Origin: Nibricoccus sp. | GTDB lineage: Bacteria > Verrucomicrobiota > Verrucomicrobiia > Opitutales > Opitutaceae | Reading direction: 5' to 3' | Assembly: GCA_047602425.1 (NCBI GenBank) | Contig: JASGHG010000001.1 | Location: 4,288,001 to 4,352,000, forward strand | Length of the DNA: 64,000 nucleotides | In this document: positions 1 to 64,000 of the stretch, piece after piece | Layout of the letters: the number at the start of each line of letters is the position of its first letter | Position numbering within the stretch: position 1 is the stretch's first letter | Translations under genes and position numbers: made by a program | Notes under the pieces: generated by a model | Told to the model about the DNA's origin: nothing | Databases searched by the model: none | Seen by the model: the letters and a program-made list of their open reading frames with translations, nothing else

Positions 1-1190
1 CGCGCGGGGATCTTTTGGTAGGAGAGCAGGATCGGCAGGAGGAAGAGATTGGAAACGATGACAACAGCGACGCCGAGCGAGGCAGTGATGGCGAGTTCCT
101 GGATGGTTTGGATTTTGATCACGAGCATCGTGAGGAAGCCAAACGTATCGGCGAGCAGCGCGGCGCCGCCGGGGATCAACAACTGGCGGAAAGCGCCACG
201 TGCGGCGGAGACGTTGTCCTGTCCGGCAAACATCTCGGCGCGGAAGGCGCGGACCATTTGCACGGCATGGCTGACGCCGATGGCGAACACGAGGAAAGGG
301 ACAAGGATGGAAAGCGGGTCGATGCCATAGCCAAGTGCGCTGAGCAGGCCGAGTTGCCAGACCACCGCCACGAACGAGCAGATGAGCGGCGGAATCGTCA
401 TCCGCAGCGAATGCGAATAAAGATAAACCAACAGACCAGTAACAAAGAACGAGACGAAGAAGAAGACCACGACGCCGCGGGCGCCTTCGCTGACGTCGCC
501 AATGACCTTGGCGAAACCGATGATGTGCACGCTGACCTCGTCGCTTTGGAATTTCTGGCGGATGCGCGTCTCGAGGTCGTGGGCGACGGCGATATAATCG
601 AGTTTCTTGCCGGTGACGGGATCGGTTTCGATGAGTTGCGCGCTGATGATGGCGCCGGAAAAATCGTTGGCGACGAGCTGGCCGACCTTGCCGGACTTGA
701 TGACGTTTTCGCGGACGACGGCGAGTTCCCCGGGGGTGTTTTGAAAACCGGCGGGAATGACGGTGCCGCCGGCAAAACCATCTTCCACCACCTCGACGTA
801 ACGGGTGTTGGGCGTGAAAAGCGATTGCACCTGACTGCGCTCGACGCCGGGCATGAAGAAGACCTCGTCGGTCGCGGCTTTAAGCGTTTTGAAAAAAGCC
901 GGGGTGAAAATGGTTGGGGCGGCGGGCGAGGACGTGGAGGAGGCTGGGGCGCCTTTGGCCATCAGGGCGATGATGACGCGATTGGCGCTGCCGAATTGTT
1001 CCTGATGCTTGGTGAAAGTCTGGATGTACGGATGCTGTAGCGGGAGTTGTTTATTGAAACTGGCGTCGACCCGGATGCGTGTGCAGTAAAACGCCATCAA
1101 TGCCGTAAGCGCCGCGAAGCCGAGGACGAGCACGAGGCGTCGACGAAAGACGAAGGCTTCAAGGGCGTTGGTGAGGGAGGCGAAGGACAT
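1..1190 (-). CDS. RND/MMPL-family transporter (5' part; runs off window start)
   Basis: Not in ORF track. Manual translation from ATG at 1190: MSFASLTNALEAFVFRRRLVLVLGFAALTALMAFYCTRIRVDASFNKQLPLQHPYIQTF...FGSANRVIIAL, followed by multiple TM segments; last gene of the DUF1302/DUF1329/YCF48 operon. Confidence 0.85.
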   Translation of the reverse strand, partial: MSFASLTNALEAFVFRRRLVLVLGFAALTALMAFYCTRIRVDASFNKQLPLQHPYIQTFTKHQEQFGSANRVIIALMAKGAPASSTSSPAAPTIFTPAFFKTLKAATDEVFFMPGVERSQVQSLFTPNTRYVEVVEDGFAGGTVIPAGFQNTPGELAVVRENVIKSGKVGQLVANDFSGAIISAQLIETDPVTGKKLDYIAVAHDLETRIRQKFQSDEVSVHIIGFAKVIGDVSEGARGVVVFFFVSFFVTGLLVYLYSHSLRMTIPPLICSFVAVVWQLGLLSALGYGIDPLSILVPFLVFAIGVSHAVQMVRAFRAEMFAGQDNVSAARGAFRQLLIPGGAALLADTFGFLTMLVIKIQTIQELAITASLGVAVVIVSNLFLLPILLSYQKIPA

Positions 1191-1203
1191 TACGGCGGAA
1201 ATC

Positions 1204-1406
1204 GGAGGTCAGAGATCGGACGGAGCACGAAAGAAGAATTTTTGGGAACCGCTAATTTGCGCTCATTGGCGCTAATTGTTTCGGAAGGGTTTTAACCACT
1301 TATAAGCGCTGAGGGACACTGATGACGGAGAGGAATATTTTTGACCGCTCCACCGTAGATGCATCGATTCGATTAAGTGCGCATCAGTGTTCATCAGTGG
1401 TTAAAA
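1204..1406. repeat. Intergenic repeat cluster: RGARGHC heptamers (1204-1220), AACCGCTAAT-type unit (1247-1276) and an inverted pair of 9/10-mer arrays (1290-1323 / 1373-1406)
   Basis: TTTTAACCACTTATAAGCGCTGAGGGACACTGAT is an imperfect inverted repeat of AAGTGCGCATCAGTGTTCATCAGTGGTTAAAA. Confidence 0.8.
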
Positions 1407-1417
1407 GGTTTGGATAT

Positions 1418-2359
1418 TTACTCAGGTTTGGGAAGGCGGGTGGCGCCGGCTTCGCCGAAGGCGAGGAGCGCGCCGTCGGGAGTTTCGAGCAGGGCGGCGA
1501 CGGCGGTGGTGAGGCCGGGGTTCCAGGCGGTGAAGGTGCGACCTTCGTCTTTGCTGACGAAGAAGGCGCGGGCCTGGCCGGCGAGGACGATGGCGCCGTT
1601 TTTCAATTTGATGGCGGCGAGGATCAGCGAAGGTGTGGCGAGCGGAATCGGTTGCCACGTGGCGCCGCGATCTTCGGAACGAAAGACGTGGCCGCGGAGG
1701 CCGAAGGCGAGGACGGCACGGCCGAGATCGAGCGTGCCGAAAAACGAGCCATCGTAGTCGGCGGGCGTGGCGATGAAGGTCGGTTCGGTGCGCGAGGCGC
1801 GGAGCAGGCTCCCGCGTTCGCCGGCGAGGAAGACGGCGTCAGAACCGGAGGCCGCGATGGCGTTGAGGTGCAGGTCTTCGGCGAGGACTTTGTGCGGCGT
1901 CCAAGTGTTGCCGCCATCATTGGTGGCGTAGAATGTACCGAAGGAACCGACGGCCCAGACGCGTTTGGCGTCGAGGGCGAGGACATCGAGAAAGGAGAGC
2001 TTCGGATCGTTAAGCTGCTGAATCCACGTCGCGCCGCCATCTGCGGTGTGCAAAATCGTACCGTCGTGGCCGACGATCCAGCCGTGTTGTTCGTCGGCAA
2101 AGCTGACGCCTGTGAGCGTGGCATGGGCGGGGGAAACGAGCGTTGTCCAAGTCTGGCCGGAGTCGGAAGAGCGGAGGATGCGGCCGCGTTCGCCGACGGC
2201 GAAAATGTTTTTCTGGACGACGGCGGCGTCGAGCAAAAGGCCATTGGCGGTGGCGGCTGGCTCGGCGGCGTGAACGCGGAGGGTGAGCAACAAGACGGTC
2301 GAAAATGAGAGGAAACGTTTCAAGAAACGGAAGGTTGGCCACAAAAGCGCAAAAGGCAC
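1418..2359 (-). CDS. YCF48/BNR (Asp-box) beta-propeller protein
   Basis: Repeated SxDxGxTW Asp-boxes (SSDSGQTW, TADGGATW, TNDGGNTW, SEDRGATW); AVGERG motif; signal peptide; exact start uncertain. Confidence 0.85.
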   Translation of the reverse strand: MPFALLWPTFRFLKRFLSFSTVLLLTLRVHAAEPAATANGLLLDAAVVQKNIFAVGERGRILRSSDSGQTWTTLVSPAHATLTGVSFADEQHGWIVGHDGTILHTADGGATWIQQLNDPKLSFLDVLALDAKRVWAVGSFGTFYATNDGGNTWTPHKVLAEDLHLNAIAASGSDAVFLAGERGSLLRASRTEPTFIATPADYDGSFFGTLDLGRAVLAFGLRGHVFRSEDRGATWQPIPLATPSLILAAIKLKNGAIVLAGQARAFFVSKDEGRTFTAWNPGLTTAVAALLETPDGALLAFGEAGATRLPKPE

Positions 2360-2667
2360 AGGAGGATTTTGGAACCGCTAATTTGATTTTTTAGGAGGAA
2401 ACAGAGGGAGACGGAGGTTTTTTAACCACTTATGTCCACTGAACGGCACTTATGGATGGGGAAGGTCTTTTTAGCCAAGGATGGCATGGATTAACAGGGA
2501 TTGAAGGTGGAGCGCGTTGGCCTCAACGCGCTTGTAACGTCGCCCTAGAACCAGCGCATTGGAGTCAATGCGCTCCACCCTCAAAGCATCGATCGGAATA
2601 AGTGAGCATCAGTGCGCATAAGTGGTTGAGAAATTCATCCGTGCCGATCCGTGGAATCCGTGGTTAA
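2337..2667. repeat. Compound repeat locus: several 9/10-mer array arms surrounding a REPIN-like double hairpin
   Basis: Arms at 2418-2453 / 2598-2627 and 2468-2502 / 2637-2667; remnants at 2337-2363 and 2373-2384; REP pair at 2501-2584. Confidence 0.8.
2501..2584. repeat. REPIN-like element (two inverted GTGG-hairpin REP units)
   Basis: GTGG-AGCGCGTTG-GCCT-CAACGCGCT ... AGCGCATTG-GAGT-CAATGCGCT-CCAC. Confidence 0.7.
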
Positions 2668-2676
2668 GAAGATCGA

Positions 2677-4104
2677 TCAGCGCGTGCCTTCGTTGGCGAG
2701 GGCGGTGGAGGAGAAATCGGAGGGGCTGCGCTTGAGCGAGAAGTCGTAGGCTTTGTGCTCGTTGTTAAGACCGACCACGAGATAGCGGCCGTTGGAAAGG
2801 TCGGTGTGGACTTCGAGTGCGCTCCAAAAGGTCGGGACCTCGTAGTAGTTGATGCAATGTGCCTCGGAGACGCGCCAGAGCACGCCGCGCGTGTCGTATT
2901 GATCGACGGCGAGGATCTGCCACGAGTCCTCGTCGACGTAGAAGGTGCGGCGGGCGTAAAGATGGCTGGAACCGGGCTTGACGGTGGCGTCGACGACCCA
3001 GACGCGGTGGAGCTCGTAGCGGGTGAGATCCTGGTTGATATGAAGTGGTTTCAGTATTTCCGAAATCTTCACTTTGTCGCTATGAAGCTGGTAGGAATTG
3101 TAGGGGACAATCAGTTCCTTTTTGCCGAGCAGTTTCCATTCATAGCGGTCGGGCGCGCCGTTATACATATCGAACTGATCGTTGGTACGCATGCCATCGG
3201 AGGCGGTGCCGGGTTCGTCGTAGGCAACCTTGGGAGCGAGGCGGACACGGCGCTGGCCGGGATTGTAGAGCCAGGCGTGGCGGGCTTCCTTCACCTGGTC
3301 CATCGTCTCATGCACGAGCAGAATCGAGCCGGCGTAGCGGGCGGGAGCGGTGGTGGCCTGCTTGTAATAGATCAGAATGTTTTTGAGATCCTGAGCGGTG
3401 ATGTCGGGGCGGACGTAGTTGAAAAGGAATTCGTCTTCGAACTGAACGAGACTGTAGCTGCCGTTGCGGAGCGGAGCGGCCTGCGCATAGGTGCGCGAAG
3501 CGGCGACCCCGCGGAACCGAACCAGATGATTCCAGATGACCTCGAGGCCGTTTTGAGGAACAGGGAACGGAATACCGACGAGCGCACCCTCGACGTTCGC
3601 GCCATTGTTGGCGAGGCGGGCCGTAGGCGCGATCTGCTTCGTGGCGTCGTAAATGCGTTGGGGATAGGAAGCGGTACGGTGGGTCGGGTAAACAGGGATT
3701 TTGTAATCGGCGTAGGTCTTCAACAATGCGATGTGGCCGGCGGTGAGGCGGCTCTCGTACTGAGCGAGATTGGCGGCCGTGACGGTATAGAGCGACGCCT
3801 CGTCGGCGAACGGCGCGGGATGATGATCGCCAATTTTGTATCCGGCAGGTGGTGTGGTGACGCCACCGTCCCACGCGGGGATGGTGCCATCGGCATTGCC
3901 GGCGCGCTCGGCACCGAGGGGCGTAAGGTCTTGACCGAGGCGGGCGAGGTCGGCGTCGCTGATCGTGGCGTGGGCCAAAGCGGCGGAGGTCAGAAGACAG
4001 AGGCCAGAAGCCAGAAGCCGGAGGACGGAGGTCGGATGCCGGAGGTCGGAGGGATGCTCTTCGGGGCGTGATGAAGACGAATCGGAAGTCGGGGAAATTT
4101 TCAT
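2677..4104 (-). CDS. DUF1329 family periplasmic protein (LolA-like fold)
   Basis: LTPLGAERAGNADGTIPAW, GIPFPVPQNGLEVIWN, AWLYNPGQRRVRLAP, RYELHRVWVV, RTFYVDEDSW motifs. Confidence 0.9.
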   Translation of the reverse strand: MKISPTSDSSSSRPEEHPSDLRHPTSVLRLLASGLCLLTSAALAHATISDADLARLGQDLTPLGAERAGNADGTIPAWDGGVTTPPAGYKIGDHHPAPFADEASLYTVTAANLAQYESRLTAGHIALLKTYADYKIPVYPTHRTASYPQRIYDATKQIAPTARLANNGANVEGALVGIPFPVPQNGLEVIWNHLVRFRGVAASRTYAQAAPLRNGSYSLVQFEDEFLFNYVRPDITAQDLKNILIYYKQATTAPARYAGSILLVHETMDQVKEARHAWLYNPGQRRVRLAPKVAYDEPGTASDGMRTNDQFDMYNGAPDRYEWKLLGKKELIVPYNSYQLHSDKVKISEILKPLHINQDLTRYELHRVWVVDATVKPGSSHLYARRTFYVDEDSWQILAVDQYDTRGVLWRVSEAHCINYYEVPTFWSALEVHTDLSNGRYLVVGLNNEHKAYDFSLKRSPSDFSSTALANEGTR

Positions 4105-4128
4105 GGCGTGGAGTAGTTTGGCCGGATT

Positions 4129-6123
4129 TTAGAAAGAGAATTTAAGGGTGCTGGCAACGTAGTCGCGGTCGGCGATCAGATTGTAGCGGCCGGCGCCGAA
4201 AAAATTTACGTAACGGACTTCGAGCGCCCAGCTGTTTTGCCAGGAGAATTCGGCGACGAGGTTGATGGACTTGCGGCCGGAAACGAAATTGCCAAGCGGG
4301 AGCGGGGTGTTGCCCTTGACGTCGTGCACGAAGGCGATGGCGGGCGTGATGTTGATTCCGGCGAAGACGTTGTTGTACTCGAGGCGGGCGACGACCTGAT
4401 AGCCCCAAGAGAGTGGATCGGCAAAGGCGCTATAGGGCGTGGCGGGGAGCGGTGTGCTGCCGGCGGAGGTAGTGTTGTTCATCGCGACCTGGCTGCCGCT
4501 GGTGAAGGTGCCGGCGCCGTCGAAACGAAGCTCGTCCTTCGAGGGAAGCGAGGGAACGTAGATGCCGCCAATTTCACCGATCAGCGTGGATTGGTTGGCG
4601 CCCAGGAAATGGCCGAACGTGCGGGTGAGCGTGGTCTGTGCAGTCCAGACATCCTTGCGGCGGTAACCGGAAATCTCGGTGTCATATTGTCCGAGGTAGT
4701 TGCCGACTTGATTGGCATTGTTGGACTGGCCGAACCGGCTGCTAAGGGCAGAGAGGGTCGCGAAAAGGAGTTCGACATCGTCGATTTGCAGCGGCACGCC
4801 GCGCTTGTAGGAAACCTCGCCCTGCATCGCGATGCCGGTATTGCCAAGCGCGGTGTTAAAACTGACGCCGAGCATGCGGATGTTTTTGGGATATTCGACG
4901 AAGTAGCGACCGGTGGCGGCGGCATTAAGCAGACCGAGTTGCGAGGCGCCATTGGCGATCGTCACGGCGCCGGGGTAGAACGGAGCGTAAGGTGCAAGCC
5001 CGGCCGGAAGCGAAGACGCGGGTGTTCCGAGAAACGCCAGGCCGAGCAGCTGGGGCAAGACCGTGGCGACGGTGGCCGGTGGAACGCCGTTGGCGATCAT
5101 GGCTGGTGCGAGTTGCGCGGAAGCCAGGGCGGACGCCGTGGCCTGGACCTGAAGAACGTTGACCGGACCGGTCGGAGTTCTGGCGCTGATCACGGGAAGG
5201 CGGCTGTGATAATTGACAAAGTAGAAGCCAAAATCGGTGTTGCCGAGGGCAGGCACCGAAATGTGCACATCGGCGCCGAACTGGTTGTAATTGCCGGGTT
5301 CGCGATCGTAATCGCGCGGCACGGCGCCGAGCGGCGTGCGGTCGGAAAGGGCGCCGAAGCCAAGATAGACATTGGTTCCCCCGCGGGTCGCAAAATCGTT
5401 CGTGCTGAAATAGGTGCCGGCGGGATCGATCTCGGTGCGACGGAACTCGAGCAACCAGAACGCCTCAGCGGTGATATTGTCGCTCACGCTGAACGACGAT
5501 TTGAGCATGTTGACAGGCAGGAGCACCTCGCGGAGTTCGGCGCCGGGCACGCGGAGTTTCGCGGCGTCGACGGAATTCACGACGTTGATGCCGTTGGGAA
5601 TGAAGGTGCTTTCTCCGAGGTTGAGAACCTGGCGGCCAAAACGAAGATCGAGCGCGTGGCCGTTGACGTCGAATTTTCCACGCACGTAGAGATCGAGAAA
5701 ATCGCGATAGGTGCCGACGCGGTTGCGGGCGTCGTTCGAGAGCGGCGTGCGCTCGCGCGGGTCGTCCTGATTTTCCGCGTCGTAGAAATAGTAGCCGCTG
5801 GCGAGGGCGCCGAAGTTGCGATATTTCAACTCGAGCGTGTGCGTGGCCTTGGCGACGCGGGAAGCGAAACCGCGCTTGTAGTTGAGATTGCCGTCGTCGG
5901 CGTTGACGGAGTTTTGCTGACCGCCATTGGAGGTGCCGTAATAGGTCGGGTCGGGATCTTCGAGGCGATAAAGCCCGCCGACGGAAAGCGTGGTGTCGAA
6001 AGTGCCCTTAACTTCGCCAAGTTCGAGTGGCAGCGCGCTCGCGGCGACTGGCAGGAGAAGGAACGGAAGACTATGGATACAACGGAAGGTTCGGCTTGGT
6101 TTCTTCGACGGTTGGTTTTTCAT
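4129..6123 (-). CDS. DUF1302 family outer-membrane protein
   Basis: Signal peptide; N-x-DDGNLNY, GRQVLNLGESTFIPNGIN, NYHSRLP; C-terminal DRDYVASTLKFSF beta-signal. Confidence 0.9.
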   Translation of the reverse strand: MKNQPSKKPSRTFRCIHSLPFLLLPVAASALPLELGEVKGTFDTTLSVGGLYRLEDPDPTYYGTSNGGQQNSVNADDGNLNYKRGFASRVAKATHTLELKYRNFGALASGYYFYDAENQDDPRERTPLSNDARNRVGTYRDFLDLYVRGKFDVNGHALDLRFGRQVLNLGESTFIPNGINVVNSVDAAKLRVPGAELREVLLPVNMLKSSFSVSDNITAEAFWLLEFRRTEIDPAGTYFSTNDFATRGGTNVYLGFGALSDRTPLGAVPRDYDREPGNYNQFGADVHISVPALGNTDFGFYFVNYHSRLPVISARTPTGPVNVLQVQATASALASAQLAPAMIANGVPPATVATVLPQLLGLAFLGTPASSLPAGLAPYAPFYPGAVTIANGASQLGLLNAAATGRYFVEYPKNIRMLGVSFNTALGNTGIAMQGEVSYKRGVPLQIDDVELLFATLSALSSRFGQSNNANQVGNYLGQYDTEISGYRRKDVWTAQTTLTRTFGHFLGANQSTLIGEIGGIYVPSLPSKDELRFDGAGTFTSGSQVAMNNTTSAGSTPLPATPYSAFADPLSWGYQVVARLEYNNVFAGINITPAIAFVHDVKGNTPLPLGNFVSGRKSINLVAEFSWQNSWALEVRYVNFFGAGRYNLIADRDYVASTLKFSF

Positions 6124-6299
6124 GGAATGTCAGGTAAATGTAGTCCTGCCGCGCCAAGACTTGGCGAGGGGTTGTGGGGTAGGCAGGCTGAACGGAAAAG
6201 ATATTCAAAGCACGCTGTTTCAAGAGGGAATGCCAAGTATACGAAAATGTTATCGTGCTTTGACCTCCACGTAAAATTAGCGATTCTGCAGGTCCGACC

Positions 6300-9161
6300 A
6301 TGCAGGCTGAAACACACATTCATATCAAAGGCGCCCGCGAGCATAATTTGAAGAACCTCGAATTGCGCATTCCGCGGGGCAAACTGGTTGTTCTGACGGG
6401 GCCAAGTGGTTCGGGCAAATCGTCGCTGGCGTTCGACACGATTTACGCCGAGGGCTACCGAAAATACATGGAGTCGCTGAGCACGCAGGCGCGTCAGGTG
6501 CTCGAACAACTGAAGCGGCCGGACGTGGACTTCATCCACGGACTCTCGCCGGTGCTGGCCATCGAGCAGCGCACGGGCGGTAGCTCGCCGCGCAGCACGA
6601 TCGCGACGGTGACGGAGATTGCCGATTACGCACGGTTGTTGTGGGCGCTGGTCGGAGAACAAGTCTGCCCGAAGGACGGCGGACGGGTGGTGCAACGTTC
6701 GCTCGACGACAATATTCAACGCATCTTCACTGAGGCTCCAGGCGAACGGGTGATGCTGCTCGCGCCCTGCATGCGCGCCAAGCCGAGCGTGCTTCGTGAA
6801 GAATTGCCGCGACTGCGCCAGCGCGGGTTTCAACGCGTGAGACTCGACGGAGAAATCAAAAATCTCGACGATCCGCACCTTGTGCCGAGCGGCGCGAAGG
6901 AGATTGTGGTGGATCTGGTTGTGGATCGTCTTGTCGCAAATGCGGATCAACGCAGTCGCGTGGCCGATTCGCTTGAGCTGGCTTTTCGCGAAGGGCACGA
7001 CCGCGCGATCGTCCTTGCGCAAAAGTCAGCTGACGGGCCGTGGCGGGAAATTCTACTCAGCCAGCATCTCGCCTGTGAAGTCTGCGGCGACGTTTTCGAA
7101 AAACTCACCCCGCGGCATTTTTCGTTCAACCACTCGGAAGGCGCGTGCGGCACCTGCGGGGGCTTGGGGCGTAAGCTTAGGTTCGTGCCCGAGCTCGTCG
7201 TGCCCGATCCGGAGAAATCCGTGCGCGAGGGCGCGCTCAAGCCCTGGCGCATCGGCGGAAAAAATCTTATCATCAAGCACAACGCGATTCTCAAGCAGCT
7301 GGCCGAGCAACTGCCCTTTGATGCGGAAATCCCCTGGCGGAAATTGCCCGAAGGCACGCGACAGACATTGCTTTTTGGCGGGGGTGAACGGTTGTTTTCT
7401 TTCAAGCTGCGCCGGATGCGCGAACCGAAAGCGATGCCCTTTGCCGGAGTGATTCCGATGCTCGACGAAAGCTGGCGTGAGACGGACAGCGACGGATTTC
7501 GCGCGCGCCTGACGACGTTCATGGTGAGCGGCGAGTGTCCTGAGTGTCACGGCACCCGGCTCAACGCACGCAGCGGTGCGGTGCGCGTGGGAGGAAAGAC
7601 GTTGCCGGAATTCTTTGGGATGGATGTGAATTCGGCTGCAGAATTCGCGCGTGGCCAGGCCGCCGCGCTTTCGGCCAACGAAGCGGTGCGGGAAATCGTC
7701 GCGGGCATCGATCAGCGCATGAGATTTTTGTTGGAGACGGGACTTGGTTATTTAAATTTGGACCGCGACTATGGAACGCTCTCCGGCGGCGAGGCGCAAC
7801 GCGTGCGGCTGGCGACGCAACTCGGCATGGGCTTGATGGGCGTCATCTATGTGCTCGATGAACCGAGCATCGGTTTGCACCCGCACGACAATCAGAAGCT
7901 TCTCGAAACACTGCGCGAGCTCCGCGATCGCGGAAATACCGTGCTCGTGGTCGAGCACGATGAAGACACCATGCGCATTGCGGATGAAATCATTGAGCTC
8001 GGGCCGGAAGCGGGGGTTGAGGGCGGAAATATTTTGTTTCAAGGCACGCCCGCCCAATGCGCCGCGCAGCCGGCCAGTATTTCGCGCACCGGGCCCTTTC
8101 TCGCTCGAAAAATGTCGGTCGAGAAAGATGCGAAGACGAAAAAGCCCGATGACGCCTGGCTGACGGTTAGGGAAGCCAGCGAGCACAACCTGCGCGGTGT
8201 CGACGCACGTTTTCCGATCGGCCTGCTCACTTGCGTCACGGGCGTTTCCGGCTCGGGTAAGAGCACGCTCGTCAATGACGTGCTCGCCGCGGCCGCCGCG
8301 CGAAAACTTAACGGAGCCAAAACCATTCCGGGCAAGCACCGCCACATTGAGAATCTCGATTTCTTCGAGAAGCTCGTGCAGGTGGATCAGGAGCCGATCG
8401 GTCGCAGCCCCAGGTCGAACCCAGCGACGTATACAAAAATGCTCGACTTGTTGCGCGATCTTTTTGCGCAGGTGCCGCTTGCCAAGGTGCGGGGCTACAA
8501 GGCCAGCCGTTTTTCCTTCAATATTCGCGGCGGCCGCTGCGAACGCTGCCAAGGCGACGGCGTGATCAAACTCGACATGCAATTCATGGCCGATGCCTAC
8601 GCGCCGTGCCCGAGTTGCGGCGGGAGGCGTTTTAATCGCGAGACGTTGGAAATTCTTTTTCACGGGAAGTCCATTGCCGATGTGCTCGACATGACGGTGC
8701 GGGAAGCGATGAAACTTTTCCGGAACATTCCGCGCGTGATGGACAAATTGGAAACGCTCAACGCTGTCGGCCTCGGCTATCTGACGCTCGGTCAATCGGC
8801 GACGACGTTGTCGGGCGGAGAAGCGCAACGCATCAAACTTTCGCTCGAGCTCAGCAAACGACAGCAAGGCGACACGCTCTATATTCTCGACGAGCCGACG
8901 ACCGGACTGCACTGGACCGATATCCAGAATCTCATGGATCTGCTCTTTAAGCTGCGCGATGCCGGCAACACCATCATTGTCATCGAACACAACCTCGACG
9001 TGATCAACCTGGCCGATTGGATCATTGATCTTGGTCCGGGCGGCGGAACGGCCGGAGGCGATATCGTATTTGCGGGCTCTCGGGACGAATTGCTTCGAAC
9101 CGAAACCTCGCTTACCGGCAGAGCCCTGAAACGATGGAGCGAGCAGGGTGGGGCGGTTTAG
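6300..9161 (+). CDS. uvrA: Excinuclease ABC subunit A
   Basis: GAREHNLKN, two Walker A motifs ([18 protein letters not shown]), two LSGGEAQR signatures, CxxC zinc fingers. Confidence 0.97.
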
Positions 9162-9282
9162 GCAGGGTTATTTTTGCCCGCAGTAGGAAAACTGAACGAC
9201 GTGTGAAGCCCGTCTCATAGCAGTGTTTGGCGGTTTCTTTTGTCTCAAGAATTATACCCGGCGGTTCGATGGCGATAATTGC

Positions 9283-9567
9283 GTGGACAATCACCCCTTC
9301 AATTCAGCGCACTCGGATATACCTTGGGAAATTTCGGCGGTCTCGCACGAACTTATGACTCAGCAATGGTGCGAGTTACACCGTTTGATTGAAGAGCTCA
9401 GCGCGGTGCAGGCTCGCTTGGGCACTCCGCTGGAAAACAGCAACGACTACGACCTCGTACGCGATCTCGGCCACAAGATCCGCAACAAGCTGCACCTTAT
9501 GCAGCTTTGGGCGGAAATGGGCATGGTCAGTCGCGACGAAATTTTGGTTGAAATGTCGGCGGGTTGA
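9283..9567 (+). CDS. Small hypothetical helical protein with an H-box-like motif
   Basis: Open frame between uvrA and cysI; start GTG 9283 or ATG 9355; LVRDLGHKIRNKL. Confidence 0.5.
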   Translation: MDNHPFNSAHSDIPWEISAVSHELMTQQWCELHRLIEELSAVQARLGTPLENSNDYDLVRDLGHKIRNKLHLMQLWAEMGMVSRDEILVEMSAG

Positions 9568-9690
9568 GTCCAAATAAGATCGTATAAGTTAGTTAATATT
9601 AGCATCAAGCGTCACTAGTTTAGTAAGTACGTCAAAAAACAAAGTAATGCTTGCGCGGTGGCTCGGACTGCACATGTTTTCTGCATTCTC

Positions 9691-11469
9691 ATGAGCACCG
9701 AATCCGCACCTGCGGCCACACCGAAGCCCCTCAGCGCCAACGAAGGCATCAAAGCTGCCTCCAATTTCCTTCGCGGAACGATCGCGCAGGAGCTCGCAGA
9801 TACGTCGACCGGCGCGATCAACGAGGAAAATAGCCAGCTCACCAAATTTCACGGCCTTTATTTGCAGGACGACCGCGATCTTCGCAAGGAGCGCACGAAG
9901 TTGAAGCAGGAGAAAGCCTACGGTTTTATGCTGCGCGTGCGTCTGCCCGGCGGCGTGTGCTCGCCGCAGCAATGGCTCATGCTCGACGACATCGCCGACA
10001 AGCTCGCCAACCACTCGCTGCGCCTAACCACGCGTCAAACCTTCCAGTTTCACGGCGTGCTCAAGGGCAATCTTCGTCCGCTGATCAAGAATCTCAACAA
10101 GGTGCTTCTCGATTCGATCGCGGCTTGCGGCGACGTTAATCGTAACGTCATGGCGGCGCTCAATCCTGAACGCAGTCCCGTTCATCAACAAATTTACGGC
10201 CACGCCCGCGCCTGGAGCGAATACGCGCTCCCGCACACGCGCGCTTATCACGAAATCTGGATCGATGATCAGCTTGTCGCCGGTGGCGAACCCGACGAAG
10301 AGCCTCTCTACGGCCCGACCTACCTGCCGCGCAAATTCAAGACCGGCTTCGCGCTTCCGCCGTCAAACGACATTGATGTTTTTTCGCAGGATCTGGGCTT
10401 CATCGCCATCGTCGAAAATAACCAACTCGTCGGCTACAATGTCGTGGTCGGCGGCGGCCAGGGTATGAGCCATGGCAACGCCGAAACGTATCCCCGCCTC
10501 GCCGATCTTCTCGGTTTCGTCACGCCCGACCAGGTTATTGCCGTTGGCACGGCGGTGATGACCACGCAGCGCGACTACGGTGACCGCGTGAATCGCAAGC
10601 ATGCGCGCCTCAAGTACACCATCGACGATCGCGGTCTGCCTTGGTTCAAGGCGGAGGTGGAGAAACGCGCCGGCTTCGCTCTTGGCGCAATCCGCCGGTT
10701 CGAGTTCACCACGATCCAGGACCCGCACGGCTGGCATCGCGGCGTGGATGGCACGTCGTATTACGGACTGCATATTCTCAGCGGCCGCATCAAAGACATT
10801 CCTGGCTGGAAAATGAAGACCGCGCTTCGCGAAATCGCGAAGGTTCACACGGGCGATTTTCGTCTCACCGCTTCGCAGAACGTGATCATCGCCGGCGTCA
10901 CCGACGTCCAGAAGCCGTTGATTGACGCCATCCTCGCGCGCCACGGTTTAACCGACGAAAACAAACAAAGCGGCATGCGCCTCAATGCGCTATCCTGCGT
11001 TGCTCTTCCGACCTGCGGTCTCGCGCTCGCCGAGAGCGAACGCATGCTGCCCGATCTGCTCGAACGCTACGAAACGATCCTCGACGAAGCCGGCCTGCGG
11101 CACGACGCGATCAGCCTTCGTGTTACGGGCTGCCCCAACGGCTGCGCCCGGCCCTACCTCGCCGAAATCGGCTACGTCGGCAAGGCCCCTGGCAAGTACG
11201 CCCTGTATTTGGGCGCCAAATACAACGGCACACGTTTAAACAAGCTCTACCGCCAGTCGGTCACCATCGACGAAAGCCTCGCGCTGCTCGGCCCGATCAT
11301 CAAGCGCTACGCCCTGGAGCGCGGGACCGGTGAGGAATTTGGCGACTTCTGCGTCCGCACCGTGCTGGCGGAAGAAGCGGCGGCTGCAGCAGCTGCCGCG
11401 GTCGCCGCACAGGCTGCCGCCGCCTCCACGCCAGCTCCAACCACGCCCATTGCTGCACCGGCTGCGTGA
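9691..11469 (+). CDS. cysI: Sulfite reductase hemoprotein (beta) subunit
   Basis: KFHGLYLQDDRD, LRLTTRQTFQFHG, ACGDVNRN, YLPRKFK, siroheme/4Fe-4S motifs CVALPTC and GCPNGC; ATG at 9691. Confidence 0.93.
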   Translation: MSTESAPAATPKPLSANEGIKAASNFLRGTIAQELADTSTGAINEENSQLTKFHGLYLQDDRDLRKERTKLKQEKAYGFMLRVRLPGGVCSPQQWLMLDDIADKLANHSLRLTTRQTFQFHGVLKGNLRPLIKNLNKVLLDSIAACGDVNRNVMAALNPERSPVHQQIYGHARAWSEYALPHTRAYHEIWIDDQLVAGGEPDEEPLYGPTYLPRKFKTGFALPPSNDIDVFSQDLGFIAIVENNQLVGYNVVVGGGQGMSHGNAETYPRLADLLGFVTPDQVIAVGTAVMTTQRDYGDRVNRKHARLKYTIDDRGLPWFKAEVEKRAGFALGAIRRFEFTTIQDPHGWHRGVDGTSYYGLHILSGRIKDIPGWKMKTALREIAKVHTGDFRLTASQNVIIAGVTDVQKPLIDAILARHGLTDENKQSGMRLNALSCVALPTCGLALAESERMLPDLLERYETILDEAGLRHDAISLRVTGCPNGCARPYLAEIGYVGKAPGKYALYLGAKYNGTRLNKLYRQSVTIDESLALLGPIIKRYALERGTGEEFGDFCVRTVLAEEAAAAAAAAVAAQAAAASTPAPTTPIAAPAA

Positions 11470-11505
11470 TCTCCATATAAAGGCTGTTTGAGTCGAAAAC
11501 GTCAC

Positions 11506-11543
11506 AGGACAAAGTAACCTATTGGGTTACTTTGTCCTTTTTT
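11506..11543 (+). terminator. Rho-independent terminator after cysI
   Basis: 14-bp stem AGGACAAAGTAACC-tattg-GGTTACTTTGTCCT followed by a T run. Confidence 0.75.
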
Positions 11544-11615
11544 ATTGGATCGGTCGCTAGGCCGCCGGGGAAGGCTGTTTCACTGGGGATAGCCGGAATT
11601 AGCGGAAAGTGCGAC

Positions 11616-14384
11616 TCAGGATGAGCGGACGCGGGCAGCTTCTTCATCGCTGGTAGGTATGATTTTTTTGTCGCGACGTATCTCCAATTGTTCACGAAGC
11701 GCTTTAGCTTTTTCCAAGCCGCACACTTCGGCTTGGTTGGCGAAGAGAATTGCTTCATCAAGGCTTGGAGCGCCCTGAACGTTGTCGCAGGTTGCCTTGG
11801 CGAGGAAGTAGAGCGCCTCGAAATGGTTTTGCTCAGCCGCCTTGCGCATGAATTTAAGCGCCTTGTCTTGATCCAATTCAATGTTTGAGCCGGTAAAATA
11901 GAGTTCTCCGAGGGCAAAACATGCGTTGGCGGAGTAGTTGGCGGCTTGCTTGAGCACGCTGATGCCATCCTGGATTTTGCCCAGCTTGATCAGTTGTAAT
12001 CCTTGGCGGGCGAGCGCATCGCCATCGTTGTTCTCCAATGCTCGTTCGAAATAACGTTTGGAGCGCGAGAGGTTGATCTTCACACCCAAGCCCTGTTCGT
12101 AGCAGCGGCTGAATCGTTCGCAGGCAAAACCGATTTGGGCCGGGCGGCCGTTTTCTTCGAGCAGGTTCAGGATTTTCAACATGTTTGGATAGTCCTTTTT
12201 CTGCATCATGATGTCGGCGATCGAAGTGAGTGCGTCGAGGTCGCCAAGCCGAGCCAGTCGATCCAGCCAAAACATGGCTCGATCAAAATCGACCGATCCC
12301 ATGCGCCCGCAGATGTACAATTGGATCAATTTCTTAAGTGCGTCGAGATGGCCGTCGAGAGCGGCCAACCGATAGTGGTATGCAGCTTCTGAATACGTGA
12401 TAGGCACGCCGCAGCCCAGCTCATGTATTTTCCCCAGGATGAAATGCGCATCGGGCAGGCCCCATTCGGCCGCTTGCTCAAAATATCGGTATGCTTTTTG
12501 CCAATCCTGGTCGATCAGCCAGCCTTCGGCATAGATCATACCGAGGTTTCTTGCGGCGATGGAATCCTTTTGCTGAACGGCGGCTTCGTAATGTTGAAAC
12601 ATTTGCGCAAGGTCATGTCGGGCGTTGCCATTGCTTGTATCCCGGGCACGCGCTTCATAGATGACCGCAATATTGTTGTTGGCTTGAACGTTGGTAGGAT
12701 CGATTGCGAGTGACTGTTCGAAAAACGGCAGAGCGGCATCGGCGCCCGGACCGGTATTTTGTCCCTTTGTCAGGAGTGTGGCATAGTTGGCCATCGATTC
12801 CGCGTCACCCGCCTCGCTGCCTTTTTTGAAGCAGGCGTAAGCGTTTGCCACTGCTTCGGTACCGCTTTCTTCAAACGCTGTCGGTAAGGAGGCGTGCAAG
12901 GTGCCCAATGCACCCAAGGAAGGGCCATGTCCTTTATCGGCGGCTTTTTTGAACCAGCGTATGGCGGCTTTTATATCAGGAGTGCCATCCCACGCATCGC
13001 GGTAGCGAGTGCCCAGGAAGTATTGGGCTTGGGGGTCTTTTTGGTCCTTGGCCCATGTTTCGAGCAATTCGCGATAATGCTGGGGAGTGAGAATGGTTTT
13101 AGGGCATTCGCCTCTGGATCCCAAGTAGCAGATAAATTCCTTTTTTTTGAATTTATTGAAAAGTGCCGCTGCGGCTTCTGAATCGCGGGTGGTGCCGATT
13201 CCGTTGAAATAGCAGATTGCCAGGTTGGCTAGACCTAGAAAATGTTTCGGCGTTTCGCCGCCACCGGCCTTTTTGAACGAGAGAAACGACCGCGCAAAAT
13301 CCTGCTTTCCGAGTTCATTTCCCGCGTGAAGGCAGCCGAGTTTGATCATAGCCGCGACATTGCCACTTTCGGATGCGAGCTCATACCACTTCACGGCTTC
13401 GGCCGGGTTGTAGTCCTTTGAGTTTTTCTTGGCAAAGCTGTCGGCGATTTCGACCTGCATGGAGGTTTGAAATTTTTCGCCGGCGGTGGAAAGCATTTCT
13501 TCCATTTCGCCTGTGGCAAAATCGTCGACGATTTTCAGGTTGGTGTAGTTATAGACGCGGCGCATGCCCGCGCTGATGGTGAGCCGCCGGCTGATCGCGA
13601 GCATTTCGTTGGCCTTGGCCATATCGCGGGCAGTTCCCTGTCCGAAGGCATAGTTAAGGGCGGCCTGCACAGCGGCTGGATAGATGCCGGAACGCCCGTC
13701 GATGCCCGCAGTGGCGGCGACGACGAAGTATTTATGCGCTTGGTCAGTCTTTTTGTCTGCAGAAGTAATCAGTCCGAGAAGGTAATTCGCGGACGCTTTG
13801 CAGTCGCTCACGGGGTCGCGCTCGATGGCGCCGGCAACCGAACTGGTATTGTTTTGTTTTTCAGCAAGGGCGGCGAAGTACTCAGGCGGTGGAATTGGCC
13901 GTGTGAAGTCGGCTTTTTCAGTGAGAGCGCGATTCAACCATTCTGCGGCTTTCTCGCGGTTTTTGCGAACGCCGGTGCCGGTGTAGTAACACTGGCCGAG
14001 ACTGACCTGCGCATAGGCGTTGCCTCGTTCGGCTGCGAGTCGGTAAAGACTGGCGGCTTTGCGGTGATCCTTGGTGAAACCGTACTGGCCGGTGATCAGA
14101 CACTCGGCCAGAAGCGTCTGGGCATGGGTGAACTCTAAATCGGCGGCTTCCTGAAGACGACTGCGGCCGGTGGCTTCATCCTTTTTATTGTTGAGCAGCG
14201 TAATGGCCTGCCAGAATTTTTCGGCCGCGACGTCTTTATTGGCGGAGGCGGATGGATTGGGTTGGGACGAATCGAGAAGATTGGCGGTCGTGCTTGTATC
14301 GGTTTTGGCCGGCGAGTGTTGTGTCGGAAAAAGCAGGACCGCGGCAAGGAGTGCCTGGGTAAAACGACGGGGTAATTGATGCAT
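11616..14384 (-). CDS. Secreted Sel1-like repeat protein (paralog 2)
   Basis: Many AAERGNAYAQxxLGxxYxxGxGV-type repeats; signal peptide; ATG 14384 (TTG 14399 is an alternative). Confidence 0.9.
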   Translation of the reverse strand: MHQLPRRFTQALLAAVLLFPTQHSPAKTDTSTTANLLDSSQPNPSASANKDVAAEKFWQAITLLNNKKDEATGRSRLQEAADLEFTHAQTLLAECLITGQYGFTKDHRKAASLYRLAAERGNAYAQVSLGQCYYTGTGVRKNREKAAEWLNRALTEKADFTRPIPPPEYFAALAEKQNNTSSVAGAIERDPVSDCKASANYLLGLITSADKKTDQAHKYFVVAATAGIDGRSGIYPAAVQAALNYAFGQGTARDMAKANEMLAISRRLTISAGMRRVYNYTNLKIVDDFATGEMEEMLSTAGEKFQTSMQVEIADSFAKKNSKDYNPAEAVKWYELASESGNVAAMIKLGCLHAGNELGKQDFARSFLSFKKAGGGETPKHFLGLANLAICYFNGIGTTRDSEAAAALFNKFKKKEFICYLGSRGECPKTILTPQHYRELLETWAKDQKDPQAQYFLGTRYRDAWDGTPDIKAAIRWFKKAADKGHGPSLGALGTLHASLPTAFEESGTEAVANAYACFKKGSEAGDAESMANYATLLTKGQNTGPGADAALPFFEQSLAIDPTNVQANNNIAVIYEARARDTSNGNARHDLAQMFQHYEAAVQQKDSIAARNLGMIYAEGWLIDQDWQKAYRYFEQAAEWGLPDAHFILGKIHELGCGVPITYSEAAYHYRLAALDGHLDALKKLIQLYICGRMGSVDFDRAMFWLDRLARLGDLDALTSIADIMMQKKDYPNMLKILNLLEENGRPAQIGFACERFSRCYEQGLGVKINLSRSKRYFERALENNDGDALARQGLQLIKLGKIQDGISVLKQAANYSANACFALGELYFTGSNIELDQDKALKFMRKAAEQNHFEALYFLAKATCDNVQGAPSLDEAILFANQAEVCGLEKAKALREQLEIRRDKKIIPTSDEEAARVRSS

Positions 14385-14407
14385 GGGTTGGAAATACAAT
14401 ATCTGAC

Positions 14408-17308
14408 CTACGACGACCGGGCGCCGGCGGCTTCTTCTACGGTCTCGCCGTTTTTTGCGTCGCGTCGCTTTTCAAGTTTTTCCCGGAGCGCTTTGGCTTT
14501 CTCCAAACCGCAGACTTCGGCTTGGGTGGCCATGCTGATGGCTTCTTCGAGATTCGGGGCTCCCGCGATGTTTTTGTACGTGGCGCCAGCGAGGAAATAG
14601 AGCGCTTCGCTGTGATTGGACGAGGCTGCTCTCCTCATCAACTGCAACGCGCGGGCCTGATCTTTTTCAACATAGGTACCGTGATAGTAAAGTTGACCGA
14701 GGTAAAAGCAGGCATTGCTGGAGTAGCTAGAGGCTTTTTCGAAGGCGGCGATTCCCTCCTTATGTTTTCCTTCTTTCATCAGGAGCATGCCCTGCCAGGC
14801 GAGGGCGTCGCTGTCGTTGTTAGCAAGGGCACGCTCGAGGTATTTTTTCGCTTTTGAGGGGCTGGCTTTCACGCCGAGACCTTGCTCGTAACAGCGGCTG
14901 AGACGTTCGCAGGCGAAGCCGATCTCGCCTTTGCCACCATATTCCTCAAGGAAGCGTAGCCATTCGATGGCCGTGGCGTATTCTTTTTTCTGAAGCAAAA
15001 CGTCGATGTTTGTGGTGAGTCCGGAAAAGTCGCCTTGGGCAATCATACGATCCAACCAGAATTTGGCGCGGTCCAAATCGATTTCGCCTAATTTCCCCGA
15101 CAGATAGAGATCGATGAGCTTCTTCAGGGAGCGCTTGTCGCCTTCGAGCGCGGCCAGTCGGTAGTGATAAGCCGCTTCCGTGTAGGTGACCGGCACGCCC
15201 TGCCCGAGTTCGTGAAGTTCACCGAGAACGAAATGATCCTCCGCTAAGCCCCACTCGGCGGCTTTTTCGTAGTACTGATAGGCTTTGCGGTAATCTTTTT
15301 CGACGAGGAGCCCGGCGCGATGGAGGCGGCCGAGATTTCGAGCGGCGTAGGCTAATTCCAAACGGAAAGCGGCTTCATAGTGCGCGAGCATTTTGTCTCG
15401 TAGTACGAGGTCGTCGGTACTCAAGGACTCGTATCGGGGCCTCTTCAAGCGAAGATTGATGGTGGTTGTCGGTTTTGGAGACGCTTTTGTTTCCTTTACG
15501 GCTTCCAAGACGGCCTTTTCGATATTTTCAAAACCGCCAAGACGATCCTCGTAGATGCTGGCCAGGTTGTTGTGAGCCCTGGCGTGGTCCGGATCGATTT
15601 CCAAACAGCGGAGATAGATGCGCTCGGCTTGCTCGCAATCGCGTTTGATCCCATTTCCATTGTCGAGCATGTTGGCGTAGTTGGCCATGCCATTTGGTTC
15701 GTTAGCCTCGGTCGCACGCTTGTAGCAATTGACGGCTGAACTCACGCATTCCGTCCCGTTTTCATTGAAAAGGTAACCTTGGTATTCGTGCAGCACACCG
15801 AGTTCGGTCCAGGCTTGCCCGTGGCCGGCGGCGCTTGCCTTCTTGAACCAGCGAATGGCGGCCTTGGGATCGGGCTTGTCGTCCCAGCCGTTAAGATAGC
15901 GCTTGCCGAGAAAATACTGGGCTTGCGGATCTTTTTTGTCCTTGGCCCAGGTTTCGATCAGTTTAACCCATTCGTCCCAATTGAGGACAGTTTTTGGACA
16001 TTCGCCCTTCGTACCCAGGTAACAGGCGAAGACCGTGTCCTTATGCTCCTTGAACAGAGCCTCGGCTTTGGCGGTATCTTTTGGTGTTCCAATGCCGTTG
16101 TAGAGGCAGATCGCGTAGTTCGCGGTGCCGAGCGTGTGTTTCGGCTTTTTGCCGCCGCCGACTTTTTCGAACCAGAGAAAGGCTTTGGCGGGATCGGGCC
16201 GGCCGAGTTCGTTTCCGGAGTATAAAAACGCGAGATGCAGCATGGCCCAGGCGTTGTCGTTTTCTGCGGCGAGTTCGAACCACTTGGCCGCCTCGGCGGG
16301 ATTGTAGTCCTTTGATTTTTTATTAGTGAACGTCGTGGCAATATCGTATTGAGCTTGGGTCTGGAACTCGGTTCCGGCGCTGCCGATTTCTTCTTCCAAA
16401 TCGCCGGCGGCGAAATCGTCGACTATTTTCAACGTGGTGTAGTTATGAATGCGCCGCATGCCCGCGCGAATGGTGAGGGTGCGGCTGATGGCCAGCATTT
16501 CATTGGCCTTCACCATGTCGCGTGGGATACCCTGGCCGAAGGCGTAGTTGAGCGCGGCTTGAACGGCGGCCAGATAGATTCCGGAGCGCCCCCCGATGCC
16601 GGCGGTGGCCGCGGCGACAAAGTGCTTTTGCGACAAATCGGTTTTTTTGCCGTCGATTGCAATCAGGCCGAGCAAATAATGGGCAGCGGCTTTACAATCA
16701 CCGACCGCGTCGCGATCGAGTTCCCCTGCGACGCCATGATTGGTGTCCGGTTTTTTGGCGATATCGGCCAGGTAATCAGCCGGTGGAACCGGACGGGAGT
16801 AATCGGCTTTTTCATCGACGGCCGCGGTGAGCCATTCGGTGGCTTTGTCGCGGTTTTTCCGGACGCCCGTGCCGCTGTAAAGACACTGGCCGAAGCTAAC
16901 CATCGCAAAGGCATTACCGCGTTCGGCGGCGAGCCGGTAACAGTTTGCGGCCTTGCGCTTGTCTTTGGAAAAACCGTACTGACCGGTCATGAGGCATTCG
17001 GCGAGTAGTGTCTGCGCGTGGGTGAACTCCATATCGGCGGCAGCTTGAAGGAGCGCCCGGCCTTCGGAAAGTTCTGCCGGTGACTTGCCATCGAGCAGCT
17101 TGAGTGCACGCCAAAACTTTTCAGCCGCAAGATCGGCTTTAGCGGTGGACGACGGATCGTCTTTTTTGGCGTCATTGGCGGTGTCTTTGACCTTGGGGAC
17201 CGGAGACGCGGGAGGGACGCTCGGTGCACCGGTTTCAGCCTCAGTCGATTGAGAGAAATTAATCAGGGCGAATGTCAGACCGAGGAAGATCGTTTTCTTA
17301 AAAAACAT
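14408..17308 (-). CDS. Secreted Sel1-like repeat protein (paralog 1)
   Basis: Sel1 repeats; collinear similarity with the downstream gene (e.g. EFTHAQTLLAECL, GVPxTYxEAAYHYRLAAL, QAEVCGLEKAKALRE). Confidence 0.9.
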   Translation of the reverse strand: MFFKKTIFLGLTFALINFSQSTEAETGAPSVPPASPVPKVKDTANDAKKDDPSSTAKADLAAEKFWRALKLLDGKSPAELSEGRALLQAAADMEFTHAQTLLAECLMTGQYGFSKDKRKAANCYRLAAERGNAFAMVSFGQCLYSGTGVRKNRDKATEWLTAAVDEKADYSRPVPPADYLADIAKKPDTNHGVAGELDRDAVGDCKAAAHYLLGLIAIDGKKTDLSQKHFVAAATAGIGGRSGIYLAAVQAALNYAFGQGIPRDMVKANEMLAISRTLTIRAGMRRIHNYTTLKIVDDFAAGDLEEEIGSAGTEFQTQAQYDIATTFTNKKSKDYNPAEAAKWFELAAENDNAWAMLHLAFLYSGNELGRPDPAKAFLWFEKVGGGKKPKHTLGTANYAICLYNGIGTPKDTAKAEALFKEHKDTVFACYLGTKGECPKTVLNWDEWVKLIETWAKDKKDPQAQYFLGKRYLNGWDDKPDPKAAIRWFKKASAAGHGQAWTELGVLHEYQGYLFNENGTECVSSAVNCYKRATEANEPNGMANYANMLDNGNGIKRDCEQAERIYLRCLEIDPDHARAHNNLASIYEDRLGGFENIEKAVLEAVKETKASPKPTTTINLRLKRPRYESLSTDDLVLRDKMLAHYEAAFRLELAYAARNLGRLHRAGLLVEKDYRKAYQYYEKAAEWGLAEDHFVLGELHELGQGVPVTYTEAAYHYRLAALEGDKRSLKKLIDLYLSGKLGEIDLDRAKFWLDRMIAQGDFSGLTTNIDVLLQKKEYATAIEWLRFLEEYGGKGEIGFACERLSRCYEQGLGVKASPSKAKKYLERALANNDSDALAWQGMLLMKEGKHKEGIAAFEKASSYSSNACFYLGQLYYHGTYVEKDQARALQLMRRAASSNHSEALYFLAGATYKNIAGAPNLEEAISMATQAEVCGLEKAKALREKLEKRRDAKNGETVEEAAGARSS

Positions 17309-17319
17309 AAGACGAGGGG

Positions 17320-19782
17320 TCAGGGTGTTGCTGAAGCGGATGGAAGGTCATTGGCCCAGGAAGCGGCGAGACGAAGGGCTTCGCGTGCCTGGACGTCGAG
17401 CGCGGCGCTGTGCCGGCGGAGATCGCCGTCGAGTTCGGTCATGCGCAGAAGCATGGCCTCAAGTCCCTCGCGTAGGGCGGATGGGGTGGTTACGGAAGGC
17501 GCCTGTCGGGACAAGCAGGTTAGTACATCGTTTTCCGTGGTGTTTTCGAGCCGGTCAATGGCTTGCAATGCCTGACGCATTTGCTGGGCGGTGATGGTGG
17601 TGCCGGAAGCTTCCGAGAAGGCGATGGCGAGGGTGCTGGCATCGCCGAGAAAACGACGAAACTCGAATTGCTCAAGCCAGAGGAGACGAGGTTTGTCTTG
17701 GTCGGTTTTAAAGAGGAAACCGCCACTAACGAGATGATGACCCGCGGGCAGACTTCCTTCGGTTGGCGGTTGCAAGAGGTGTTTTCGGTGCGCGTCGAGG
17801 GTGAGTTGCACGGCGTCGATCTCGATATTGCGTGCGGGCCAGGCGAGGGAAACGGAGAGCTGGCGGCGTTCGTTGCGCAGCGCAATGAGCGAAGCTTCAA
17901 TTGCATTGTGCGCGGCGCGACGTTTTTCGATTTGCAGGCTCTCGCTGTTGGTTTCGGTCAGGGATTCGATCAGTTTTTTCTCATGCTGCCAGAGGGACCA
18001 CTCGGGCAAGTGGGCGATATTTTCCTGGGTTACACGGTCGAGTTTCGCAATGAGTTCGGGTGTAGTGGAATTTACGATACCGGGATAGGGGACGGCGGTT
18101 GCAGGAGGACTCAGGTTGTCGGCGGGCAGGGCGTGAGGCATGGCGACCTCCCGGCGGAAGTCAGGAAACGTTTGCTGAGGAAGCACAATGTCGGCGGCGA
18201 TGCCAGCGCACTGAACGGCGCGCCCGTTAGGTTGGTAATAACGTTCCTGGGTGAGACGGAGCGTGCCCCAGGTCTCGGCATCGGCGGGCGTGGCGACGCT
18301 GGTTTTGGCGAGTTCGATGTAGTTCTGGACGCTGCCCTTGCCGAAAGTGGCGGGACTGCCAACGATGAGCGCACGCCGGTGGAATTTCATGGCGCCGGAA
18401 AATATTTCCGACGCCGAGGCGCTGCGTTCCGAGGTGAGTACCACGAGCGGTCCATCGTAGCGCTCGGCGGATTCGGTCGCCAGGTGTTCGATGGTTTTTC
18501 CGTCGAGTCCGCGGGAGAGCATAATGAGTCCCTTAGGAATAAAAAGCCCGCTGAGCGCCCGAGCTTCGGTGAGTGCGCCACCGCCATTGTTCCGGAGGTC
18601 GATGACGAGGCCGTCGAGCCCGGTCGTGCGCATTTGCCGGAGGAGCTCAAGAACGTCCTGGGTCGCGCTGGTTTTGCCGGTTTCGTCTTCGTTGGCGTAA
18701 AATCCCGGAAGCCAGATCAGGCCGACGTTTCGGCTTTTGCCGTTGGCGGTGGGGACTTGGTAGAGAATTCCGCGGGCGCGGTTTTCGATGGATACAACCA
18801 CCGCTCGCTCAAGGGTGCAGGAGCGCGTGTCAGTCTCACCGGGATGCCGATAGGCGAGGGCGAGCTTGGTGCCGGGCTTGCCTCGAATTTGGGTGACGAT
18901 TTCGCGCAACCGTTTGCCCTTGGTTGAAGTCGGCGGGTTGCCCGGTTCGCCGTAAGCTTCGATCACATCGCCGGGTCGGAGTTCGGTGGTGAGATCGGCG
19001 GGGCCGCCGGGCTTGACGTCCGCGACGAGGCAGAGGCCGTTTTCCTTTTTCAAATCGAGACCGATGCCGGCGACCGCACCGCTCATCTCAAGGTGAAATT
19101 CCCTCGTGGAGTCGGCCGAGAAGTAACCGCTGTGCGGGTCGAAAGTTTGAAGGAGGCTGTCGAAAAAACGCTCCCGGACGGCCAGCGAGTCCATGGTCAT
19201 GACGTGGCGACGGGTTTGGACGTAGCGTTTTGCCACCGTGTCGGTGGCCTCTTTTTCGGTGGCGCCACGGAGAATTTCGGCGAGGACCTCGGCCTTAAGT
19301 TTGGATTCCCAGCGCAGGTCGGCTTCGGCGGCGTTGGCGGCGGGTGTTTTATTGGAGGGGGACGTTGTTTCGTCTTCGGTGAAGGTGAAACCACGGGAGA
19401 GCCGCTGCTCCGCCCAAGTAGTCCGCTCCTGCACGCGCTTCGCAAAAGTTTCGAAAATCTCAAAGGCGGGTTGCAGGTCGCCCTTGAAAAGGTAGACGGA
19501 ACGGAGGGTGCGTCCGAAGCGCGACCGGATAAAATCTATATCGTCTTTTAGCAGATAGTCGGCGTCGGCATCCAGGCCGTTCATGTACGTCGTAAGGATT
19601 TCGCGATTGTCCAGTTCGCGAAAAAGGCGGCCGGATTCGTGTCCATTTTGCATGAAGTCCACGACCAGCCGCGCTTCGCGTTCCAGCTGCCGTCGTTCGG
19701 TCGCGTTCAATGGCTGCATGCCGTGACAGGGCGCGGCAAGGCAAAGGCAGGTCGAGACCAGGACGAAAAACAATTTCCCCAT
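17320..19782 (-). CDS. Tail-specific (S41, Prc/Tsp-like) C-terminal processing protease
   Basis: FDPHSGYFS, PDZ (GIGLDL...GGPA), DLRNNGGG, catalytic SASASEI and TFGKGSVQ; signal peptide from ATG 19782. Confidence 0.9.
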   Translation of the reverse strand: MGKLFFVLVSTCLCLAAPCHGMQPLNATERRQLEREARLVVDFMQNGHESGRLFRELDNREILTTYMNGLDADADYLLKDDIDFIRSRFGRTLRSVYLFKGDLQPAFEIFETFAKRVQERTTWAEQRLSRGFTFTEDETTSPSNKTPAANAAEADLRWESKLKAEVLAEILRGATEKEATDTVAKRYVQTRRHVMTMDSLAVRERFFDSLLQTFDPHSGYFSADSTREFHLEMSGAVAGIGLDLKKENGLCLVADVKPGGPADLTTELRPGDVIEAYGEPGNPPTSTKGKRLREIVTQIRGKPGTKLALAYRHPGETDTRSCTLERAVVVSIENRARGILYQVPTANGKSRNVGLIWLPGFYANEDETGKTSATQDVLELLRQMRTTGLDGLVIDLRNNGGGALTEARALSGLFIPKGLIMLSRGLDGKTIEHLATESAERYDGPLVVLTSERSASASEIFSGAMKFHRRALIVGSPATFGKGSVQNYIELAKTSVATPADAETWGTLRLTQERYYQPNGRAVQCAGIAADIVLPQQTFPDFRREVAMPHALPADNLSPPATAVPYPGIVNSTTPELIAKLDRVTQENIAHLPEWSLWQHEKKLIESLTETNSESLQIEKRRAAHNAIEASLIALRNERRQLSVSLAWPARNIEIDAVQLTLDAHRKHLLQPPTEGSLPAGHHLVSGGFLFKTDQDKPRLLWLEQFEFRRFLGDASTLAIAFSEASGTTITAQQMRQALQAIDRLENTTENDVLTCLSRQAPSVTTPSALREGLEAMLLRMTELDGDLRRHSAALDVQAREALRLAASWANDLPSASATP

Positions 19783-19921
19783 GAAAGCGAGTGGACCGGG
19801 AGGAGCATGAAGTCCGCGGTCACACCACGTCAATCTGGCTATGGCGTGCAGTATGGGAAAACGAGCTGGATTTTGCGGGGGCGGGATCGCGTAATGTTCT
19901 TTTATAACTATTTCAACTCCT

Positions 19922-22513
19922 GTGTCCCCACGCGAATTGCCCATCTACGAAATCGAGAATGCCGTCGTTTCCCATCTTCGGGCTCAGGGCCGGCTGATCG
20001 TGCAGGCGCCAACCGGTTCGGGCAAATCCACGCAGATTCCGCAGATGCTTTATCGTCATGGGTTGCTCGGCGAGCGCGGCGAAGTGGTGGTGCTTCAGCC
20101 GCGTCGGCTGGCGACCCGGATGCTGGCAAAACGCGTGGCCGAAGAAATGTCCGTGCCGCTCGGCGATGTCGTGGGTTACCAAATACGACTCGAAGCGCGG
20201 GTCAGCGAACGCACACGCATCCGGTTTGTCACCGAAGGTATTTTGCTGCGTCAAATGTCGTTTGACGCTTCCCTGCGCGGTGTAAGCGCGCTGGTCTTCG
20301 ACGAATTTCATGAGCGGCATCTTTACGGAGACATCTCGCTGGCGCGGGCGATTCAGATTCAGCAAACGACGCGGCCCGACCTGAAAATCATCGTGATGTC
20401 GGCGACGTTGGACGCCGGTGTGTTGAAGGAATATCTGGCGCCCTGCGAAGTGCTGAAGTCGGAAGGTCGGACCTTTCCGGTGCGCATCGAATATTTGGCG
20501 AAGACGGCGAATTTCGAGCAGGAGCCGGTCTGGGATGTGGCGGCGCGCGAATGCGTGCGCGTGGCGGAGGCGACCAGCGGCGATTTTTTGGTCTTCATGC
20601 CCGGCGCGTACGAGATCAGCCGAACCGTTCAGGCCCTCCAAGGCGATCGTGGGCTGCGCGACTTCGTGATTTTTCCGTTGCATGGCGAACTTCCGCCCGA
20701 CCAGCAGGACCGCGCGGTGGCACGTTACGAAACGCGCAAAATCATCGTGTCGACCAATGTTGCCGAAACATCGCTGACCATCGACGGGGTGACGGCGGTA
20801 ATTGACGGCGGTTTGGCGCGTGTGGCGCGTTACGATGCGAATCGCGGGATCAATACGCTGCTCATCGAAAAAATTTCGGTGGCCTCCGCCGACCAGCGGG
20901 CGGGCCGCGCCGGCCGCACGGCGCCAGGTATCTGCGTGCGGTTGTGGACTGAACGCGAGCACGCGCAGCGTCCTTTGCAGGAATTGCCCGAGGTGCGCCG
21001 GCTCGATCTCGCGGAAGTGGTGCTCACGCTCAAAGCCAGCGGCATCGACGACGTGGCAGGTTTCCCTTGGTTGGAGAAACCTGAACCGAAGGCGCTCGAA
21101 CGGGCGGAAATGTTGTTGGAGGATTTGGGTGCGGTGGCATTTGAAAAAAGGAACAAGGGCCAAGGTCCAAGTGCCAAGGAGACAGCGGCGCTTTCGCGCA
21201 TCACGGAGGTAGGACGGAAGATGCTGCGTTTTCCGGTGCATCCGCGTTACGCGCGCATGTTGCTGGAGGCCGATGCGCGCGGTTGTGTACGGCCAGTGGC
21301 GATGATGGCGGCGCTAACCCAAGGTAGAAATTTTCTTCTTCGAGGCGTGCCACGCGAAGTCGAGGACGCCCGCGAGAACGTGCTCGGCGAAGAACACGAA
21401 TCGGATTTCTTTTTGCTGATGCGAGCCTGGCGTTACGCGGACCAGAATCGTTACGCACTCGATGCCTGCCGGCGTCTTGGGATTCATGCGCAGGGCGCGC
21501 GGCAGGTCGGACCATTGTTCGAACAATTTTTGGAAATTGCGGAGAAGGAAAAACTCGACGTGAGCGAGCGCCGTGTCGACGGCGAGGCGGTGCGCAAATG
21601 CGTGCTCGCCGGATTTTCCGATCACTTGGCGAAACGCCTGGATGCCGGCACGCTGCGCTGTGAGCTCGTGCACAAGCGCAAAGGCCTTCTCGCCCGCGAA
21701 AGTGCGATTGGCAAAACACCACTGCTCGTCGCGGCCGAAGTGAGTGAAGTCGAAGGCCGCGGGGGAGAAGTCAACGTGTTGCTGAGCCTGGCCACGGCGA
21801 TTCAGGAACCTTGGCTCAAGGAATTGTTTCCGGATGACTATTTCGAGGCGACGGGCGTGGTTTACGATGAGCAGGCGAAGCGTGTGATTGCGCGCCGTGA
21901 ACGGCGCTTTCGCGATCTTGTATTGGAGTCGAAGGCGAGTGCGGAGAATGTTCCTTACGACGAGGCCGCGCGTTTGCTGACCGCGCAGGTGATGGCGGGC
22001 AACTTGAAGCTCGAAGCGTGGGACGAATCGGTGGAGCAATGGATTGTGCGCGTGAATCGGCTTGCGGAATGGTTTCCCGAACTGGAAGTGAATCCGCTGA
22101 CCGACGCCGACCGGGCGACGTTGATCGAACAGATTTGTTACGGCGAACTTGGCTACAAAGACATTCGCGACAAACCCGTGATGCCAATCCTGCGCGACTG
22201 GCTGACGGCGGAGCAGCTTGCGGTATTGGACGACTATTTACCCGAACGACTCACCATGGCCAATGGCCGGCGTTCACGTCTGACTTATGCGAAGGAAGGT
22301 CCGCCGATTCTCTCCGCGCGCATTCAAGAACTCTACGGAGTCGAGGGAAAATTCACGCTCGGCCACGGGCGTGTGACGGTGAAGATCGAAGTGCTCGCGC
22401 CGAACCAGCGCCCGATCCAAGTCACCGACGACCTCACGAATTTCTGGCGCGACCAATATCCGAAAATCAAAACGGAACTTTCGCGGCGCTACCCACGCCA
22501 CGAATGGCGATGA
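19922..22513 (+). CDS. hrpB: ATP-dependent RNA helicase HrpB
   Basis: APTGSGKST, DEFHER, MSAT, TNVAETSLTI, QRAGRAGR, C-terminal RRYPRHEW. Confidence 0.95.
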   Translation: MSPRELPIYEIENAVVSHLRAQGRLIVQAPTGSGKSTQIPQMLYRHGLLGERGEVVVLQPRRLATRMLAKRVAEEMSVPLGDVVGYQIRLEARVSERTRIRFVTEGILLRQMSFDASLRGVSALVFDEFHERHLYGDISLARAIQIQQTTRPDLKIIVMSATLDAGVLKEYLAPCEVLKSEGRTFPVRIEYLAKTANFEQEPVWDVAARECVRVAEATSGDFLVFMPGAYEISRTVQALQGDRGLRDFVIFPLHGELPPDQQDRAVARYETRKIIVSTNVAETSLTIDGVTAVIDGGLARVARYDANRGINTLLIEKISVASADQRAGRAGRTAPGICVRLWTEREHAQRPLQELPEVRRLDLAEVVLTLKASGIDDVAGFPWLEKPEPKALERAEMLLEDLGAVAFEKRNKGQGPSAKETAALSRITEVGRKMLRFPVHPRYARMLLEADARGCVRPVAMMAALTQGRNFLLRGVPREVEDARENVLGEEHESDFFLLMRAWRYADQNRYALDACRRLGIHAQGARQVGPLFEQFLEIAEKEKLDVSERRVDGEAVRKCVLAGFSDHLAKRLDAGTLRCELVHKRKGLLARESAIGKTPLLVAAEVSEVEGRGGEVNVLLSLATAIQEPWLKELFPDDYFEATGVVYDEQAKRVIARRERRFRDLVLESKASAENVPYDEAARLLTAQVMAGNLKLEAWDESVEQWIVRVNRLAEWFPELEVNPLTDADRATLIEQICYGELGYKDIRDKPVMPILRDWLTAEQLAVLDDYLPERLTMANGRRSRLTYAKEGPPILSARIQELYGVEGKFTLGHGRVTVKIEVLAPNQRPIQVTDDLTNFWRDQYPKIKTELSRRYPRHEWR

Positions 22514-22561
22514 GGAGGACGGACGCCACGGGAAGCGGCATCTCTTTGACGTCAGCTTATT

Positions 22562-22777
22562 CTAGAGAACCTGGCAAAGGCCGCAGACGAGGACAACGAG
22601 GCCGAGGCTGATGTGAAACTGGAGCTGGCGCCAATGCTTCCACTGGGTTTCGTATTCGTGCGAATCAGCATCGGTGCGGGACACCACCATCCGGTTGAAG
22701 GCCGAACTGCCCTGTTGGTGACAAAGCGCGGCGAGGAAAAAGCCGACGAGGATGAAAGCTGTGAGAAATACTGCCAT
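22562..22777 (-). CDS. Small two-TM hypothetical protein
   Basis: Two hydrophobic segments in an otherwise unoccupied gap; ATG start. Confidence 0.45.
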   Translation of the reverse strand: MAVFLTAFILVGFFLAALCHQQGSSAFNRMVVSRTDADSHEYETQWKHWRQLQFHISLGLVVLVCGLCQVL

Positions 22778-22977
22778 CGTGAGGCAAACGGAATTCCCGT
22801 TTGTGTATTCTGCAAACGAAGCAAAAAGGAATTAGCATCTGTTGAGTGGGTCGGTTCGTATGCCTAGTATTAGCTTTGCTGCGAATTCCACGGAGGGAGT
22901 GTTTACGTTAAATTAGTTTCATCCCAGGCCGACAGCTGACGGCGCACCGCGCGAACGACGCGGAATCCAAACCTGCG

Positions 22978-24183
22978 TTAGAATCGCAACGACAGTTGTT
23001 CGCGGGATTGCAGGGCGTGGGGCGCATGCCGCTGGTCGACGATGGCATTGGCAAAAGCCGGCGTAGTGACATGGAGCAATTCTTCCAGCGGAGCTTCGGT
23101 GATAACGTAGCGCTCATGACCGATTTCGTGCAGGAATCGAGTGTGGAGTCGGCAGACACGTTCGCTATCGCGACTCAAGCCGAGTTCCTGGGCAATCAGT
23201 TCGACCAGTGGCACCAATTCGCAGAACGGAGGGTCGTGGGGAAGTGAAATTGGTTCGTTGCGATCCGCGATGACCTCCACGCGATCGCGCGAACCGACGA
23301 TCAATGGACGTTCGCAATGGGCGCAGATGCTGCCGTGTTGGGCGTTCTGACAAAAGCCACAGTAATTGTAGTAGTAACCGGTGCGTTCGCAGGGGTATTT
23401 CACATAGCGGAGCAGTCGTGTTTGCGCGGGGTGGCGCAGTGTGGATATGACCGAATCATAGTTGGGCTCGATATCGAGGATGGTATATTCACGACCCAGT
23501 TTGGCTGGGGAATGCGCATCGGAGGAACAAATCAGCGTGTGGCCATCGAGTGCGGAAATGCGGCGACACATGGCAGGGGTGGAGGTGATGCCGGTTTCGA
23601 TGGCGAGCAGATGACGGGCGTTATCACCGAAGATTTCCTGGAGTGTCTGGCGTCCGCTCACGCTGCCGAGCGAGGAGAACCACGGGCTGAGTACGTGAGC
23701 CGGAGCGAGTTCACAGCCGTCGCCGTGGTCGAGGATGAGGGCAAGAAGGTCGTGCGAACTCAGCGCGAGGGTGGGGCGTCCGTCTTTCAGGTCACCGAAG
23801 CGAAGCAGTTTTTCGCGGAGACGGCGAACGCTCGCGAGTGACCGAAAATAAAGCAGGTGATGAAGTCCGCCGAGACGTTTGGTGCCATGCGGAGCGCAGC
23901 AGACTTCGGTGCTAAGCACGAAGCGCACCGGGCGCTGCAGGTGCAACGGCAAGGTTTCGCGGCTGGTTTGATAAGTTTCGGCGCGCGGGAGCAAAAACCC
24001 AGAGCCCGTTTCAAAGAGATGCCCCTCAATTTCTCGCAGCCAATCGGATTGCAGGCAGTCGCCGGTGCCGAGCACGTCTAGGCCCTTGCATTGGGCGCAG
24101 GTGATGATGCGGGGCAACGTCATGTCGGGCGAAACGTGGCCGGCGTAGCGCGAGTGGAGGTGAAGATCGACGGCGAGTTTCAT
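22978..24183 (-). CDS. Endonuclease Q family (PHP domain plus Zn finger) protein
   Basis: DLHLHSRY, GTGD, HHLL, PAHVLSPWFS, IETG, SDAHS..KLGRE, CGFC/CAHC, GSRDRV. Confidence 0.85.
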   Translation of the reverse strand: MKLAVDLHLHSRYAGHVSPDMTLPRIITCAQCKGLDVLGTGDCLQSDWLREIEGHLFETGSGFLLPRAETYQTSRETLPLHLQRPVRFVLSTEVCCAPHGTKRLGGLHHLLYFRSLASVRRLREKLLRFGDLKDGRPTLALSSHDLLALILDHGDGCELAPAHVLSPWFSSLGSVSGRQTLQEIFGDNARHLLAIETGITSTPAMCRRISALDGHTLICSSDAHSPAKLGREYTILDIEPNYDSVISTLRHPAQTRLLRYVKYPCERTGYYYNYCGFCQNAQHGSICAHCERPLIVGSRDRVEVIADRNEPISLPHDPPFCELVPLVELIAQELGLSRDSERVCRLHTRFLHEIGHERYVITEAPLEELLHVTTPAFANAIVDQRHAPHALQSREQLSLRF

Positions 24184-24213
24184 GGTGGTGGATGGTTTGG
24201 TTTTTGCGCGCGA

Positions 24214-27200
24214 TCAGTGGAAATCATGTGAGGTTTGCGCAGGCAGGTCCGAGTCGTGAAGCGGTTCGATCCGCTCGGCGCGGATGTGGATAACGCCGGA
24301 GACGTTTTGCAGCGGGCCGGTGATTTTGAGCGCGGGCTCCTGTGTGATCACGAGGCGGAGTTCTTCGAACAGCGCAGGGGCGACGACGGCATTGGCAATA
24401 CCGGTTTCGTCTTCGAGACTTACGAACACGACACCCTGTGCGGTGCCAGGTCGCTGGCGGCAGATGACCGAACCGGCGATGGTGACGCGAGTTTCATTGG
24501 CGATTTCTTTTAGATCGGTGGCACGAGTGACATCGGTCAGACGATCACGCAGCAAAGCCATCGGGTGGCGACCGGCAGTGAGACCGAGGCCGCGGAAATC
24601 GGCGCCAAGGCGTTCGGTGAGCGACATGGGTGCGAGCGGCGAGGCAGTGTCTTCGGATTGTCCGAAAAGGCGGAAAAGGCTCTCGTCATCGGACCACGCG
24701 GCTTCGACTTTCCACAGTGCATCGCGACGGTGGCGGGCGAGGCAATTGAGTGCGCCGACGGAGGCGAGCGAGCGACGCTCGGCGGCGGTTAAATCGGTGC
24801 GACGGAGAAAATCGTCCATCGATGCGAAGGCTTTTTCGCAACGCGCGGCGAGCAGTTGTTGCACGCCGGCTTCCCGCAGTCCTTTCACATAGCGCAGGCC
24901 GATGCGCATGGTGTTTGGTCCCTCGACCGTGCAAATCCAGTCGGAGTGTTGCACGCAAACCGGATTGACCTGGAGTTGGCAGTGACCGCGCTTGGCGTCC
25001 TGGAGCAACGTGGCCGGCGAGTAGAATCCCATCGGCTGGTTGTTGAGCAGGCTGGCATAAAACTCTGCTGGCCGATGAAACTTCAGCCACGTGCTCGAAT
25101 AGGCGAGCATCGCGAAGCCAATGGCGTGCGATTCGGGAAAACCATAGGCGGCAAAGGTCGTGGCGGAATGGACGACTTTGTCGACGACGGCCTTGTTGTA
25201 GCCCTGCTGGCGCAGCGCGGCAACGAGTTTGCGGAGGGATTTGGCGAGCCGCTCAGGATTTTTGGTGAAGCCCATCGCGCGTCGCAGTTCCTCGGCCTCG
25301 GCGCCAGAGAACTTCGCGAGCGACATGGAGATTTCCAGCATCTGCTCCTGAAAGAGAATGACGCCCATCGTGCGCTCGAGAATGGGTTTGACGAGATGCT
25401 CGACGCTCTTGTCGATATAAACAGGTTCCTCCAGGCCGTCCCGCCGGCGGATAAGCGGATGCACGAGCTTGCCAGTGATCGGGCCGGGACGAACGAGCGC
25501 GACTTCGATGGCGAGATCGTAAAGATCCTTCGGCTTGAAACGCGGCAGTGTGGCCATCTGGGCACGGCTCTCGATCTGGAAAACGCCCACGGTATCGGCG
25601 GCGCGAATACGTTCGTAGGTGAATTTGTCCTCGGGCGGAATATCGTTGAGATGGTTCGGTCCGTCGGGACGCTGGCGGCAAAGTTCGACCGTTTCCTGCA
25701 GCACGGCCATCATGCCGAGGCCGAGAAAATCGATTTTCACGATGCCGAGATTCTCGCAATCGTCTTTGTCCCACTGGCAGACGCTCCGATCGGTCATGGT
25801 GGCGGGTTCGAGCGGGACAACCTTGTCGAGCTGGCCCTGACAGATCACCATGCCGCCGGAGTGCTGGCCGAGGTGGCGCGGCAAGCCTTGGCGAAAATGA
25901 TGGTTGAGCCGGGCGAGTGCGAAGGCGCGCGGATGATCGGCCGCGATGCCGGACATTTTGAGTTGATCCTGCAACTGGAGCGTCTGCGGAAAATCGCCGT
26001 TGGCATAAAGACTGGAAAACCGATCCAAAGCGTCATCGCCGAAGCCGAGGACCTTGCCGACTTCGCGAATGGTGCTGCGGCCGCGGTAGGTGATGACGTT
26101 GGCGGTCATGGCGGCCCCGCGCCGGCCGTAGCGATTGTAGACTTCCTGGATCACGCTCTCGCGCCGCTCGCCGCTGGGGAAATCAAGATCGATGTCGGGC
26201 CACGAAGGGCGGCCATCCTTGCCGACGCGGCTGTCGTTGAGGAAACGCTCGAAAAGCAGGCGGTGTTTGAGCGGATTCACTGCGGTGATGCCGAGCACGT
26301 AACAAACGGCGCTGTTGGCGGCGCTGCCGCGGCCTTGGACGAGGATGCCACGCGAACGGGCCCACGCACAGATATCCCAAACGATGAGAAAATATCCGGA
26401 GAATTTCAGGCGTGCGATGAGCTCAAGTTCCTTATTGAGCTGTTTGATCAGCTCCTCGGGCAATGAATCCAAGCGCCGATGGGCGCAGGCGAAAGTCTGC
26501 TCGCGCAGAAAAGCGTCCATCGATTGGCCGGGCGGTGTGGGAAAGGTTGGGAACTCATAGCCGAGATTTTCGAGCGTGAAGCCGAGACGCTCATTGAGCC
26601 GCGCGGAATTTTCCACGGCAGATGGAAAATCGCAGAAAAGCTCGCGCATAATCTGCGCAGTTTTCACATGACGCTGGGAATTGATTTCGAGTTTTCTTCC
26701 AGCGGAATCGAGCGTGGTGTGCAGGCGCAGACAGCTGAAAACGTCAGCGACAACGCGATGCTCCGGGACGGCATAGTTCACTCCGCCGGTGGCGAGCATT
26801 GGGAGGCGATGTGCGGCAGCGAGGTCGGCGAGGAATTTGATTTCACGCTCCTCGCCGCGGATGCGGTGGCGCTGAAGTTCGACGAACACGTTGTCAGGAC
26901 CAAAGATTGTCGTAAGCTTTTTGAGCGCTTCGGCTGCAGCAGTTTTGTCGGCCGTGCGCCAGGCACGGCGAATGGGCCCTTCCTCGTCGCCGGTGAGCGC
27001 GATCAAGCCATGGGAAAAACGCGCGAGTTCGTCCCACGTGGCGAAGCACGGGCGTTTGCGTTCGGAAGGATCGGCGCCCGCTGGAAGTTCGGGCAGTACG
27101 AGGTTGGGAGGGCGCTCAGTGAGTTTTGCTTCAGTGATGAGCTGACAGAGGTTTTGATAGCCGGTGCGCGTGGCGACGAGCAGAGGCACGATGCTGCCAT

Positions 27201-27420
27201 CTTCCATGGTGATTTCGGCGCCGACGCGCGGGCAAAGTGCAAAATTGTTTTCCTGTGCTGCACCATAAAAACGCGGTGCGCCGTACACGCCGTCCCGATC
27301 GAGTAGAGCCATGGCGGGCAATTGTGCGTCGATGCCTGCTTGCACGAGATCTTCGGGCAAAGACGCGCCGCGCAAAAAGCTGAAGGCGCTGCGGGCGTGA
27401 AGTTCAATGTAGGCGCTCAT
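24214..27420 (-). CDS. dnaE2: Error-prone DNA polymerase III alpha (ImuC)
   Basis: YIELHARSAFSFL PHP domain, GRGSAANS, PDIDLDF, PRHLGQHSGG, GFPESHA, C-terminal SHDFH. Confidence 0.96.
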   Translation of the reverse strand: MSAYIELHARSAFSFLRGASLPEDLVQAGIDAQLPAMALLDRDGVYGAPRFYGAAQENNFALCPRVGAEITMEDGSIVPLLVATRTGYQNLCQLITEAKLTERPPNLVLPELPAGADPSERKRPCFATWDELARFSHGLIALTGDEEGPIRRAWRTADKTAAAEALKKLTTIFGPDNVFVELQRHRIRGEEREIKFLADLAAAHRLPMLATGGVNYAVPEHRVVADVFSCLRLHTTLDSAGRKLEINSQRHVKTAQIMRELFCDFPSAVENSARLNERLGFTLENLGYEFPTFPTPPGQSMDAFLREQTFACAHRRLDSLPEELIKQLNKELELIARLKFSGYFLIVWDICAWARSRGILVQGRGSAANSAVCYVLGITAVNPLKHRLLFERFLNDSRVGKDGRPSWPDIDLDFPSGERRESVIQEVYNRYGRRGAAMTANVITYRGRSTIREVGKVLGFGDDALDRFSSLYANGDFPQTLQLQDQLKMSGIAADHPRAFALARLNHHFRQGLPRHLGQHSGGMVICQGQLDKVVPLEPATMTDRSVCQWDKDDCENLGIVKIDFLGLGMMAVLQETVELCRQRPDGPNHLNDIPPEDKFTYERIRAADTVGVFQIESRAQMATLPRFKPKDLYDLAIEVALVRPGPITGKLVHPLIRRRDGLEEPVYIDKSVEHLVKPILERTMGVILFQEQMLEISMSLAKFSGAEAEELRRAMGFTKNPERLAKSLRKLVAALRQQGYNKAVVDKVVHSATTFAAYGFPESHAIGFAMLAYSSTWLKFHRPAEFYASLLNNQPMGFYSPATLLQDAKRGHCQLQVNPVCVQHSDWICTVEGPNTMRIGLRYVKGLREAGVQQLLAARCEKAFASMDDFLRRTDLTAAERRSLASVGALNCLARHRRDALWKVEAAWSDDESLFRLFGQSEDTASPLAPMSLTERLGADFRGLGLTAGRHPMALLRDRLTDVTRATDLKEIANETRVTIAGSVICRQRPGTAQGVVFVSLEDETGIANAVVAPALFEELRLVITQEPALKITGPLQNVSGVIHIRAERIEPLHDSDLPAQTSHDFH

Positions 27421-27430
27421 GGCTTCGCGC

Positions 27431-27527
27431 AAATTTCAAAATTCCAAAATTTCAAAACCCAAAAACAGAAGCGCGTTGGCGCGCAGATTTCCTTTTTTGG
27501 GGTTGGAGTTTTGGCGTTTGGGATTTC
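27431..27527. repeat. Inverted AAATTYC-type 7/8-mer arrays between imuB and dnaE2
   Basis: AAATTTC AAAATTCC AAAATTTC AAAACCC ... GGGGTT GGAGTTTT GGCGTTT GGGATTT. Confidence 0.7.
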
Positions 27528-27543
27528 TGAAAAATGGAATTTT

Positions 27544-29001
27544 TCAGTCATATTCTCCTTCGATGAAAAACGCCTCATTGATCTGGATCAGGCGATAGAG
27601 GCCGCCGTCGGTTAGAACGATGTCCCATTCCGTGCGGGCCCAAGCGCGGTCAGGTTGCCACCAATCGCCATTGCTGCGCCAGGGGCCAAGAATAGTGTCG
27701 ATGGCTCCGTGAAAAGGTTCGGCCCAGAGGTAGGTGGGTGTCTCGCCAGTGAATTCCAGTTTGACTGGCAGCGGTGGACGAAAACGACGCAGCGGAAGGC
27801 CGACAGGCGGATGAATGGCTGTGTCGGGCGCGGGTGGAATGACAGCAAGCGGTGGGACGAGTTTGACCGCGTCGGGACGGTACGAGTCTTCAAGTTGTGG
27901 TGTGCCGATCCGGTCAGAACCGACAATGGCGACGACCCGTGCAAGCGTTTCGGCGAAGCCGTGAGGATCGCGCAGGCCGGTTTCGAATAGCCCTTGCTGG
28001 CGCACCAGAGGACGTGTGGGAATCAGACGCAGTTGCAGCGCCACGATGGGCGAGGCGGTTTGCACGGATTCGAGGTGCGTATGCAAGGTGCGGAAAAGAA
28101 TTTCCACCTCACCGGTTGGTTCGGGCAGTCGAAAACGACGCCCGTATTGCGTGTCGTCTTCGAGTCGAAGGGCGAGTTCGATTTCGACGGCGACGAGTTG
28201 TGCGACGCGAAGTTCCAGGGTGAGCCGATCAAGGAAACGGCGAAGCAGGAATAACAACGGCTCCAGCGTTTCGACAGGCTCTTCAAACTCGAACTTGGCG
28301 GAAAAATCCTGCGGCGGCGTGGCGAGCTTGAGCGGGCGGGAGTTGTCGCCCGTTGCGCGATTCCAAAAGGCGAGACCTTCGGCGCCGAAGCGATGGATGA
28401 TTTCGTCGCGCGGCAGGGCGGTGAGATCGCCAAGAGTTCGCAGACCCCATTGGGCGAAAACCTCGGCGAGTTCAGCCGAAGGAGTGGCGGTCGACAGTGG
28501 TAGCGGAGCGAGGAAGGATTCTTCGTCGGAAATTTTGAAGACGGGATTTGCCACACGAGCGGCATAAAGCGCGAGCCGCGGCGTCCGAGCGAGGCCGGCG
28601 GTGGCAGGCAGGCCGAGAAGATTGAGCTGGGCAACCGCTTCGAGGGCGCGCGGAGTGTGTTGTAACGGATCGAGACCTTGCAATGCGATGGTGCAAATGC
28701 CTGGTTCGGTTTCTTCGACCGAAGGCGAGAGCGTGAATGCTAGTGCGAGCAGTACGCGGGCGGCTTCGCTCTCGGCTTCCGGCTCGGGCGTGCGGATGAG
28801 CAGCGAGGCGCAGCGGGCGACGGCTTGCGGAGCGGTCATGCCGAGGCAAACACCGGCATTGCGGGCGGGGGCATTGGCAGCGAGGACGAGGGATTTTTTT
28901 CGCGTGCCGTCAAAGAGCGCTGCGGGACGGCCGGCCGTTTCCGGTTCGTTGCGAAGTACGGCGTGCAGCGCGAAGTCGGCGATGTGGAGGACGGCGAACA
29001 T
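27544..29001 (-). CDS. imuB: Inactive Y-family polymerase ImuB
   Basis: Y-family fold motifs (GVCLGMT..QA), QQGLF clamp motif, GPWR..GDWW and GEYD C-terminus; position between imuA and dnaE2. Confidence 0.9.
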   Translation of the reverse strand: MFAVLHIADFALHAVLRNEPETAGRPAALFDGTRKKSLVLAANAPARNAGVCLGMTAPQAVARCASLLIRTPEPEAESEAARVLLALAFTLSPSVEETEPGICTIALQGLDPLQHTPRALEAVAQLNLLGLPATAGLARTPRLALYAARVANPVFKISDEESFLAPLPLSTATPSAELAEVFAQWGLRTLGDLTALPRDEIIHRFGAEGLAFWNRATGDNSRPLKLATPPQDFSAKFEFEEPVETLEPLLFLLRRFLDRLTLELRVAQLVAVEIELALRLEDDTQYGRRFRLPEPTGEVEILFRTLHTHLESVQTASPIVALQLRLIPTRPLVRQQGLFETGLRDPHGFAETLARVVAIVGSDRIGTPQLEDSYRPDAVKLVPPLAVIPPAPDTAIHPPVGLPLRRFRPPLPVKLEFTGETPTYLWAEPFHGAIDTILGPWRSNGDWWQPDRAWARTEWDIVLTDGGLYRLIQINEAFFIEGEYD

Positions 29002-29011
29002 GAGGACGGAC

Positions 29012-29049
29012 TTTTTTAACCGCTAATTTGCGCTAATGGACGCTAATTT
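29012..29049. repeat. AACCGCTAAT-type 9/10-mer array (single arm) between imuA and imuB
   Basis: TTTTTTAACCGCTAATTTGCGCTAATGGACGCTAATTT; near-identical to 1247-1276. Confidence 0.75.
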
Positions 29050-29076
29050 CTAAAACGCGTTGGCGGTAGGATGCGA

Positions 29077-29727
29077 TTAACCGGCTGCTGCGGTCTGCAG
29101 TCGCTGACGTTGAACCGTGGGTGCGAGTTGTGTCGTGAGTGCGGGGCGCTCGGCTTCAAGCGCGGCGATGGGATGCGAACGATCGAGCACGAAGCGCAAC
29201 CTGGCGCTAGGCACAAGGGCGAACGGCGTCTCGATCAGGAGAGGCAGGCCGCTTTGTTCGGCGGCGCGTTGCAGGCGATACCAGGAGGTTGAGGGTTCGC
29301 GACGCAGTTCGCGCTCGGGTAGACCACGCACGTCAATGAGCACGAGCCCAAAGTTCGCATCGCGTGCGAGCAGATCGGCGACTTGCATCGTTTCAGAAAG
29401 CGTGTGGCAGCGAACCCATACGAGGTGGGCGAGGGCGTCTTGGGTGAAGGACTGTGGATCGAAGGTGTTGGCGCCATCGACCAGTGCGACGCGCAGGCGC
29501 TGCTGGCGACTTGCTTCGAGCAGGCGCGCCAAAACGAGGGTGCCGCCACCACTGGGCGTGGAGCAGATGATTTCGGTTATGGAGCCGGTTGGAAGACCAC
29601 CAGTAGCGGAGTCGATGGAAGGCAGGCCCGTGGCGATGCGATTGCCCTGAACCGTCGCGATGGTGTCGGGGAAGCGGCGGGCAAGGAGGTCGCGCAAAGC
29701 GTGGAGTTTTTCGGAGGCGGCAGGCAT
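29077..29727 (-). CDS. imuA: RecA-like ImuA protein
   Basis: IATGLPSIDSATGGLPTGSITEI, ALVDGANTFDP; degenerate Walker A; operon position. Confidence 0.85.
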   Translation of the reverse strand: MPAASEKLHALRDLLARRFPDTIATVQGNRIATGLPSIDSATGGLPTGSITEIICSTPSGGGTLVLARLLEASRQQRLRVALVDGANTFDPQSFTQDALAHLVWVRCHTLSETMQVADLLARDANFGLVLIDVRGLPERELRREPSTSWYRLQRAAEQSGLPLLIETPFALVPSARLRFVLDRSHPIAALEAERPALTTQLAPTVQRQRLQTAAAG

Positions 29728-29754
29728 GCACGTCTGGTTCTCATGATTGCGCGT

Positions 29755-30357
29755 TTATGCGTGCGGTCGAAGGAGGCCGACCATGACACCTTGAATAACG
29801 AGCTCGCGCGCCGGAATAAGATCGGGGTAGCGGGGATTTTCCGCGCGCAGGTAGGACTGGCCGCGTTGAACGAGAAAACGTTTCAAGGTCGATTCGCCGT
29901 CGATCAGTGCGGCCACGATGTCGCTGGCGCGTGGTTCGCGTTTGACGAGAAAAACGACATCGCCATCCAGAATGCCCGCGCCGGTCATCGAGTCGCCGCG
30001 CACGGTGAGGGCGAAGAGCGAAGTGTTGGCGCGCAGACCAAGCGCAACGGGATCGATGGCGACATGTTTGTCCGGTTGCTGTTCGGCTTCGACGGGAAGA
30101 CCGGCGGGGATGGTGCCATAGAGAGGCACGGCGGTGAACGACGGATTGTGCAGCGTCGGCGCAGTGAAACCACGGGCTTTGCCGGGGCGGCGGGCGAGTG
30201 CGCCTTTTTTCTCCAAGGCCTGCAAATGCCGTGTGACGGCGAAGGGGCTGGCGAAACCGAAATGTGCCTGAATCTCACGCAACGTCGGCGGCACTCCGTG
30301 CTTGCGCTGATGCGCATGCACGTAATCGAGAACCTGTTGTTGGCGCTTTGTCAGCAT
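29755..30357 (-). CDS. lexA: SOS repressor LexA
   Basis: MLTKRQ..., PPTLREI HTH, Ala-Gly cleavage site (IPAG), GDSM serine, TLKR lysine; ATG 30357. Confidence 0.95.
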   Translation of the reverse strand: MLTKRQQQVLDYVHAHQRKHGVPPTLREIQAHFGFASPFAVTRHLQALEKKGALARRPGKARGFTAPTLHNPSFTAVPLYGTIPAGLPVEAEQQPDKHVAIDPVALGLRANTSLFALTVRGDSMTGAGILDGDVVFLVKREPRASDIVAALIDGESTLKRFLVQRGQSYLRAENPRYPDLIPARELVIQGVMVGLLRPHA

Positions 30358-30375
30358 AGTGTGCAAATGAACACT
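30358..30375. promoter_or_regulatory. LexA operator (Verrucomicrobia-type TGTTC-N4-GAACA)
   Basis: AG-TGTGC-AAAT-GAACA-CT near-palindrome abutting the lexA start codon; one mismatch to consensus. Confidence 0.8.
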
Positions 30376-30547
30376 GTTTGATGTCCGATGCAACGGTTGT
30401 TTGCGCGCGGCTGCGTAAGTCGCTTTCAAATGGCGAGGCTGCGGACCTTTTTAACAACAGCGATTGCGTTCAGGCGTCTTCGCTCAGATTGCAAAGGTGT
30501 TGGGGCAGCTTTTCCAATTCCTCCAAACGCGGCTTAATAACACGATT

Positions 30548-32377
30548 TCAGCTTTCGAAATTTTGCTTCGGGTTTGTTTTTAGGAAATCGGCGATGAAGG
30601 AGGTGAAGAGCGGGCCGAGTTCGGCGCGTTTTTTTTCGCCCATGCCGAAGATGCCTTCGAGGGCGTCGTCGTTTTCTGGATACTCGCGTGCGAGCTGGCG
30701 AAGCGTGGCGTCGCCAAAAATCACGTAGGCGGGGACCTTGCGTTCGTCGGCGAGACGCTTCCGGAAGTCGCGCAGGCGGGCGAAGAGGATTTCGTCGCAC
30801 TCGATGTCGCCCTCGCGGCGGACAATCTTTCGAACCTTGGGTGTGACGAGTAGTTTGGTCAGCGTGATGGACTGACGGCTGCGCAACACTTCCATGCCTT
30901 CATGCGTGACTTCGAGGGTGGGATATTCGCCATCGGTCTGACGAAGGTAGCCGAGGCGCATGAGCTCGCGGCCAATGCCGGACCATTGCGGGCGCGGGAG
31001 GTCTTTGCCGATGCCATAAGTGGAGAGTTTGTCATGATCCCAGCGGCGGATTTTATCGGTGTCGGCGCCGGTGAGGACCTCGCAGACATGGTTGATGCCC
31101 ACGCCGAAACGGCTGACGGCGTTGATGCGGTAAACGCAGGAAAGAAATTTTTGCGCGGGAATGGTGCCGTCGTAGGTTTCGCGCGGTTCGAGGCAATTGT
31201 CGCAGGCGCCGCAATTATCGAGCGGAAATTTTTCGCCGAAATAATCGAGCAACTCGGAGCGGCGACAGCCACTGCTCTCGGCGTAGTGCATGATCTGTCG
31301 AAGCTGGGCGCGGGCGACTTGTTGCTCCTGCGGGTTGGTTATTTGATCGATGAAATGAGTCTGCTTGACGGCGTCGCCGGCATTGAAGAGCAGGAGGCAG
31401 TCGCTGGGGAGACTGTCGCGTCCGGCGCGGCCGGTTTCCTGGTAATAACCCTCAATGTTTTTGGGCAGGTCGTAATGCACAACCCAGCGGACGTTGGGTT
31501 TGTTGATGCCCATGCCGAAGGCGATCGTGGCACAGATGATGCGAACCTCGTCGCGTAGGAAGAGCTCTTGGTTGCGGGAACGTTCCTCGGCGGCGAGACC
31601 GGCGTGGTACGGGCGGGCGCTGAAACCGCGTCCGGCGAGGGCCTCGGCCACGCGCTCGGTGGCGGCGCGGCTCGCGCAGTAGATGATACCGCTCTCGTCC
31701 TCGCGTTTTTTCACCCAAGCGATGATTTGCTTCGCGGGCTCGTCTTTGGGAATGACCTTGTAGGTGAGATTGGGGCGATTGAAGGAGGCGACGAAAACGG
31801 CGGGCTCGCGAAGCTTCAGGTATTTTATAATGTCGGTACGGACTCGTTCGGTCGCGGTGGCGGTGCAGGCCATCACAGGCACGTCGGGCAGGAATTCGCG
31901 GAGCTTGGAGAGCTGGCGATATTCCGGGCGGAAATCGTGGCCCCATTCGGACACGCAGTGGGCTTCGTCGATGGCGATGGCGGCGACGTTCCACGCCTTC
32001 AGGTTTTCCTGCCAGTTATCGAGCATCAGGCGCTCGGGCGCGACGTAGAGCAAACGCCATTCGCCGCGATGAAGACCGGCCAGGCGAGAACGCGCTTCAG
32101 CGGCGCCAAGGGTGGAATTGAGAAAAGTGGCGGCGATGCCGGCGGCCTGAAGTTGGTCAACTTGATCCTTCATCAACGCGATGAGCGGCGAGACGACGAT
32201 GGTCAGGCCCGTGCGATGGAGCGCGGGAATCTGGAAACAGAGCGATTTGCCGCCACCGGTCGGCAGAAGAGCGAAGACATCGCGTCCGGCAAGGCTGGCC
32301 TCAATGATTTCGCGTTGAAGCGGGCGAAAAGCCGAATAACCGAAAGTGGTTTTGAGCGTGTGGAGAAGATCGGGCAC
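30548..32377 (-). CDS. recQ: DNA helicase RecQ
   Basis: PTGGGKSLC, DEAHCVSEWGHDFRPEY, ATIAFGMGI, QETGRAGRD, Zn-binding CRR..CGACDNC, HRDC domain; likely GTG start 32377. Confidence 0.96.
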   Translation of the reverse strand: MPDLLHTLKTTFGYSAFRPLQREIIEASLAGRDVFALLPTGGGKSLCFQIPALHRTGLTIVVSPLIALMKDQVDQLQAAGIAATFLNSTLGAAEARSRLAGLHRGEWRLLYVAPERLMLDNWQENLKAWNVAAIAIDEAHCVSEWGHDFRPEYRQLSKLREFLPDVPVMACTATATERVRTDIIKYLKLREPAVFVASFNRPNLTYKVIPKDEPAKQIIAWVKKREDESGIIYCASRAATERVAEALAGRGFSARPYHAGLAAEERSRNQELFLRDEVRIICATIAFGMGINKPNVRWVVHYDLPKNIEGYYQETGRAGRDSLPSDCLLLFNAGDAVKQTHFIDQITNPQEQQVARAQLRQIMHYAESSGCRRSELLDYFGEKFPLDNCGACDNCLEPRETYDGTIPAQKFLSCVYRINAVSRFGVGINHVCEVLTGADTDKIRRWDHDKLSTYGIGKDLPRPQWSGIGRELMRLGYLRQTDGEYPTLEVTHEGMEVLRSRQSITLTKLLVTPKVRKIVRREGDIECDEILFARLRDFRKRLADERKVPAYVIFGDATLRQLAREYPENDDALEGIFGMGEKKRAELGPLFTSFIADFLKTNPKQNFES

Positions 32378-32447
32378 GAGTTGAGAAAATCCGCCAAGTT
32401 GAGGCAGCGTCAGATAAACGCGGCCACAGGACAAGGACCACGCCGGT

Positions 32448-33395
32448 TTAGGGTTTGTCGGCGAGCTGGCAAGGTCCGAACGCTTTTGTCCAGATACCGA
32501 GGCTGTGATCGATGTTGCGCTTCACGCCGCGCAACGCGGCGGAGGGCGGTGTTTGGCGAAGGCCGGCGAGATAGAGAAGGATCGCCGGAAGAGACATGAA
32601 GTCGCGATAGGATTCATGCCGAACATGATGCTTGCACCAAGCCGGAGCGCCGAGGGCGATGAGCTCTTTTTCCCAGCGGAGGGTGAACAGGTAGGAATTG
32701 CGCTCGTCGTTTTGTTTGCGGCCGGGGGAGGAACTGACGTGGTGGCGGATGACGCTGCGCAGGGCGACGGCATTGTTGTAGCCGGCGCGGCGGGCGCGGA
32801 AGCAGAGATCGATGTCCTCCGCGCCATTGTGGAATTGTTCGTCGAAACCGCCAAGCTGTTGCCAGAGTGAGCGCGAAATGAGCAGGCAGGCGCCGGTGAC
32901 GGCGGGCGAAAGGCGGTGACAGGAGCACACGCCGCTGCAAGAACCGCCGCAGGGCGCGGAAGAAGTGTCGTGCTCGGGTTTGCCTTTGACGGTGACGTAA
33001 ATGCCGGCGTGATCCACGGCACCAGTGGCGGCGTTGAGCTGGACATTGCCGATGGCGCCCGGTTTTGGCAGCGAGGCGTGGAGTGCAAGCATGGGCTCCA
33101 GCCAGCCGGGAGTCAGCACAAGGTCGTTGTTGAGAAGGACGAGAAGGTCGCCGGTGGCGGTGGCGACGGCGCGGTTGTTGGTGGCGGCGTAGCCGAGATT
33201 GCGATCGTTGAGCAGGGCGCGGAGTGCGGGGTCGTTCAGCGAAGCGAGCCACTCACGCGTACCGTCGGTACTGACGTCGTCGATCAGGATGATTTCATGA
33301 TCGAGATTGGCGGGCAGGGTGGCTTGCAGGCTTTTCAACATGGCCTGCGTGAGCGGCAGGCAGTTGTAGAGCGGAACGATGAAGGAGAGGCGCAA
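32448..33395 (-). CDS. GT2 family glycosyltransferase (possible rhamnosyltransferase)
   Basis: IVPLYN, DDVSTDGT, LNND, GACLL, GGFDE...EDIDLC; downstream of rml genes. Confidence 0.85.
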   Translation of the reverse strand: MRLSFIVPLYNCLPLTQAMLKSLQATLPANLDHEIILIDDVSTDGTREWLASLNDPALRALLNDRNLGYAATNNRAVATATGDLLVLLNNDLVLTPGWLEPMLALHASLPKPGAIGNVQLNAATGAVDHAGIYVTVKGKPEHDTSSAPCGGSCSGVCSCHRLSPAVTGACLLISRSLWQQLGGFDEQFHNGAEDIDLCFRARRAGYNNAVALRSVIRHHVSSSPGRKQNDERNSYLFTLRWEKELIALGAPAWCKHHVRHESYRDFMSLPAILLYLAGLRQTPPSAALRGVKRNIDHSLGIWTKAFGPCQLADKP

Positions 33396-33405
33396 GGGAC
33401 GATTA

Positions 33406-33505
33406 GGTTATGGGTCATGGGTTATGGGTTATGGGTGTGTGTGGCAACCCATCACCTATTTCCAATTTCCGACTGCCCATTACCCCTGACCTATGACCAA
33501 TAACC
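33406..33505. repeat. Empty inverted GGTNATG heptamer arrays
   Basis: GGTTATG GGTCATG GGTTATG GGTTATG ... ACCCATC ACCTATT ... ACCTATG ACCAATA ACC. Confidence 0.85.
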
Positions 33506-33512
33506 TTCCTCT

Positions 33513-34406
33513 TCAGGTTAGTTTTTTCAGATATTCGCCGTAGGTGGACTTGCCGAGGAATTTGATCTGAGCGTCGAGTTTAGCGCGATCGACCCAGCCC
33601 TGGCGATAGGCGATTTCTTCCAAACAGGCGATTTTGAGTCCCTGGCGATTTTGGATGACCTCGACGAATTGCGCGGCGTCGAGCAGCGAGTCATGCGTGC
33701 CGGTATCGAGCCAAGCGGTGCCGCGGCCGAGGATTTCGACCTGGAGCTTTCCAGCTTCGAGATAGAGGCGGTTGAGATCGGTGATTTCGAGTTCGCCGCG
33801 TTTCGACGGCTTGAGCGAACGGGCCATGGCGACGACGTCCTTGTCGTAGTAATAGAGACCCGGGACCGCGTAGTTGGATTTTGGATTCGCGGGTTTTTCT
33901 TCGAGCGACAGCACGCGTCCGTCGGAAGCGAATTCGACCACGCCGTAAGCTTTCGCATCGGCCACATGATAGCCGAAGATGGTGGCGCCGCTGGTGCGGT
34001 CGGTCGCGTTTTTCAGCGAGTCGACGAAATCGTGACCGTAGAAAAGGTTATCGCCGAGGACGAGGGCGGAAGGTTCGTTTCCGGTCAGAAAACCCACGTC
34101 GCCCGCGATGGTGAACGCCTGAGCGAGGCCGTCGGGACTGGGTTGTTCGGCAAAGGAAAGCTTCAGGCCGAACTGAGATCCATCGCCAAGAAGGCGTTTG
34201 AACAAAGGCAGATCGGTCGGGGTGGAGATGACGAGGATCTCGCGGATGCCCGAAAGCATCAAAACCGAGAGGGGATAATAGATCATCGGCTTGTCATAAA
34301 CCGGCATGATCTGCTTGGAGACCGCGATGGTCAGGGGGTAAAGACGGGTTCCGGAGCCGCCGGCGAGGATAATACCCCGGCGGAGAGGTGATGGGTTATG
34401 GGTCAT
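33513..34406 (-). CDS. rfbA: Glucose-1-phosphate thymidylyltransferase
   Basis: [48 protein letters not shown]. Confidence 0.97.
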
Positions 34407-34857
34407 GGGTGATGGGTCGTCGGAGGTGATTGGTTACAAGGTGGGTCAGGATGTGGATTGCACCTGATTTTGCTGTGAACGTGCTTTAATGAGAGCGCCA
34501 AGCATGCGACCGATCTCCGCACACTTTGCTTCAAGGACTTGATAGTCTTGTTTAGAAACCAAACTCACAGTTTGGGCGATTTCTAATTGGGTTCGAAGCT
34601 CGGCTAGTGACCCTTTGGCAATATAGAGAAAACGAACTGAATCTTTGTTAGTGTCACGCTCGTCACCTTCAGCGATATTTGATGGAATGCTTATCGCAGA
34701 ACGACGGATTTGATCGCGCAGGCCAAAATCCTTCGAGAGCGAGCCTGAGGACGAAAGCTGGTAAATGTGAACAGCGAGATCTTTGGCGTTTTGCCAGACC
34801 TTGAGTTCACGGAAACCTTGTTCGCCCATAACCAATGACCTATGACCAATAACCTGA
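34387..34857. mobile_element. Putative cassette: four-helix-bundle gene flanked by inverted heptamer arrays
   Basis: GGTNATG array at 34387-34433 and complementary CCNATNA array at 34825-34857; lower-GC cargo gene inserted between rfbB and rfbA. Confidence 0.55.
34446..34829 (-). CDS. Four helix bundle protein (23S rRNA IVS-protein / Avd-like family)
   Basis: FRELKVWQ, DFGLRDQIRRSAISIPSNIAEG, RFLYIAKGSLAELRTQL; ATG 34829 lies in a repeat unit. Confidence 0.92.
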   Translation of the reverse strand: MGEQGFRELKVWQNAKDLAVHIYQLSSSGSLSKDFGLRDQIRRSAISIPSNIAEGDERDTNKDSVRFLYIAKGSLAELRTQLEIAQTVSLVSKQDYQVLEAKCAEIGRMLGALIKARSQQNQVQSTS

Positions 34858-35925
34858 CTACGCCTTCGTGCCGAGGCGTTCGCGGGCGTATTTTTTGGAA
34901 GTGATGTCCGCTGCCCAGGTTTTATTTTTCAGATACCAGTCGACGGTTTTTTCGATGCCGGTGGTGAAACTTTCCTTGGGTTTCCAACCGAGTTCTTTTT
35001 GGAGTTTGTCGCAATTGATCGCGTAACGGCGGTCGTGGCCGGGGCGGTCGGCGACGTAGGTGATTTGTTCGGCGTAGGTTTTGCCGTCGGCGCGCGGGGA
35101 CTTTTTGTCGAGGAGGGCGCAAATCGTCTTAACGATCTCGATGTTCGGTTTTTCGTTGAGCCCGCCGATATTATAGGTCTCACCGACGCGGCCTTTTTGA
35201 AGAACCAGCCAGATTGCAGCGGCGTGGTCTTCGACATAGAGCCAGTCGCGAATCTGCATGCCGTCGCCGTAGACCGGAAGACTTTTCCCTTCGAGGGCAT
35301 TGAGGATCATCAATGGAATGAGCTTCTCGGGGAAGTGGAACGGGCCGTAATTGTTGGAGCAATTGGTCGTCAGCGTCGGAAATTTGTAGGTGTGCTGATA
35401 GGCGCGGACGAGGTGATCGCTGGCGGCTTTCGAGGCGGCGTAAGGGCTGTTGGGCGCGAAGGGCGTTTCCTCGGTGAAGGCCGGGTCGGTGAGCGAAAGC
35501 GTGCCGTAGACTTCGTCGGTCGAAACGTGGAGAAAACGGAACGCGGCTTTCTTTGGTTCTGGCAGCTTGGTCCAGTAGAGTCGCGCGGCGTTGATGAGGC
35601 GCAGGGTGCCGACGACGTTGGTTTGAATGAATGGTTCGGGCGAATCGATCGAGCGGTCGACGTGAGACTCGGCGGCGAAGTTCACGACGGCATCGATCTG
35701 GTGCTCGGCGAGCAGTTGGGCAACCAGGTTGCTATCGCCAATGTCACCGTGAATGAAAACGTAACGCGAATCCCCGGCGAAGTCGGTGAGGTTGGCGGGG
35801 TTGCCCGCGTAGGTGAGCGCGTCGAGATTGACGAGCCTTTTGAGAGGGGAATTGGCCTCGGTGAGGCGTTGGCGGACGAAATTGGAGCCGATAAAACCGC
35901 AGCCGCCGGTGACGAGGATATTCAT
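34858..35925 (-). CDS. rfbB: dTDP-glucose 4,6-dehydratase
   Basis: [51 protein letters not shown]. Confidence 0.97.
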
Positions 35926-35944
35926 GGTTGGAGCTAAAGAGAAG

Positions 35945-36814
35945 TTAGGCTTTGATCCAGTTTTTCAACGCCTGTTCCACGGAGGCGTGAACTTCGGTCA
36001 TCTGAATGCCGGCTTTGGCCAGCTTGGCGGACGACATCACACAGTTGGACCGGGGAGTTTTGGCGGCCAGCTTCATGAATTCCTCTTCGCTGGGGAAAAA
36101 CTCGTATTTCTTCGGATGCACACCGCTCTTTTCAATCATGGCGACGACCTCGCGCGTGGTCACGTGGCCAGGATTGGTGACGTTGTATTTGCCAAAGGGA
36201 ATACGTTTTTCCCAGCACGCGAAAGTGGCGGCGACGAACTCGTGGAGTTGCGAAATGGAATTGGCGGCTTCGAGGAGTTTGGCATAGCGCATCAACTTCG
36301 TGAGATAGTTGCGCGGATTATCGATGTTATCGAAGGGAATGCGAAGACGCCAGATGTAGCAATTGGGAGCGTCGGCGAGGACTTCTTCGCCGAGGGCTTT
36401 GGTGCCGCTGTAGAACGAACAATTGTTTTGGCGGAAGGTGAAGTTCGGAGCGTCCTCCTCGGTGAAGCCGGTGCCATCGGCGCGGGCGCCGGTGTAGATA
36501 CAACCGGAAGAAACGTGGCCCCATGGCACGCCCGCTTCGGCGCAGGCTTTGGCGACGATGCCGGGAAGGACGGCGTTGCCGAAAAGGCATTCCGCTTTGT
36601 GGACTTCGCAAGCATCGACATTGGGTTTGCCGGTGTAGCCGGCGGAGTTGATCAGAAACTCGGGCTTGTCGCGCTTGAGCTCGGCGGCAAGGACGTCGGC
36701 GTTCGTATAATCAACGTCGGCGCGACGAAGATTGCGAAAGGCGATGCCCTTTTTCTTAAGCAACGCTTGATATGCTTGGCCGACGTAACCGGAGCCACCG
36801 AGGAGATAGATCAT
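35945..36814 (-). CDS. NDP-4-keto-6-deoxyglucose reductase (RmlD-like; resembles bifunctional NRS/ER epimerase-reductases)
   Basis: [55 protein letters not shown]. Confidence 0.8.
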
Positions 36815-36926
36815 AGGAAAAGAGTCAGGAAAAACCTCCTCCTACGCCCCAACAAGCCAAATATAGGCGATTAGGCTTCAATCAGGGAATCCCTCAGCTC
36901 CTCCGCCGAAACGAGAACTCTAAAAA

Positions 36927-37011
36927 TGGTGCCCAAGGGGGGACTCGAACCCCCATGCGGTTAGGCACAGGCTTCTGAGACCTGCGTGTCTACCAATTCC
37001 ACCACCTGGGC
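36927..37011 (-). tRNA. tRNA-Leu(CAG)
   Basis: GCCCAGGTGGTGGAATTGGTAGACACGCAGGT-CTCAGAA-GCCTG...GGTTCGAGTCC...GGGCACCA; long variable arm; encoded CCA. Confidence 0.96.
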
Positions 37012-37109
37012 AATCTGCGGGAGTGCAGAAAACACACACGCTTCCGACGTGGCGCAAGCAAAGAATTTAGGAATACGGACCTTTGCCGCACCGACCTGAC
37101 AACGAAGGC

Positions 37110-37739
37110 TTACTTCTTGTCCTCCGCCTTCATATGGCGGTGAACGAAAAAATAATATACCACGCCCAAAACCACAAATGCCGCCACGGCCCATAGCGTG
37201 ATGCGATGGAGTTCGCCTTTCATGAGCGCTTCGTCCTGTCCGGCCTTGATGCCCAGCCACGCCAGGACGCCGCACCAAAGGCCAGAGCCAAGCAGCGTGT
37301 AAAGTGAGTAGCGACCGAAGGGTAGGCGGACGATGCCAGCCGGGATGCCGATCAAATGCCTTACGACGGGGAGCAATCGCGAAAAAAACACGCCGAAGGA
37401 ACCAAATTTAGCCGCCCAGCGTTCGGCCTTTTCGATTTTCTCAGCGGGAATGAAGAGATATTTTCCGTAACGCATGGCGAGCGGGCGTCCAGCGAGTCGA
37501 GATCCCCAGTACATGACCGCCGCACCGACCCAAGAGCCAATTGTACCGGCTATGATAACACCCCAGACGGACATCGTGCCTTTCGTATAAGCAAGGTGGG
37601 CGGCTGGCGGAATAATCACCTCGCTGGGCAACGGGATGAACGTGCTTTCCATCGCCATGAGCAGGCCTACAAGCCAATAACCACCTTGTTCCAGTTTATC
37701 GGCGTACCATTGAAGAATCTGGGCGAGGTAGGCTTTCAT
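37110..37739 (-). CDS. DedA family membrane protein
   Basis: MESTFIPLPSE, FFSRLLPVVRHLIGIPAG. Confidence 0.92.
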   Translation of the reverse strand: MKAYLAQILQWYADKLEQGGYWLVGLLMAMESTFIPLPSEVIIPPAAHLAYTKGTMSVWGVIIAGTIGSWVGAAVMYWGSRLAGRPLAMRYGKYLFIPAEKIEKAERWAAKFGSFGVFFSRLLPVVRHLIGIPAGIVRLPFGRYSLYTLLGSGLWCGVLAWLGIKAGQDEALMKGELHRITLWAVAAFVVLGVVYYFFVHRHMKAEDKK

Positions 37740-37770
37740 CGGAATATGCGAATGCTCGGGATGACTTAAA

Positions 37771-37807
37771 AATAAAAAAGGCAGGCAGATAGTGCTGCCT
37801 GCCTTTT
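37771..37807 (-). terminator. Rho-independent terminator after the small basic protein gene
   Basis: AAAAGGCAGGCA-N8-TGCCTGCCTTTT hairpin with a T tract on the minus strand. Confidence 0.75.
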
Positions 37808-37824
37808 ACGGAAAGCTTTGTGGC

Positions 37825-37980
37825 TTAGACGTCGGGCTTGGTCTTGCGGAGGCCCTGAACGCGGTCGCCGGCTTTCCACTGGCCACGCTTTTTGAGCAAA
37901 TCGACGCGTTCGAAACGCTTCAGTACGTTGCGCTTAATGACGATACCACTGGAACCTTGGAGACTTTTGTGCTGTGACAT
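37825..37980 (-). CDS. PVC-superphylum signature small basic protein (51 aa)
   Basis: Not in ORF track. MSQHKSLQGSSGIVIKRNVLKRFERVDLLKKRGQWKAGDRVQGLRKTKPDV; HxSL...RNVLKRxER...W...GLxK pattern. Confidence 0.9.
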   Translation of the reverse strand: MSQHKSLQGSSGIVIKRNVLKRFERVDLLKKRGQWKAGDRVQGLRKTKPDV

Positions 37981-38008
37981 GACGTTTTAGAAAAGTGATT
38001 GTGACGTG

Positions 38009-38332
38009 TTAAAGAGGCGCAGACGTACAGTTCGCGCGGGCCCATGACAAGTATTTTTCTGCAACATCTTCACTCCGCACCACCAACCATTCAGGCGTGT
38101 CGTATGGATGGTGCTGTTCCAACCACGCTTTTACCGCGCCCGCACGCGCGGGCAGAAACTTAACCGTCAACCGATATTCTTCGGCGGTTTCAGCCTGACC
38201 TTGCCAGATGTAGTGCGAGAAAATTGGCCCATCAATTTGCACGCAAGCGGCCAGCCGAGCAGCGACAAGACCCTGAGCGAGGCGGCCAGCGTCTTCACGA
38301 TTGCCAACAGTTGTCCAACCAACGAGGAGCAT
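38009..38332 (-). CDS. cutA: Divalent-cation tolerance protein CutA
   Basis: LVAARLAACVQ, SHYIWQG, HPYDTPE. Confidence 0.9.
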   Translation of the reverse strand: MLLVGWTTVGNREDAGRLAQGLVAARLAACVQIDGPIFSHYIWQGQAETAEEYRLTVKFLPARAGAVKAWLEQHHPYDTPEWLVVRSEDVAEKYLSWARANCTSAPL

Positions 38333-38444
38333 GTGGCACCGTCGGCCAGATGACTGCGCGAGGCAAGTTGAGAAATATTGCCCTTGACGGGGAGGGGCTT
38401 AACCTTTGCCCTTCACCTTTTCACCAAAGACAAACGCCCAGCCC

Positions 38445-38654
38445 ATGCGCGACGACTATATCAAAGAAGCACAGAAAGTGATTCCGGACTCGAACCTACT
38501 GATCAACGTGGTCTCCCGCCGTGTTAAGCAGCTGCGTCGTGGCAGCCGCGCGCTGGTAGAATCGCTTGAAAAACTTTCCCCCGAAGACATCGCTCTGCGC
38601 GAAATCATCGAGGGCAAGATCAGCTTCGAGATCGGCGAGGACGTCATCAAATAA
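38445..38654 (+). CDS. rpoZ: RNA polymerase omega subunit
   Basis: LINVVSRRVKQL...IALREIIEGKI; ATG 38445. Confidence 0.85.
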   Translation: MRDDYIKEAQKVIPDSNLLINVVSRRVKQLRRGSRALVESLEKLSPEDIALREIIEGKISFEIGEDVIK

Positions 38655-38727
38655 GGCCGTTTTCGGCGGCGGGTGATTTTCAGTCCAGCTTCGCGCTGAC
38701 CGGGCGCTGCGTCGCCTGACCACAACC

Positions 38728-39210
38728 ATGTCCGCACAAAAAAAAGACCCGGCTCGCTACACGGAGATTCGCAACAGCAAAGCGCTGCGCGACTACTTCG
38801 TGGAGGAAAAGTTCGAAGCGGGCATTGCGCTGAAAGGCACGGAGGTAAAATCCATCCGTGCAGGCAAGGCGCAGATCACCGATGCCTTCGGTCGTTTCGA
38901 AAAAGGCGAGCTGTGGCTGCACAACGCTCACATCGAGGAATACGCATTTGGCAACATCTACAACCACGACAAACGCCGCACCCGCAAATTGCTTCTTCAC
39001 AGCCACCAGATTCGCAAGATCGCGCAAGCGCTGCAAATCGGAGGCCGTGCGCTCATCCCTTTGCGCCTTTATTTTAAAGATGCGCTCGTGAAAGTCGAAG
39101 TCGCGCTTTGCAGCGGCAAAAAACTCTACGACAAACGCGAGGACCTGAAGAAAAGAGTCACCGATCGCGAAATCGACAAGGCGATGAAAGATCGGCGGAA
39201 GTCGAGCTGA
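38728..39210 (+). CDS. smpB: SsrA-binding protein
   Basis: EAGIALKGTEVKSIR, RTRKLLLH, GKKLYDKRE. Confidence 0.97.
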   Translation: MSAQKKDPARYTEIRNSKALRDYFVEEKFEAGIALKGTEVKSIRAGKAQITDAFGRFEKGELWLHNAHIEEYAFGNIYNHDKRRTRKLLLHSHQIRKIAQALQIGGRALIPLRLYFKDALVKVEVALCSGKKLYDKREDLKKRVTDREIDKAMKDRRKSS

Positions 39211-39217
39211 GGATCGG

Positions 39218-39314
39218 CTCGTTCCTCTTTCTCTCTTTATCTTTCTCCCTTTGGTTTCGGTTAAAAACGGGTGTGGAAGAGCGAGGAAATATAAAGAGAA
39301 CGAATAAAGATAGA
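39218..39314. repeat. Inverted pyrimidine/purine hexamer-like arrays between smpB and thrH
   Basis: CTCGTTCCTCTTTCTCTCTTTATCTTTCTC ... GAAGAGCGAGGAAATATAAAGAGAACGAATAAAGATAGA. Confidence 0.6.
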
Positions 39315-39368
39315 CCGCAGGTGCTCCATTCGCTCGACAGCGGCGAAAAACTTTCAACACTCCGCCGC

Positions 39369-39974
39369 GTGAAACAGACGATCGTTACCCTCGACATGGA
39401 AGGCGTGCTCACGCCGGAAATCTGGATTGCCGTGGCTGAAAAGACCGGCATCCCCGAGCTGCGACGCACCACCCGTGACGAACCGGATTACGACAAGCTG
39501 ATGAACGGCCGTCTCGTGCTGCTCGACAAGCACGGCCTGAAACTTTCCGACATTCAAAAGGTCATCGCCTCCCTGCCACTGCTGCCGGGCGCGCGCGAAT
39601 TTCTCGACGAACTCCGTTCGCTCACACAGGTCCTGATTTTGTCCGATACGTTTGAGCAATTTGCCGCGCCCTTGATGCGACAATTGGGCATGCCGACTCT
39701 TTTGTGCCATCGACTGGTTGTGGAAAACGACCGTATCACGGGCTACAAAATTCGTATCCCGGAACAGAAACAAAAAGCCGTCGCGGCCTTCAAGCTGATG
39801 AATTACCGGGTGATTGCCGCGGGCGATTCATTCAACGACACCGCGATGCTGGGCGAGGCCGATGTGGGATTTTTATTCCACGCGCCGCTGAACATCACAC
39901 AGCAGTTTCCGCATTTCCGCGCGCTCGACACCTATCGCGACCTGCTCGACGCGATCAAGGCTCAGTTGACCTGA
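39369..39974 (+). CDS. thrH: Phosphoserine phosphatase / homoserine phosphotransferase
   Basis: LDMEGVLTPEIW, TTRDEPDYD.LM, ILSDTF, AAGDSFND; GTG start 39369. Confidence 0.92.
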   Translation: MKQTIVTLDMEGVLTPEIWIAVAEKTGIPELRRTTRDEPDYDKLMNGRLVLLDKHGLKLSDIQKVIASLPLLPGAREFLDELRSLTQVLILSDTFEQFAAPLMRQLGMPTLLCHRLVVENDRITGYKIRIPEQKQKAVAAFKLMNYRVIAAGDSFNDTAMLGEADVGFLFHAPLNITQQFPHFRALDTYRDLLDAIKAQLT

Positions 39975-40005
39975 GATTGACGGTGCCCTAGACGTGGTGT
40001 TGGGA

Positions 40006-40887
40006 ATGGAAACCAATATCAAAAGCAGAAATAAAATCTGGATTTTCGGGTTGGTGGTGCTGCTGTTGGTTGGCGTTTTTCTGATCCGGGAACTGCAAAA
40101 CGCACGCGATGAAGAAGCTCTGGTGACGAAACAAATTGCGGAGTTGCGCGAGCGAATGGAGAGAGCCACGGCTGTCGTTGCAGGGCAGGCCGATGAGACT
40201 GATACAGTTACTCAGGTACAAAAGCCAGCTGCTAACCGTGCTAACCGGGTCGAGGGAGACGTCTCACATGGCAAAGACCCTGGGTTGGTTATGCTGGCGG
40301 ATCCGGAACTCAGGAAGGCGTACATGGTGGGACAGTACGTTTCGATCGATAAAATGTACGCAGATTTTTTTCAGCGACTCCATTCCACTGGAGGCGACGT
40401 TCGGCGTCTGCGTGAGCTGATAGCGGAGAAGTGGGTTCGGCGCCGAGAAATTTGGGAAGACATCAAGGCACGTGGTTTCGAAGATTCGGCTCAACTCGAT
40501 GTGATGCGCGCAGAGGCTACTGCGGACGTATTGCAGGAGATCGATCAGGTTCTTGGGCCGGAAAACGCGGCAGCATTCCGGCACTACGAAGAAACGGATG
40601 CTCACCGCGGGCATCTCAAAGATCTGAGGGAACTTCTGGCGAATGGACCGTCGGCGCTCGACGATTCGCAGGTGGAGCGCCTGGTGGAATTGTGGTCGAG
40701 TACTGCGAAACCCCTTCATCCGAATCTACGGTACACGGTTCCCGACTCGATGGTGGTCGAGGCCAGTCACTTCCTCACGCGGGCGCAAATGGAAGCGTTG
40801 AGCAAATTTAAGGCCAGCCAACAGGCCAAAGCGGAATACATCGCTCTGAAGCTAGGTGAGGCGCGGTTTAGGAACGGATCCAAATGA
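40006..40887 (+). CDS. Hypothetical membrane-anchored helical protein (paralog A)
   Basis: N-terminal TM, coiled coil, helical C-terminal domain; similar to the next gene. Confidence 0.75.
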   Translation: METNIKSRNKIWIFGLVVLLLVGVFLIRELQNARDEEALVTKQIAELRERMERATAVVAGQADETDTVTQVQKPAANRANRVEGDVSHGKDPGLVMLADPELRKAYMVGQYVSIDKMYADFFQRLHSTGGDVRRLRELIAEKWVRRREIWEDIKARGFEDSAQLDVMRAEATADVLQEIDQVLGPENAAAFRHYEETDAHRGHLKDLRELLANGPSALDDSQVERLVELWSSTAKPLHPNLRYTVPDSMVVEASHFLTRAQMEALSKFKASQQAKAEYIALKLGEARFRNGSK

Positions 40888-41771
40888 AAATGGAGCCACA
40901 GTCCACCGAACCAGTTACCAGGAGTTATTTCCCGAAGCGCGGGGTACTGGTGATTTTGGTGCTGCTTGCGGCTGTTTTTGACGGGATGCTTTTCAACAGG
41001 CTCGGAGGGGCTCGTCGCGAGCGTGAAGAAGCGGCGATGGAATACCGCGAGCTTCAGCGCAAGTTTGAGGAAACGCGCGCGCGCACGCGTACAGTTGCCG
41101 CGCGCTCTGAAAAACTAGCGCCACCGGCGAAGACCGAGCCCATCCCTGCGGCTCCAGAGATTATTTTGGACGAAAGTTTCCCCGGACGCTACGTCGCGAC
41201 GCTCTTGGCGGTGCGAGAAGAAGTGAAATACGGCCGCGCTTTTCGCGCGATGGGCTTCGATGTTGAAACTCAGGCCCGGCTGTATCAATTGCTCGCGGAG
41301 AAAGTGGCGGTTCAGTCCGACTTGCGAGAGATTATGGGCGAACAAGGTATTGACCGGACGACAGCTGAGGGGCGGAAGAAATATTTTTCAGGCTTGCGCG
41401 ACGCAGATGGTAAAATCGAGGCTGAGATCAAAGATTTTCTCGGTGCTGAGAAATACGAGGCATACCGCACCGCGATCGAGCAGCGTGGCGTGTATGACTA
41501 CATTGAAAAGTTGAGTCTGCGGTTGCGTAGCGGCGGTGAGTCACTCAGCGCCGAACAAAATTCAGCTATGCTAGCGATTATCGCCAAAGGCTGCGGAGAC
41601 CCAACGTTCATGCTCATAAATCCGACGTTGCCTGCCGAGGTGATGGAGCAACTTAAAACCACACTCTCCCAAGCGCAGTATAAAGCATTAACCGACATCG
41701 AAAACGAAATGGCTTACTATCGCGCAGGGCAAATGGAAGCACGGCGGCGTATGCAGAACCAAATCCCGTAG
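40884..41771 (+). CDS. Hypothetical membrane-anchored helical protein (paralog B)
   Basis: ATGA overlap with paralog A; same architecture (LLAEK, I..xLG.E, L...Q motifs). Confidence 0.75.
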   Translation: MKMEPQSTEPVTRSYFPKRGVLVILVLLAAVFDGMLFNRLGGARREREEAAMEYRELQRKFEETRARTRTVAARSEKLAPPAKTEPIPAAPEIILDESFPGRYVATLLAVREEVKYGRAFRAMGFDVETQARLYQLLAEKVAVQSDLREIMGEQGIDRTTAEGRKKYFSGLRDADGKIEAEIKDFLGAEKYEAYRTAIEQRGVYDYIEKLSLRLRSGGESLSAEQNSAMLAIIAKGCGDPTFMLINPTLPAEVMEQLKTTLSQAQYKALTDIENEMAYYRAGQMEARRRMQNQIP

Positions 41772-41775
41772 GCAA

Positions 41776-41805
41776 CCGCACGAACTCGGTTGGTTGTTCG
41801 TGCGG
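41776..41805. terminator. Hairpin between convergent genes
   Basis: CCGCACGAAC-N10-GTTCGTGCGG. Confidence 0.55.
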
Positions 41806-41821
41806 GTTTGCACGAGATAGC

Positions 41822-42247
41822 TCAACTCGCCAAAGCGGGTTCGTGCAGCACCGGCCGGGCGTGCTCGGGCCAGTTGCTGATCACGAATTCGGCAAGCTTT
41901 TTCCAGTGGAGCGGCTTGCGCAGGATGCCTTTGAGACCGGGCAGATGTTCGAGTTCGTCGGTGTCGAAGTCGATCGTGCCGCCGGTGATGATCACGGAGT
42001 GGCAGTCGGGAACGAAATGCTGGGCCTGGGCGAGGAATTTCAGTCCGTTCATGCCCGGCATCAAATAGTCGGAGATGATCATGCCCGGATTGAGTTGAGT
42101 GATTTGCTGGAGCGCGGTCTGCGGCGAAGGGAACGTGTAGACAGGGCAGGACAGGTGATTCCGCAGGAGCTGACCGAACGATTCAAGGATCAGCGGTTCG
42201 TCGTCCACGAGGAAGAGAGAACGGCTCGGATGATCTGGAGAAGTCAT
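41822..42247 (-). CDS. Single-domain response regulator
   Basis: LVDDE, ISDYLMPGMNG, ITG, LRKP. Confidence 0.9.
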   Translation of the reverse strand: MTSPDHPSRSLFLVDDEPLILESFGQLLRNHLSCPVYTFPSPQTALQQITQLNPGMIISDYLMPGMNGLKFLAQAQHFVPDCHSVIITGGTIDFDTDELEHLPGLKGILRKPLHWKKLAEFVISNWPEHARPVLHEPALAS

Positions 42248-42354
42248 GGCGTATGTCGTTTTGTTCGTTACGCGCTGTTCTCCGGGGCATCGAGCCAGCG
42301 CTGCGTCTTAATTGTGGCGTTGCATTCGTTGTCTTTATTTAATTACCAAAAAAG

Positions 42355-42819
42355 ATGCTGCACATTACACTTTTTCAACCGGAGATCCCACAAAACACGG
42401 GAAATGTAGGCCGGATGTGTGCGCTAACGAAGACGCGTTTGCATTTGATCCATCCCCTCGGTTTCAAAATCACGGATCGCAATTTGAAGCGCGCGGGAAT
42501 GGATTATTGGTTTTCACTGGATGTTCATGAACACGCTGATTGGAAGGCGTTTATGGCGAGTCCAGCCGCGCCAAAACGGCTTTGGCTTTTCACCACAAAA
42601 GCGACAAAAACGTTCTGGGATGTACGCTTCGAAGACGGTGATGGACTGGTGTTTGGCAATGAAGGTTCGGGTGCGCCGGAATGGCTGCACACAGAAATTG
42701 GAGAATCCCAGCGAGTAACGATTCCCCATGCCAATCCCGCCCTTCGCTCGCTAAACCTAAGCACCGCTGCCGGAATCGCCTGTTACGAGGCATTGCGGCA
42801 AGTGGGAATGCCAGGATGA
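42355..42819 (+). CDS. trmL: tRNA (cytidine/uridine-34 2'-O)-methyltransferase
   Basis: PEIPQNTGN, RAGMDYW, FGNEGSG, RSLNLS. Confidence 0.95.
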   Translation: MLHITLFQPEIPQNTGNVGRMCALTKTRLHLIHPLGFKITDRNLKRAGMDYWFSLDVHEHADWKAFMASPAAPKRLWLFTTKATKTFWDVRFEDGDGLVFGNEGSGAPEWLHTEIGESQRVTIPHANPALRSLNLSTAAGIACYEALRQVGMPG

Positions 42820-42825
42820 AATCTT

Positions 42826-43818
42826 TTAATTAATTTCGTTTACGCGCACGCAAGCGACCTCGCGAGTGGGGTCGGCGGGGATGAGCGGCGGGACGGCGAC
42901 TTTGCATTTTTCCTGCGCGAAGGTGCAGCGCGGATGAAAAGGACAGCCGCGCGGCGGATTGACCGGAGAAGGCGGATCGCCAGGCAGGACGATGCGTTGG
43001 CGAGCGCGCTCGACGTCGGGGTTGGGCGTGGGCACGGCGCTGATCAACGCCTTTGTGTACGGGTGGAGCGGGCGTTCGATCACATCGACGGCTTTGCCGA
43101 GCTCGACGATTTTTCCGAGATACATCACGGCGATGCGGTCGGAAATGTGTTTCACCACGGAAAGATCGTGGGCGATGAAAACAAGGCTGAGCCCCATCTT
43201 TTTCACGAGGCTGGCGAGGAGATTGAGAATTTGTGCCTGGATTGAAACATCGAGCGCGGAAACCGGTTCGTCGGCGACGATCACGCGCGGTTGCAGGGCC
43301 AGGGCGCGGGCAATGGCGATGCGCTGGCGCTGGCCGCCTGAAAATTCGTGCGGGTATTTCCGCATGAAACGGGGCGCGAGGCCGACCAGGGTCATGAGCT
43401 CGGCGACGCGGGCGGGAACCTCCGGGCGTGGACATACTTTGTGGACAAGGAGTGGTTCGGCCAGCGTGGCGAAGACCGTCATGCGCGGGTTGAGCGACGC
43501 GTAAGGGTCTTGGAAAACCATTTGGAGGTGTCGCCGGGCTTCCTGAATTTCGTCGTCGGAGCCCGCGGTGAGATTTTTGCCTTCAAGAACGATCGAGCCT
43601 CCGGTGGTCGGGACGAGTTGAAGGATGGTCCGGGCGAGGGTGGATTTTCCGCAGCCGGATTCGCCGACGAGGCCGAGCACTTCACCGCGTGCGAGCGTGA
43701 GCGTGACGCCATCGACGGCCTTCACCGCGCCATGGTGGCGTTTGACAAGAAAGCCCTTCGTAATCGGGAAGTGCGTCTTGACGTCGGTGAGTTGGAGAAT
43801 GGGCTCGGTGACAGGCAT
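42826..43818 (-). CDS. oppF: Oligopeptide ABC transporter ATP-binding protein (OppF/DppF-like)
   Basis: [41 protein letters not shown]. Confidence 0.9.
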
Positions 43819-43829
43819 CGGAAATTTTC

Positions 43830-44220
43830 TTTAACCACGGATTACACGGACGGGCACGGATACAATCATCGAACAATCCTTTTCCAACGAAGGTCGTTGT
43901 GCTTAAAATTGAGAAGAAGAGCGAGACGAAGGTTAGTTATAGCAAGGTAGCCGATCATTTGGGACACATGCGTGGGGCCGAATTCCTCCACGACTTTTGG
44001 ATCAACAACGACCTGATCGTTGATAATCAAATCGGGTATCAACTTGTCCACAATCTGTCCCTCGTACAGTACATCGAATTGTTTTTGCTGTTCAACTCGG
44101 TGGCCTCGCTTGCCGAGTTCTATCACGAGCGCGTTTTCGTAAGCTTTTTCATTTAGGCCGGGCTCGCTTAGCTCTGCATATAGTATCTTAGCCGTGCTCA
44201 TCCGTGTAATCCGTGTTAAA
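43830..44220. mobile_element. Putative cassette: GxxExxY gene flanked by ~31-bp inverted repeats built from 9/10-mers
   Basis: TTTAACCACGGATTACACGGACGGGCACGGAT vs reverse complement TTTAACACGGATTACACGGATGAGCACGGCT; sits between oppD and oppF. Confidence 0.6.
43866..44201 (-). CDS. GxxExxY protein (PD-(D/E)XK-like); possibly internally deleted
   Basis: PGLNEKAYENALVIEL, PDLII...VVDPK, H.SQMIGYL, LLLNF; ATG lies inside the flanking repeat. Confidence 0.85.
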   Translation of the reverse strand: MSTAKILYAELSEPGLNEKAYENALVIELGKRGHRVEQQKQFDVLYEGQIVDKLIPDLIINDQVVVDPKVVEEFGPTHVSQMIGYLAITNLRLALLLNFKHNDLRWKRIVR

Positions 44221-44228
44221 AAAGAAAG

Positions 44229-45203
44229 CTAGATTTCTCCGGCCTGAACGCGGAGGCAGGCGTGGGGATGATCGGAGTTTTGGGAGGTGAGGGCGGGTGT
44301 TTCGATGTGGCAGCGAGCGATGGCGTATTCGCAGCGGGGAGCAAAGGGGCAGCCGGGGAGCGGCTTGGAAAGATCCGGCGGCAGGCCCGCGATCGTGTAG
44401 AGTTCGGCGCCTTTCGGCTGGAGCGAGGGGATGGAGCGCTGAAGGGCGCGGGTATAGGGATGTTTTGGTTGGTAGAAAAGAGTTCGGGTATCGCCGGTTT
44501 CGACGATGCGGCCGGCGTACATGACTTGCACGCGGTCGCAAAGCCCGGAGATCACGCCGAGATCGTGGGTGATGAAGATCACGGCCATGCCGAGTTCGCG
44601 CTGCATTTTTTTGATGAGTTCGAGGATTTGCGCCTGCACGGTGACATCGAGCGCCGTGGTGGGCTCGTCCGCAATGAGAAGTTCGGGCTTGGTGATGAGA
44701 GCCATGGCAATCATCACGCGCTGACGCATGCCGCCGGAAAACTCGTGGGGGTAGGAATTGATTCGGTTGACGGCGTCATTCACCCCTACGGCGGTGAGCA
44801 TTTCGAGGGCGCGATCGAGGGCAAGTTTGCGGGAAATTTTTTCGTGGATCCGAAGTGGCTCGATGATCTGCTCGGAGATGCGCAGGTACGGATTGAGCGA
44901 CGTCATCGGATCCTGGAAGATCATTGCAATGCGCTTGCCGCGAAGGGCACGGGCTTGTTTCGGCTTACAATGCAGGAGATCGACACCGTCGAAAAAGGCC
45001 GTCCCGCTTTCGATCCGACCGGGCGGCTGCGGAATGAGCCCCATCAACGAATAACAGGTGACGGATTTTCCGCAGCCGGATTCGCCGACGATGCCGAGCG
45101 TTTCGCCGCGATTCAGCTCGAAACTGACGCCGTCCACCGCGCGATAAACGCCGTTGCGCGTGTGGAAATAGGTGCGGAGGTCGTTGACGGCGAGCAAAGG
45201 CAT
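44229..45203 (-). CDS. oppD: Oligopeptide ABC transporter ATP-binding protein (OppD/DppD-like)
   Basis: [44 protein letters not shown]. Confidence 0.9.
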
Positions 45204-45218
45204 GGTGGAGGCAGGCGG

Positions 45219-47204
45219 TTAGAGGCCGGAAGCCAGAGGCCGGAGGTCAGAAGTCGGAGATCGGGAGCCGGAGGCGAGGAGGCGTTGCGTGGCTTCGAGG
45301 ACGGTGGTAGGCGCAAGATCGATGAGCGAGGCGCTGCCGGTTTTAGGGCAATTCGGTGGTTGTAGAATTTCGAAAGGCGCGGAGAAAACAGGGCCGGTAC
45401 GCACTGGATTGGTGGGGCCGAAAAGAGCAAGCAGCGGGACGCCGAGGGCATTGGCGAGATGCATGCCGCCGGTGTCGTTGGTGATCAGCAATCGGCAGGA
45501 GCGAAGTTTCTCAATGTAAGCAGGCAGATTGGTTTTGCCCGCAAGGTCGTGAACGCGTGCGGAATCGAGACCGGCGGCGATGGCCGCGGTGATCGAGCGG
45601 TCGTTGGCGGTTCCCAGGAGGAGAAACTCGGCGTCGGGATGTTTTTCGAGGAGTTGCGCGAGAAGGTTGCGCCAGTGTTCCACGGGCCAGCGTTTTTCCG
45701 GATTGTTTTCCGAACCGGCGATCAGGCCGATGGCGGTCGAGAATCGAAGGTCTTGGAACGAAGGTGCTGCGGGGCTTTGCGATTTGGAACTGGGCGACTG
45801 CGGTTCGCGGAGGAGCGGACCGTCGAGCCCGAAAGCGCGAAGAAAATTTTCCCAAAGTTCGAGCTGGTGATGTTCGCGTTCGTCGAAATTGGCCGGAACG
45901 GCGTAAGTGCGCGTGAGCAACGGGCGATGTTTTCCGGGACGGAGGATGCCGAAGCGCTGGCGACAGCCAGTGAGCCAGGCCTCGAGGTCGCCGCGGAGGG
46001 AATTGGTGAAAAGCAGGTAGATGTCGGGATGGCGTTCGCGAAATTTCCAGAAATGCAGGAAGTAACCGGGACCATGTTGGGGCAGTGCTTCGAGACGGTC
46101 GGCGACCGCCCAGTCTTTTAGCAGCGGGAAAAAGGAGGCTTTGGCGATAAGCGTTATCTCGGCATCGGGCCGGGAGGCGCGGAGGGCGCGAAGGAGCGGA
46201 AGCGCCATGACGACGTCGCCGAGCCAGTTGGGCATGCGGATGAAGAGGCGGGTCTTGTGCGGAACTGTAGCGAGTCCCCGGGAGGCAAGGTCGGCGGCGA
46301 GGAGATTGCGCTTGGATTCGAGGCGCAGACGTTTTTCGGGAATGTCCTGATGGCGCCAGCGGTCGTGGCTCCACAGCCAGGAGGCGCAAAGATTGTCGTC
46401 GGTTGAGAGTTTTGTCTCTAACCAACGGTTTAGGGCGAGCATGGCGCCGGCGGTGGTGCCATCATGGCGGACCTCCTCGGCTTCGAGGCGCAATTTCCAG
46501 AATCCGAGCCTGCGCGGGTAGAACGCCATGATGCGCGCGCCGGAACGTTCGACGAGCATGCCGGAAAGTTCGCTCGTGGAACAAACGCGCCCGAACAGCG
46601 TGGAAAGGGCGCCTTGCAGTCCGGCGTTTTGATCGAAGAGAACGCCAACGACGCCCTTGCGGCGCAAAATGCGAAAGGATTCCGCGAGGCCGTCTTTGCG
46701 CGAGAGCAGGCGCATCCCATGCCGTTCGCGCGTGGCTTTTACCCAGGCGTCGGCGGTAGGATTGTCGAGCGGGCGAAAAATGACGCCGAACTCCGGCATG
46801 GGCACATCCATGAAGAGCCCAAGCGTAGTGAGACTTTCCCAATATGCGATGTGCGGTGCCGCGACAATGAGCGGGTAGGGCTGCGCGTGGTGATCGATAA
46901 AAAACTGCGTGACCTCCGGCGTGGCCGAAGCGATGCGACGAAGACGCGTGTCGGAGATAAATGGCGACGCGAAGGAAAGCAGCGCGGTTTCGACGAAGCG
47001 GCAACTGCTTTGCCGGGCGATCTTCGCCTGCCAAGCGCGAGTGCGTTCTGGGAATGCGTGATCGAGATTGGAAAAAAACAGGCGGCGGCGCCGGCGAAGC
47101 AGGTAAAATATTGCGTGGCCGAGCAACCACGAGAAAGTTCGCAGCAGAAATTGCGGCGTATGGGCGAGCAGCCAACCGATGGATTGGAGAAGAAGTTTAA
47201 GCAC
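45219..47204 (-). CDS. Fusion of a lipid A acyltransferase-like (LpxL/HtrB) domain and a GT9 heptosyltransferase II (WaaF-like) domain
   Basis: N-terminal: PHIAYWE, RPLDNP, LFDQNAG, WLWSHDRW. C-terminal: RMPNWLGDVVM, KRWP, LAGKTNL, TNDTGGMHLA, LFGPT. Confidence 0.85.
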   Translation of the reverse strand: MLKLLLQSIGWLLAHTPQFLLRTFSWLLGHAIFYLLRRRRRLFFSNLDHAFPERTRAWQAKIARQSSCRFVETALLSFASPFISDTRLRRIASATPEVTQFFIDHHAQPYPLIVAAPHIAYWESLTTLGLFMDVPMPEFGVIFRPLDNPTADAWVKATRERHGMRLLSRKDGLAESFRILRRKGVVGVLFDQNAGLQGALSTLFGRVCSTSELSGMLVERSGARIMAFYPRRLGFWKLRLEAEEVRHDGTTAGAMLALNRWLETKLSTDDNLCASWLWSHDRWRHQDIPEKRLRLESKRNLLAADLASRGLATVPHKTRLFIRMPNWLGDVVMALPLLRALRASRPDAEITLIAKASFFPLLKDWAVADRLEALPQHGPGYFLHFWKFRERHPDIYLLFTNSLRGDLEAWLTGCRQRFGILRPGKHRPLLTRTYAVPANFDEREHHQLELWENFLRAFGLDGPLLREPQSPSSKSQSPAAPSFQDLRFSTAIGLIAGSENNPEKRWPVEHWRNLLAQLLEKHPDAEFLLLGTANDRSITAAIAAGLDSARVHDLAGKTNLPAYIEKLRSCRLLITNDTGGMHLANALGVPLLALFGPTNPVRTGPVFSAPFEILQPPNCPKTGSASLIDLAPTTVLEATQRLLASGSRSPTSDLRPLASGL

Positions 47205-47335
47205 GCGGACGAGCAGAGATTGTTGCGATCCCGTGAAAAACAGCGATTATCATTTGATTTTACCGAGGGAAACTTCATCAAACGAAGCCTGTCCGCGGTT
47301 AAAAGAACATTCTTTTCAGCGCGTTCGTTTTAGAA

Positions 47336-48325
47336 ATGACCCAGCTTCTTATCATTAAACCTTCTTCGCTCGGCGACATCGTCCACGGTTTGCAGGTCGC
47401 CACTTCGCTCAAGGCACAAAAGCCCGATCTCCATATTTCCTGGATCGTCCGCGATATTTTCGCCCCGATTGTCCGGGCTTGCGAAGCGGTGGATCGCACG
47501 TACGTCTTTCGGCGAAACGACGGTCCGGGCGGTTTCATGCGCTTGATGAGCCAGGTGCGCGAGACGGAGTTCGATTATGTATTCGATTTTCAAGGACTGC
47601 TGCGCACGGGCTTGATGACTTGGCGCGCGCGGGCGAAAAACAAAATCGGCCGCAGCGACGCACGCGAATGCTCGAGTCTGTTTTATCAACGCACCGTTCC
47701 GCTTCCGCCCATGGGACGGCGCAGCCACGCCATGGATATTTTGCTGCAATTTTGTCCTGCGCTCGACGCGAAACCGGAATTACAGGGCAAATTGAATTTC
47801 AAGCCAGTTGACGGACTGAATCTCAGTTTTCTGGACAGCCGCAGCGGAGCGCGTCCGATCGTGATGTTTCCTGACAGCCGCCGTGCCGAAAAGAAATGGC
47901 ACGGGTTCAAGGAACTCACGGAGCTGATTGCGCGCGATGGCACGGGCCGAAAAGTCATCTGGGCCGGCAACGCTTACGTCGACTGCAAGGACCCGCTGCC
48001 CGATCACCAATTCCTCAATCTTACGGGCAACACCAGCCTGGTGTCGTTGCCCGCGCTGATCAAACGCGCCTCATGGGTCATCAGCAACGACAGCGGTCCG
48101 ATGCATATTGCGGCCGCGCTCGATGTGCCGACCATCGGTATTTTCGGGCCGACCGATCCGCAGCAATACGGACCCTATCCGCTGAACAGCCTCACCAACC
48201 ATGTGATTCAGGCTCCCGTCGGAAATCTAAGAATGCTTTCGGCCAAGGACGTTTATTCCCGTTTCACCAAGCTCGACGGCGCAGAGATGCGTTCGGCCGC
48301 GCCCTTTCCGAATCGCGGCTGGTGA
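47336..48325 (+). CDS. GT9 family (heptosyltransferase I-like) glycosyltransferase
   Basis: KPSSLGDIVH, DFQGLLRT, SNDSGPMHIA, IFGPTDP. Confidence 0.9.
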   Translation: MTQLLIIKPSSLGDIVHGLQVATSLKAQKPDLHISWIVRDIFAPIVRACEAVDRTYVFRRNDGPGGFMRLMSQVRETEFDYVFDFQGLLRTGLMTWRARAKNKIGRSDARECSSLFYQRTVPLPPMGRRSHAMDILLQFCPALDAKPELQGKLNFKPVDGLNLSFLDSRSGARPIVMFPDSRRAEKKWHGFKELTELIARDGTGRKVIWAGNAYVDCKDPLPDHQFLNLTGNTSLVSLPALIKRASWVISNDSGPMHIAAALDVPTIGIFGPTDPQQYGPYPLNSLTNHVIQAPVGNLRMLSAKDVYSRFTKLDGAEMRSAAPFPNRGW

Positions 48326-48428
48326 CCGCGTTTGTCGACGCGCGACGGGTTTTGACGCGGTTGGTTCGTCGCATTCGCTTGCAGAATTTGCGTGAACTGG
48401 CGCGCCCGAACCGTTTTGCTCTTCCCTC

Positions 48429-49697
48429 ATGCTAGACCCAAAGCTCATTCGTGAAACGCCGGACCTCGTCCGCGCAGCCATTGCCAAGAAGCATCTCGAC
48501 GTTGATCTCGATGCCGTGCTCGCCCTCGACGCCGCGTGGCGCAACCAATTGCAAGAGGTCGAAGCGCTTCGCGGCAAACAAAAGGCCGCCAACACCGACA
48601 TGGCCAAGCTCCCGAAAGGTTCGCCGGAGTTCGTCGCCAAGGTGCAGGAGATGAAAGCCGTTTCTGCGCAGGTGAAAGAACGCGAAGGTCAGCTCAAAGA
48701 AACCGAGGATAAATGGAAACAAGCCATGCTCGCGCTGCCCAATCTTCCGCATGCGAGCGTGCCGGAGGGCAAAACCCCGGAGCAGAATGTCGTGTATTCG
48801 ACCCATGGCGACATCGCCAAAGTTTCGCCCGCCGCGAAGCCGCACTTCGATATTCCCGGTTTTGAAAAGTTATTCGATTTTGCGCGTGGCGCGAAAGTCA
48901 CCGGCGCCGGTTTTCCATTCTACGTTGGCGATGGCGCGAAGATCGTGCGCGCCTTGCTTCAGTTCTTCCTCGATGAAGACACCAAGGCGGGCTACGTGGA
49001 GGTGAATCCTCCCATCCTCGTCAACGCCGCCAGCGCTACCGCCACCGGCCAGTTGCCCGACAAGGAAGGGCAGATGTACGAGACAACCGACGATCATTTC
49101 TACGCGGTGCCGACCGCCGAGGTGCCGCTGACGAATTTCTTCCGCGACGAAATTTTGGACGAGAGCGCGCTGCCGGTTTACCGCTGCGCTTACACGCCGT
49201 GTTTCCGCCGCGAGGCCGGCAGTTACGGCAAAGACGTGCGCGGCTTCAACCGTTTGCATCAGTTCGATAAAGTCGAATTGCTCAAATGGGTCCACCCGTC
49301 GACGAGTTACGACGAACTCGATAAATTGCGCAACGACGCCGAGCGCATCCTGCAAAAACTGGAGCTCCCTTACCGCGTGTTGCTCATGTGCGGCGGTGAC
49401 ATCGGTTTTTCCCAGTCGAAGAAATTCGATCTTGAAGTCTGGGCCGCCGGTCAGAAGCGCTGGTTGGAGGTATCGAGTTGTTCAAACTTCGAGGCTTTCC
49501 AGGCGCGCCGCGCGCAAATTCGTTTTCGCGCAAAGGAAACCGGAAAAGTCGAACTCGTCCATACGCTTAACGGTTCCGGCCTCGCGATTCCGCGCGTGCT
49601 GGCTGCGCTGCTCGAAAACAATCTGCAGCCCGACGGCCGCGTGAAGATACCCACCGCGCTCGTGCCGTATTTCGGCAAGGAGTATCTCAGCTTTTGA
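48429..49697 (+). CDS. serS: Serine--tRNA ligase
   Basis: PTAEVPL, FRREAGSYGKD, RLHQFDKVE, EVSSCSN, HTLNGSGLA. Confidence 0.97.
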   Translation: MLDPKLIRETPDLVRAAIAKKHLDVDLDAVLALDAAWRNQLQEVEALRGKQKAANTDMAKLPKGSPEFVAKVQEMKAVSAQVKEREGQLKETEDKWKQAMLALPNLPHASVPEGKTPEQNVVYSTHGDIAKVSPAAKPHFDIPGFEKLFDFARGAKVTGAGFPFYVGDGAKIVRALLQFFLDEDTKAGYVEVNPPILVNAASATATGQLPDKEGQMYETTDDHFYAVPTAEVPLTNFFRDEILDESALPVYRCAYTPCFRREAGSYGKDVRGFNRLHQFDKVELLKWVHPSTSYDELDKLRNDAERILQKLELPYRVLLMCGGDIGFSQSKKFDLEVWAAGQKRWLEVSSCSNFEAFQARRAQIRFRAKETGKVELVHTLNGSGLAIPRVLAALLENNLQPDGRVKIPTALVPYFGKEYLSF

Positions 49698-49718
49698 TCG
49701 CCGATTTCAGCGAAGCGG

Positions 49719-49748
49719 AGGCGACGACCAGGAGTCGTCGCCTTTTTC
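49719..49748 (+). terminator. Rho-independent terminator after serS
   Basis: AGGCGACGAC-cagga-GTCGTCGCCT followed by TTTT. Confidence 0.75.
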
Positions 49749-49755
49749 GTTTTAT

Positions 49756-49790
49756 AATTAGCGCCAATTAGCGTTCATTCGTGGTTGAAA
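49756..49790. repeat. AACCRC/GCTAAT-type 9/10-mer array arm upstream of tilS
   Basis: Reverse complement TTTCAACCACGAATGAACGCTAATTGGCGCTAATT; related to 1247-1276 and 29012-29049. Confidence 0.7.
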
Positions 49791-49797
49791 CATTTCG

Positions 49798-51219
49798 ATG
49801 CCTGCCGACTGGAAAAATTTCCCTGCGCTTTTCCCTCGTTCCGCGTTGCATCCGGCGGTCGTGTCCGCTGCCGACACGCGCCCGGCGGATGAATCTTGGT
49901 GCGTTGCATTTTCCGGAGGCGCCGATTCATTGGCGTTGCTGCTCCTCATCTGGACGCATTGGCCGGAACGGCGCTCGCGCCTGACGGCTCTTCACTTCAA
50001 TCATGGTCTGCGTGGCGCGGCGAGCGATGGTGACGAACAATTTTGCCGCGAGGTCTGCGCTGATCTGGAGATTGGTTTTAGTTCGGCAAAATGGCCGAAT
50101 CCGCCCGAACATCCCGGCGAAGCTGAGGCCCGCGCGGCGCGGCAGGAATTTTTTGCGCGGGAAATGTCGGCCCGCGAGGCACGTGTGCTTTGGACTGGCC
50201 ACCAAAAAGACGACATTGCCGAGACGCAGCTCATGCGTCTCGCGCGCGGCGCCGGTCCGGCCGGACTGGCCGCGCCACGTCCATTAAGCGCAAAAGAAGA
50301 TGACCGCATTTTCCTGCGACCCCTGCTCACGTTGAGCAAAGGCGAAATTCTCGCCGCATTGACGGCGGCCGGTGTGGCCTGGCGGGAGGATGCGACGAAT
50401 TCCACGCGCGATTATTTTCGGACGCGGGTTCGTTATGAAGTGCTTCCGCATTGGCAGGATGCGGCGTGTGCGAGCGTGCTCGGTGGAGCGGCGCTCAGCC
50501 GCGAGCTTTGCGAAGAGGATGACGTGGCGCTGGAATTTTGGCTCCGTCAACTGGGTGTGGAGGCCGCGGGCAACCGGCTCGACTTGCAGCCTCTGCGCGG
50601 ACTGCCCCGCGCGCTGTGGCGACGGGCGCTGCGCCGGTGGCGGCCGCTGGCGACATTGAGCCGGGCGGGTTTTGACGAACTCCTGACGCTTTGCGAAACC
50701 GGCGCGGCTGGACGCGTGAGCGTGGCAGACGGTTTTGTTGGGTTGAGCGATTTTATTCTCAGGTGGGAACCTGCGACCGGAGCATTCGAACCTTGGGCCG
50801 CGGTGGAATTGGGCGAGGGGAGCGCGGTGAAACTGCCCGATGGAGCGGAGATCATGGTTCGGCGGATCGTGTTCGATGCGGAGTTGCGCAAACGCATTTT
50901 GGCCGGACAGGTCGATTGTCGACGCGAAGCGTTTGTGTCTGGCGCAGCGTTACCATTGGTCGCACGCCCTTGGCGGGCCGGAGACCGTTTTCATCCGCTC
51001 GGTGCGCCGGGATCGGCGAAAATTCAGGACTGGTTCGTAAATCGGAAAATCCCCGTGGAACGCCGCGGAATACTTCCAATCATATGCTCAACTCAAGGCT
51101 CGGTCCTTTGGGTGCCCGGATTCCCCCCTGCAGAGACCGCAAAAGTCACAACTTTGACCGTTGAGGGGGTTCAATTGACTTATCGTGAAGGAACCTCCAC
51201 GTTAACAACCCAGTCTTAA
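49798..51219 (+). CDS. tilS: tRNA(Ile)-lysidine synthase
   Basis: PP-loop [35 protein letters not shown], TilS_C domain. Confidence 0.93.
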
Positions 51220-51227
51220 AAACCCTG

Positions 51228-53237
51228 ATGTCCGATCCACGAAACGATAAAAAGCGTCGCCCACTTAAAAACCTGCCTCCCGAGCGGTTTCAGCCCAAGG
51301 TCATTTTGATCTGGATGGCTGTTTTTGGGGCTTTGGCTGCGTTGATTTACTTCAGCAAAGGCAACAATGCCGCGCCCGCGACCCTCAAAATCCAGGAAGT
51401 GGTTGAACTGGCCGACCGAAAGCTGATCGCAAAAGGCGAAATCCGTTACGATGGCTCTGTCGCTCGCGATTGGGTGCAGGTTGTGGGCGAAGTCAAAGAA
51501 CCGATTCTCGACGGCGCCAATGGCGTGAAGACCCAGTATTTCCAAGCGTCGGGCAGCCTGACGGAAAAGACCAAGGAGTCCCTGCAGAAAGCGTTGTTCA
51601 CGGAGCGTCCGGCGAGCACCGTGTACACGCAGATTCTGGGCAATTTCCTTCCCATCATCTTCATCATCGGTCTGCTCTATTTCCTTTTCATGAGGCAAAT
51701 CCGGAGCGCGGGCCGCGGCGCTCTCAGCTTCGGCAAAAGCCGGGCCAAGCTTCTGACGCGCGATCGCGACCGCATTACCTTCTCCGATGTGGCCGGTTGT
51801 GACGAGGCCAAGGAAGAAGTTTCGGAAGTTGTCGATTTCCTGAAAGATCCGAAAAAATTCACCAAGATGGGCGGCAAAATTCCGAAGGGCATTCTCATGG
51901 TCGGCCCTCCGGGCACGGGTAAAACCCTTCTTGCCAAAGCCGTCGCCGGCGAAGCCGACGTGCCGTTTTTCTCCATTAGCGGCTCCGACTTTGTGGAGAT
52001 GTTTGTTGGTGTCGGTGCGAGCCGCGTGCGCGATATGTTTGAGCAAGGCCGCAAAAACGCGCCCTGCCTGATCTTCATCGACGAAATCGACGCCGTGGGC
52101 CGCCAGCGCGGTGCTGGACTCGGCGGTGGCAACGACGAACGTGAGCAGACGCTCAACTCGCTTCTTGTAGAAATGGACGGTTTCGACACCACCGAAGGCG
52201 TCATCATCATCGCCGCGACTAATCGCCCCGATGTGCTCGACAATGCGCTGCTGCGCCCGGGCCGTTTCGATCGCCAGATTTACGTCGATCTTCCCGACTT
52301 GGTGGGCCGCGAACAAATTCTCCGCGTTCATGCCCGCCGGATCGCACTTTCCGACGACGTTGACCTCAACGTCATCGCCCGCGGCACGCCCGGGCTTTCC
52401 GGCGCTGACCTCGCGAATCTTTTGAACGAAGGCGCGCTCCTCGCTGCCCGTCGCAACAAGAAAAAAGTCGAAATGATCGACGTCGAAGATGCGCGCGAAA
52501 AAGTACAATTTGGCCGCGAACGCCGCCGCGTGATGGACGACCGCGAGAAAAAGCTAACCGCTTATCATGAAGCCGGCCACGCCTTGGTCACCGCAGTTTT
52601 GGATGACGGCTTGGTTCCCGTGCACAAGGTGACGATCATTCCTCGTGGTGGCAGCTTGGGCAGCACGATGTACATTCCCAAGAAAGACATTCTCACGCAG
52701 GAAAAAAAGCGCGCCGAAATCCGCATAGCGATTGGTTGTGCAGGCCGCATCGCCGAAGAACTCGTGATGGACGACATTTCGAGCGGAGCCACCGGTGACA
52801 TCAAGATGGTGACGAAGATTGCCCGTGCCATGGTTTGCGACTGGGGAATGAGCCCGCTCGGCATGGTCGCCTACGGCGATAATCACGACACCGTTTTCCT
52901 GGGCCGTGAAATCTCCCGTTCGGAAAACTACAGCGAGGAAACGGCTCGCAAGATCGACGCGGAAGTTTCCCGCATCATCAACGAACAGTACGCCCGCGCC
53001 ACCGAGGTCATCTCTTCCCGCCGTCCCGCCCTCGATAAAATCGCCGAGGCGCTGTTGGAATACGAGACGATCGAAGGCAAACATGTGCTGGAAATCCTTC
53101 AGGAGGGCGAAATCAAATCGCCCGTGGTGAGAGAGATTCCTCCGCTGCCGAAATCCAACGACAAGCATCCGAAACAACCGGCGGACAAACCTGCCTCCAA
53201 CCTCGGCGGTACCGCCCCCGCGCCAAATCCCGCCTGA
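51228..53237 (+). CDS. ftsH: ATP-dependent zinc metalloprotease FtsH
   Basis: Two TMs, [29 protein letters not shown]. Confidence 0.97.
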
Positions 53238-53259
53238 TACTCTGGCGGTATTTTCCTCC

Positions 53260-53289
53260 AAGGCGCGGTCTCAATTCCGCGCCTTTTTC
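53260..53289 (+). terminator. Rho-independent terminator after ftsH
   Basis: AAGGCGCGG-N8-CCGCGCCTT followed by Ts. Confidence 0.7.
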
Positions 53290-53342
53290 ATTTCTGAAGA
53301 CCGTCAATCGTCTCTGCGCAGGTCAATTTTTAAGCTAAACCA

Positions 53343-54605
53343 GTGAAACCCGCTAAAATAAGTTTCTCTTCCCTTGGACAGCGTTCGGAGCCGCCAACGA
53401 TCGCACGTCTCATGACGATGGCCTTGGAAACCCCCGGGTTGCTTTCGCTCGCCGCCGGTTTTACGGACAACAGTACGCTGCCGGTTCTTGCCACGCGTTC
53501 GGCAATGGAGGACCTCGCAGCGCAATCCGGGGACCCGGAATATTTGCAGTACGGCACAAATCAGGGTCGGTCCGGATTGAGGCGATTGCTCGCGGAAGCG
53601 CTGGTTAAGAAAGAAGCGAATCTCGAGATTGAAGCTGTTGCGCAAAATTTGTTGATAACAAATGGATCGCAACAAGCGCTTTACCTGGCGATGCAGGTGC
53701 TCTGCGACCCGGGTGACATCGTGTTGGTGGACCGACCGAGCTACTTTGTGTTTTTGGAGATGTTGACTGGACTAGGCGTGCAGGCGCGTTCCATGCCGAT
53801 CGACAAAAATGGTCGGATCGATGGGGCTGCGTTGAAAGAAATGCTCGTCGAGATGAGTGCGAACGGGGACATAAAGCGCTTAAAGGCCCTGTATTTCGTC
53901 AGCTATTTTTCAAATCCATCGTCCCGCAGCCTGACGGAAGAAGAAAAGAACACGATTGCCGACGTGCTGACCGCGCAAGGTTTATGTCTGCCGGTCATCG
54001 AGGATGGAGCGTACCGCGAACTCTATTTCCGCGAAGCCTGCCCGGCAGCGAGTGTGTTGAGCCTGTCCTCGTGGAGCGCATTTCCGAAACTTTATCTAGA
54101 GACATTGACAAAGCCTTTCGCGACCGGCTTGAAGGTGGGCTATGGTTATTGCTCCGATCGGATCTGGCTGGAAAAGATGTTACACGTCAAAGGCTGTCAC
54201 GATTTCGGCACGGCGAATTTAAATCAGGCGATTTTTGAGCGAGTCCTGTCCAACGGCGGATATGTCGGCCAACTTGCGAAAATTCGGCCGCATTATGAAC
54301 GGAAAATGCGTTGTCTGAACGATGCCTTGGTGACCGAAGGGCTGCCGCAACTCGGCTGGCGCTGGAGCATTCCCACTGGCGGCCTGTATCTTTGGCTGGA
54401 AGCGCCGTCTGCTTTGGATACCGCGACCGACTCGGCTTTTTGCCATGCCTGCATTCGCGAAGGCGTACTCTACGTGCCGGGCGATTTATGTTTTGGCGAT
54501 AACGCCCCGCGAAATTTCGTACGCCTGAGTTTTGGCGTTCTAAACGAAACGGACCTTGTTGAGGCAGCGCGACGGTTTGTGACGGTTGCGCGGCGATTGG
54601 GATGA
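53343..54605 (+). CDS. PLP-dependent class I aminotransferase (2-aminoadipate transaminase-like)
   Basis: LQYG, ITNGSQQAL, FSNP, IEDGAY, TLTKPFATGLKVG, GGLYLW. Confidence 0.88.
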   Translation: MKPAKISFSSLGQRSEPPTIARLMTMALETPGLLSLAAGFTDNSTLPVLATRSAMEDLAAQSGDPEYLQYGTNQGRSGLRRLLAEALVKKEANLEIEAVAQNLLITNGSQQALYLAMQVLCDPGDIVLVDRPSYFVFLEMLTGLGVQARSMPIDKNGRIDGAALKEMLVEMSANGDIKRLKALYFVSYFSNPSSRSLTEEEKNTIADVLTAQGLCLPVIEDGAYRELYFREACPAASVLSLSSWSAFPKLYLETLTKPFATGLKVGYGYCSDRIWLEKMLHVKGCHDFGTANLNQAIFERVLSNGGYVGQLAKIRPHYERKMRCLNDALVTEGLPQLGWRWSIPTGGLYLWLEAPSALDTATDSAFCHACIREGVLYVPGDLCFGDNAPRNFVRLSFGVLNETDLVEAARRFVTVARRLG

Positions 54606-54672
54606 ATCTATTGCATTCGGAAATTCGGCCTTGGAAGCTGTGAACGAAATGGCCTAACTTGCGGTCATTCCT

Positions 54673-56031
54673 ATGAAAATTTGCTGCATCGGTGCTGGTT
54701 ATGTGGGCGGTCCTACTATGGCAATGATTGCCCTCAAGGCTTCTGACATCGAAGTGAACGTCGTCGACATGAACGCCGCCCGCATCGCGGCTTGGAATTC
54801 CGATACGCTTCCGATCTACGAGCCTGGCTTGGATGATGTGGTCAAGCAGTGCCGTGGCAAAAATCTGCATTTCAGCACCGACGTCGCCGGCGGTATTCAA
54901 AAAGCGGATATCATCTTTGTGTCCGTCAACACGCCAACCAAGACGTACGGTGTGGGCGCCGGCAAGGCCGCGGACCTCCGCTACGTCGAATCTGTTGCCC
55001 GCATGATCGCGGATGTGGCAACGTCGTCTAAGATCATTGTTGAAAAATCGACCATCCCGGTTCGCACTGCCGAAGCGATCAAAACGATTCTCGCGGCCAA
55101 CACGCGCGGCCTGAAATTCTCCGTGCTTTCGAATCCCGAGTTTCTTGCGGAAGGCACGGCGGTGGCCGATTTGCTCAGCCCTGATCGTGTGCTGATCGGT
55201 GGCGAACAAAGCGCGGAGGGGCAGGCGGCGCTGAAGACCCTCGCCGACGTTTACGGCCGCTGGGTGCCGCGCGAGCGTATTATCCTAACCAACCTCTGGT
55301 CTTCGGAACTTTCAAAGCTGGTGGCCAACGCGTTTCTCGCGCAGCGCATTTCGTCGATTAACTCCATTTCCGCGCTTTGCGAAGCGACCGGCGCAGACGT
55401 GGACGAAGTCGCCAATGCCATCGGAAAAGACAGCCGCATCGGCCCCAAATTTTTGAAGGCGTCTGTTGGTTTCGGTGGCTCGTGCTTTCAGAAAGACATT
55501 TTGAATCTTGTGTACCTTTGTCAGCACTTTGGCCTGCCCGAAGTTGCTTCGTACTGGGAGCACGTGGTGCAGATGAACGATTTTCAAAAGCGCCGTTTTG
55601 CCTCGAGAATTGTCGATTCTCTTTTCAATACCGTCGCCGACAAGAAAATCGCTGTGCTCGGTTTTGCCTTTAAAAAAGACACGAACGACACGCGCGAGTC
55701 CGCGGCGATCAATGTCGTGCGCGATCTGCTTGCGGAACAGGCCAACGTAACCGTGTATGACCCAAAAGTTCCCGCCGCCGAAATCGTTTCCGATACACTC
55801 GGCAAGGGTAATTCCAATCCACGTTTGTCGGTGGCTTCGAACGTCTACAAAGCCTGCGAGGGCGCGCATGCTGTCGCGATCGTGACCGAATGGGACGAGT
55901 TTAAAAAACTCGATTTCGAAAAAATCTACGCGGGTATGATGAAGCCGGCCTTCATTTTCGACGGCCGCAACATCGTCGATCTCGCCCAGTTGCGCGCCAT
56001 TGGTTTCCGCGCCTTCGGCATCGGAAAATAG
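54673..56031 (+). CDS. ugd: UDP-glucose 6-dehydrogenase
   Basis: [54 protein letters not shown]. Confidence 0.95.
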
Positions 56032-56070
56032 GTCTGGCAAGGGCTACACCGCAGGTGCGGCCCAACGTAT

Positions 56071-57459
56071 TCAACTTTCCGGTACAACCGGGATCAGGTT
56101 GCTCGTGACTTGTTCGCGGCTACGGTGCGCATACTTGAGCCATTTGCGAAGTTTCCAACGCCGGTACATGATCATGCCTCGCAGCCATTCCTCGATCATC
56201 ATGGCGATCCAGATTCCCGGCAGGCCCCATTTCAATCGGAGGCTGAAAAACCACGCGAGCGGTACGCCCATAAACCATTGTGAAATCATGGCGACCTGCA
56301 CAGGGAACCGCGCATCTCCTGTGGCGCGAAGCGCATTGATCACGACAATATTGAAGACCCGGCCCGGCTCGTAGATGATCGACAGCCGCAAAAGCAATAC
56401 ACCGCCCGCGATGATCACAGGGTCACGTGAGAACAGGCCGAGCATCGGTTTGGCGAACAACGCCACCAGTACAATTGCCCCGGTGGCGATCAGCAGGCCC
56501 GTGCGCAGGCTCTTCATGACTTCGCGATATGCGTGCTCAAACTCCCCCGCGCCGATCATCCGCCCGATGAGGATTTCCGTGCCGAGTCCGAGCGAAACGC
56601 TGAAAAGAATGACTAGGCGTTGCACATTCTGGGTGTAAGTCATCTGCGCGAGGCTTTCTGAGCCGAGTCGGGAGGCGAAACTGGTTATAACCATCAATGA
56701 GAGCCAATAGCTCATGTGTTCACCGGCGGCGGGCAGGCCGATGTGGAGGATGCGTTTGATTCGTCCGAGCGGAAGCTTTACGAAGTCCGCCGCGCGCAAC
56801 TTGATGTGCAGACGACGCTCGAGCAGAGTCCAAAGCGCGATGGAAGCTGCCACACGACTGAAGACACTGGCCAGCGCGACGCCGGGCACGCCCATCTTGG
56901 GTGCACCCAAAAGGCCGAACAGGAGCACGCAGCTCACCGCGATGTTGATCACGTTTTGCACCAGCGTGACCACCATGGCGTCGCGCGTATGTCCGTGGGC
57001 GCGCAGGGAGGCGCCGATGGAGCTGTTGACCGCCTCCATGAACAACGAACCGCCCATCATAGCCAGAAACGGCTGCGCGTAGATCATGAGATCGCCCGGT
57101 AGTTGCATGAACCTCAGAAGAGGCGCGGCAAAGAGGTAGGCGATCAGGCTGCAAACGATGCCGACCCAAAGATTCACTGCGATGGCGGTGCCGACGATTT
57201 TTTTTGCACCAGCCGCATCGCCTCCACCGACGTGGTGCGTAATGACCACGCTTGCGCCGATGCCGATGAAATTGAAACAGATCAATGCCAGGACGACGAA
57301 CTGATTGGCCACACCGAGCGCGGCGACTGCGCCATCGGAAACATGGCTCACCATAAACGTATCGACCGTGCCGATCAAGATGCGCAGGGTCTGTTCAACA
57401 AAAATCGGCCAGGCGATGGCGAGTAGAGTGGGCTGGGTGCTGGACGTGGTTGGCTTCAC
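56071..57459 (-). CDS. MATE family efflux transporter
   Basis: About 12 TMs; VDTFMV, LRAHG, IGLPAAGE, LRATGD. Confidence 0.92.
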   Translation of the reverse strand: MKPTTSSTQPTLLAIAWPIFVEQTLRILIGTVDTFMVSHVSDGAVAALGVANQFVVLALICFNFIGIGASVVITHHVGGGDAAGAKKIVGTAIAVNLWVGIVCSLIAYLFAAPLLRFMQLPGDLMIYAQPFLAMMGGSLFMEAVNSSIGASLRAHGHTRDAMVVTLVQNVINIAVSCVLLFGLLGAPKMGVPGVALASVFSRVAASIALWTLLERRLHIKLRAADFVKLPLGRIKRILHIGLPAAGEHMSYWLSLMVITSFASRLGSESLAQMTYTQNVQRLVILFSVSLGLGTEILIGRMIGAGEFEHAYREVMKSLRTGLLIATGAIVLVALFAKPMLGLFSRDPVIIAGGVLLLRLSIIYEPGRVFNIVVINALRATGDARFPVQVAMISQWFMGVPLAWFFSLRLKWGLPGIWIAMMIEEWLRGMIMYRRWKLRKWLKYAHRSREQVTSNLIPVVPES

Positions 57460-57594
57460 TTTGCGTCACGTGCTATCACTCCGTGACGGCCATCCCGTAA
57501 AGCGGATTAAGAGTATAACGTTAGCGTTATTCTCTTGAGTTTGGTTGCCGAGACGCTGAACGACGCAACTCGCGCGCAAGGAACCACTGGGGTT

Positions 57595-58590
57595 CTACTT
57601 TCGCGACCAGAGGCGCAGCGACGAGAGCAGGAAATCCTCCAGCGCGGCGGATTCGTTCAAATTGACCCGCAACAGGCCAACGGCGTGCTCCAGTTTTTCG
57701 ATCGACGCTGTCAAGGCGCGGCGCGTGGTGCCGTCGTCGTTGTTCAGGCGTTCGAGGGCGAAGGCGCGGGTGGCGTGTTCGATTTCGATGAAGAGTCGAG
57801 AGCGGAGGCCATTGGCGATCCCGGTTTCAATCGCGACTTGTTCCTCATCGGACAGCTCGGCGGGAAGTTTCTCCTTTTGCGCCTTCCAAACTTCGCCAGT
57901 CGCGAAATCGAGGATGGCGCCGAATCGCGAAACCAGTCCATAGGTGCAAAAAATCGAGGCGGCCGCGGCTTTTTTGTCGGCGATGCCGGCGCGCAATTGC
58001 GCGAGCCAGCCGCGGTAATCGCTCAGCCATGCGCTCCATCCGTCGGGTGAGAAACCCGCGGTATCGGTTGGAAAACGGAAATGAAGGCAGCGGCTGCGGA
58101 TCGTGGGCAGCAAGGCGTAGGGCCGCGTGGTGATAAGCAGGAGCGAAGTGTTGGCCGGCGGCTCCTCGAGGGTTTTGAGAAAAATATTGGCAGCGGCCAC
58201 GTTCATGCGATCGCACTCGTGGATAACGGCGACCTTGCGCGGGGCGACGGTGGGCGAAACCTGGACTTTGCCGATGAGATCGCGCGTCGCGTCGGCGGAA
58301 ATTTGGCGCATTTTGCCGGTTGGACGAAGCGCGAAGAAATCCGGATGCTGCTCGGGCGCGTAGCGGGGCGCATCCATGCCGGGCAAACCGAAGCCGCCGC
58401 CAGCTGTGTCGCCGGTGTTGAGCAACCGGTCGGCGAGGGCGAGGGCGACGTGCTGGAGCGTTTCGATGTCGTCGCCCGTCAGCAGCAGACTGTGCGAAAG
58501 ACGGTCCCGTTCGATGGCGCGCTCGATCACGAGGACTGAGGGCGTGCCGGCAACGGCGGCGGGCCAGGGCATGGTTTCTGCCGATGACAT
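57595..58590 (-). CDS. holB: DNA polymerase III delta' subunit
   Basis: HPDF, AANIFLKTLEEPP, LPTIRSRC; downstream of tmk. Confidence 0.88.
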   Translation of the reverse strand: MSSAETMPWPAAVAGTPSVLVIERAIERDRLSHSLLLTGDDIETLQHVALALADRLLNTGDTAGGGFGLPGMDAPRYAPEQHPDFFALRPTGKMRQISADATRDLIGKVQVSPTVAPRKVAVIHECDRMNVAAANIFLKTLEEPPANTSLLLITTRPYALLPTIRSRCLHFRFPTDTAGFSPDGWSAWLSDYRGWLAQLRAGIADKKAAAASIFCTYGLVSRFGAILDFATGEVWKAQKEKLPAELSDEEQVAIETGIANGLRSRLFIEIEHATRAFALERLNNDDGTTRRALTASIEKLEHAVGLLRVNLNESAALEDFLLSSLRLWSRK

Positions 58591-58622
58591 CGAATGCGGC
58601 GGAGACGCGGCGCTGGCGGCGG

Positions 58623-59324
58623 TTAGGCCTTGACCGTGGTTCGCCTTGCGGCTTTGCGGGCGGGCTTGGCGGTTTCGACCAAACGTTCTTGCACGGCGGC
58701 CCAGACTTGTTTCGCGATGGCGGCTTCCTTTTGCGTGCCATCGATGACGACGAAGCGTTCCGACATGCCTTTGGCGAGCACGAGGTAGCCGGCGCGAACT
58801 TTTTCGTAGAAATCGATATTTTCGCGCTCCATGCGGTCGGGCAGGTCGCTCGCACGTTGGCGAATACGGGCCAGGCTGACTTCGGTGGGAACGTCGATCA
58901 CGATGGTGAGATCGGGCATGACATTGCCGACGGCGAAGCGGTTGATCTGATTGACCGGGCCCATGGCGAGGTTGCGTCCAATGCCTTGGTAGACCGTCGA
59001 GGAATCGAGGTAGCGGTCGCTGAGCACAAAGGCACCGCGGAGCAGGGCAGGGGCGATGACTTCACGGACGAGTTGGGCGCGCGCTGCGGCGAAAAGAAGG
59101 AGCTCGGTCTCGGCGCACATTTCGTCGCCCTTGGAATTGTGGACGATGATGTTTCGGATCTGCTCGCCGATTTCTGTGCCGCCGGGCTCACGGGTGGAAA
59201 CGACGTCGACCTTGGCCTGTTGGAGGCGCTCGGCGAGGTGCGCGATTTGCGTGGATTTTCCACTGCCTTCCGAACCTTCAAATGAGATGAGTTTGCCGAG
59301 AGCTTTTTGGTCTTTGAGAGGCAT
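58623..59324 (-). CDS. tmk: Thymidylate kinase
   Basis: FEGSEGSGKST, TREPGG, LLFAAARAQ, DRY. Confidence 0.95.
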   Translation of the reverse strand: MPLKDQKALGKLISFEGSEGSGKSTQIAHLAERLQQAKVDVVSTREPGGTEIGEQIRNIIVHNSKGDEMCAETELLLFAAARAQLVREVIAPALLRGAFVLSDRYLDSSTVYQGIGRNLAMGPVNQINRFAVGNVMPDLTIVIDVPTEVSLARIRQRASDLPDRMERENIDFYEKVRAGYLVLAKGMSERFVVIDGTQKEAAIAKQVWAAVQERLVETAKPARKAARRTTVKA

Positions 59325-59535
59325 GATGGGAAACTAGGAGAATTATTTGGTGGTAGCGAGAATGGATTCTGCAGCGCGGGCCTGCACATCCAAGAGGCAA
59401 AAAAACCAAAGCCCCGGGAGCAACAGCATTCGCACGCGGTCTGCACTTCATCCGCCAAAACGAACATCTCGCCGCGCATGCTTTTCCATTGAATGCTCCG
59501 CCCAAACGCTCCAACTCTTCACGTAATCTTTTTCA

Positions 59536-60231
59536 ATGAATCTGTTTTTGCCTCTTCTCGCCACGACCAACCCCATTCAGGTTTTCATGCGTTGCGACGC
59601 CGCCGGCCAGGTCATCACGGTGGGTTTGTTGATTGCCAGTCTCTTTGCCTGGACCGTGATGATCGGAAAACATTTCGAGCTGAAACGCCTGCGTCTGCTC
59701 AACCACTCGTTTGAACAACGCCTCCGCGAAGAGCGTGCGGTGCTTCAGCTTCCCGAATCGTTTCGCGGCAAACGCGTGATTCCCTACGGCGACCTGTTTG
59801 CCGACGCGATCGAGGCTTACTGGCGCGCGGAGGCTCTGGCGAAGGAACGTGGAGACACAGCGGTTCGCACGCGCTTGGAGCACGCGGAAAACGCCCTGCA
59901 ACGCGCTCTTGCCCGCCAGACGCTTCGCTACGAATCGAGCATGGTGTTTCTGGCCACGCTGGTCTCGGGCGCGCCGTTTCTCGGGCTGCTTGGCACGGTT
60001 TGGGGCGTCATGGAAGCCTTTACCGCCGTATCGATGTTGCAAAACGTCGGTATCCCCGCGCTCGCCCCCGGCGTTTCGGCCGCGTTGCTCACCACGATCG
60101 CCGGCCTGATTGTCGCGATTCCCTCGGTCTTTGGTTACAATTACCTTCTCGCCAACACGAAGGTCATGATCACCGAACTGGAAAACTACGCCAGTTCCCT
60201 CGCTGATCGCATCGAACTCGAATCGCAGTAA
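59536..60231 (+). CDS. MotA/TolQ/ExbB proton channel protein
   Basis: APFLGLLGTVWGVM, APGVSAALLTT.AGL.VAIP. Confidence 0.93.
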   Translation: MNLFLPLLATTNPIQVFMRCDAAGQVITVGLLIASLFAWTVMIGKHFELKRLRLLNHSFEQRLREERAVLQLPESFRGKRVIPYGDLFADAIEAYWRAEALAKERGDTAVRTRLEHAENALQRALARQTLRYESSMVFLATLVSGAPFLGLLGTVWGVMEAFTAVSMLQNVGIPALAPGVSAALLTTIAGLIVAIPSVFGYNYLLANTKVMITELENYASSLADRIELESQ

Positions 60232-60267
60232 TTGCCGAGCTAGTCACAACCGCTAAATCATTTCATC

Positions 60268-60696
60268 ATGGCTCGCAGTTTCAGACGTCAACGTGCCGCC
60301 CATCCGATCGCGGAGCTCAACGTCACCAACATGATCGATCTTGGCTTCACGCTGCTGATCATTTTCATGACCGCGGCAAGCGTCAGCCAACAGGAGCAGT
60401 CGATTAACATTAATCTGCCCCAACATTCAAAGACACTACAACCCAAGCCCGATAAGGACACAAAGTTTGTCACGGTTGCGATCGACAATAAGGGGGCGTA
60501 TTACATCGACGGCGCCAACGTTACGTGGGCCCGTCTTTCCGAACGTCTGCATGACCTCGGGTTGTCCTCGAATCCCCCGGTTATTCGCATCCGCGGCGAC
60601 GCCAAGGTGGTTTACGAAAAAATCGTCGCCCTCATGGACGAGTTGCACAAAAACAATCTGAGCAAAATCAGTTTCGACACCCAGGTGAAGGATTGA
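60268..60696 (+). CDS. TolR/ExbD family protein
   Basis: ELNVTNMIDL..LLIIFM, IRGD. Confidence 0.92.
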   Translation: MARSFRRQRAAHPIAELNVTNMIDLGFTLLIIFMTAASVSQQEQSININLPQHSKTLQPKPDKDTKFVTVAIDNKGAYYIDGANVTWARLSERLHDLGLSSNPPVIRIRGDAKVVYEKIVALMDELHKNNLSKISFDTQVKD

Positions 60697-60738
60697 AGGT
60701 AAGAAAAATCCGTTCGACGCGTCATCCCACTGCCCGCC

Positions 60739-61716
60739 ATGAACGCCCGTTCACCCGCCGCCTTCGCGCTTTCGATATCGCTGCATGCACTCTTTGCGGC
60801 GGCGATGTTTTTTGCGGCCTATGCGATGAGGGACGAGATCACAAAACCGGCGAAGACCTTTGAACTGGTTGCTGGGCCGGGCGACAACTATCGCGCTACC
60901 GAGGCGCCCGCGTTGGGCAGCCCCGAAGGCACGAAAGTCGAGATGCCAAATCTTCCTCCGCTGCCTCTGCCGCCCGCTCCGACGCCGCCCGCGCCCGAAC
61001 CTGTTGTCTCTGCCCAGCCTGAGCCGTCGCCGGTGGAAGCTGTTCCGCCACCGAAAGAGACTCCGGCTCCGGTGCCACCCAAGAAAACTCCGCCCAAGCC
61101 GGAACCTTCGCCTATTGCCAAGCCGGAACCCAAGAAACCCGATCCCGTGGTCCCCGACCTGAACCGCACGATCAAACGGACCCAGAATAAGATCGCGTAT
61201 CAACAGAAGAAACAGCGTGACAAAGAAGCCAAAGCCGCCAAGGCAGCGGAAGCCGCAGCCGCGCTCAAGGCCAAGCAGGCCGAAATGGCGGCCCGTCTAA
61301 AAGCCGCCCAAGCGGGCGTAGGAGGGCAGAGTGGTCTCAAGAAAATCGACGCCAAAGGCATCGCTCAAGGCGTCGTCGGCGGCTCTGTCAACAATACGAA
61401 AGGAGGGGCTGGAGGCACGGCTTTGAGTCGTGAAGAACAGGACCTGCTTCAGACTTATCTCACCTTGCTCAAGCTGCGCATCCGCGAGAACCATGAAATA
61501 CCGACGGGCTTGAGCGACAATCTGGTCGCCCGGGTGGAAATTTATGTGGCGGCGGATGGAAGCATTCCTAAGTCCAAGATTGCGAAGTCCTCCGGCAATG
61601 CCGAATACGACGCATCCGCGCTGGCGGCAGTGAGAAATTTCAGGTCGGTGGGCCCCCGCCCCGACGGCAAAGGCAGCAGTTTCACCTTTGACCTGAAAAT
61701 GAATGACGAGGATTAA
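60739..61716 (+). CDS. TolA/TonB-like energy transducer
   Basis: TM with SxxLH, Pro-rich and Ala/Lys-rich linker, C-terminal SSGNAEYDASALAAV. Confidence 0.85.
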   Translation: MNARSPAAFALSISLHALFAAAMFFAAYAMRDEITKPAKTFELVAGPGDNYRATEAPALGSPEGTKVEMPNLPPLPLPPAPTPPAPEPVVSAQPEPSPVEAVPPPKETPAPVPPKKTPPKPEPSPIAKPEPKKPDPVVPDLNRTIKRTQNKIAYQQKKQRDKEAKAAKAAEAAAALKAKQAEMAARLKAAQAGVGGQSGLKKIDAKGIAQGVVGGSVNNTKGGAGGTALSREEQDLLQTYLTLLKLRIRENHEIPTGLSDNLVARVEIYVAADGSIPKSKIAKSSGNAEYDASALAAVRNFRSVGPRPDGKGSSFTFDLKMNDED

Positions 61717-61772
61717 AAAGTCCTTGCATTCCCGGCAGAAACTTTGATTTTCCACACCCTCACGTTGGTTAC

Positions 61773-61848
61773 GGGCTCGTAGCTCAGTTGGAAGAGCGCC
61801 TCAATGGCATTGAGGAGGTCGTCAGTTCGAACCTGATCGGGTCCACCA
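61773..61848 (+). tRNA. tRNA-Ala(GGC)
   Basis: 76-nt cloverleaf; G3:U70 pair; anticodon loop ATGGCAT; TTCGAA; encoded CCA. Confidence 0.96.
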
Positions 61849-62128
61849 ACGCACGGCGGAAGAGGGCATTGAAGGGAGCGGCGCTTTTGTTGGCCTAGGC
61901 TAACACCTTATTCTGAGCATGCTTGTGGCCCAATCTGAACCACGCCCTGCGGTGTGCCAGATCTGTCTTTTGCGGGTTTGCGCAGCGGCGGGCTCGGCCT
62001 ATGTTTAAAGCGTGCAATCCAACTCCGATCATGTCGCTACCTTGGAAACGATGGTGCCGCCCAATTGCGGAGTCAGCTGCACGTGTACGGGAGAGGAGCG
62101 AGGCGGTTGTGAACTTTTTCGCTGGGTG

Positions 62129-63028
62129 ATGGAATCGCGGAGCGGGTGTCGGGACGGTGTCTCGAGCGCATTATTCGCCTCTTTGCCCGCGCCCAAAACT
62201 GCGGAAGTCTACGGTGTGCGATACGCGGTTTTTGAACGGCCCGACTTTGGCCAATTGCTCGTGACGCGTTATGGCTGGCCATTGCTTCGGGCGCTGATGC
62301 CGGACCGGTGGTATGCGGAAGGAAAATTTTGGCGGAACGGCGAGCGCATGGGTCAATCAACGGGAACTGTTTACCGTTATGGCGTGAAGGAAGAAAATGG
62401 CGCGACGAACGATTTTGTGATCAAGGTCAGTCGCTACGCGCAGGATGTGCCATTTTATGCGAGCGCGACCTTTCTCGGCCGGTTCCCGGAATCGGTGGTG
62501 GCCTCGCTCCGTTTCAACAATCCCTTTGAAGAATTCGGGCGTCTCAACCGTTTGCGTTCTAGCAAACAGGGTCCGCGGCTGTATACAAAACGCCCACTGG
62601 CGATTTATAGCCCGCCGGAACAGCTTCAGCTTTGGCAACATGGTCGCGGGGAAAGCGCGGCTGAGATGGAAAAACAAGCGGTCGCGGGATTTCAGGAAAC
62701 AGGACGAGTGCGAATCGAACTCGATCCGTTGCGTTCCTATTATTCCCTCTTTGGATGGGTTAAGGGTGTGGATGCAAGCACGCTTTTTCAGGCCGGCCAG
62801 CTGTCTGAGGCGGACATGCTGCAACTGACGGAGGACAGCATTGCGGACTTGATGGCCCACGGAATGATCGTATTGGACCACAAACCTGCACACCTTATCC
62901 TTCGTCCCAAGGCGAACGGAGCCGGTTGCCTGCGCCGACCGGATGGCCGCATTGTTTATGCATTGGTCGATTTCGAATTGTTGGCCGACCTGCCGGCAGC
63001 GGAAAAAAGCAGGGTGGGTAACATATAA
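62129..63028 (+). CDS. Hypothetical protein with protein-kinase-like motifs
   Basis: STGTVYR, FVIKVSR, EEF, LDHKPAHLIL, VDFE; start uncertain (frame open from 62012). Confidence 0.7.
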   Translation: MESRSGCRDGVSSALFASLPAPKTAEVYGVRYAVFERPDFGQLLVTRYGWPLLRALMPDRWYAEGKFWRNGERMGQSTGTVYRYGVKEENGATNDFVIKVSRYAQDVPFYASATFLGRFPESVVASLRFNNPFEEFGRLNRLRSSKQGPRLYTKRPLAIYSPPEQLQLWQHGRGESAAEMEKQAVAGFQETGRVRIELDPLRSYYSLFGWVKGVDASTLFQAGQLSEADMLQLTEDSIADLMAHGMIVLDHKPAHLILRPKANGAGCLRRPDGRIVYALVDFELLADLPAAEKSRVGNI

Positions 63029-63120
63029 AAATTCCAAACGCCGTCAGGCGCCATGTTAGCGGCACTGCGGGGAGCCCACGGCGAAACACCGCAAGCTCCC
63101 CAAAGGTTGCCAAACCAATT

Positions 63121-64000
63121 TCAATCGTTTTCGGTCACGAGGAAATTTTTGAACTGCCACGGGTCCTGGGTATCGATGTTGGGTAGGTTGAACCGGTCAA
63201 ACGCCCGATATGAGTCCTTCAACGGCGTCCAATCGGAAGGGGTTGAAATGAATTCTCCGAGATAGGGCTTGGCGACGCGCAGGATGAAGTCGTGTGGCAA
63301 ATCATCCGGCACGCAAAATCCACACTGTGGATTTTCCAGCATCCAGAGGATTCCAGAAACAATTCCAATCGCCACTTGCACCGTGGTGGCGTTTTGGTGC
63401 GGCACGAGGCGGCGGGCTTCCCGGATGCGGAGATGGCTTCCTGTCCACCAAGAGTTGTAAGGATGACCCATGAGGAGTGCGCCCAGGAGATCGGAACCCT
63501 CGGCGATGTCGTCGTTTAGAATCCTGTGATTTGGCGCTAGTCGGTAGTTTTGTCCCCGAAGTTCATGCAGGGATGCGACTGCACTGTCGCAGGGGCAATA
63601 GGCATAGTGAACCGTGGGGCGGTAGACCGCCTTGCCATTTTCCCAAACGGTCAGTTTGTCGGAAATCGTGAAGGCTTCGCCGTGGCGAATGAGCATGCCG
63701 ACGATTGTGTCGTGAGGGACCCACGAGCGAACCCAAGTATTCATACCCATGCGCGAGATACAAATCTGGTTGCAGGGGCCGTCCGCGTGTTGGTGCGCGA
63801 AGGCAGGCAAGGTCCGTTCATGAGTGCCCCAGCCGAGTTCGGCGGTGGTGGTGCCTTCTTCGCGGAAACCTTCGACGCTCCACGTGTTCACGAATTCGTT
63901 GGGGCGTTTTGGGATGTTGGTGACCTGAGTATCGCGCTCGGCGCAGTGGATTACCCGGACGTTTAGCCGCGCCGCGAGTCGATTGAACGAGCGCGAGTTG
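63121..64000 (-). CDS. hss: Homospermidine synthase (3' part; runs off window end)
   Basis: IHCAERDTQ...EFVNTWSVEGF, AELGWGTHE, YRPTVHYAY.PC, QNATT.QV, DPWQFKNF. Confidence 0.93.
   Translation of the reverse strand, partial: NSRSFNRLAARLNVRVIHCAERDTQVTNIPKRPNEFVNTWSVEGFREEGTTTAELGWGTHERTLPAFAHQHADGPCNQICISRMGMNTWVRSWVPHDTIVGMLIRHGEAFTISDKLTVWENGKAVYRPTVHYAYCPCDSAVASLHELRGQNYRLAPNHRILNDDIAEGSDLLGALLMGHPYNSWWTGSHLRIREARRLVPHQNATTVQVAIGIVSGILWMLENPQCGFCVPDDLPHDFILRVAKPYLGEFISTPSDWTPLKDSYRAFDRFNLPNIDTQDPWQFKNFLVTEND

What the first reader, a model, noticed from the sequence alone, without database searches (positions are those of the whole stretch)
1204..49790. Inverted short-tandem-repeat cassettes, with and without cargo genes, at operon-internal gene junctions
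Seen in sequence: at least nine co-directional gene junctions carry arrays of degenerate short units (1204-1406, 2337-2667, 27431-27527, 29012-29049, 33406-33505, 34387-34857, 39218-39314, 43830-44220, 49756-49790). Most are inverted pairs able to form long hairpins. Two pairs enclose a small AT-richer gene oriented with the operon: heptamers with a four-helix-bundle gene, and 9/10-mers with a GxxExxY gene. Each of those two repeat families also occurs without a gene. No transposase or target-site duplication is evident. Established: both protein families are of unknown function; four-helix-bundle proteins occur in excised 23S rRNA intervening sequences and are related to DGR Avd. Inference: these are filled and empty forms of a transposase-free mobile or RNA-processing system, with repeat type matched to cargo type.
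Basis: partly seen in the sequence, partly recalled or inferred. Interest (0 to 1): 0.85.

Follow-up and report, generated by a model that had tools for sequence, protein, structure and literature searches.

The report
Repeat-armed gene cassettes in operons
Two kinds of small gene sit between operon genes, each boxed by inverted arrays of its own short DNA repeat, and the same repeats are scattered gene-less through the genome, which points to an undescribed repeat-spreading system and to a candidate partner protein for long-known orphan bacterial repeats.

Summary
Real. All nine sites exist (7 inverted pairs, 2 single arms); non-coding arrays number 157 against 9-18 in shuffles. 9 of 10 four-helix-bundle (FHB) and GxxExxY genes in the genome are boxed by inverted arrays, each gene with its own motif. 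Across hosts FHB goes with 7-mers (73 of 84), GxxExxY (PD-(D/E)XK fold) with 8-11-mers (90 of 94), and motif follows protein sequence even at different sites. Orthologous junctions switch among bare, single-arm, empty and filled states and among repeat families within one genus. Gene-less array density tracks the cognate gene family across 61 genomes (exception G007). RNA excision is unlikely: no G-U excess on the transcript strand, and the next gene's start codon can lie inside the arm. Best reading (0.5): a REPIN/RAYT-like DNA system with unrelated proteins; binding, cutting and movement are inferred, not shown. A published supplement places the orphan Xanthomonas GGGAATC repeat on the start of the solved FHB gene XCC0516. 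I found no paper making this link; this scan noted the same cassette class before on other genomes.

The parts
1203..1405 (.). Composite gene-less site: CACTGAT-type 10-mer inverted pair (about 1290-1323 and 1374-1405) followed, towards the downstream start codon, by three single arms of other families (CGCTAAT 10-mer, CACGAAAG-type, GAGGTC-type heptamer)
2337..2667 (.). Composite gene-less site: two upstream-side arms (CACGGAT 9-mer, CACTGAT 10-mer), a nested REP-like doublet (2506-2579, 15 copies of its end word in the genome) and a stack of downstream-side arms
3986..4052 (.).
27431..27527 (.). Empty inverted pair, AAATCC-type 7/8-mer, imuB-dnaE2 junction
29012..29049 (.). Single CGCTAAT 10-mer arm just before the imuB start; an arm of the sister motif sits at the same place in G004
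33406..33505 (.). Empty inverted pair, GGTCAT-type heptamer, rfbA-glycosyltransferase junction
34387..34417 (.). Downstream arm of the FHB cassette (GGTCAT heptamer); contains the only in-frame start codon of rfbA, so the arm is translated
34446..34829 (-). Four-helix-bundle gene (TIGR02436, PF05635; relative of XCC0516/2GSC and, more weakly, Avd)
34825..34857 (.). Upstream arm of the FHB cassette, starting 4 bases after the rfbB stop and holding the cargo start codon
39218..39314 (.). Weak empty pair of a 6-mer-type family with reversed purine polarity, smpB-thrH junction; cognate gene not identified
   Evidence: similar arrays in L124-L126
43830..43860 (.). Downstream arm of the GxxExxY cassette (CACGGAT 9-mer)
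43866..44201 (-). GxxExxY gene (TIGR04256, PF13366 PD-(D/E)XK fold); this copy lacks the first helix and is probably decaying
44190..44220 (.). Upstream arm of the GxxExxY cassette, holding the cargo start codon
45208..45274 (.).
49756..49790 (.). Single CGCTAAT-type arm between a short hairpin after serS and the tilS start

Best explanation
A persistent two-part DNA element family that works like REPIN/RAYT but with unrelated proteins. A 'master' cassette is a small gene boxed by two inward-facing arrays of a short unit; the protein recognises its own unit as repeated sites in DNA (FHB: 7-base period; GxxExxY: core CRCNRAG at 8-11-base spacing, about one helical turn). Masters stay for long periods at one operon junction, expressed from the host transcript and made non-polar by placing their own start in the upstream arm and the next gene's start at or inside the downstream arm. 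In trans, each protein promotes the rare writing of gene-less arm pairs, and more rarely of filled cassettes, into other intergenic gaps, often replacing an earlier family. GxxExxY would supply the cut itself; FHB has no known catalytic site and would act as recogniser for an enzyme not identified. Upstream arms are then lost more often than downstream arms, which double as the C-rich, G-poor translation-start region of a host that lacks Shine-Dalgarno signal. Shown: architecture, motif-protein matching, allele turnover, long residence under purifying selection, nuclease fold. Inferred: binding, cutting, trans-mobilisation, reason for arm asymmetry.
For: Each of the 9 armed cargo genes of G000 has a different motif and most gene-less families have such a gene. 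Period follows protein family: FHB 73 of 84 period 7, GxxExxY 90 of 94 period 8-11, host GC 0.31-0.73. Motif similarity follows protein identity among pairs at different flanks (rho 0.39 and 0.31, Mantel p 0.002). Across 61 genomes partial rho: GxxExxY-9/10-mer 0.46, FHB-9/10-mer 0.07, FHB-heptamer 0.35, GxxExxY-heptamer 0.09; GxxExxY-less genomes 0.9 versus 10.0 arrays per Mb. Junction turnover in one genus, e.g. gyrB-gyrA empty heptamer, filled FHB, empty 9-mer, twice bare; rfbB-rfbA 10 filled of 29, scattered on the rfbA tree. One FHB clade at three junctions with 75-84% identity. Arm mismatches fall in linker positions with no transcript-strand G-U excess (32 vs 47; terminators 38 vs 10). 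Cargo pS 0.75, pN 0.16 at shared junctions. Divergent gaps are depleted. XCC0516 carries an arm of the 186-copy GGGAATC family.
Against: No binding, cleavage or movement was observed. Motif-protein correlation also follows from simple co-inheritance. Loops of empty pairs are unique in the genome, which plain copy-and-paste would not predict for young copies. G007 has 35 heptamer hits per Mb and no FHB found. Three G000 families (AACGCT, AGAATG, 6-mer) have no cognate gene found and one FHB gene has no arm pair. In the motif-level test G034 has a 72% identical FHB but 1 motif hit, G042 has 5 hits without a close FHB, and the best FHB of G070 has arms of the sister motif. Arms are more alike in register (0.84) than shifted (0.66) and one family shows linker concordance (p 0.02), so some pairing or conversion between arms operates. 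Close GxxExxY relatives nearly always share a junction (20 of 21 pairs), so movement of filled cassettes is rare. Related genomes are not independent.
Confidence: 0.5

Rival explanations
1. Domesticated regulators: the protein binds its arms (DNA or mRNA) to tune read-through or translation of the downstream gene, and the arrays are a regulon kept by host selection rather than mobile DNA.
For: Purifying selection and long residence of cargo; single arms beside start codons outnumber those beside stops at co-directional junctions 54 to 18; an arm is kept before imuB in G000 and G004; host lacks SD signal, 6.8% versus 5.5% background; PMC4679880 proposes a repeat-binding regulator.
Against: The same junction carries different families in congeneric genomes, four families in five genomes at pgk-tpi; target genes share no evident pathway; it does not explain why the gene is boxed by inverted arms or why one protein has a nuclease fold. 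It can coexist with the best explanation as the reason for persistence.
Confidence: 0.2
2. Only filled cassettes move (by horizontal transfer and homing-like recombination through conserved flanking genes); empty pairs and single arms are scars left after loss of the gene.
For: Site fidelity of cargo clades; decaying copies exist (window GxxExxY deletion; stop codons in L086 and L087); unique loops; sister rfbA genes L100 and L109 hold FHBs of different clades.
Against: No cargo remnant in any of 176 array clusters beyond the known genes; about 13 GGTCAT sites in G000 would each need a past copy of a gene that is now single; cargo synonymous distance is not below that of flanks, so no recent transfer was seen.
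Confidence: 0.17
3. mRNA intervening sequences: the arms form an RNA stem that RNase III or the cargo protein cuts, as for 23S rRNA IVS.
For: Arms can fold; the Coxiella IVS has an S23p gene, heptamers and a 28-bp stem cut by RNase III (PMC4990558 passages).
Against: No transcript-strand G-U excess in four sets (32:47, 62:80, 115:97, 76:109); mismatches follow the replication strand (69:25; 53:12 A-C where sense is lagging); the two empty pairs folded on both strands at rfbA and imuB fold better on the antisense strand; 70 of 102 co-directional junctions carry one arm only; the rfbA start codon lies inside the part that would be removed.
Confidence: 0.08
4. The arrays are moved by a RAYT/IS200-type transposase or a reverse transcriptase in trans, and the cargo genes are passengers.
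For: Y1 count correlates with 9/10-mer density (rho 0.38); a REP-like doublet is nested at 2506-2579; FHB is related to Avd.
Against: G065 has 14 Y1 matches and about 1 array per Mb; G009, G042, G051, G056 have no Y1 match yet 21-51 array hits; no RT found in 3 of 4 FHB-rich genomes searched, and the RT of G000 is a group II intron maturase elsewhere; passengers would not need matched motifs.
Confidence: 0.05

Closest known systems
ORF-bearing intervening sequences of 23S rRNA (S23p; Coxiella, Leptospira; PMC4990558)
   Same: Same protein family (PF05635), heptamer repeats before the ORF, terminal inverted stem, patchy distribution.
   Different: Here between protein-coding genes, at many sites, with a second gene family and many gene-less copies; no sign of RNA-stem selection; arms overlap host stop and start codons.
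REPIN/RAYT systems (PMC8049555 and PMC5581495, abstracts; PMC3733652, passages)
   Same: Long-resident, mostly vertically inherited gene flanked by its own inverted repeats; many gene-less doublets in extragenic space; one gene per repeat family.
   Different: No HUH transposase; arms are tandem arrays of 7-11-base units rather than one palindrome with a GTAG/CGTC tag; loops are not shared between copies.
Orphan heptamer arrays: GGGAATC in Xanthomonas (PMC4692102), TAACTGA in Beggiatoaceae (PMC4679880)
   Same: About four units, purine-rich strand after stop codons and its complement before start codons, inverted pairs such as groES-groEL, rare between divergent genes.
   Different: Described without a partner gene; 'helix bundle' does not occur in either main text. 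One GGGAATC array overlaps the XCC0516 start in the supplement, unremarked in the passages I read.
Free-standing homing endonucleases (recalled)
   Same: Small nuclease gene, fidelity to conserved loci, filled/decayed/lost cycle.
   Different: Repeat arms and gene-less copies; a non-enzymatic second cargo; no conserved target sequence seen in bare alleles.
DGR accessory protein Avd (PMC10053308, passage)
   Same: Homologous four-helix-bundle pentamer fold.
   Different: No adjacent reverse transcriptase or template repeat; scores below the Avd cut-offs.

Membership tests
23S rRNA IVS | Located in an rRNA gene | tested here: not met
   Flanks are protein-coding genes; Rfam finds only two tRNAs in the window
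23S rRNA IVS | Encodes an S23p/PF05635 protein | tested here: met
   PF05635 132 bits over a cut-off of 33.8; met for the FHB cassette only
23S rRNA IVS | Terminal stem maintained as RNA duplex | tested here: not met
   G-U 32 vs A-C 47 on the transcript strand against 38 vs 10 in terminators, p 2e-5
23S rRNA IVS | Excised by RNase III | not testable with these tools
   Needs RNA data or an assay
REPIN/RAYT | HUH (Y1) transposase between the repeats | tested here: not met
   The only ORFs boxed by inward-facing arms in G000 are FHB and GxxExxY; Y1 matches lie elsewhere
REPIN/RAYT | Abundant gene-less inverted doublets whose presence follows a cognate resident gene | tested here: met
   with exceptions (G007, G034, G042)
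REPIN/RAYT | Single palindromic unit tagged GTAG or CGTC | tested here: not met
   Arms are tandem 7-11-base units
MITE / insertion sequence | Target-site duplication and near-identical internal sequence among copies | tested here: not met
   No duplication beyond 4-5-base chance matches; loops of 19 empty pairs match elsewhere only through nested arms or REP-like words
PD-(D/E)XK nuclease superfamily (GxxExxY protein) | Fold and catalytic D and (D/E)xK residues | tested here: met
   PF13366; D69 and K81 invariant, E79 in at least 90% of 31 rows; model pLDDT 96, best matches Cas4 SSO0001 Z 8.3 (rmsd 3.6, 99 aligned), BpuSI 8.0, Hjc 7.2; no nearest family stands out
PD-(D/E)XK nuclease superfamily (GxxExxY protein) | Nuclease activity | not testable with these tools
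   Needs an assay
Free-standing homing endonuclease | Cleaves the cassette-less allele and converts it | not testable with these tools
   Site fidelity seen but no recent transfer
Diversity-generating retroelement | Adjacent reverse transcriptase | tested here: not met
   The one RT match in G000 is at C1:925276-925902, a group II intron maturase not beside a listed FHB gene

The most novel reading that the evidence does not exclude
FHB and GxxExxY proteins are the sequence-specific drivers of a transposase-free class of persistent mobile repeats found across many bacterial phyla and some archaea; each protein spreads its own tandem-array doublets into operon junctions. The orphan heptamer families of Xanthomonas, cyanobacteria and Beggiatoaceae would be its gene-less products, and ORF-bearing rRNA intervening sequences would be copies that landed in rRNA genes.
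Probability: 0.4. Interest if true: 0.93.

Novelty: new variant of a known kind. Interest (0 to 1): 0.8.

Why it matters
It ties three open questions to one testable object: what the two very common small families TIGR02436 and TIGR04256 do, where intergenic heptamer and 9/10-mer arrays come from, and how rRNA intervening sequences spread. Each gene carries its predicted binding site on its own flanks, so specificity can be tested at once, and thousands of natural protein-motif pairs would form a recognition code. The cassettes also rewrite translation-start regions and N-termini of essential genes (gyrA, gatB, pheT, tpiA, rfbA).

Tried and rejected
No RNA holder or any run was listed for 32400-36900, so expression and cleavage were not examined. 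Search of IMG/VR for GGGAATC and TAACTGA arrays: 0 of the 84 loci scanned held a cargo gene (further loci were not listed or scanned); uninformative. No GxxExxY match among phage records; 28 plasmid records hold an FHB, and of 3 opened 2 had both arms and 1 a downstream arm only. Foldseek gave no match at E<=0.001 and the Atlas nothing outside PF13366. PADLOC gave only weak Cas4 and PDC-S02 hits. No promoter excess over shuffles in 32300-45400. Preference for lagging-strand operons: p 0.06, dropped. 5'-truncated cargo fragments beside single arms, expected from retro-copying, were not found. The reversed-pattern control and 55 hits other real heptamer families and is not a clean null. serS-tilS is not a hot junction: by eye only G000 of 25 syntenic loci has an arm.
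Full report
1. Observation. All nine stretches are present between co-directional genes. Seven are inverted pairs, two are single arms, and two more single arms were missed. With gene calls from my own simple caller, an unbiased detector finds 157 period-7-10 arrays in non-coding DNA against 11, 9 and 18 in three shuffles. The 39218 site is the weakest (z 0.26).

2. The genome. G000 is one contig of 5.16 Mb. It has 5 TIGR02436 (FHB) and 5 TIGR04256 (GxxExxY) matches. 9 of the 10 are boxed by inverted arrays, lie in the direction of the operon and each has a different motif. A scan of all ORFs of 210-1500 bases for inward-facing periodic arms returned only these two families. Patterns drawn from those arms find 185 non-coding arms and 36 inward pairs (circular for family counts). 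Arms occur in co-directional (145), convergent (27) and divergent (13) gaps; divergent gaps are depleted (p 4e-7). At co-directional junctions single arms beside a start outnumber those beside a stop 54 to 18. Loops of the 19 empty pairs examined are unique apart from nested repeats, and no cargo remnant was found in 176 clusters.

3. Repeat type and cargo. I analysed 30 of 247 GxxExxY matches and 29 of 287 FHB matches from 61 genomes of the family, the best 80 of at least 554 metagenome FHB relatives (9 too near a contig end) and the best 80 of at least 520 GxxExxY relatives from named genomes (1 dropped), which include Verrucomicrobiota, Planctomycetota, Chloroflexota, Acidobacteriota, Cyanobacteria, Bacteroidota and archaea. 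The sets were not dereplicated. 84 of 105 FHB and 94 of 114 GxxExxY genes have arms above a shuffle control; period 7 in 73 of 84 FHB and 8-11 in 90 of 94 GxxExxY. Motif similarity rises with protein identity among pairs at different flanks (rho 0.39, 0.31; p 0.002), and FHB clades share heptamer types. Co-inheritance alone can give this.

4. Do gene-less arrays depend on the gene? Across 61 genomes the 9/10-mer density follows GxxExxY and the heptamer density follows FHB, each after allowing for the other (0.46, 0.07, 0.35, 0.09). G036 (7 FHB, no GxxExxY) has 0.3 9/10-mer hits per Mb; G067 (5 GxxExxY, no FHB) has 1.0 heptamer hit per Mb. G007 is a clear exception. For the window's own heptamer, 10 of 61 genomes have a hit; the three with most hits after G000 are among the five with the best FHB match, but G070's match has sister-motif arms, G034 has one hit and G042 has five without a close FHB. 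Y1 transposases do not explain the pattern. Kin are not independent. Before looking I predicted that XCC0516, the best PDB match, would carry the Xanthomonas GGGAATC repeat; supplement 2 of PMC4692102 lists repeat 15 six bases after the bccP stop and overlapping the XCC0516 start, with no inverted partner listed.

5. Junction states. Opp ATPase junction: filled only in G000 among 16 syntenic loci, with empty pairs, single arms and bare or overlapping genes elsewhere (L017 dropped). rfbB-rfbA: 10 of 29 filled, 5 empty pairs by eye, including 9/10-mer types, 14 bare or other (L107 dropped); the filled state needs 9 changes on the rfbA tree against 8.4 shuffled. In congeners, gyrB-gyrA is an empty heptamer pair, a filled FHB, an empty 9-mer pair, or bare; pgk-tpi holds four families in five genomes. 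gatA-gatB, pheS-pheT and gyrB-gyrA hold GxxExxY in some genomes and FHB in others, and one FHB clade sits at all three. Yet 20 of 21 GxxExxY pairs above 70% identity share a junction, and 35 same-junction pairs chosen at 68% or more have pS 0.75 and pN 0.16 against 0.52 and 0.13 for flanks (the choice biases pN down). Masters are old residents under selection; events are rare.

6. DNA or RNA? On the transcript strand G-U versus A-C mismatches are 32:47, 62:80, 115:97 and 76:109 (the first two overlap in G000's filled cassettes), against 38:10 in terminators. Mismatches sit at linker positions and follow the replication strand. Linker concordance between arms is weak (p 0.02 in one family, none in two), though arms are more alike in register than shifted. 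In several filled rfbB-rfbA alleles the upstream arm overlaps the rfbB stop and the rfbA start lies in or before the downstream arm, overlapping the cargo stop in some. Excision from mRNA would remove that start codon.

7. Proteins. GxxExxY is PF13366, listed as function unknown in PMC3424549 (table row). Its model has a PD-(D/E)XK fold; Cas4, type II restriction enzymes and Hjc tie as neighbours. The window's copy lacks the first helix. FHB matches 2GSC and 2RLD, five chains each; homology to Avd is stated in PMC10053308 (passage). No catalytic site is known to me for FHB, which is the main gap in the mechanism.

8. Mechanism and rivals are given in their sections: REPIN/RAYT-like DNA system 0.5, host regulator 0.2, scars only 0.17, RNA excision 0.08, RAYT or RT in trans 0.05.

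9. What is known. Seen: passages of PMC4990558 (IVS with heptamers and RNase III cut), PMC4679880 (passages and one supplement searched), PMC4692102 (passages, section 10, supplement rows), PMC3733652, PMC3936711, PMC5524665 and 10.1101/2021.01.26.428298 (passages), abstracts of PMC8049555 and PMC5581495. Homing endonucleases and strand-biased mutation are recalled. Ten searches showed no paper linking these gene families to cognate repeat arrays outside rRNA; subscription journals and bioRxiv supplements are not covered. This scan noted the cassette class on other genomes nine times in my look-ups; these notes gave me the IVS lead and are not independent support. New here: the complete-genome census, the cognate gene-array dissociation, the test against an RNA stem and the XCC0516 link.

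10. Verdict. A real and widespread cassette class that shares parts with rRNA IVS and population logic with REPIN/RAYT but is a member of neither. Interest 0.8.

Noticed in passing
window 3986-4052: A heptamer arm lies in frame in the N-terminal, signal-peptide-like part of the DUF1329 gene, so repeat DNA has become protein sequence.
   Followed up: no
window 2506-2579: A REP-like doublet (separate family, 15 copies of its end word in G000) is nested in the loop of a CACTGAT pair.
   Followed up: partly
window 39218-39314; L124-L126: A 6-mer-period family with a pyrimidine-rich upstream arm, the reverse of the other families; no cognate gene found.
   Followed up: partly
G000 genome-wide: G-T mismatches between paired arms fall on the leading strand 69 to 25; mutation bias or hairpin selection on the lagging-strand template could both give this.
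   Followed up: partly
G000 genome-wide: No Shine-Dalgarno enrichment before predicted starts (6.8% vs 5.5%); the last bases before ATG are C-rich.
   Followed up: partly
G000:C1:4665768-4666094: An FHB gene with a C-terminal extension and no arm pair; a short 8-mer-like stretch lies upstream.
   Followed up: partly
L107/L070 (G031) and L524: FHB cassettes interrupted or truncated by what look like insertion sequences.
   Followed up: no
L125, L126, L128 with L134-L136: imuB matches come in two pieces 100-160 bases apart within one open frame in three genomes, suggesting an in-frame insertion.
   Followed up: no
G000:C1:4160000-4680000: Armed junctions are denser in this stretch, which includes the window (7 clusters against 2.2 expected).
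   Followed up: no
G000:C1:2141895-2143945 and 3373047-3373394: Host genes lie between outward-facing arms of the same family, so runs of neighbouring junctions share a family (also fliP-fliQ-fliR and both sides of rfbA).
   Followed up: partly
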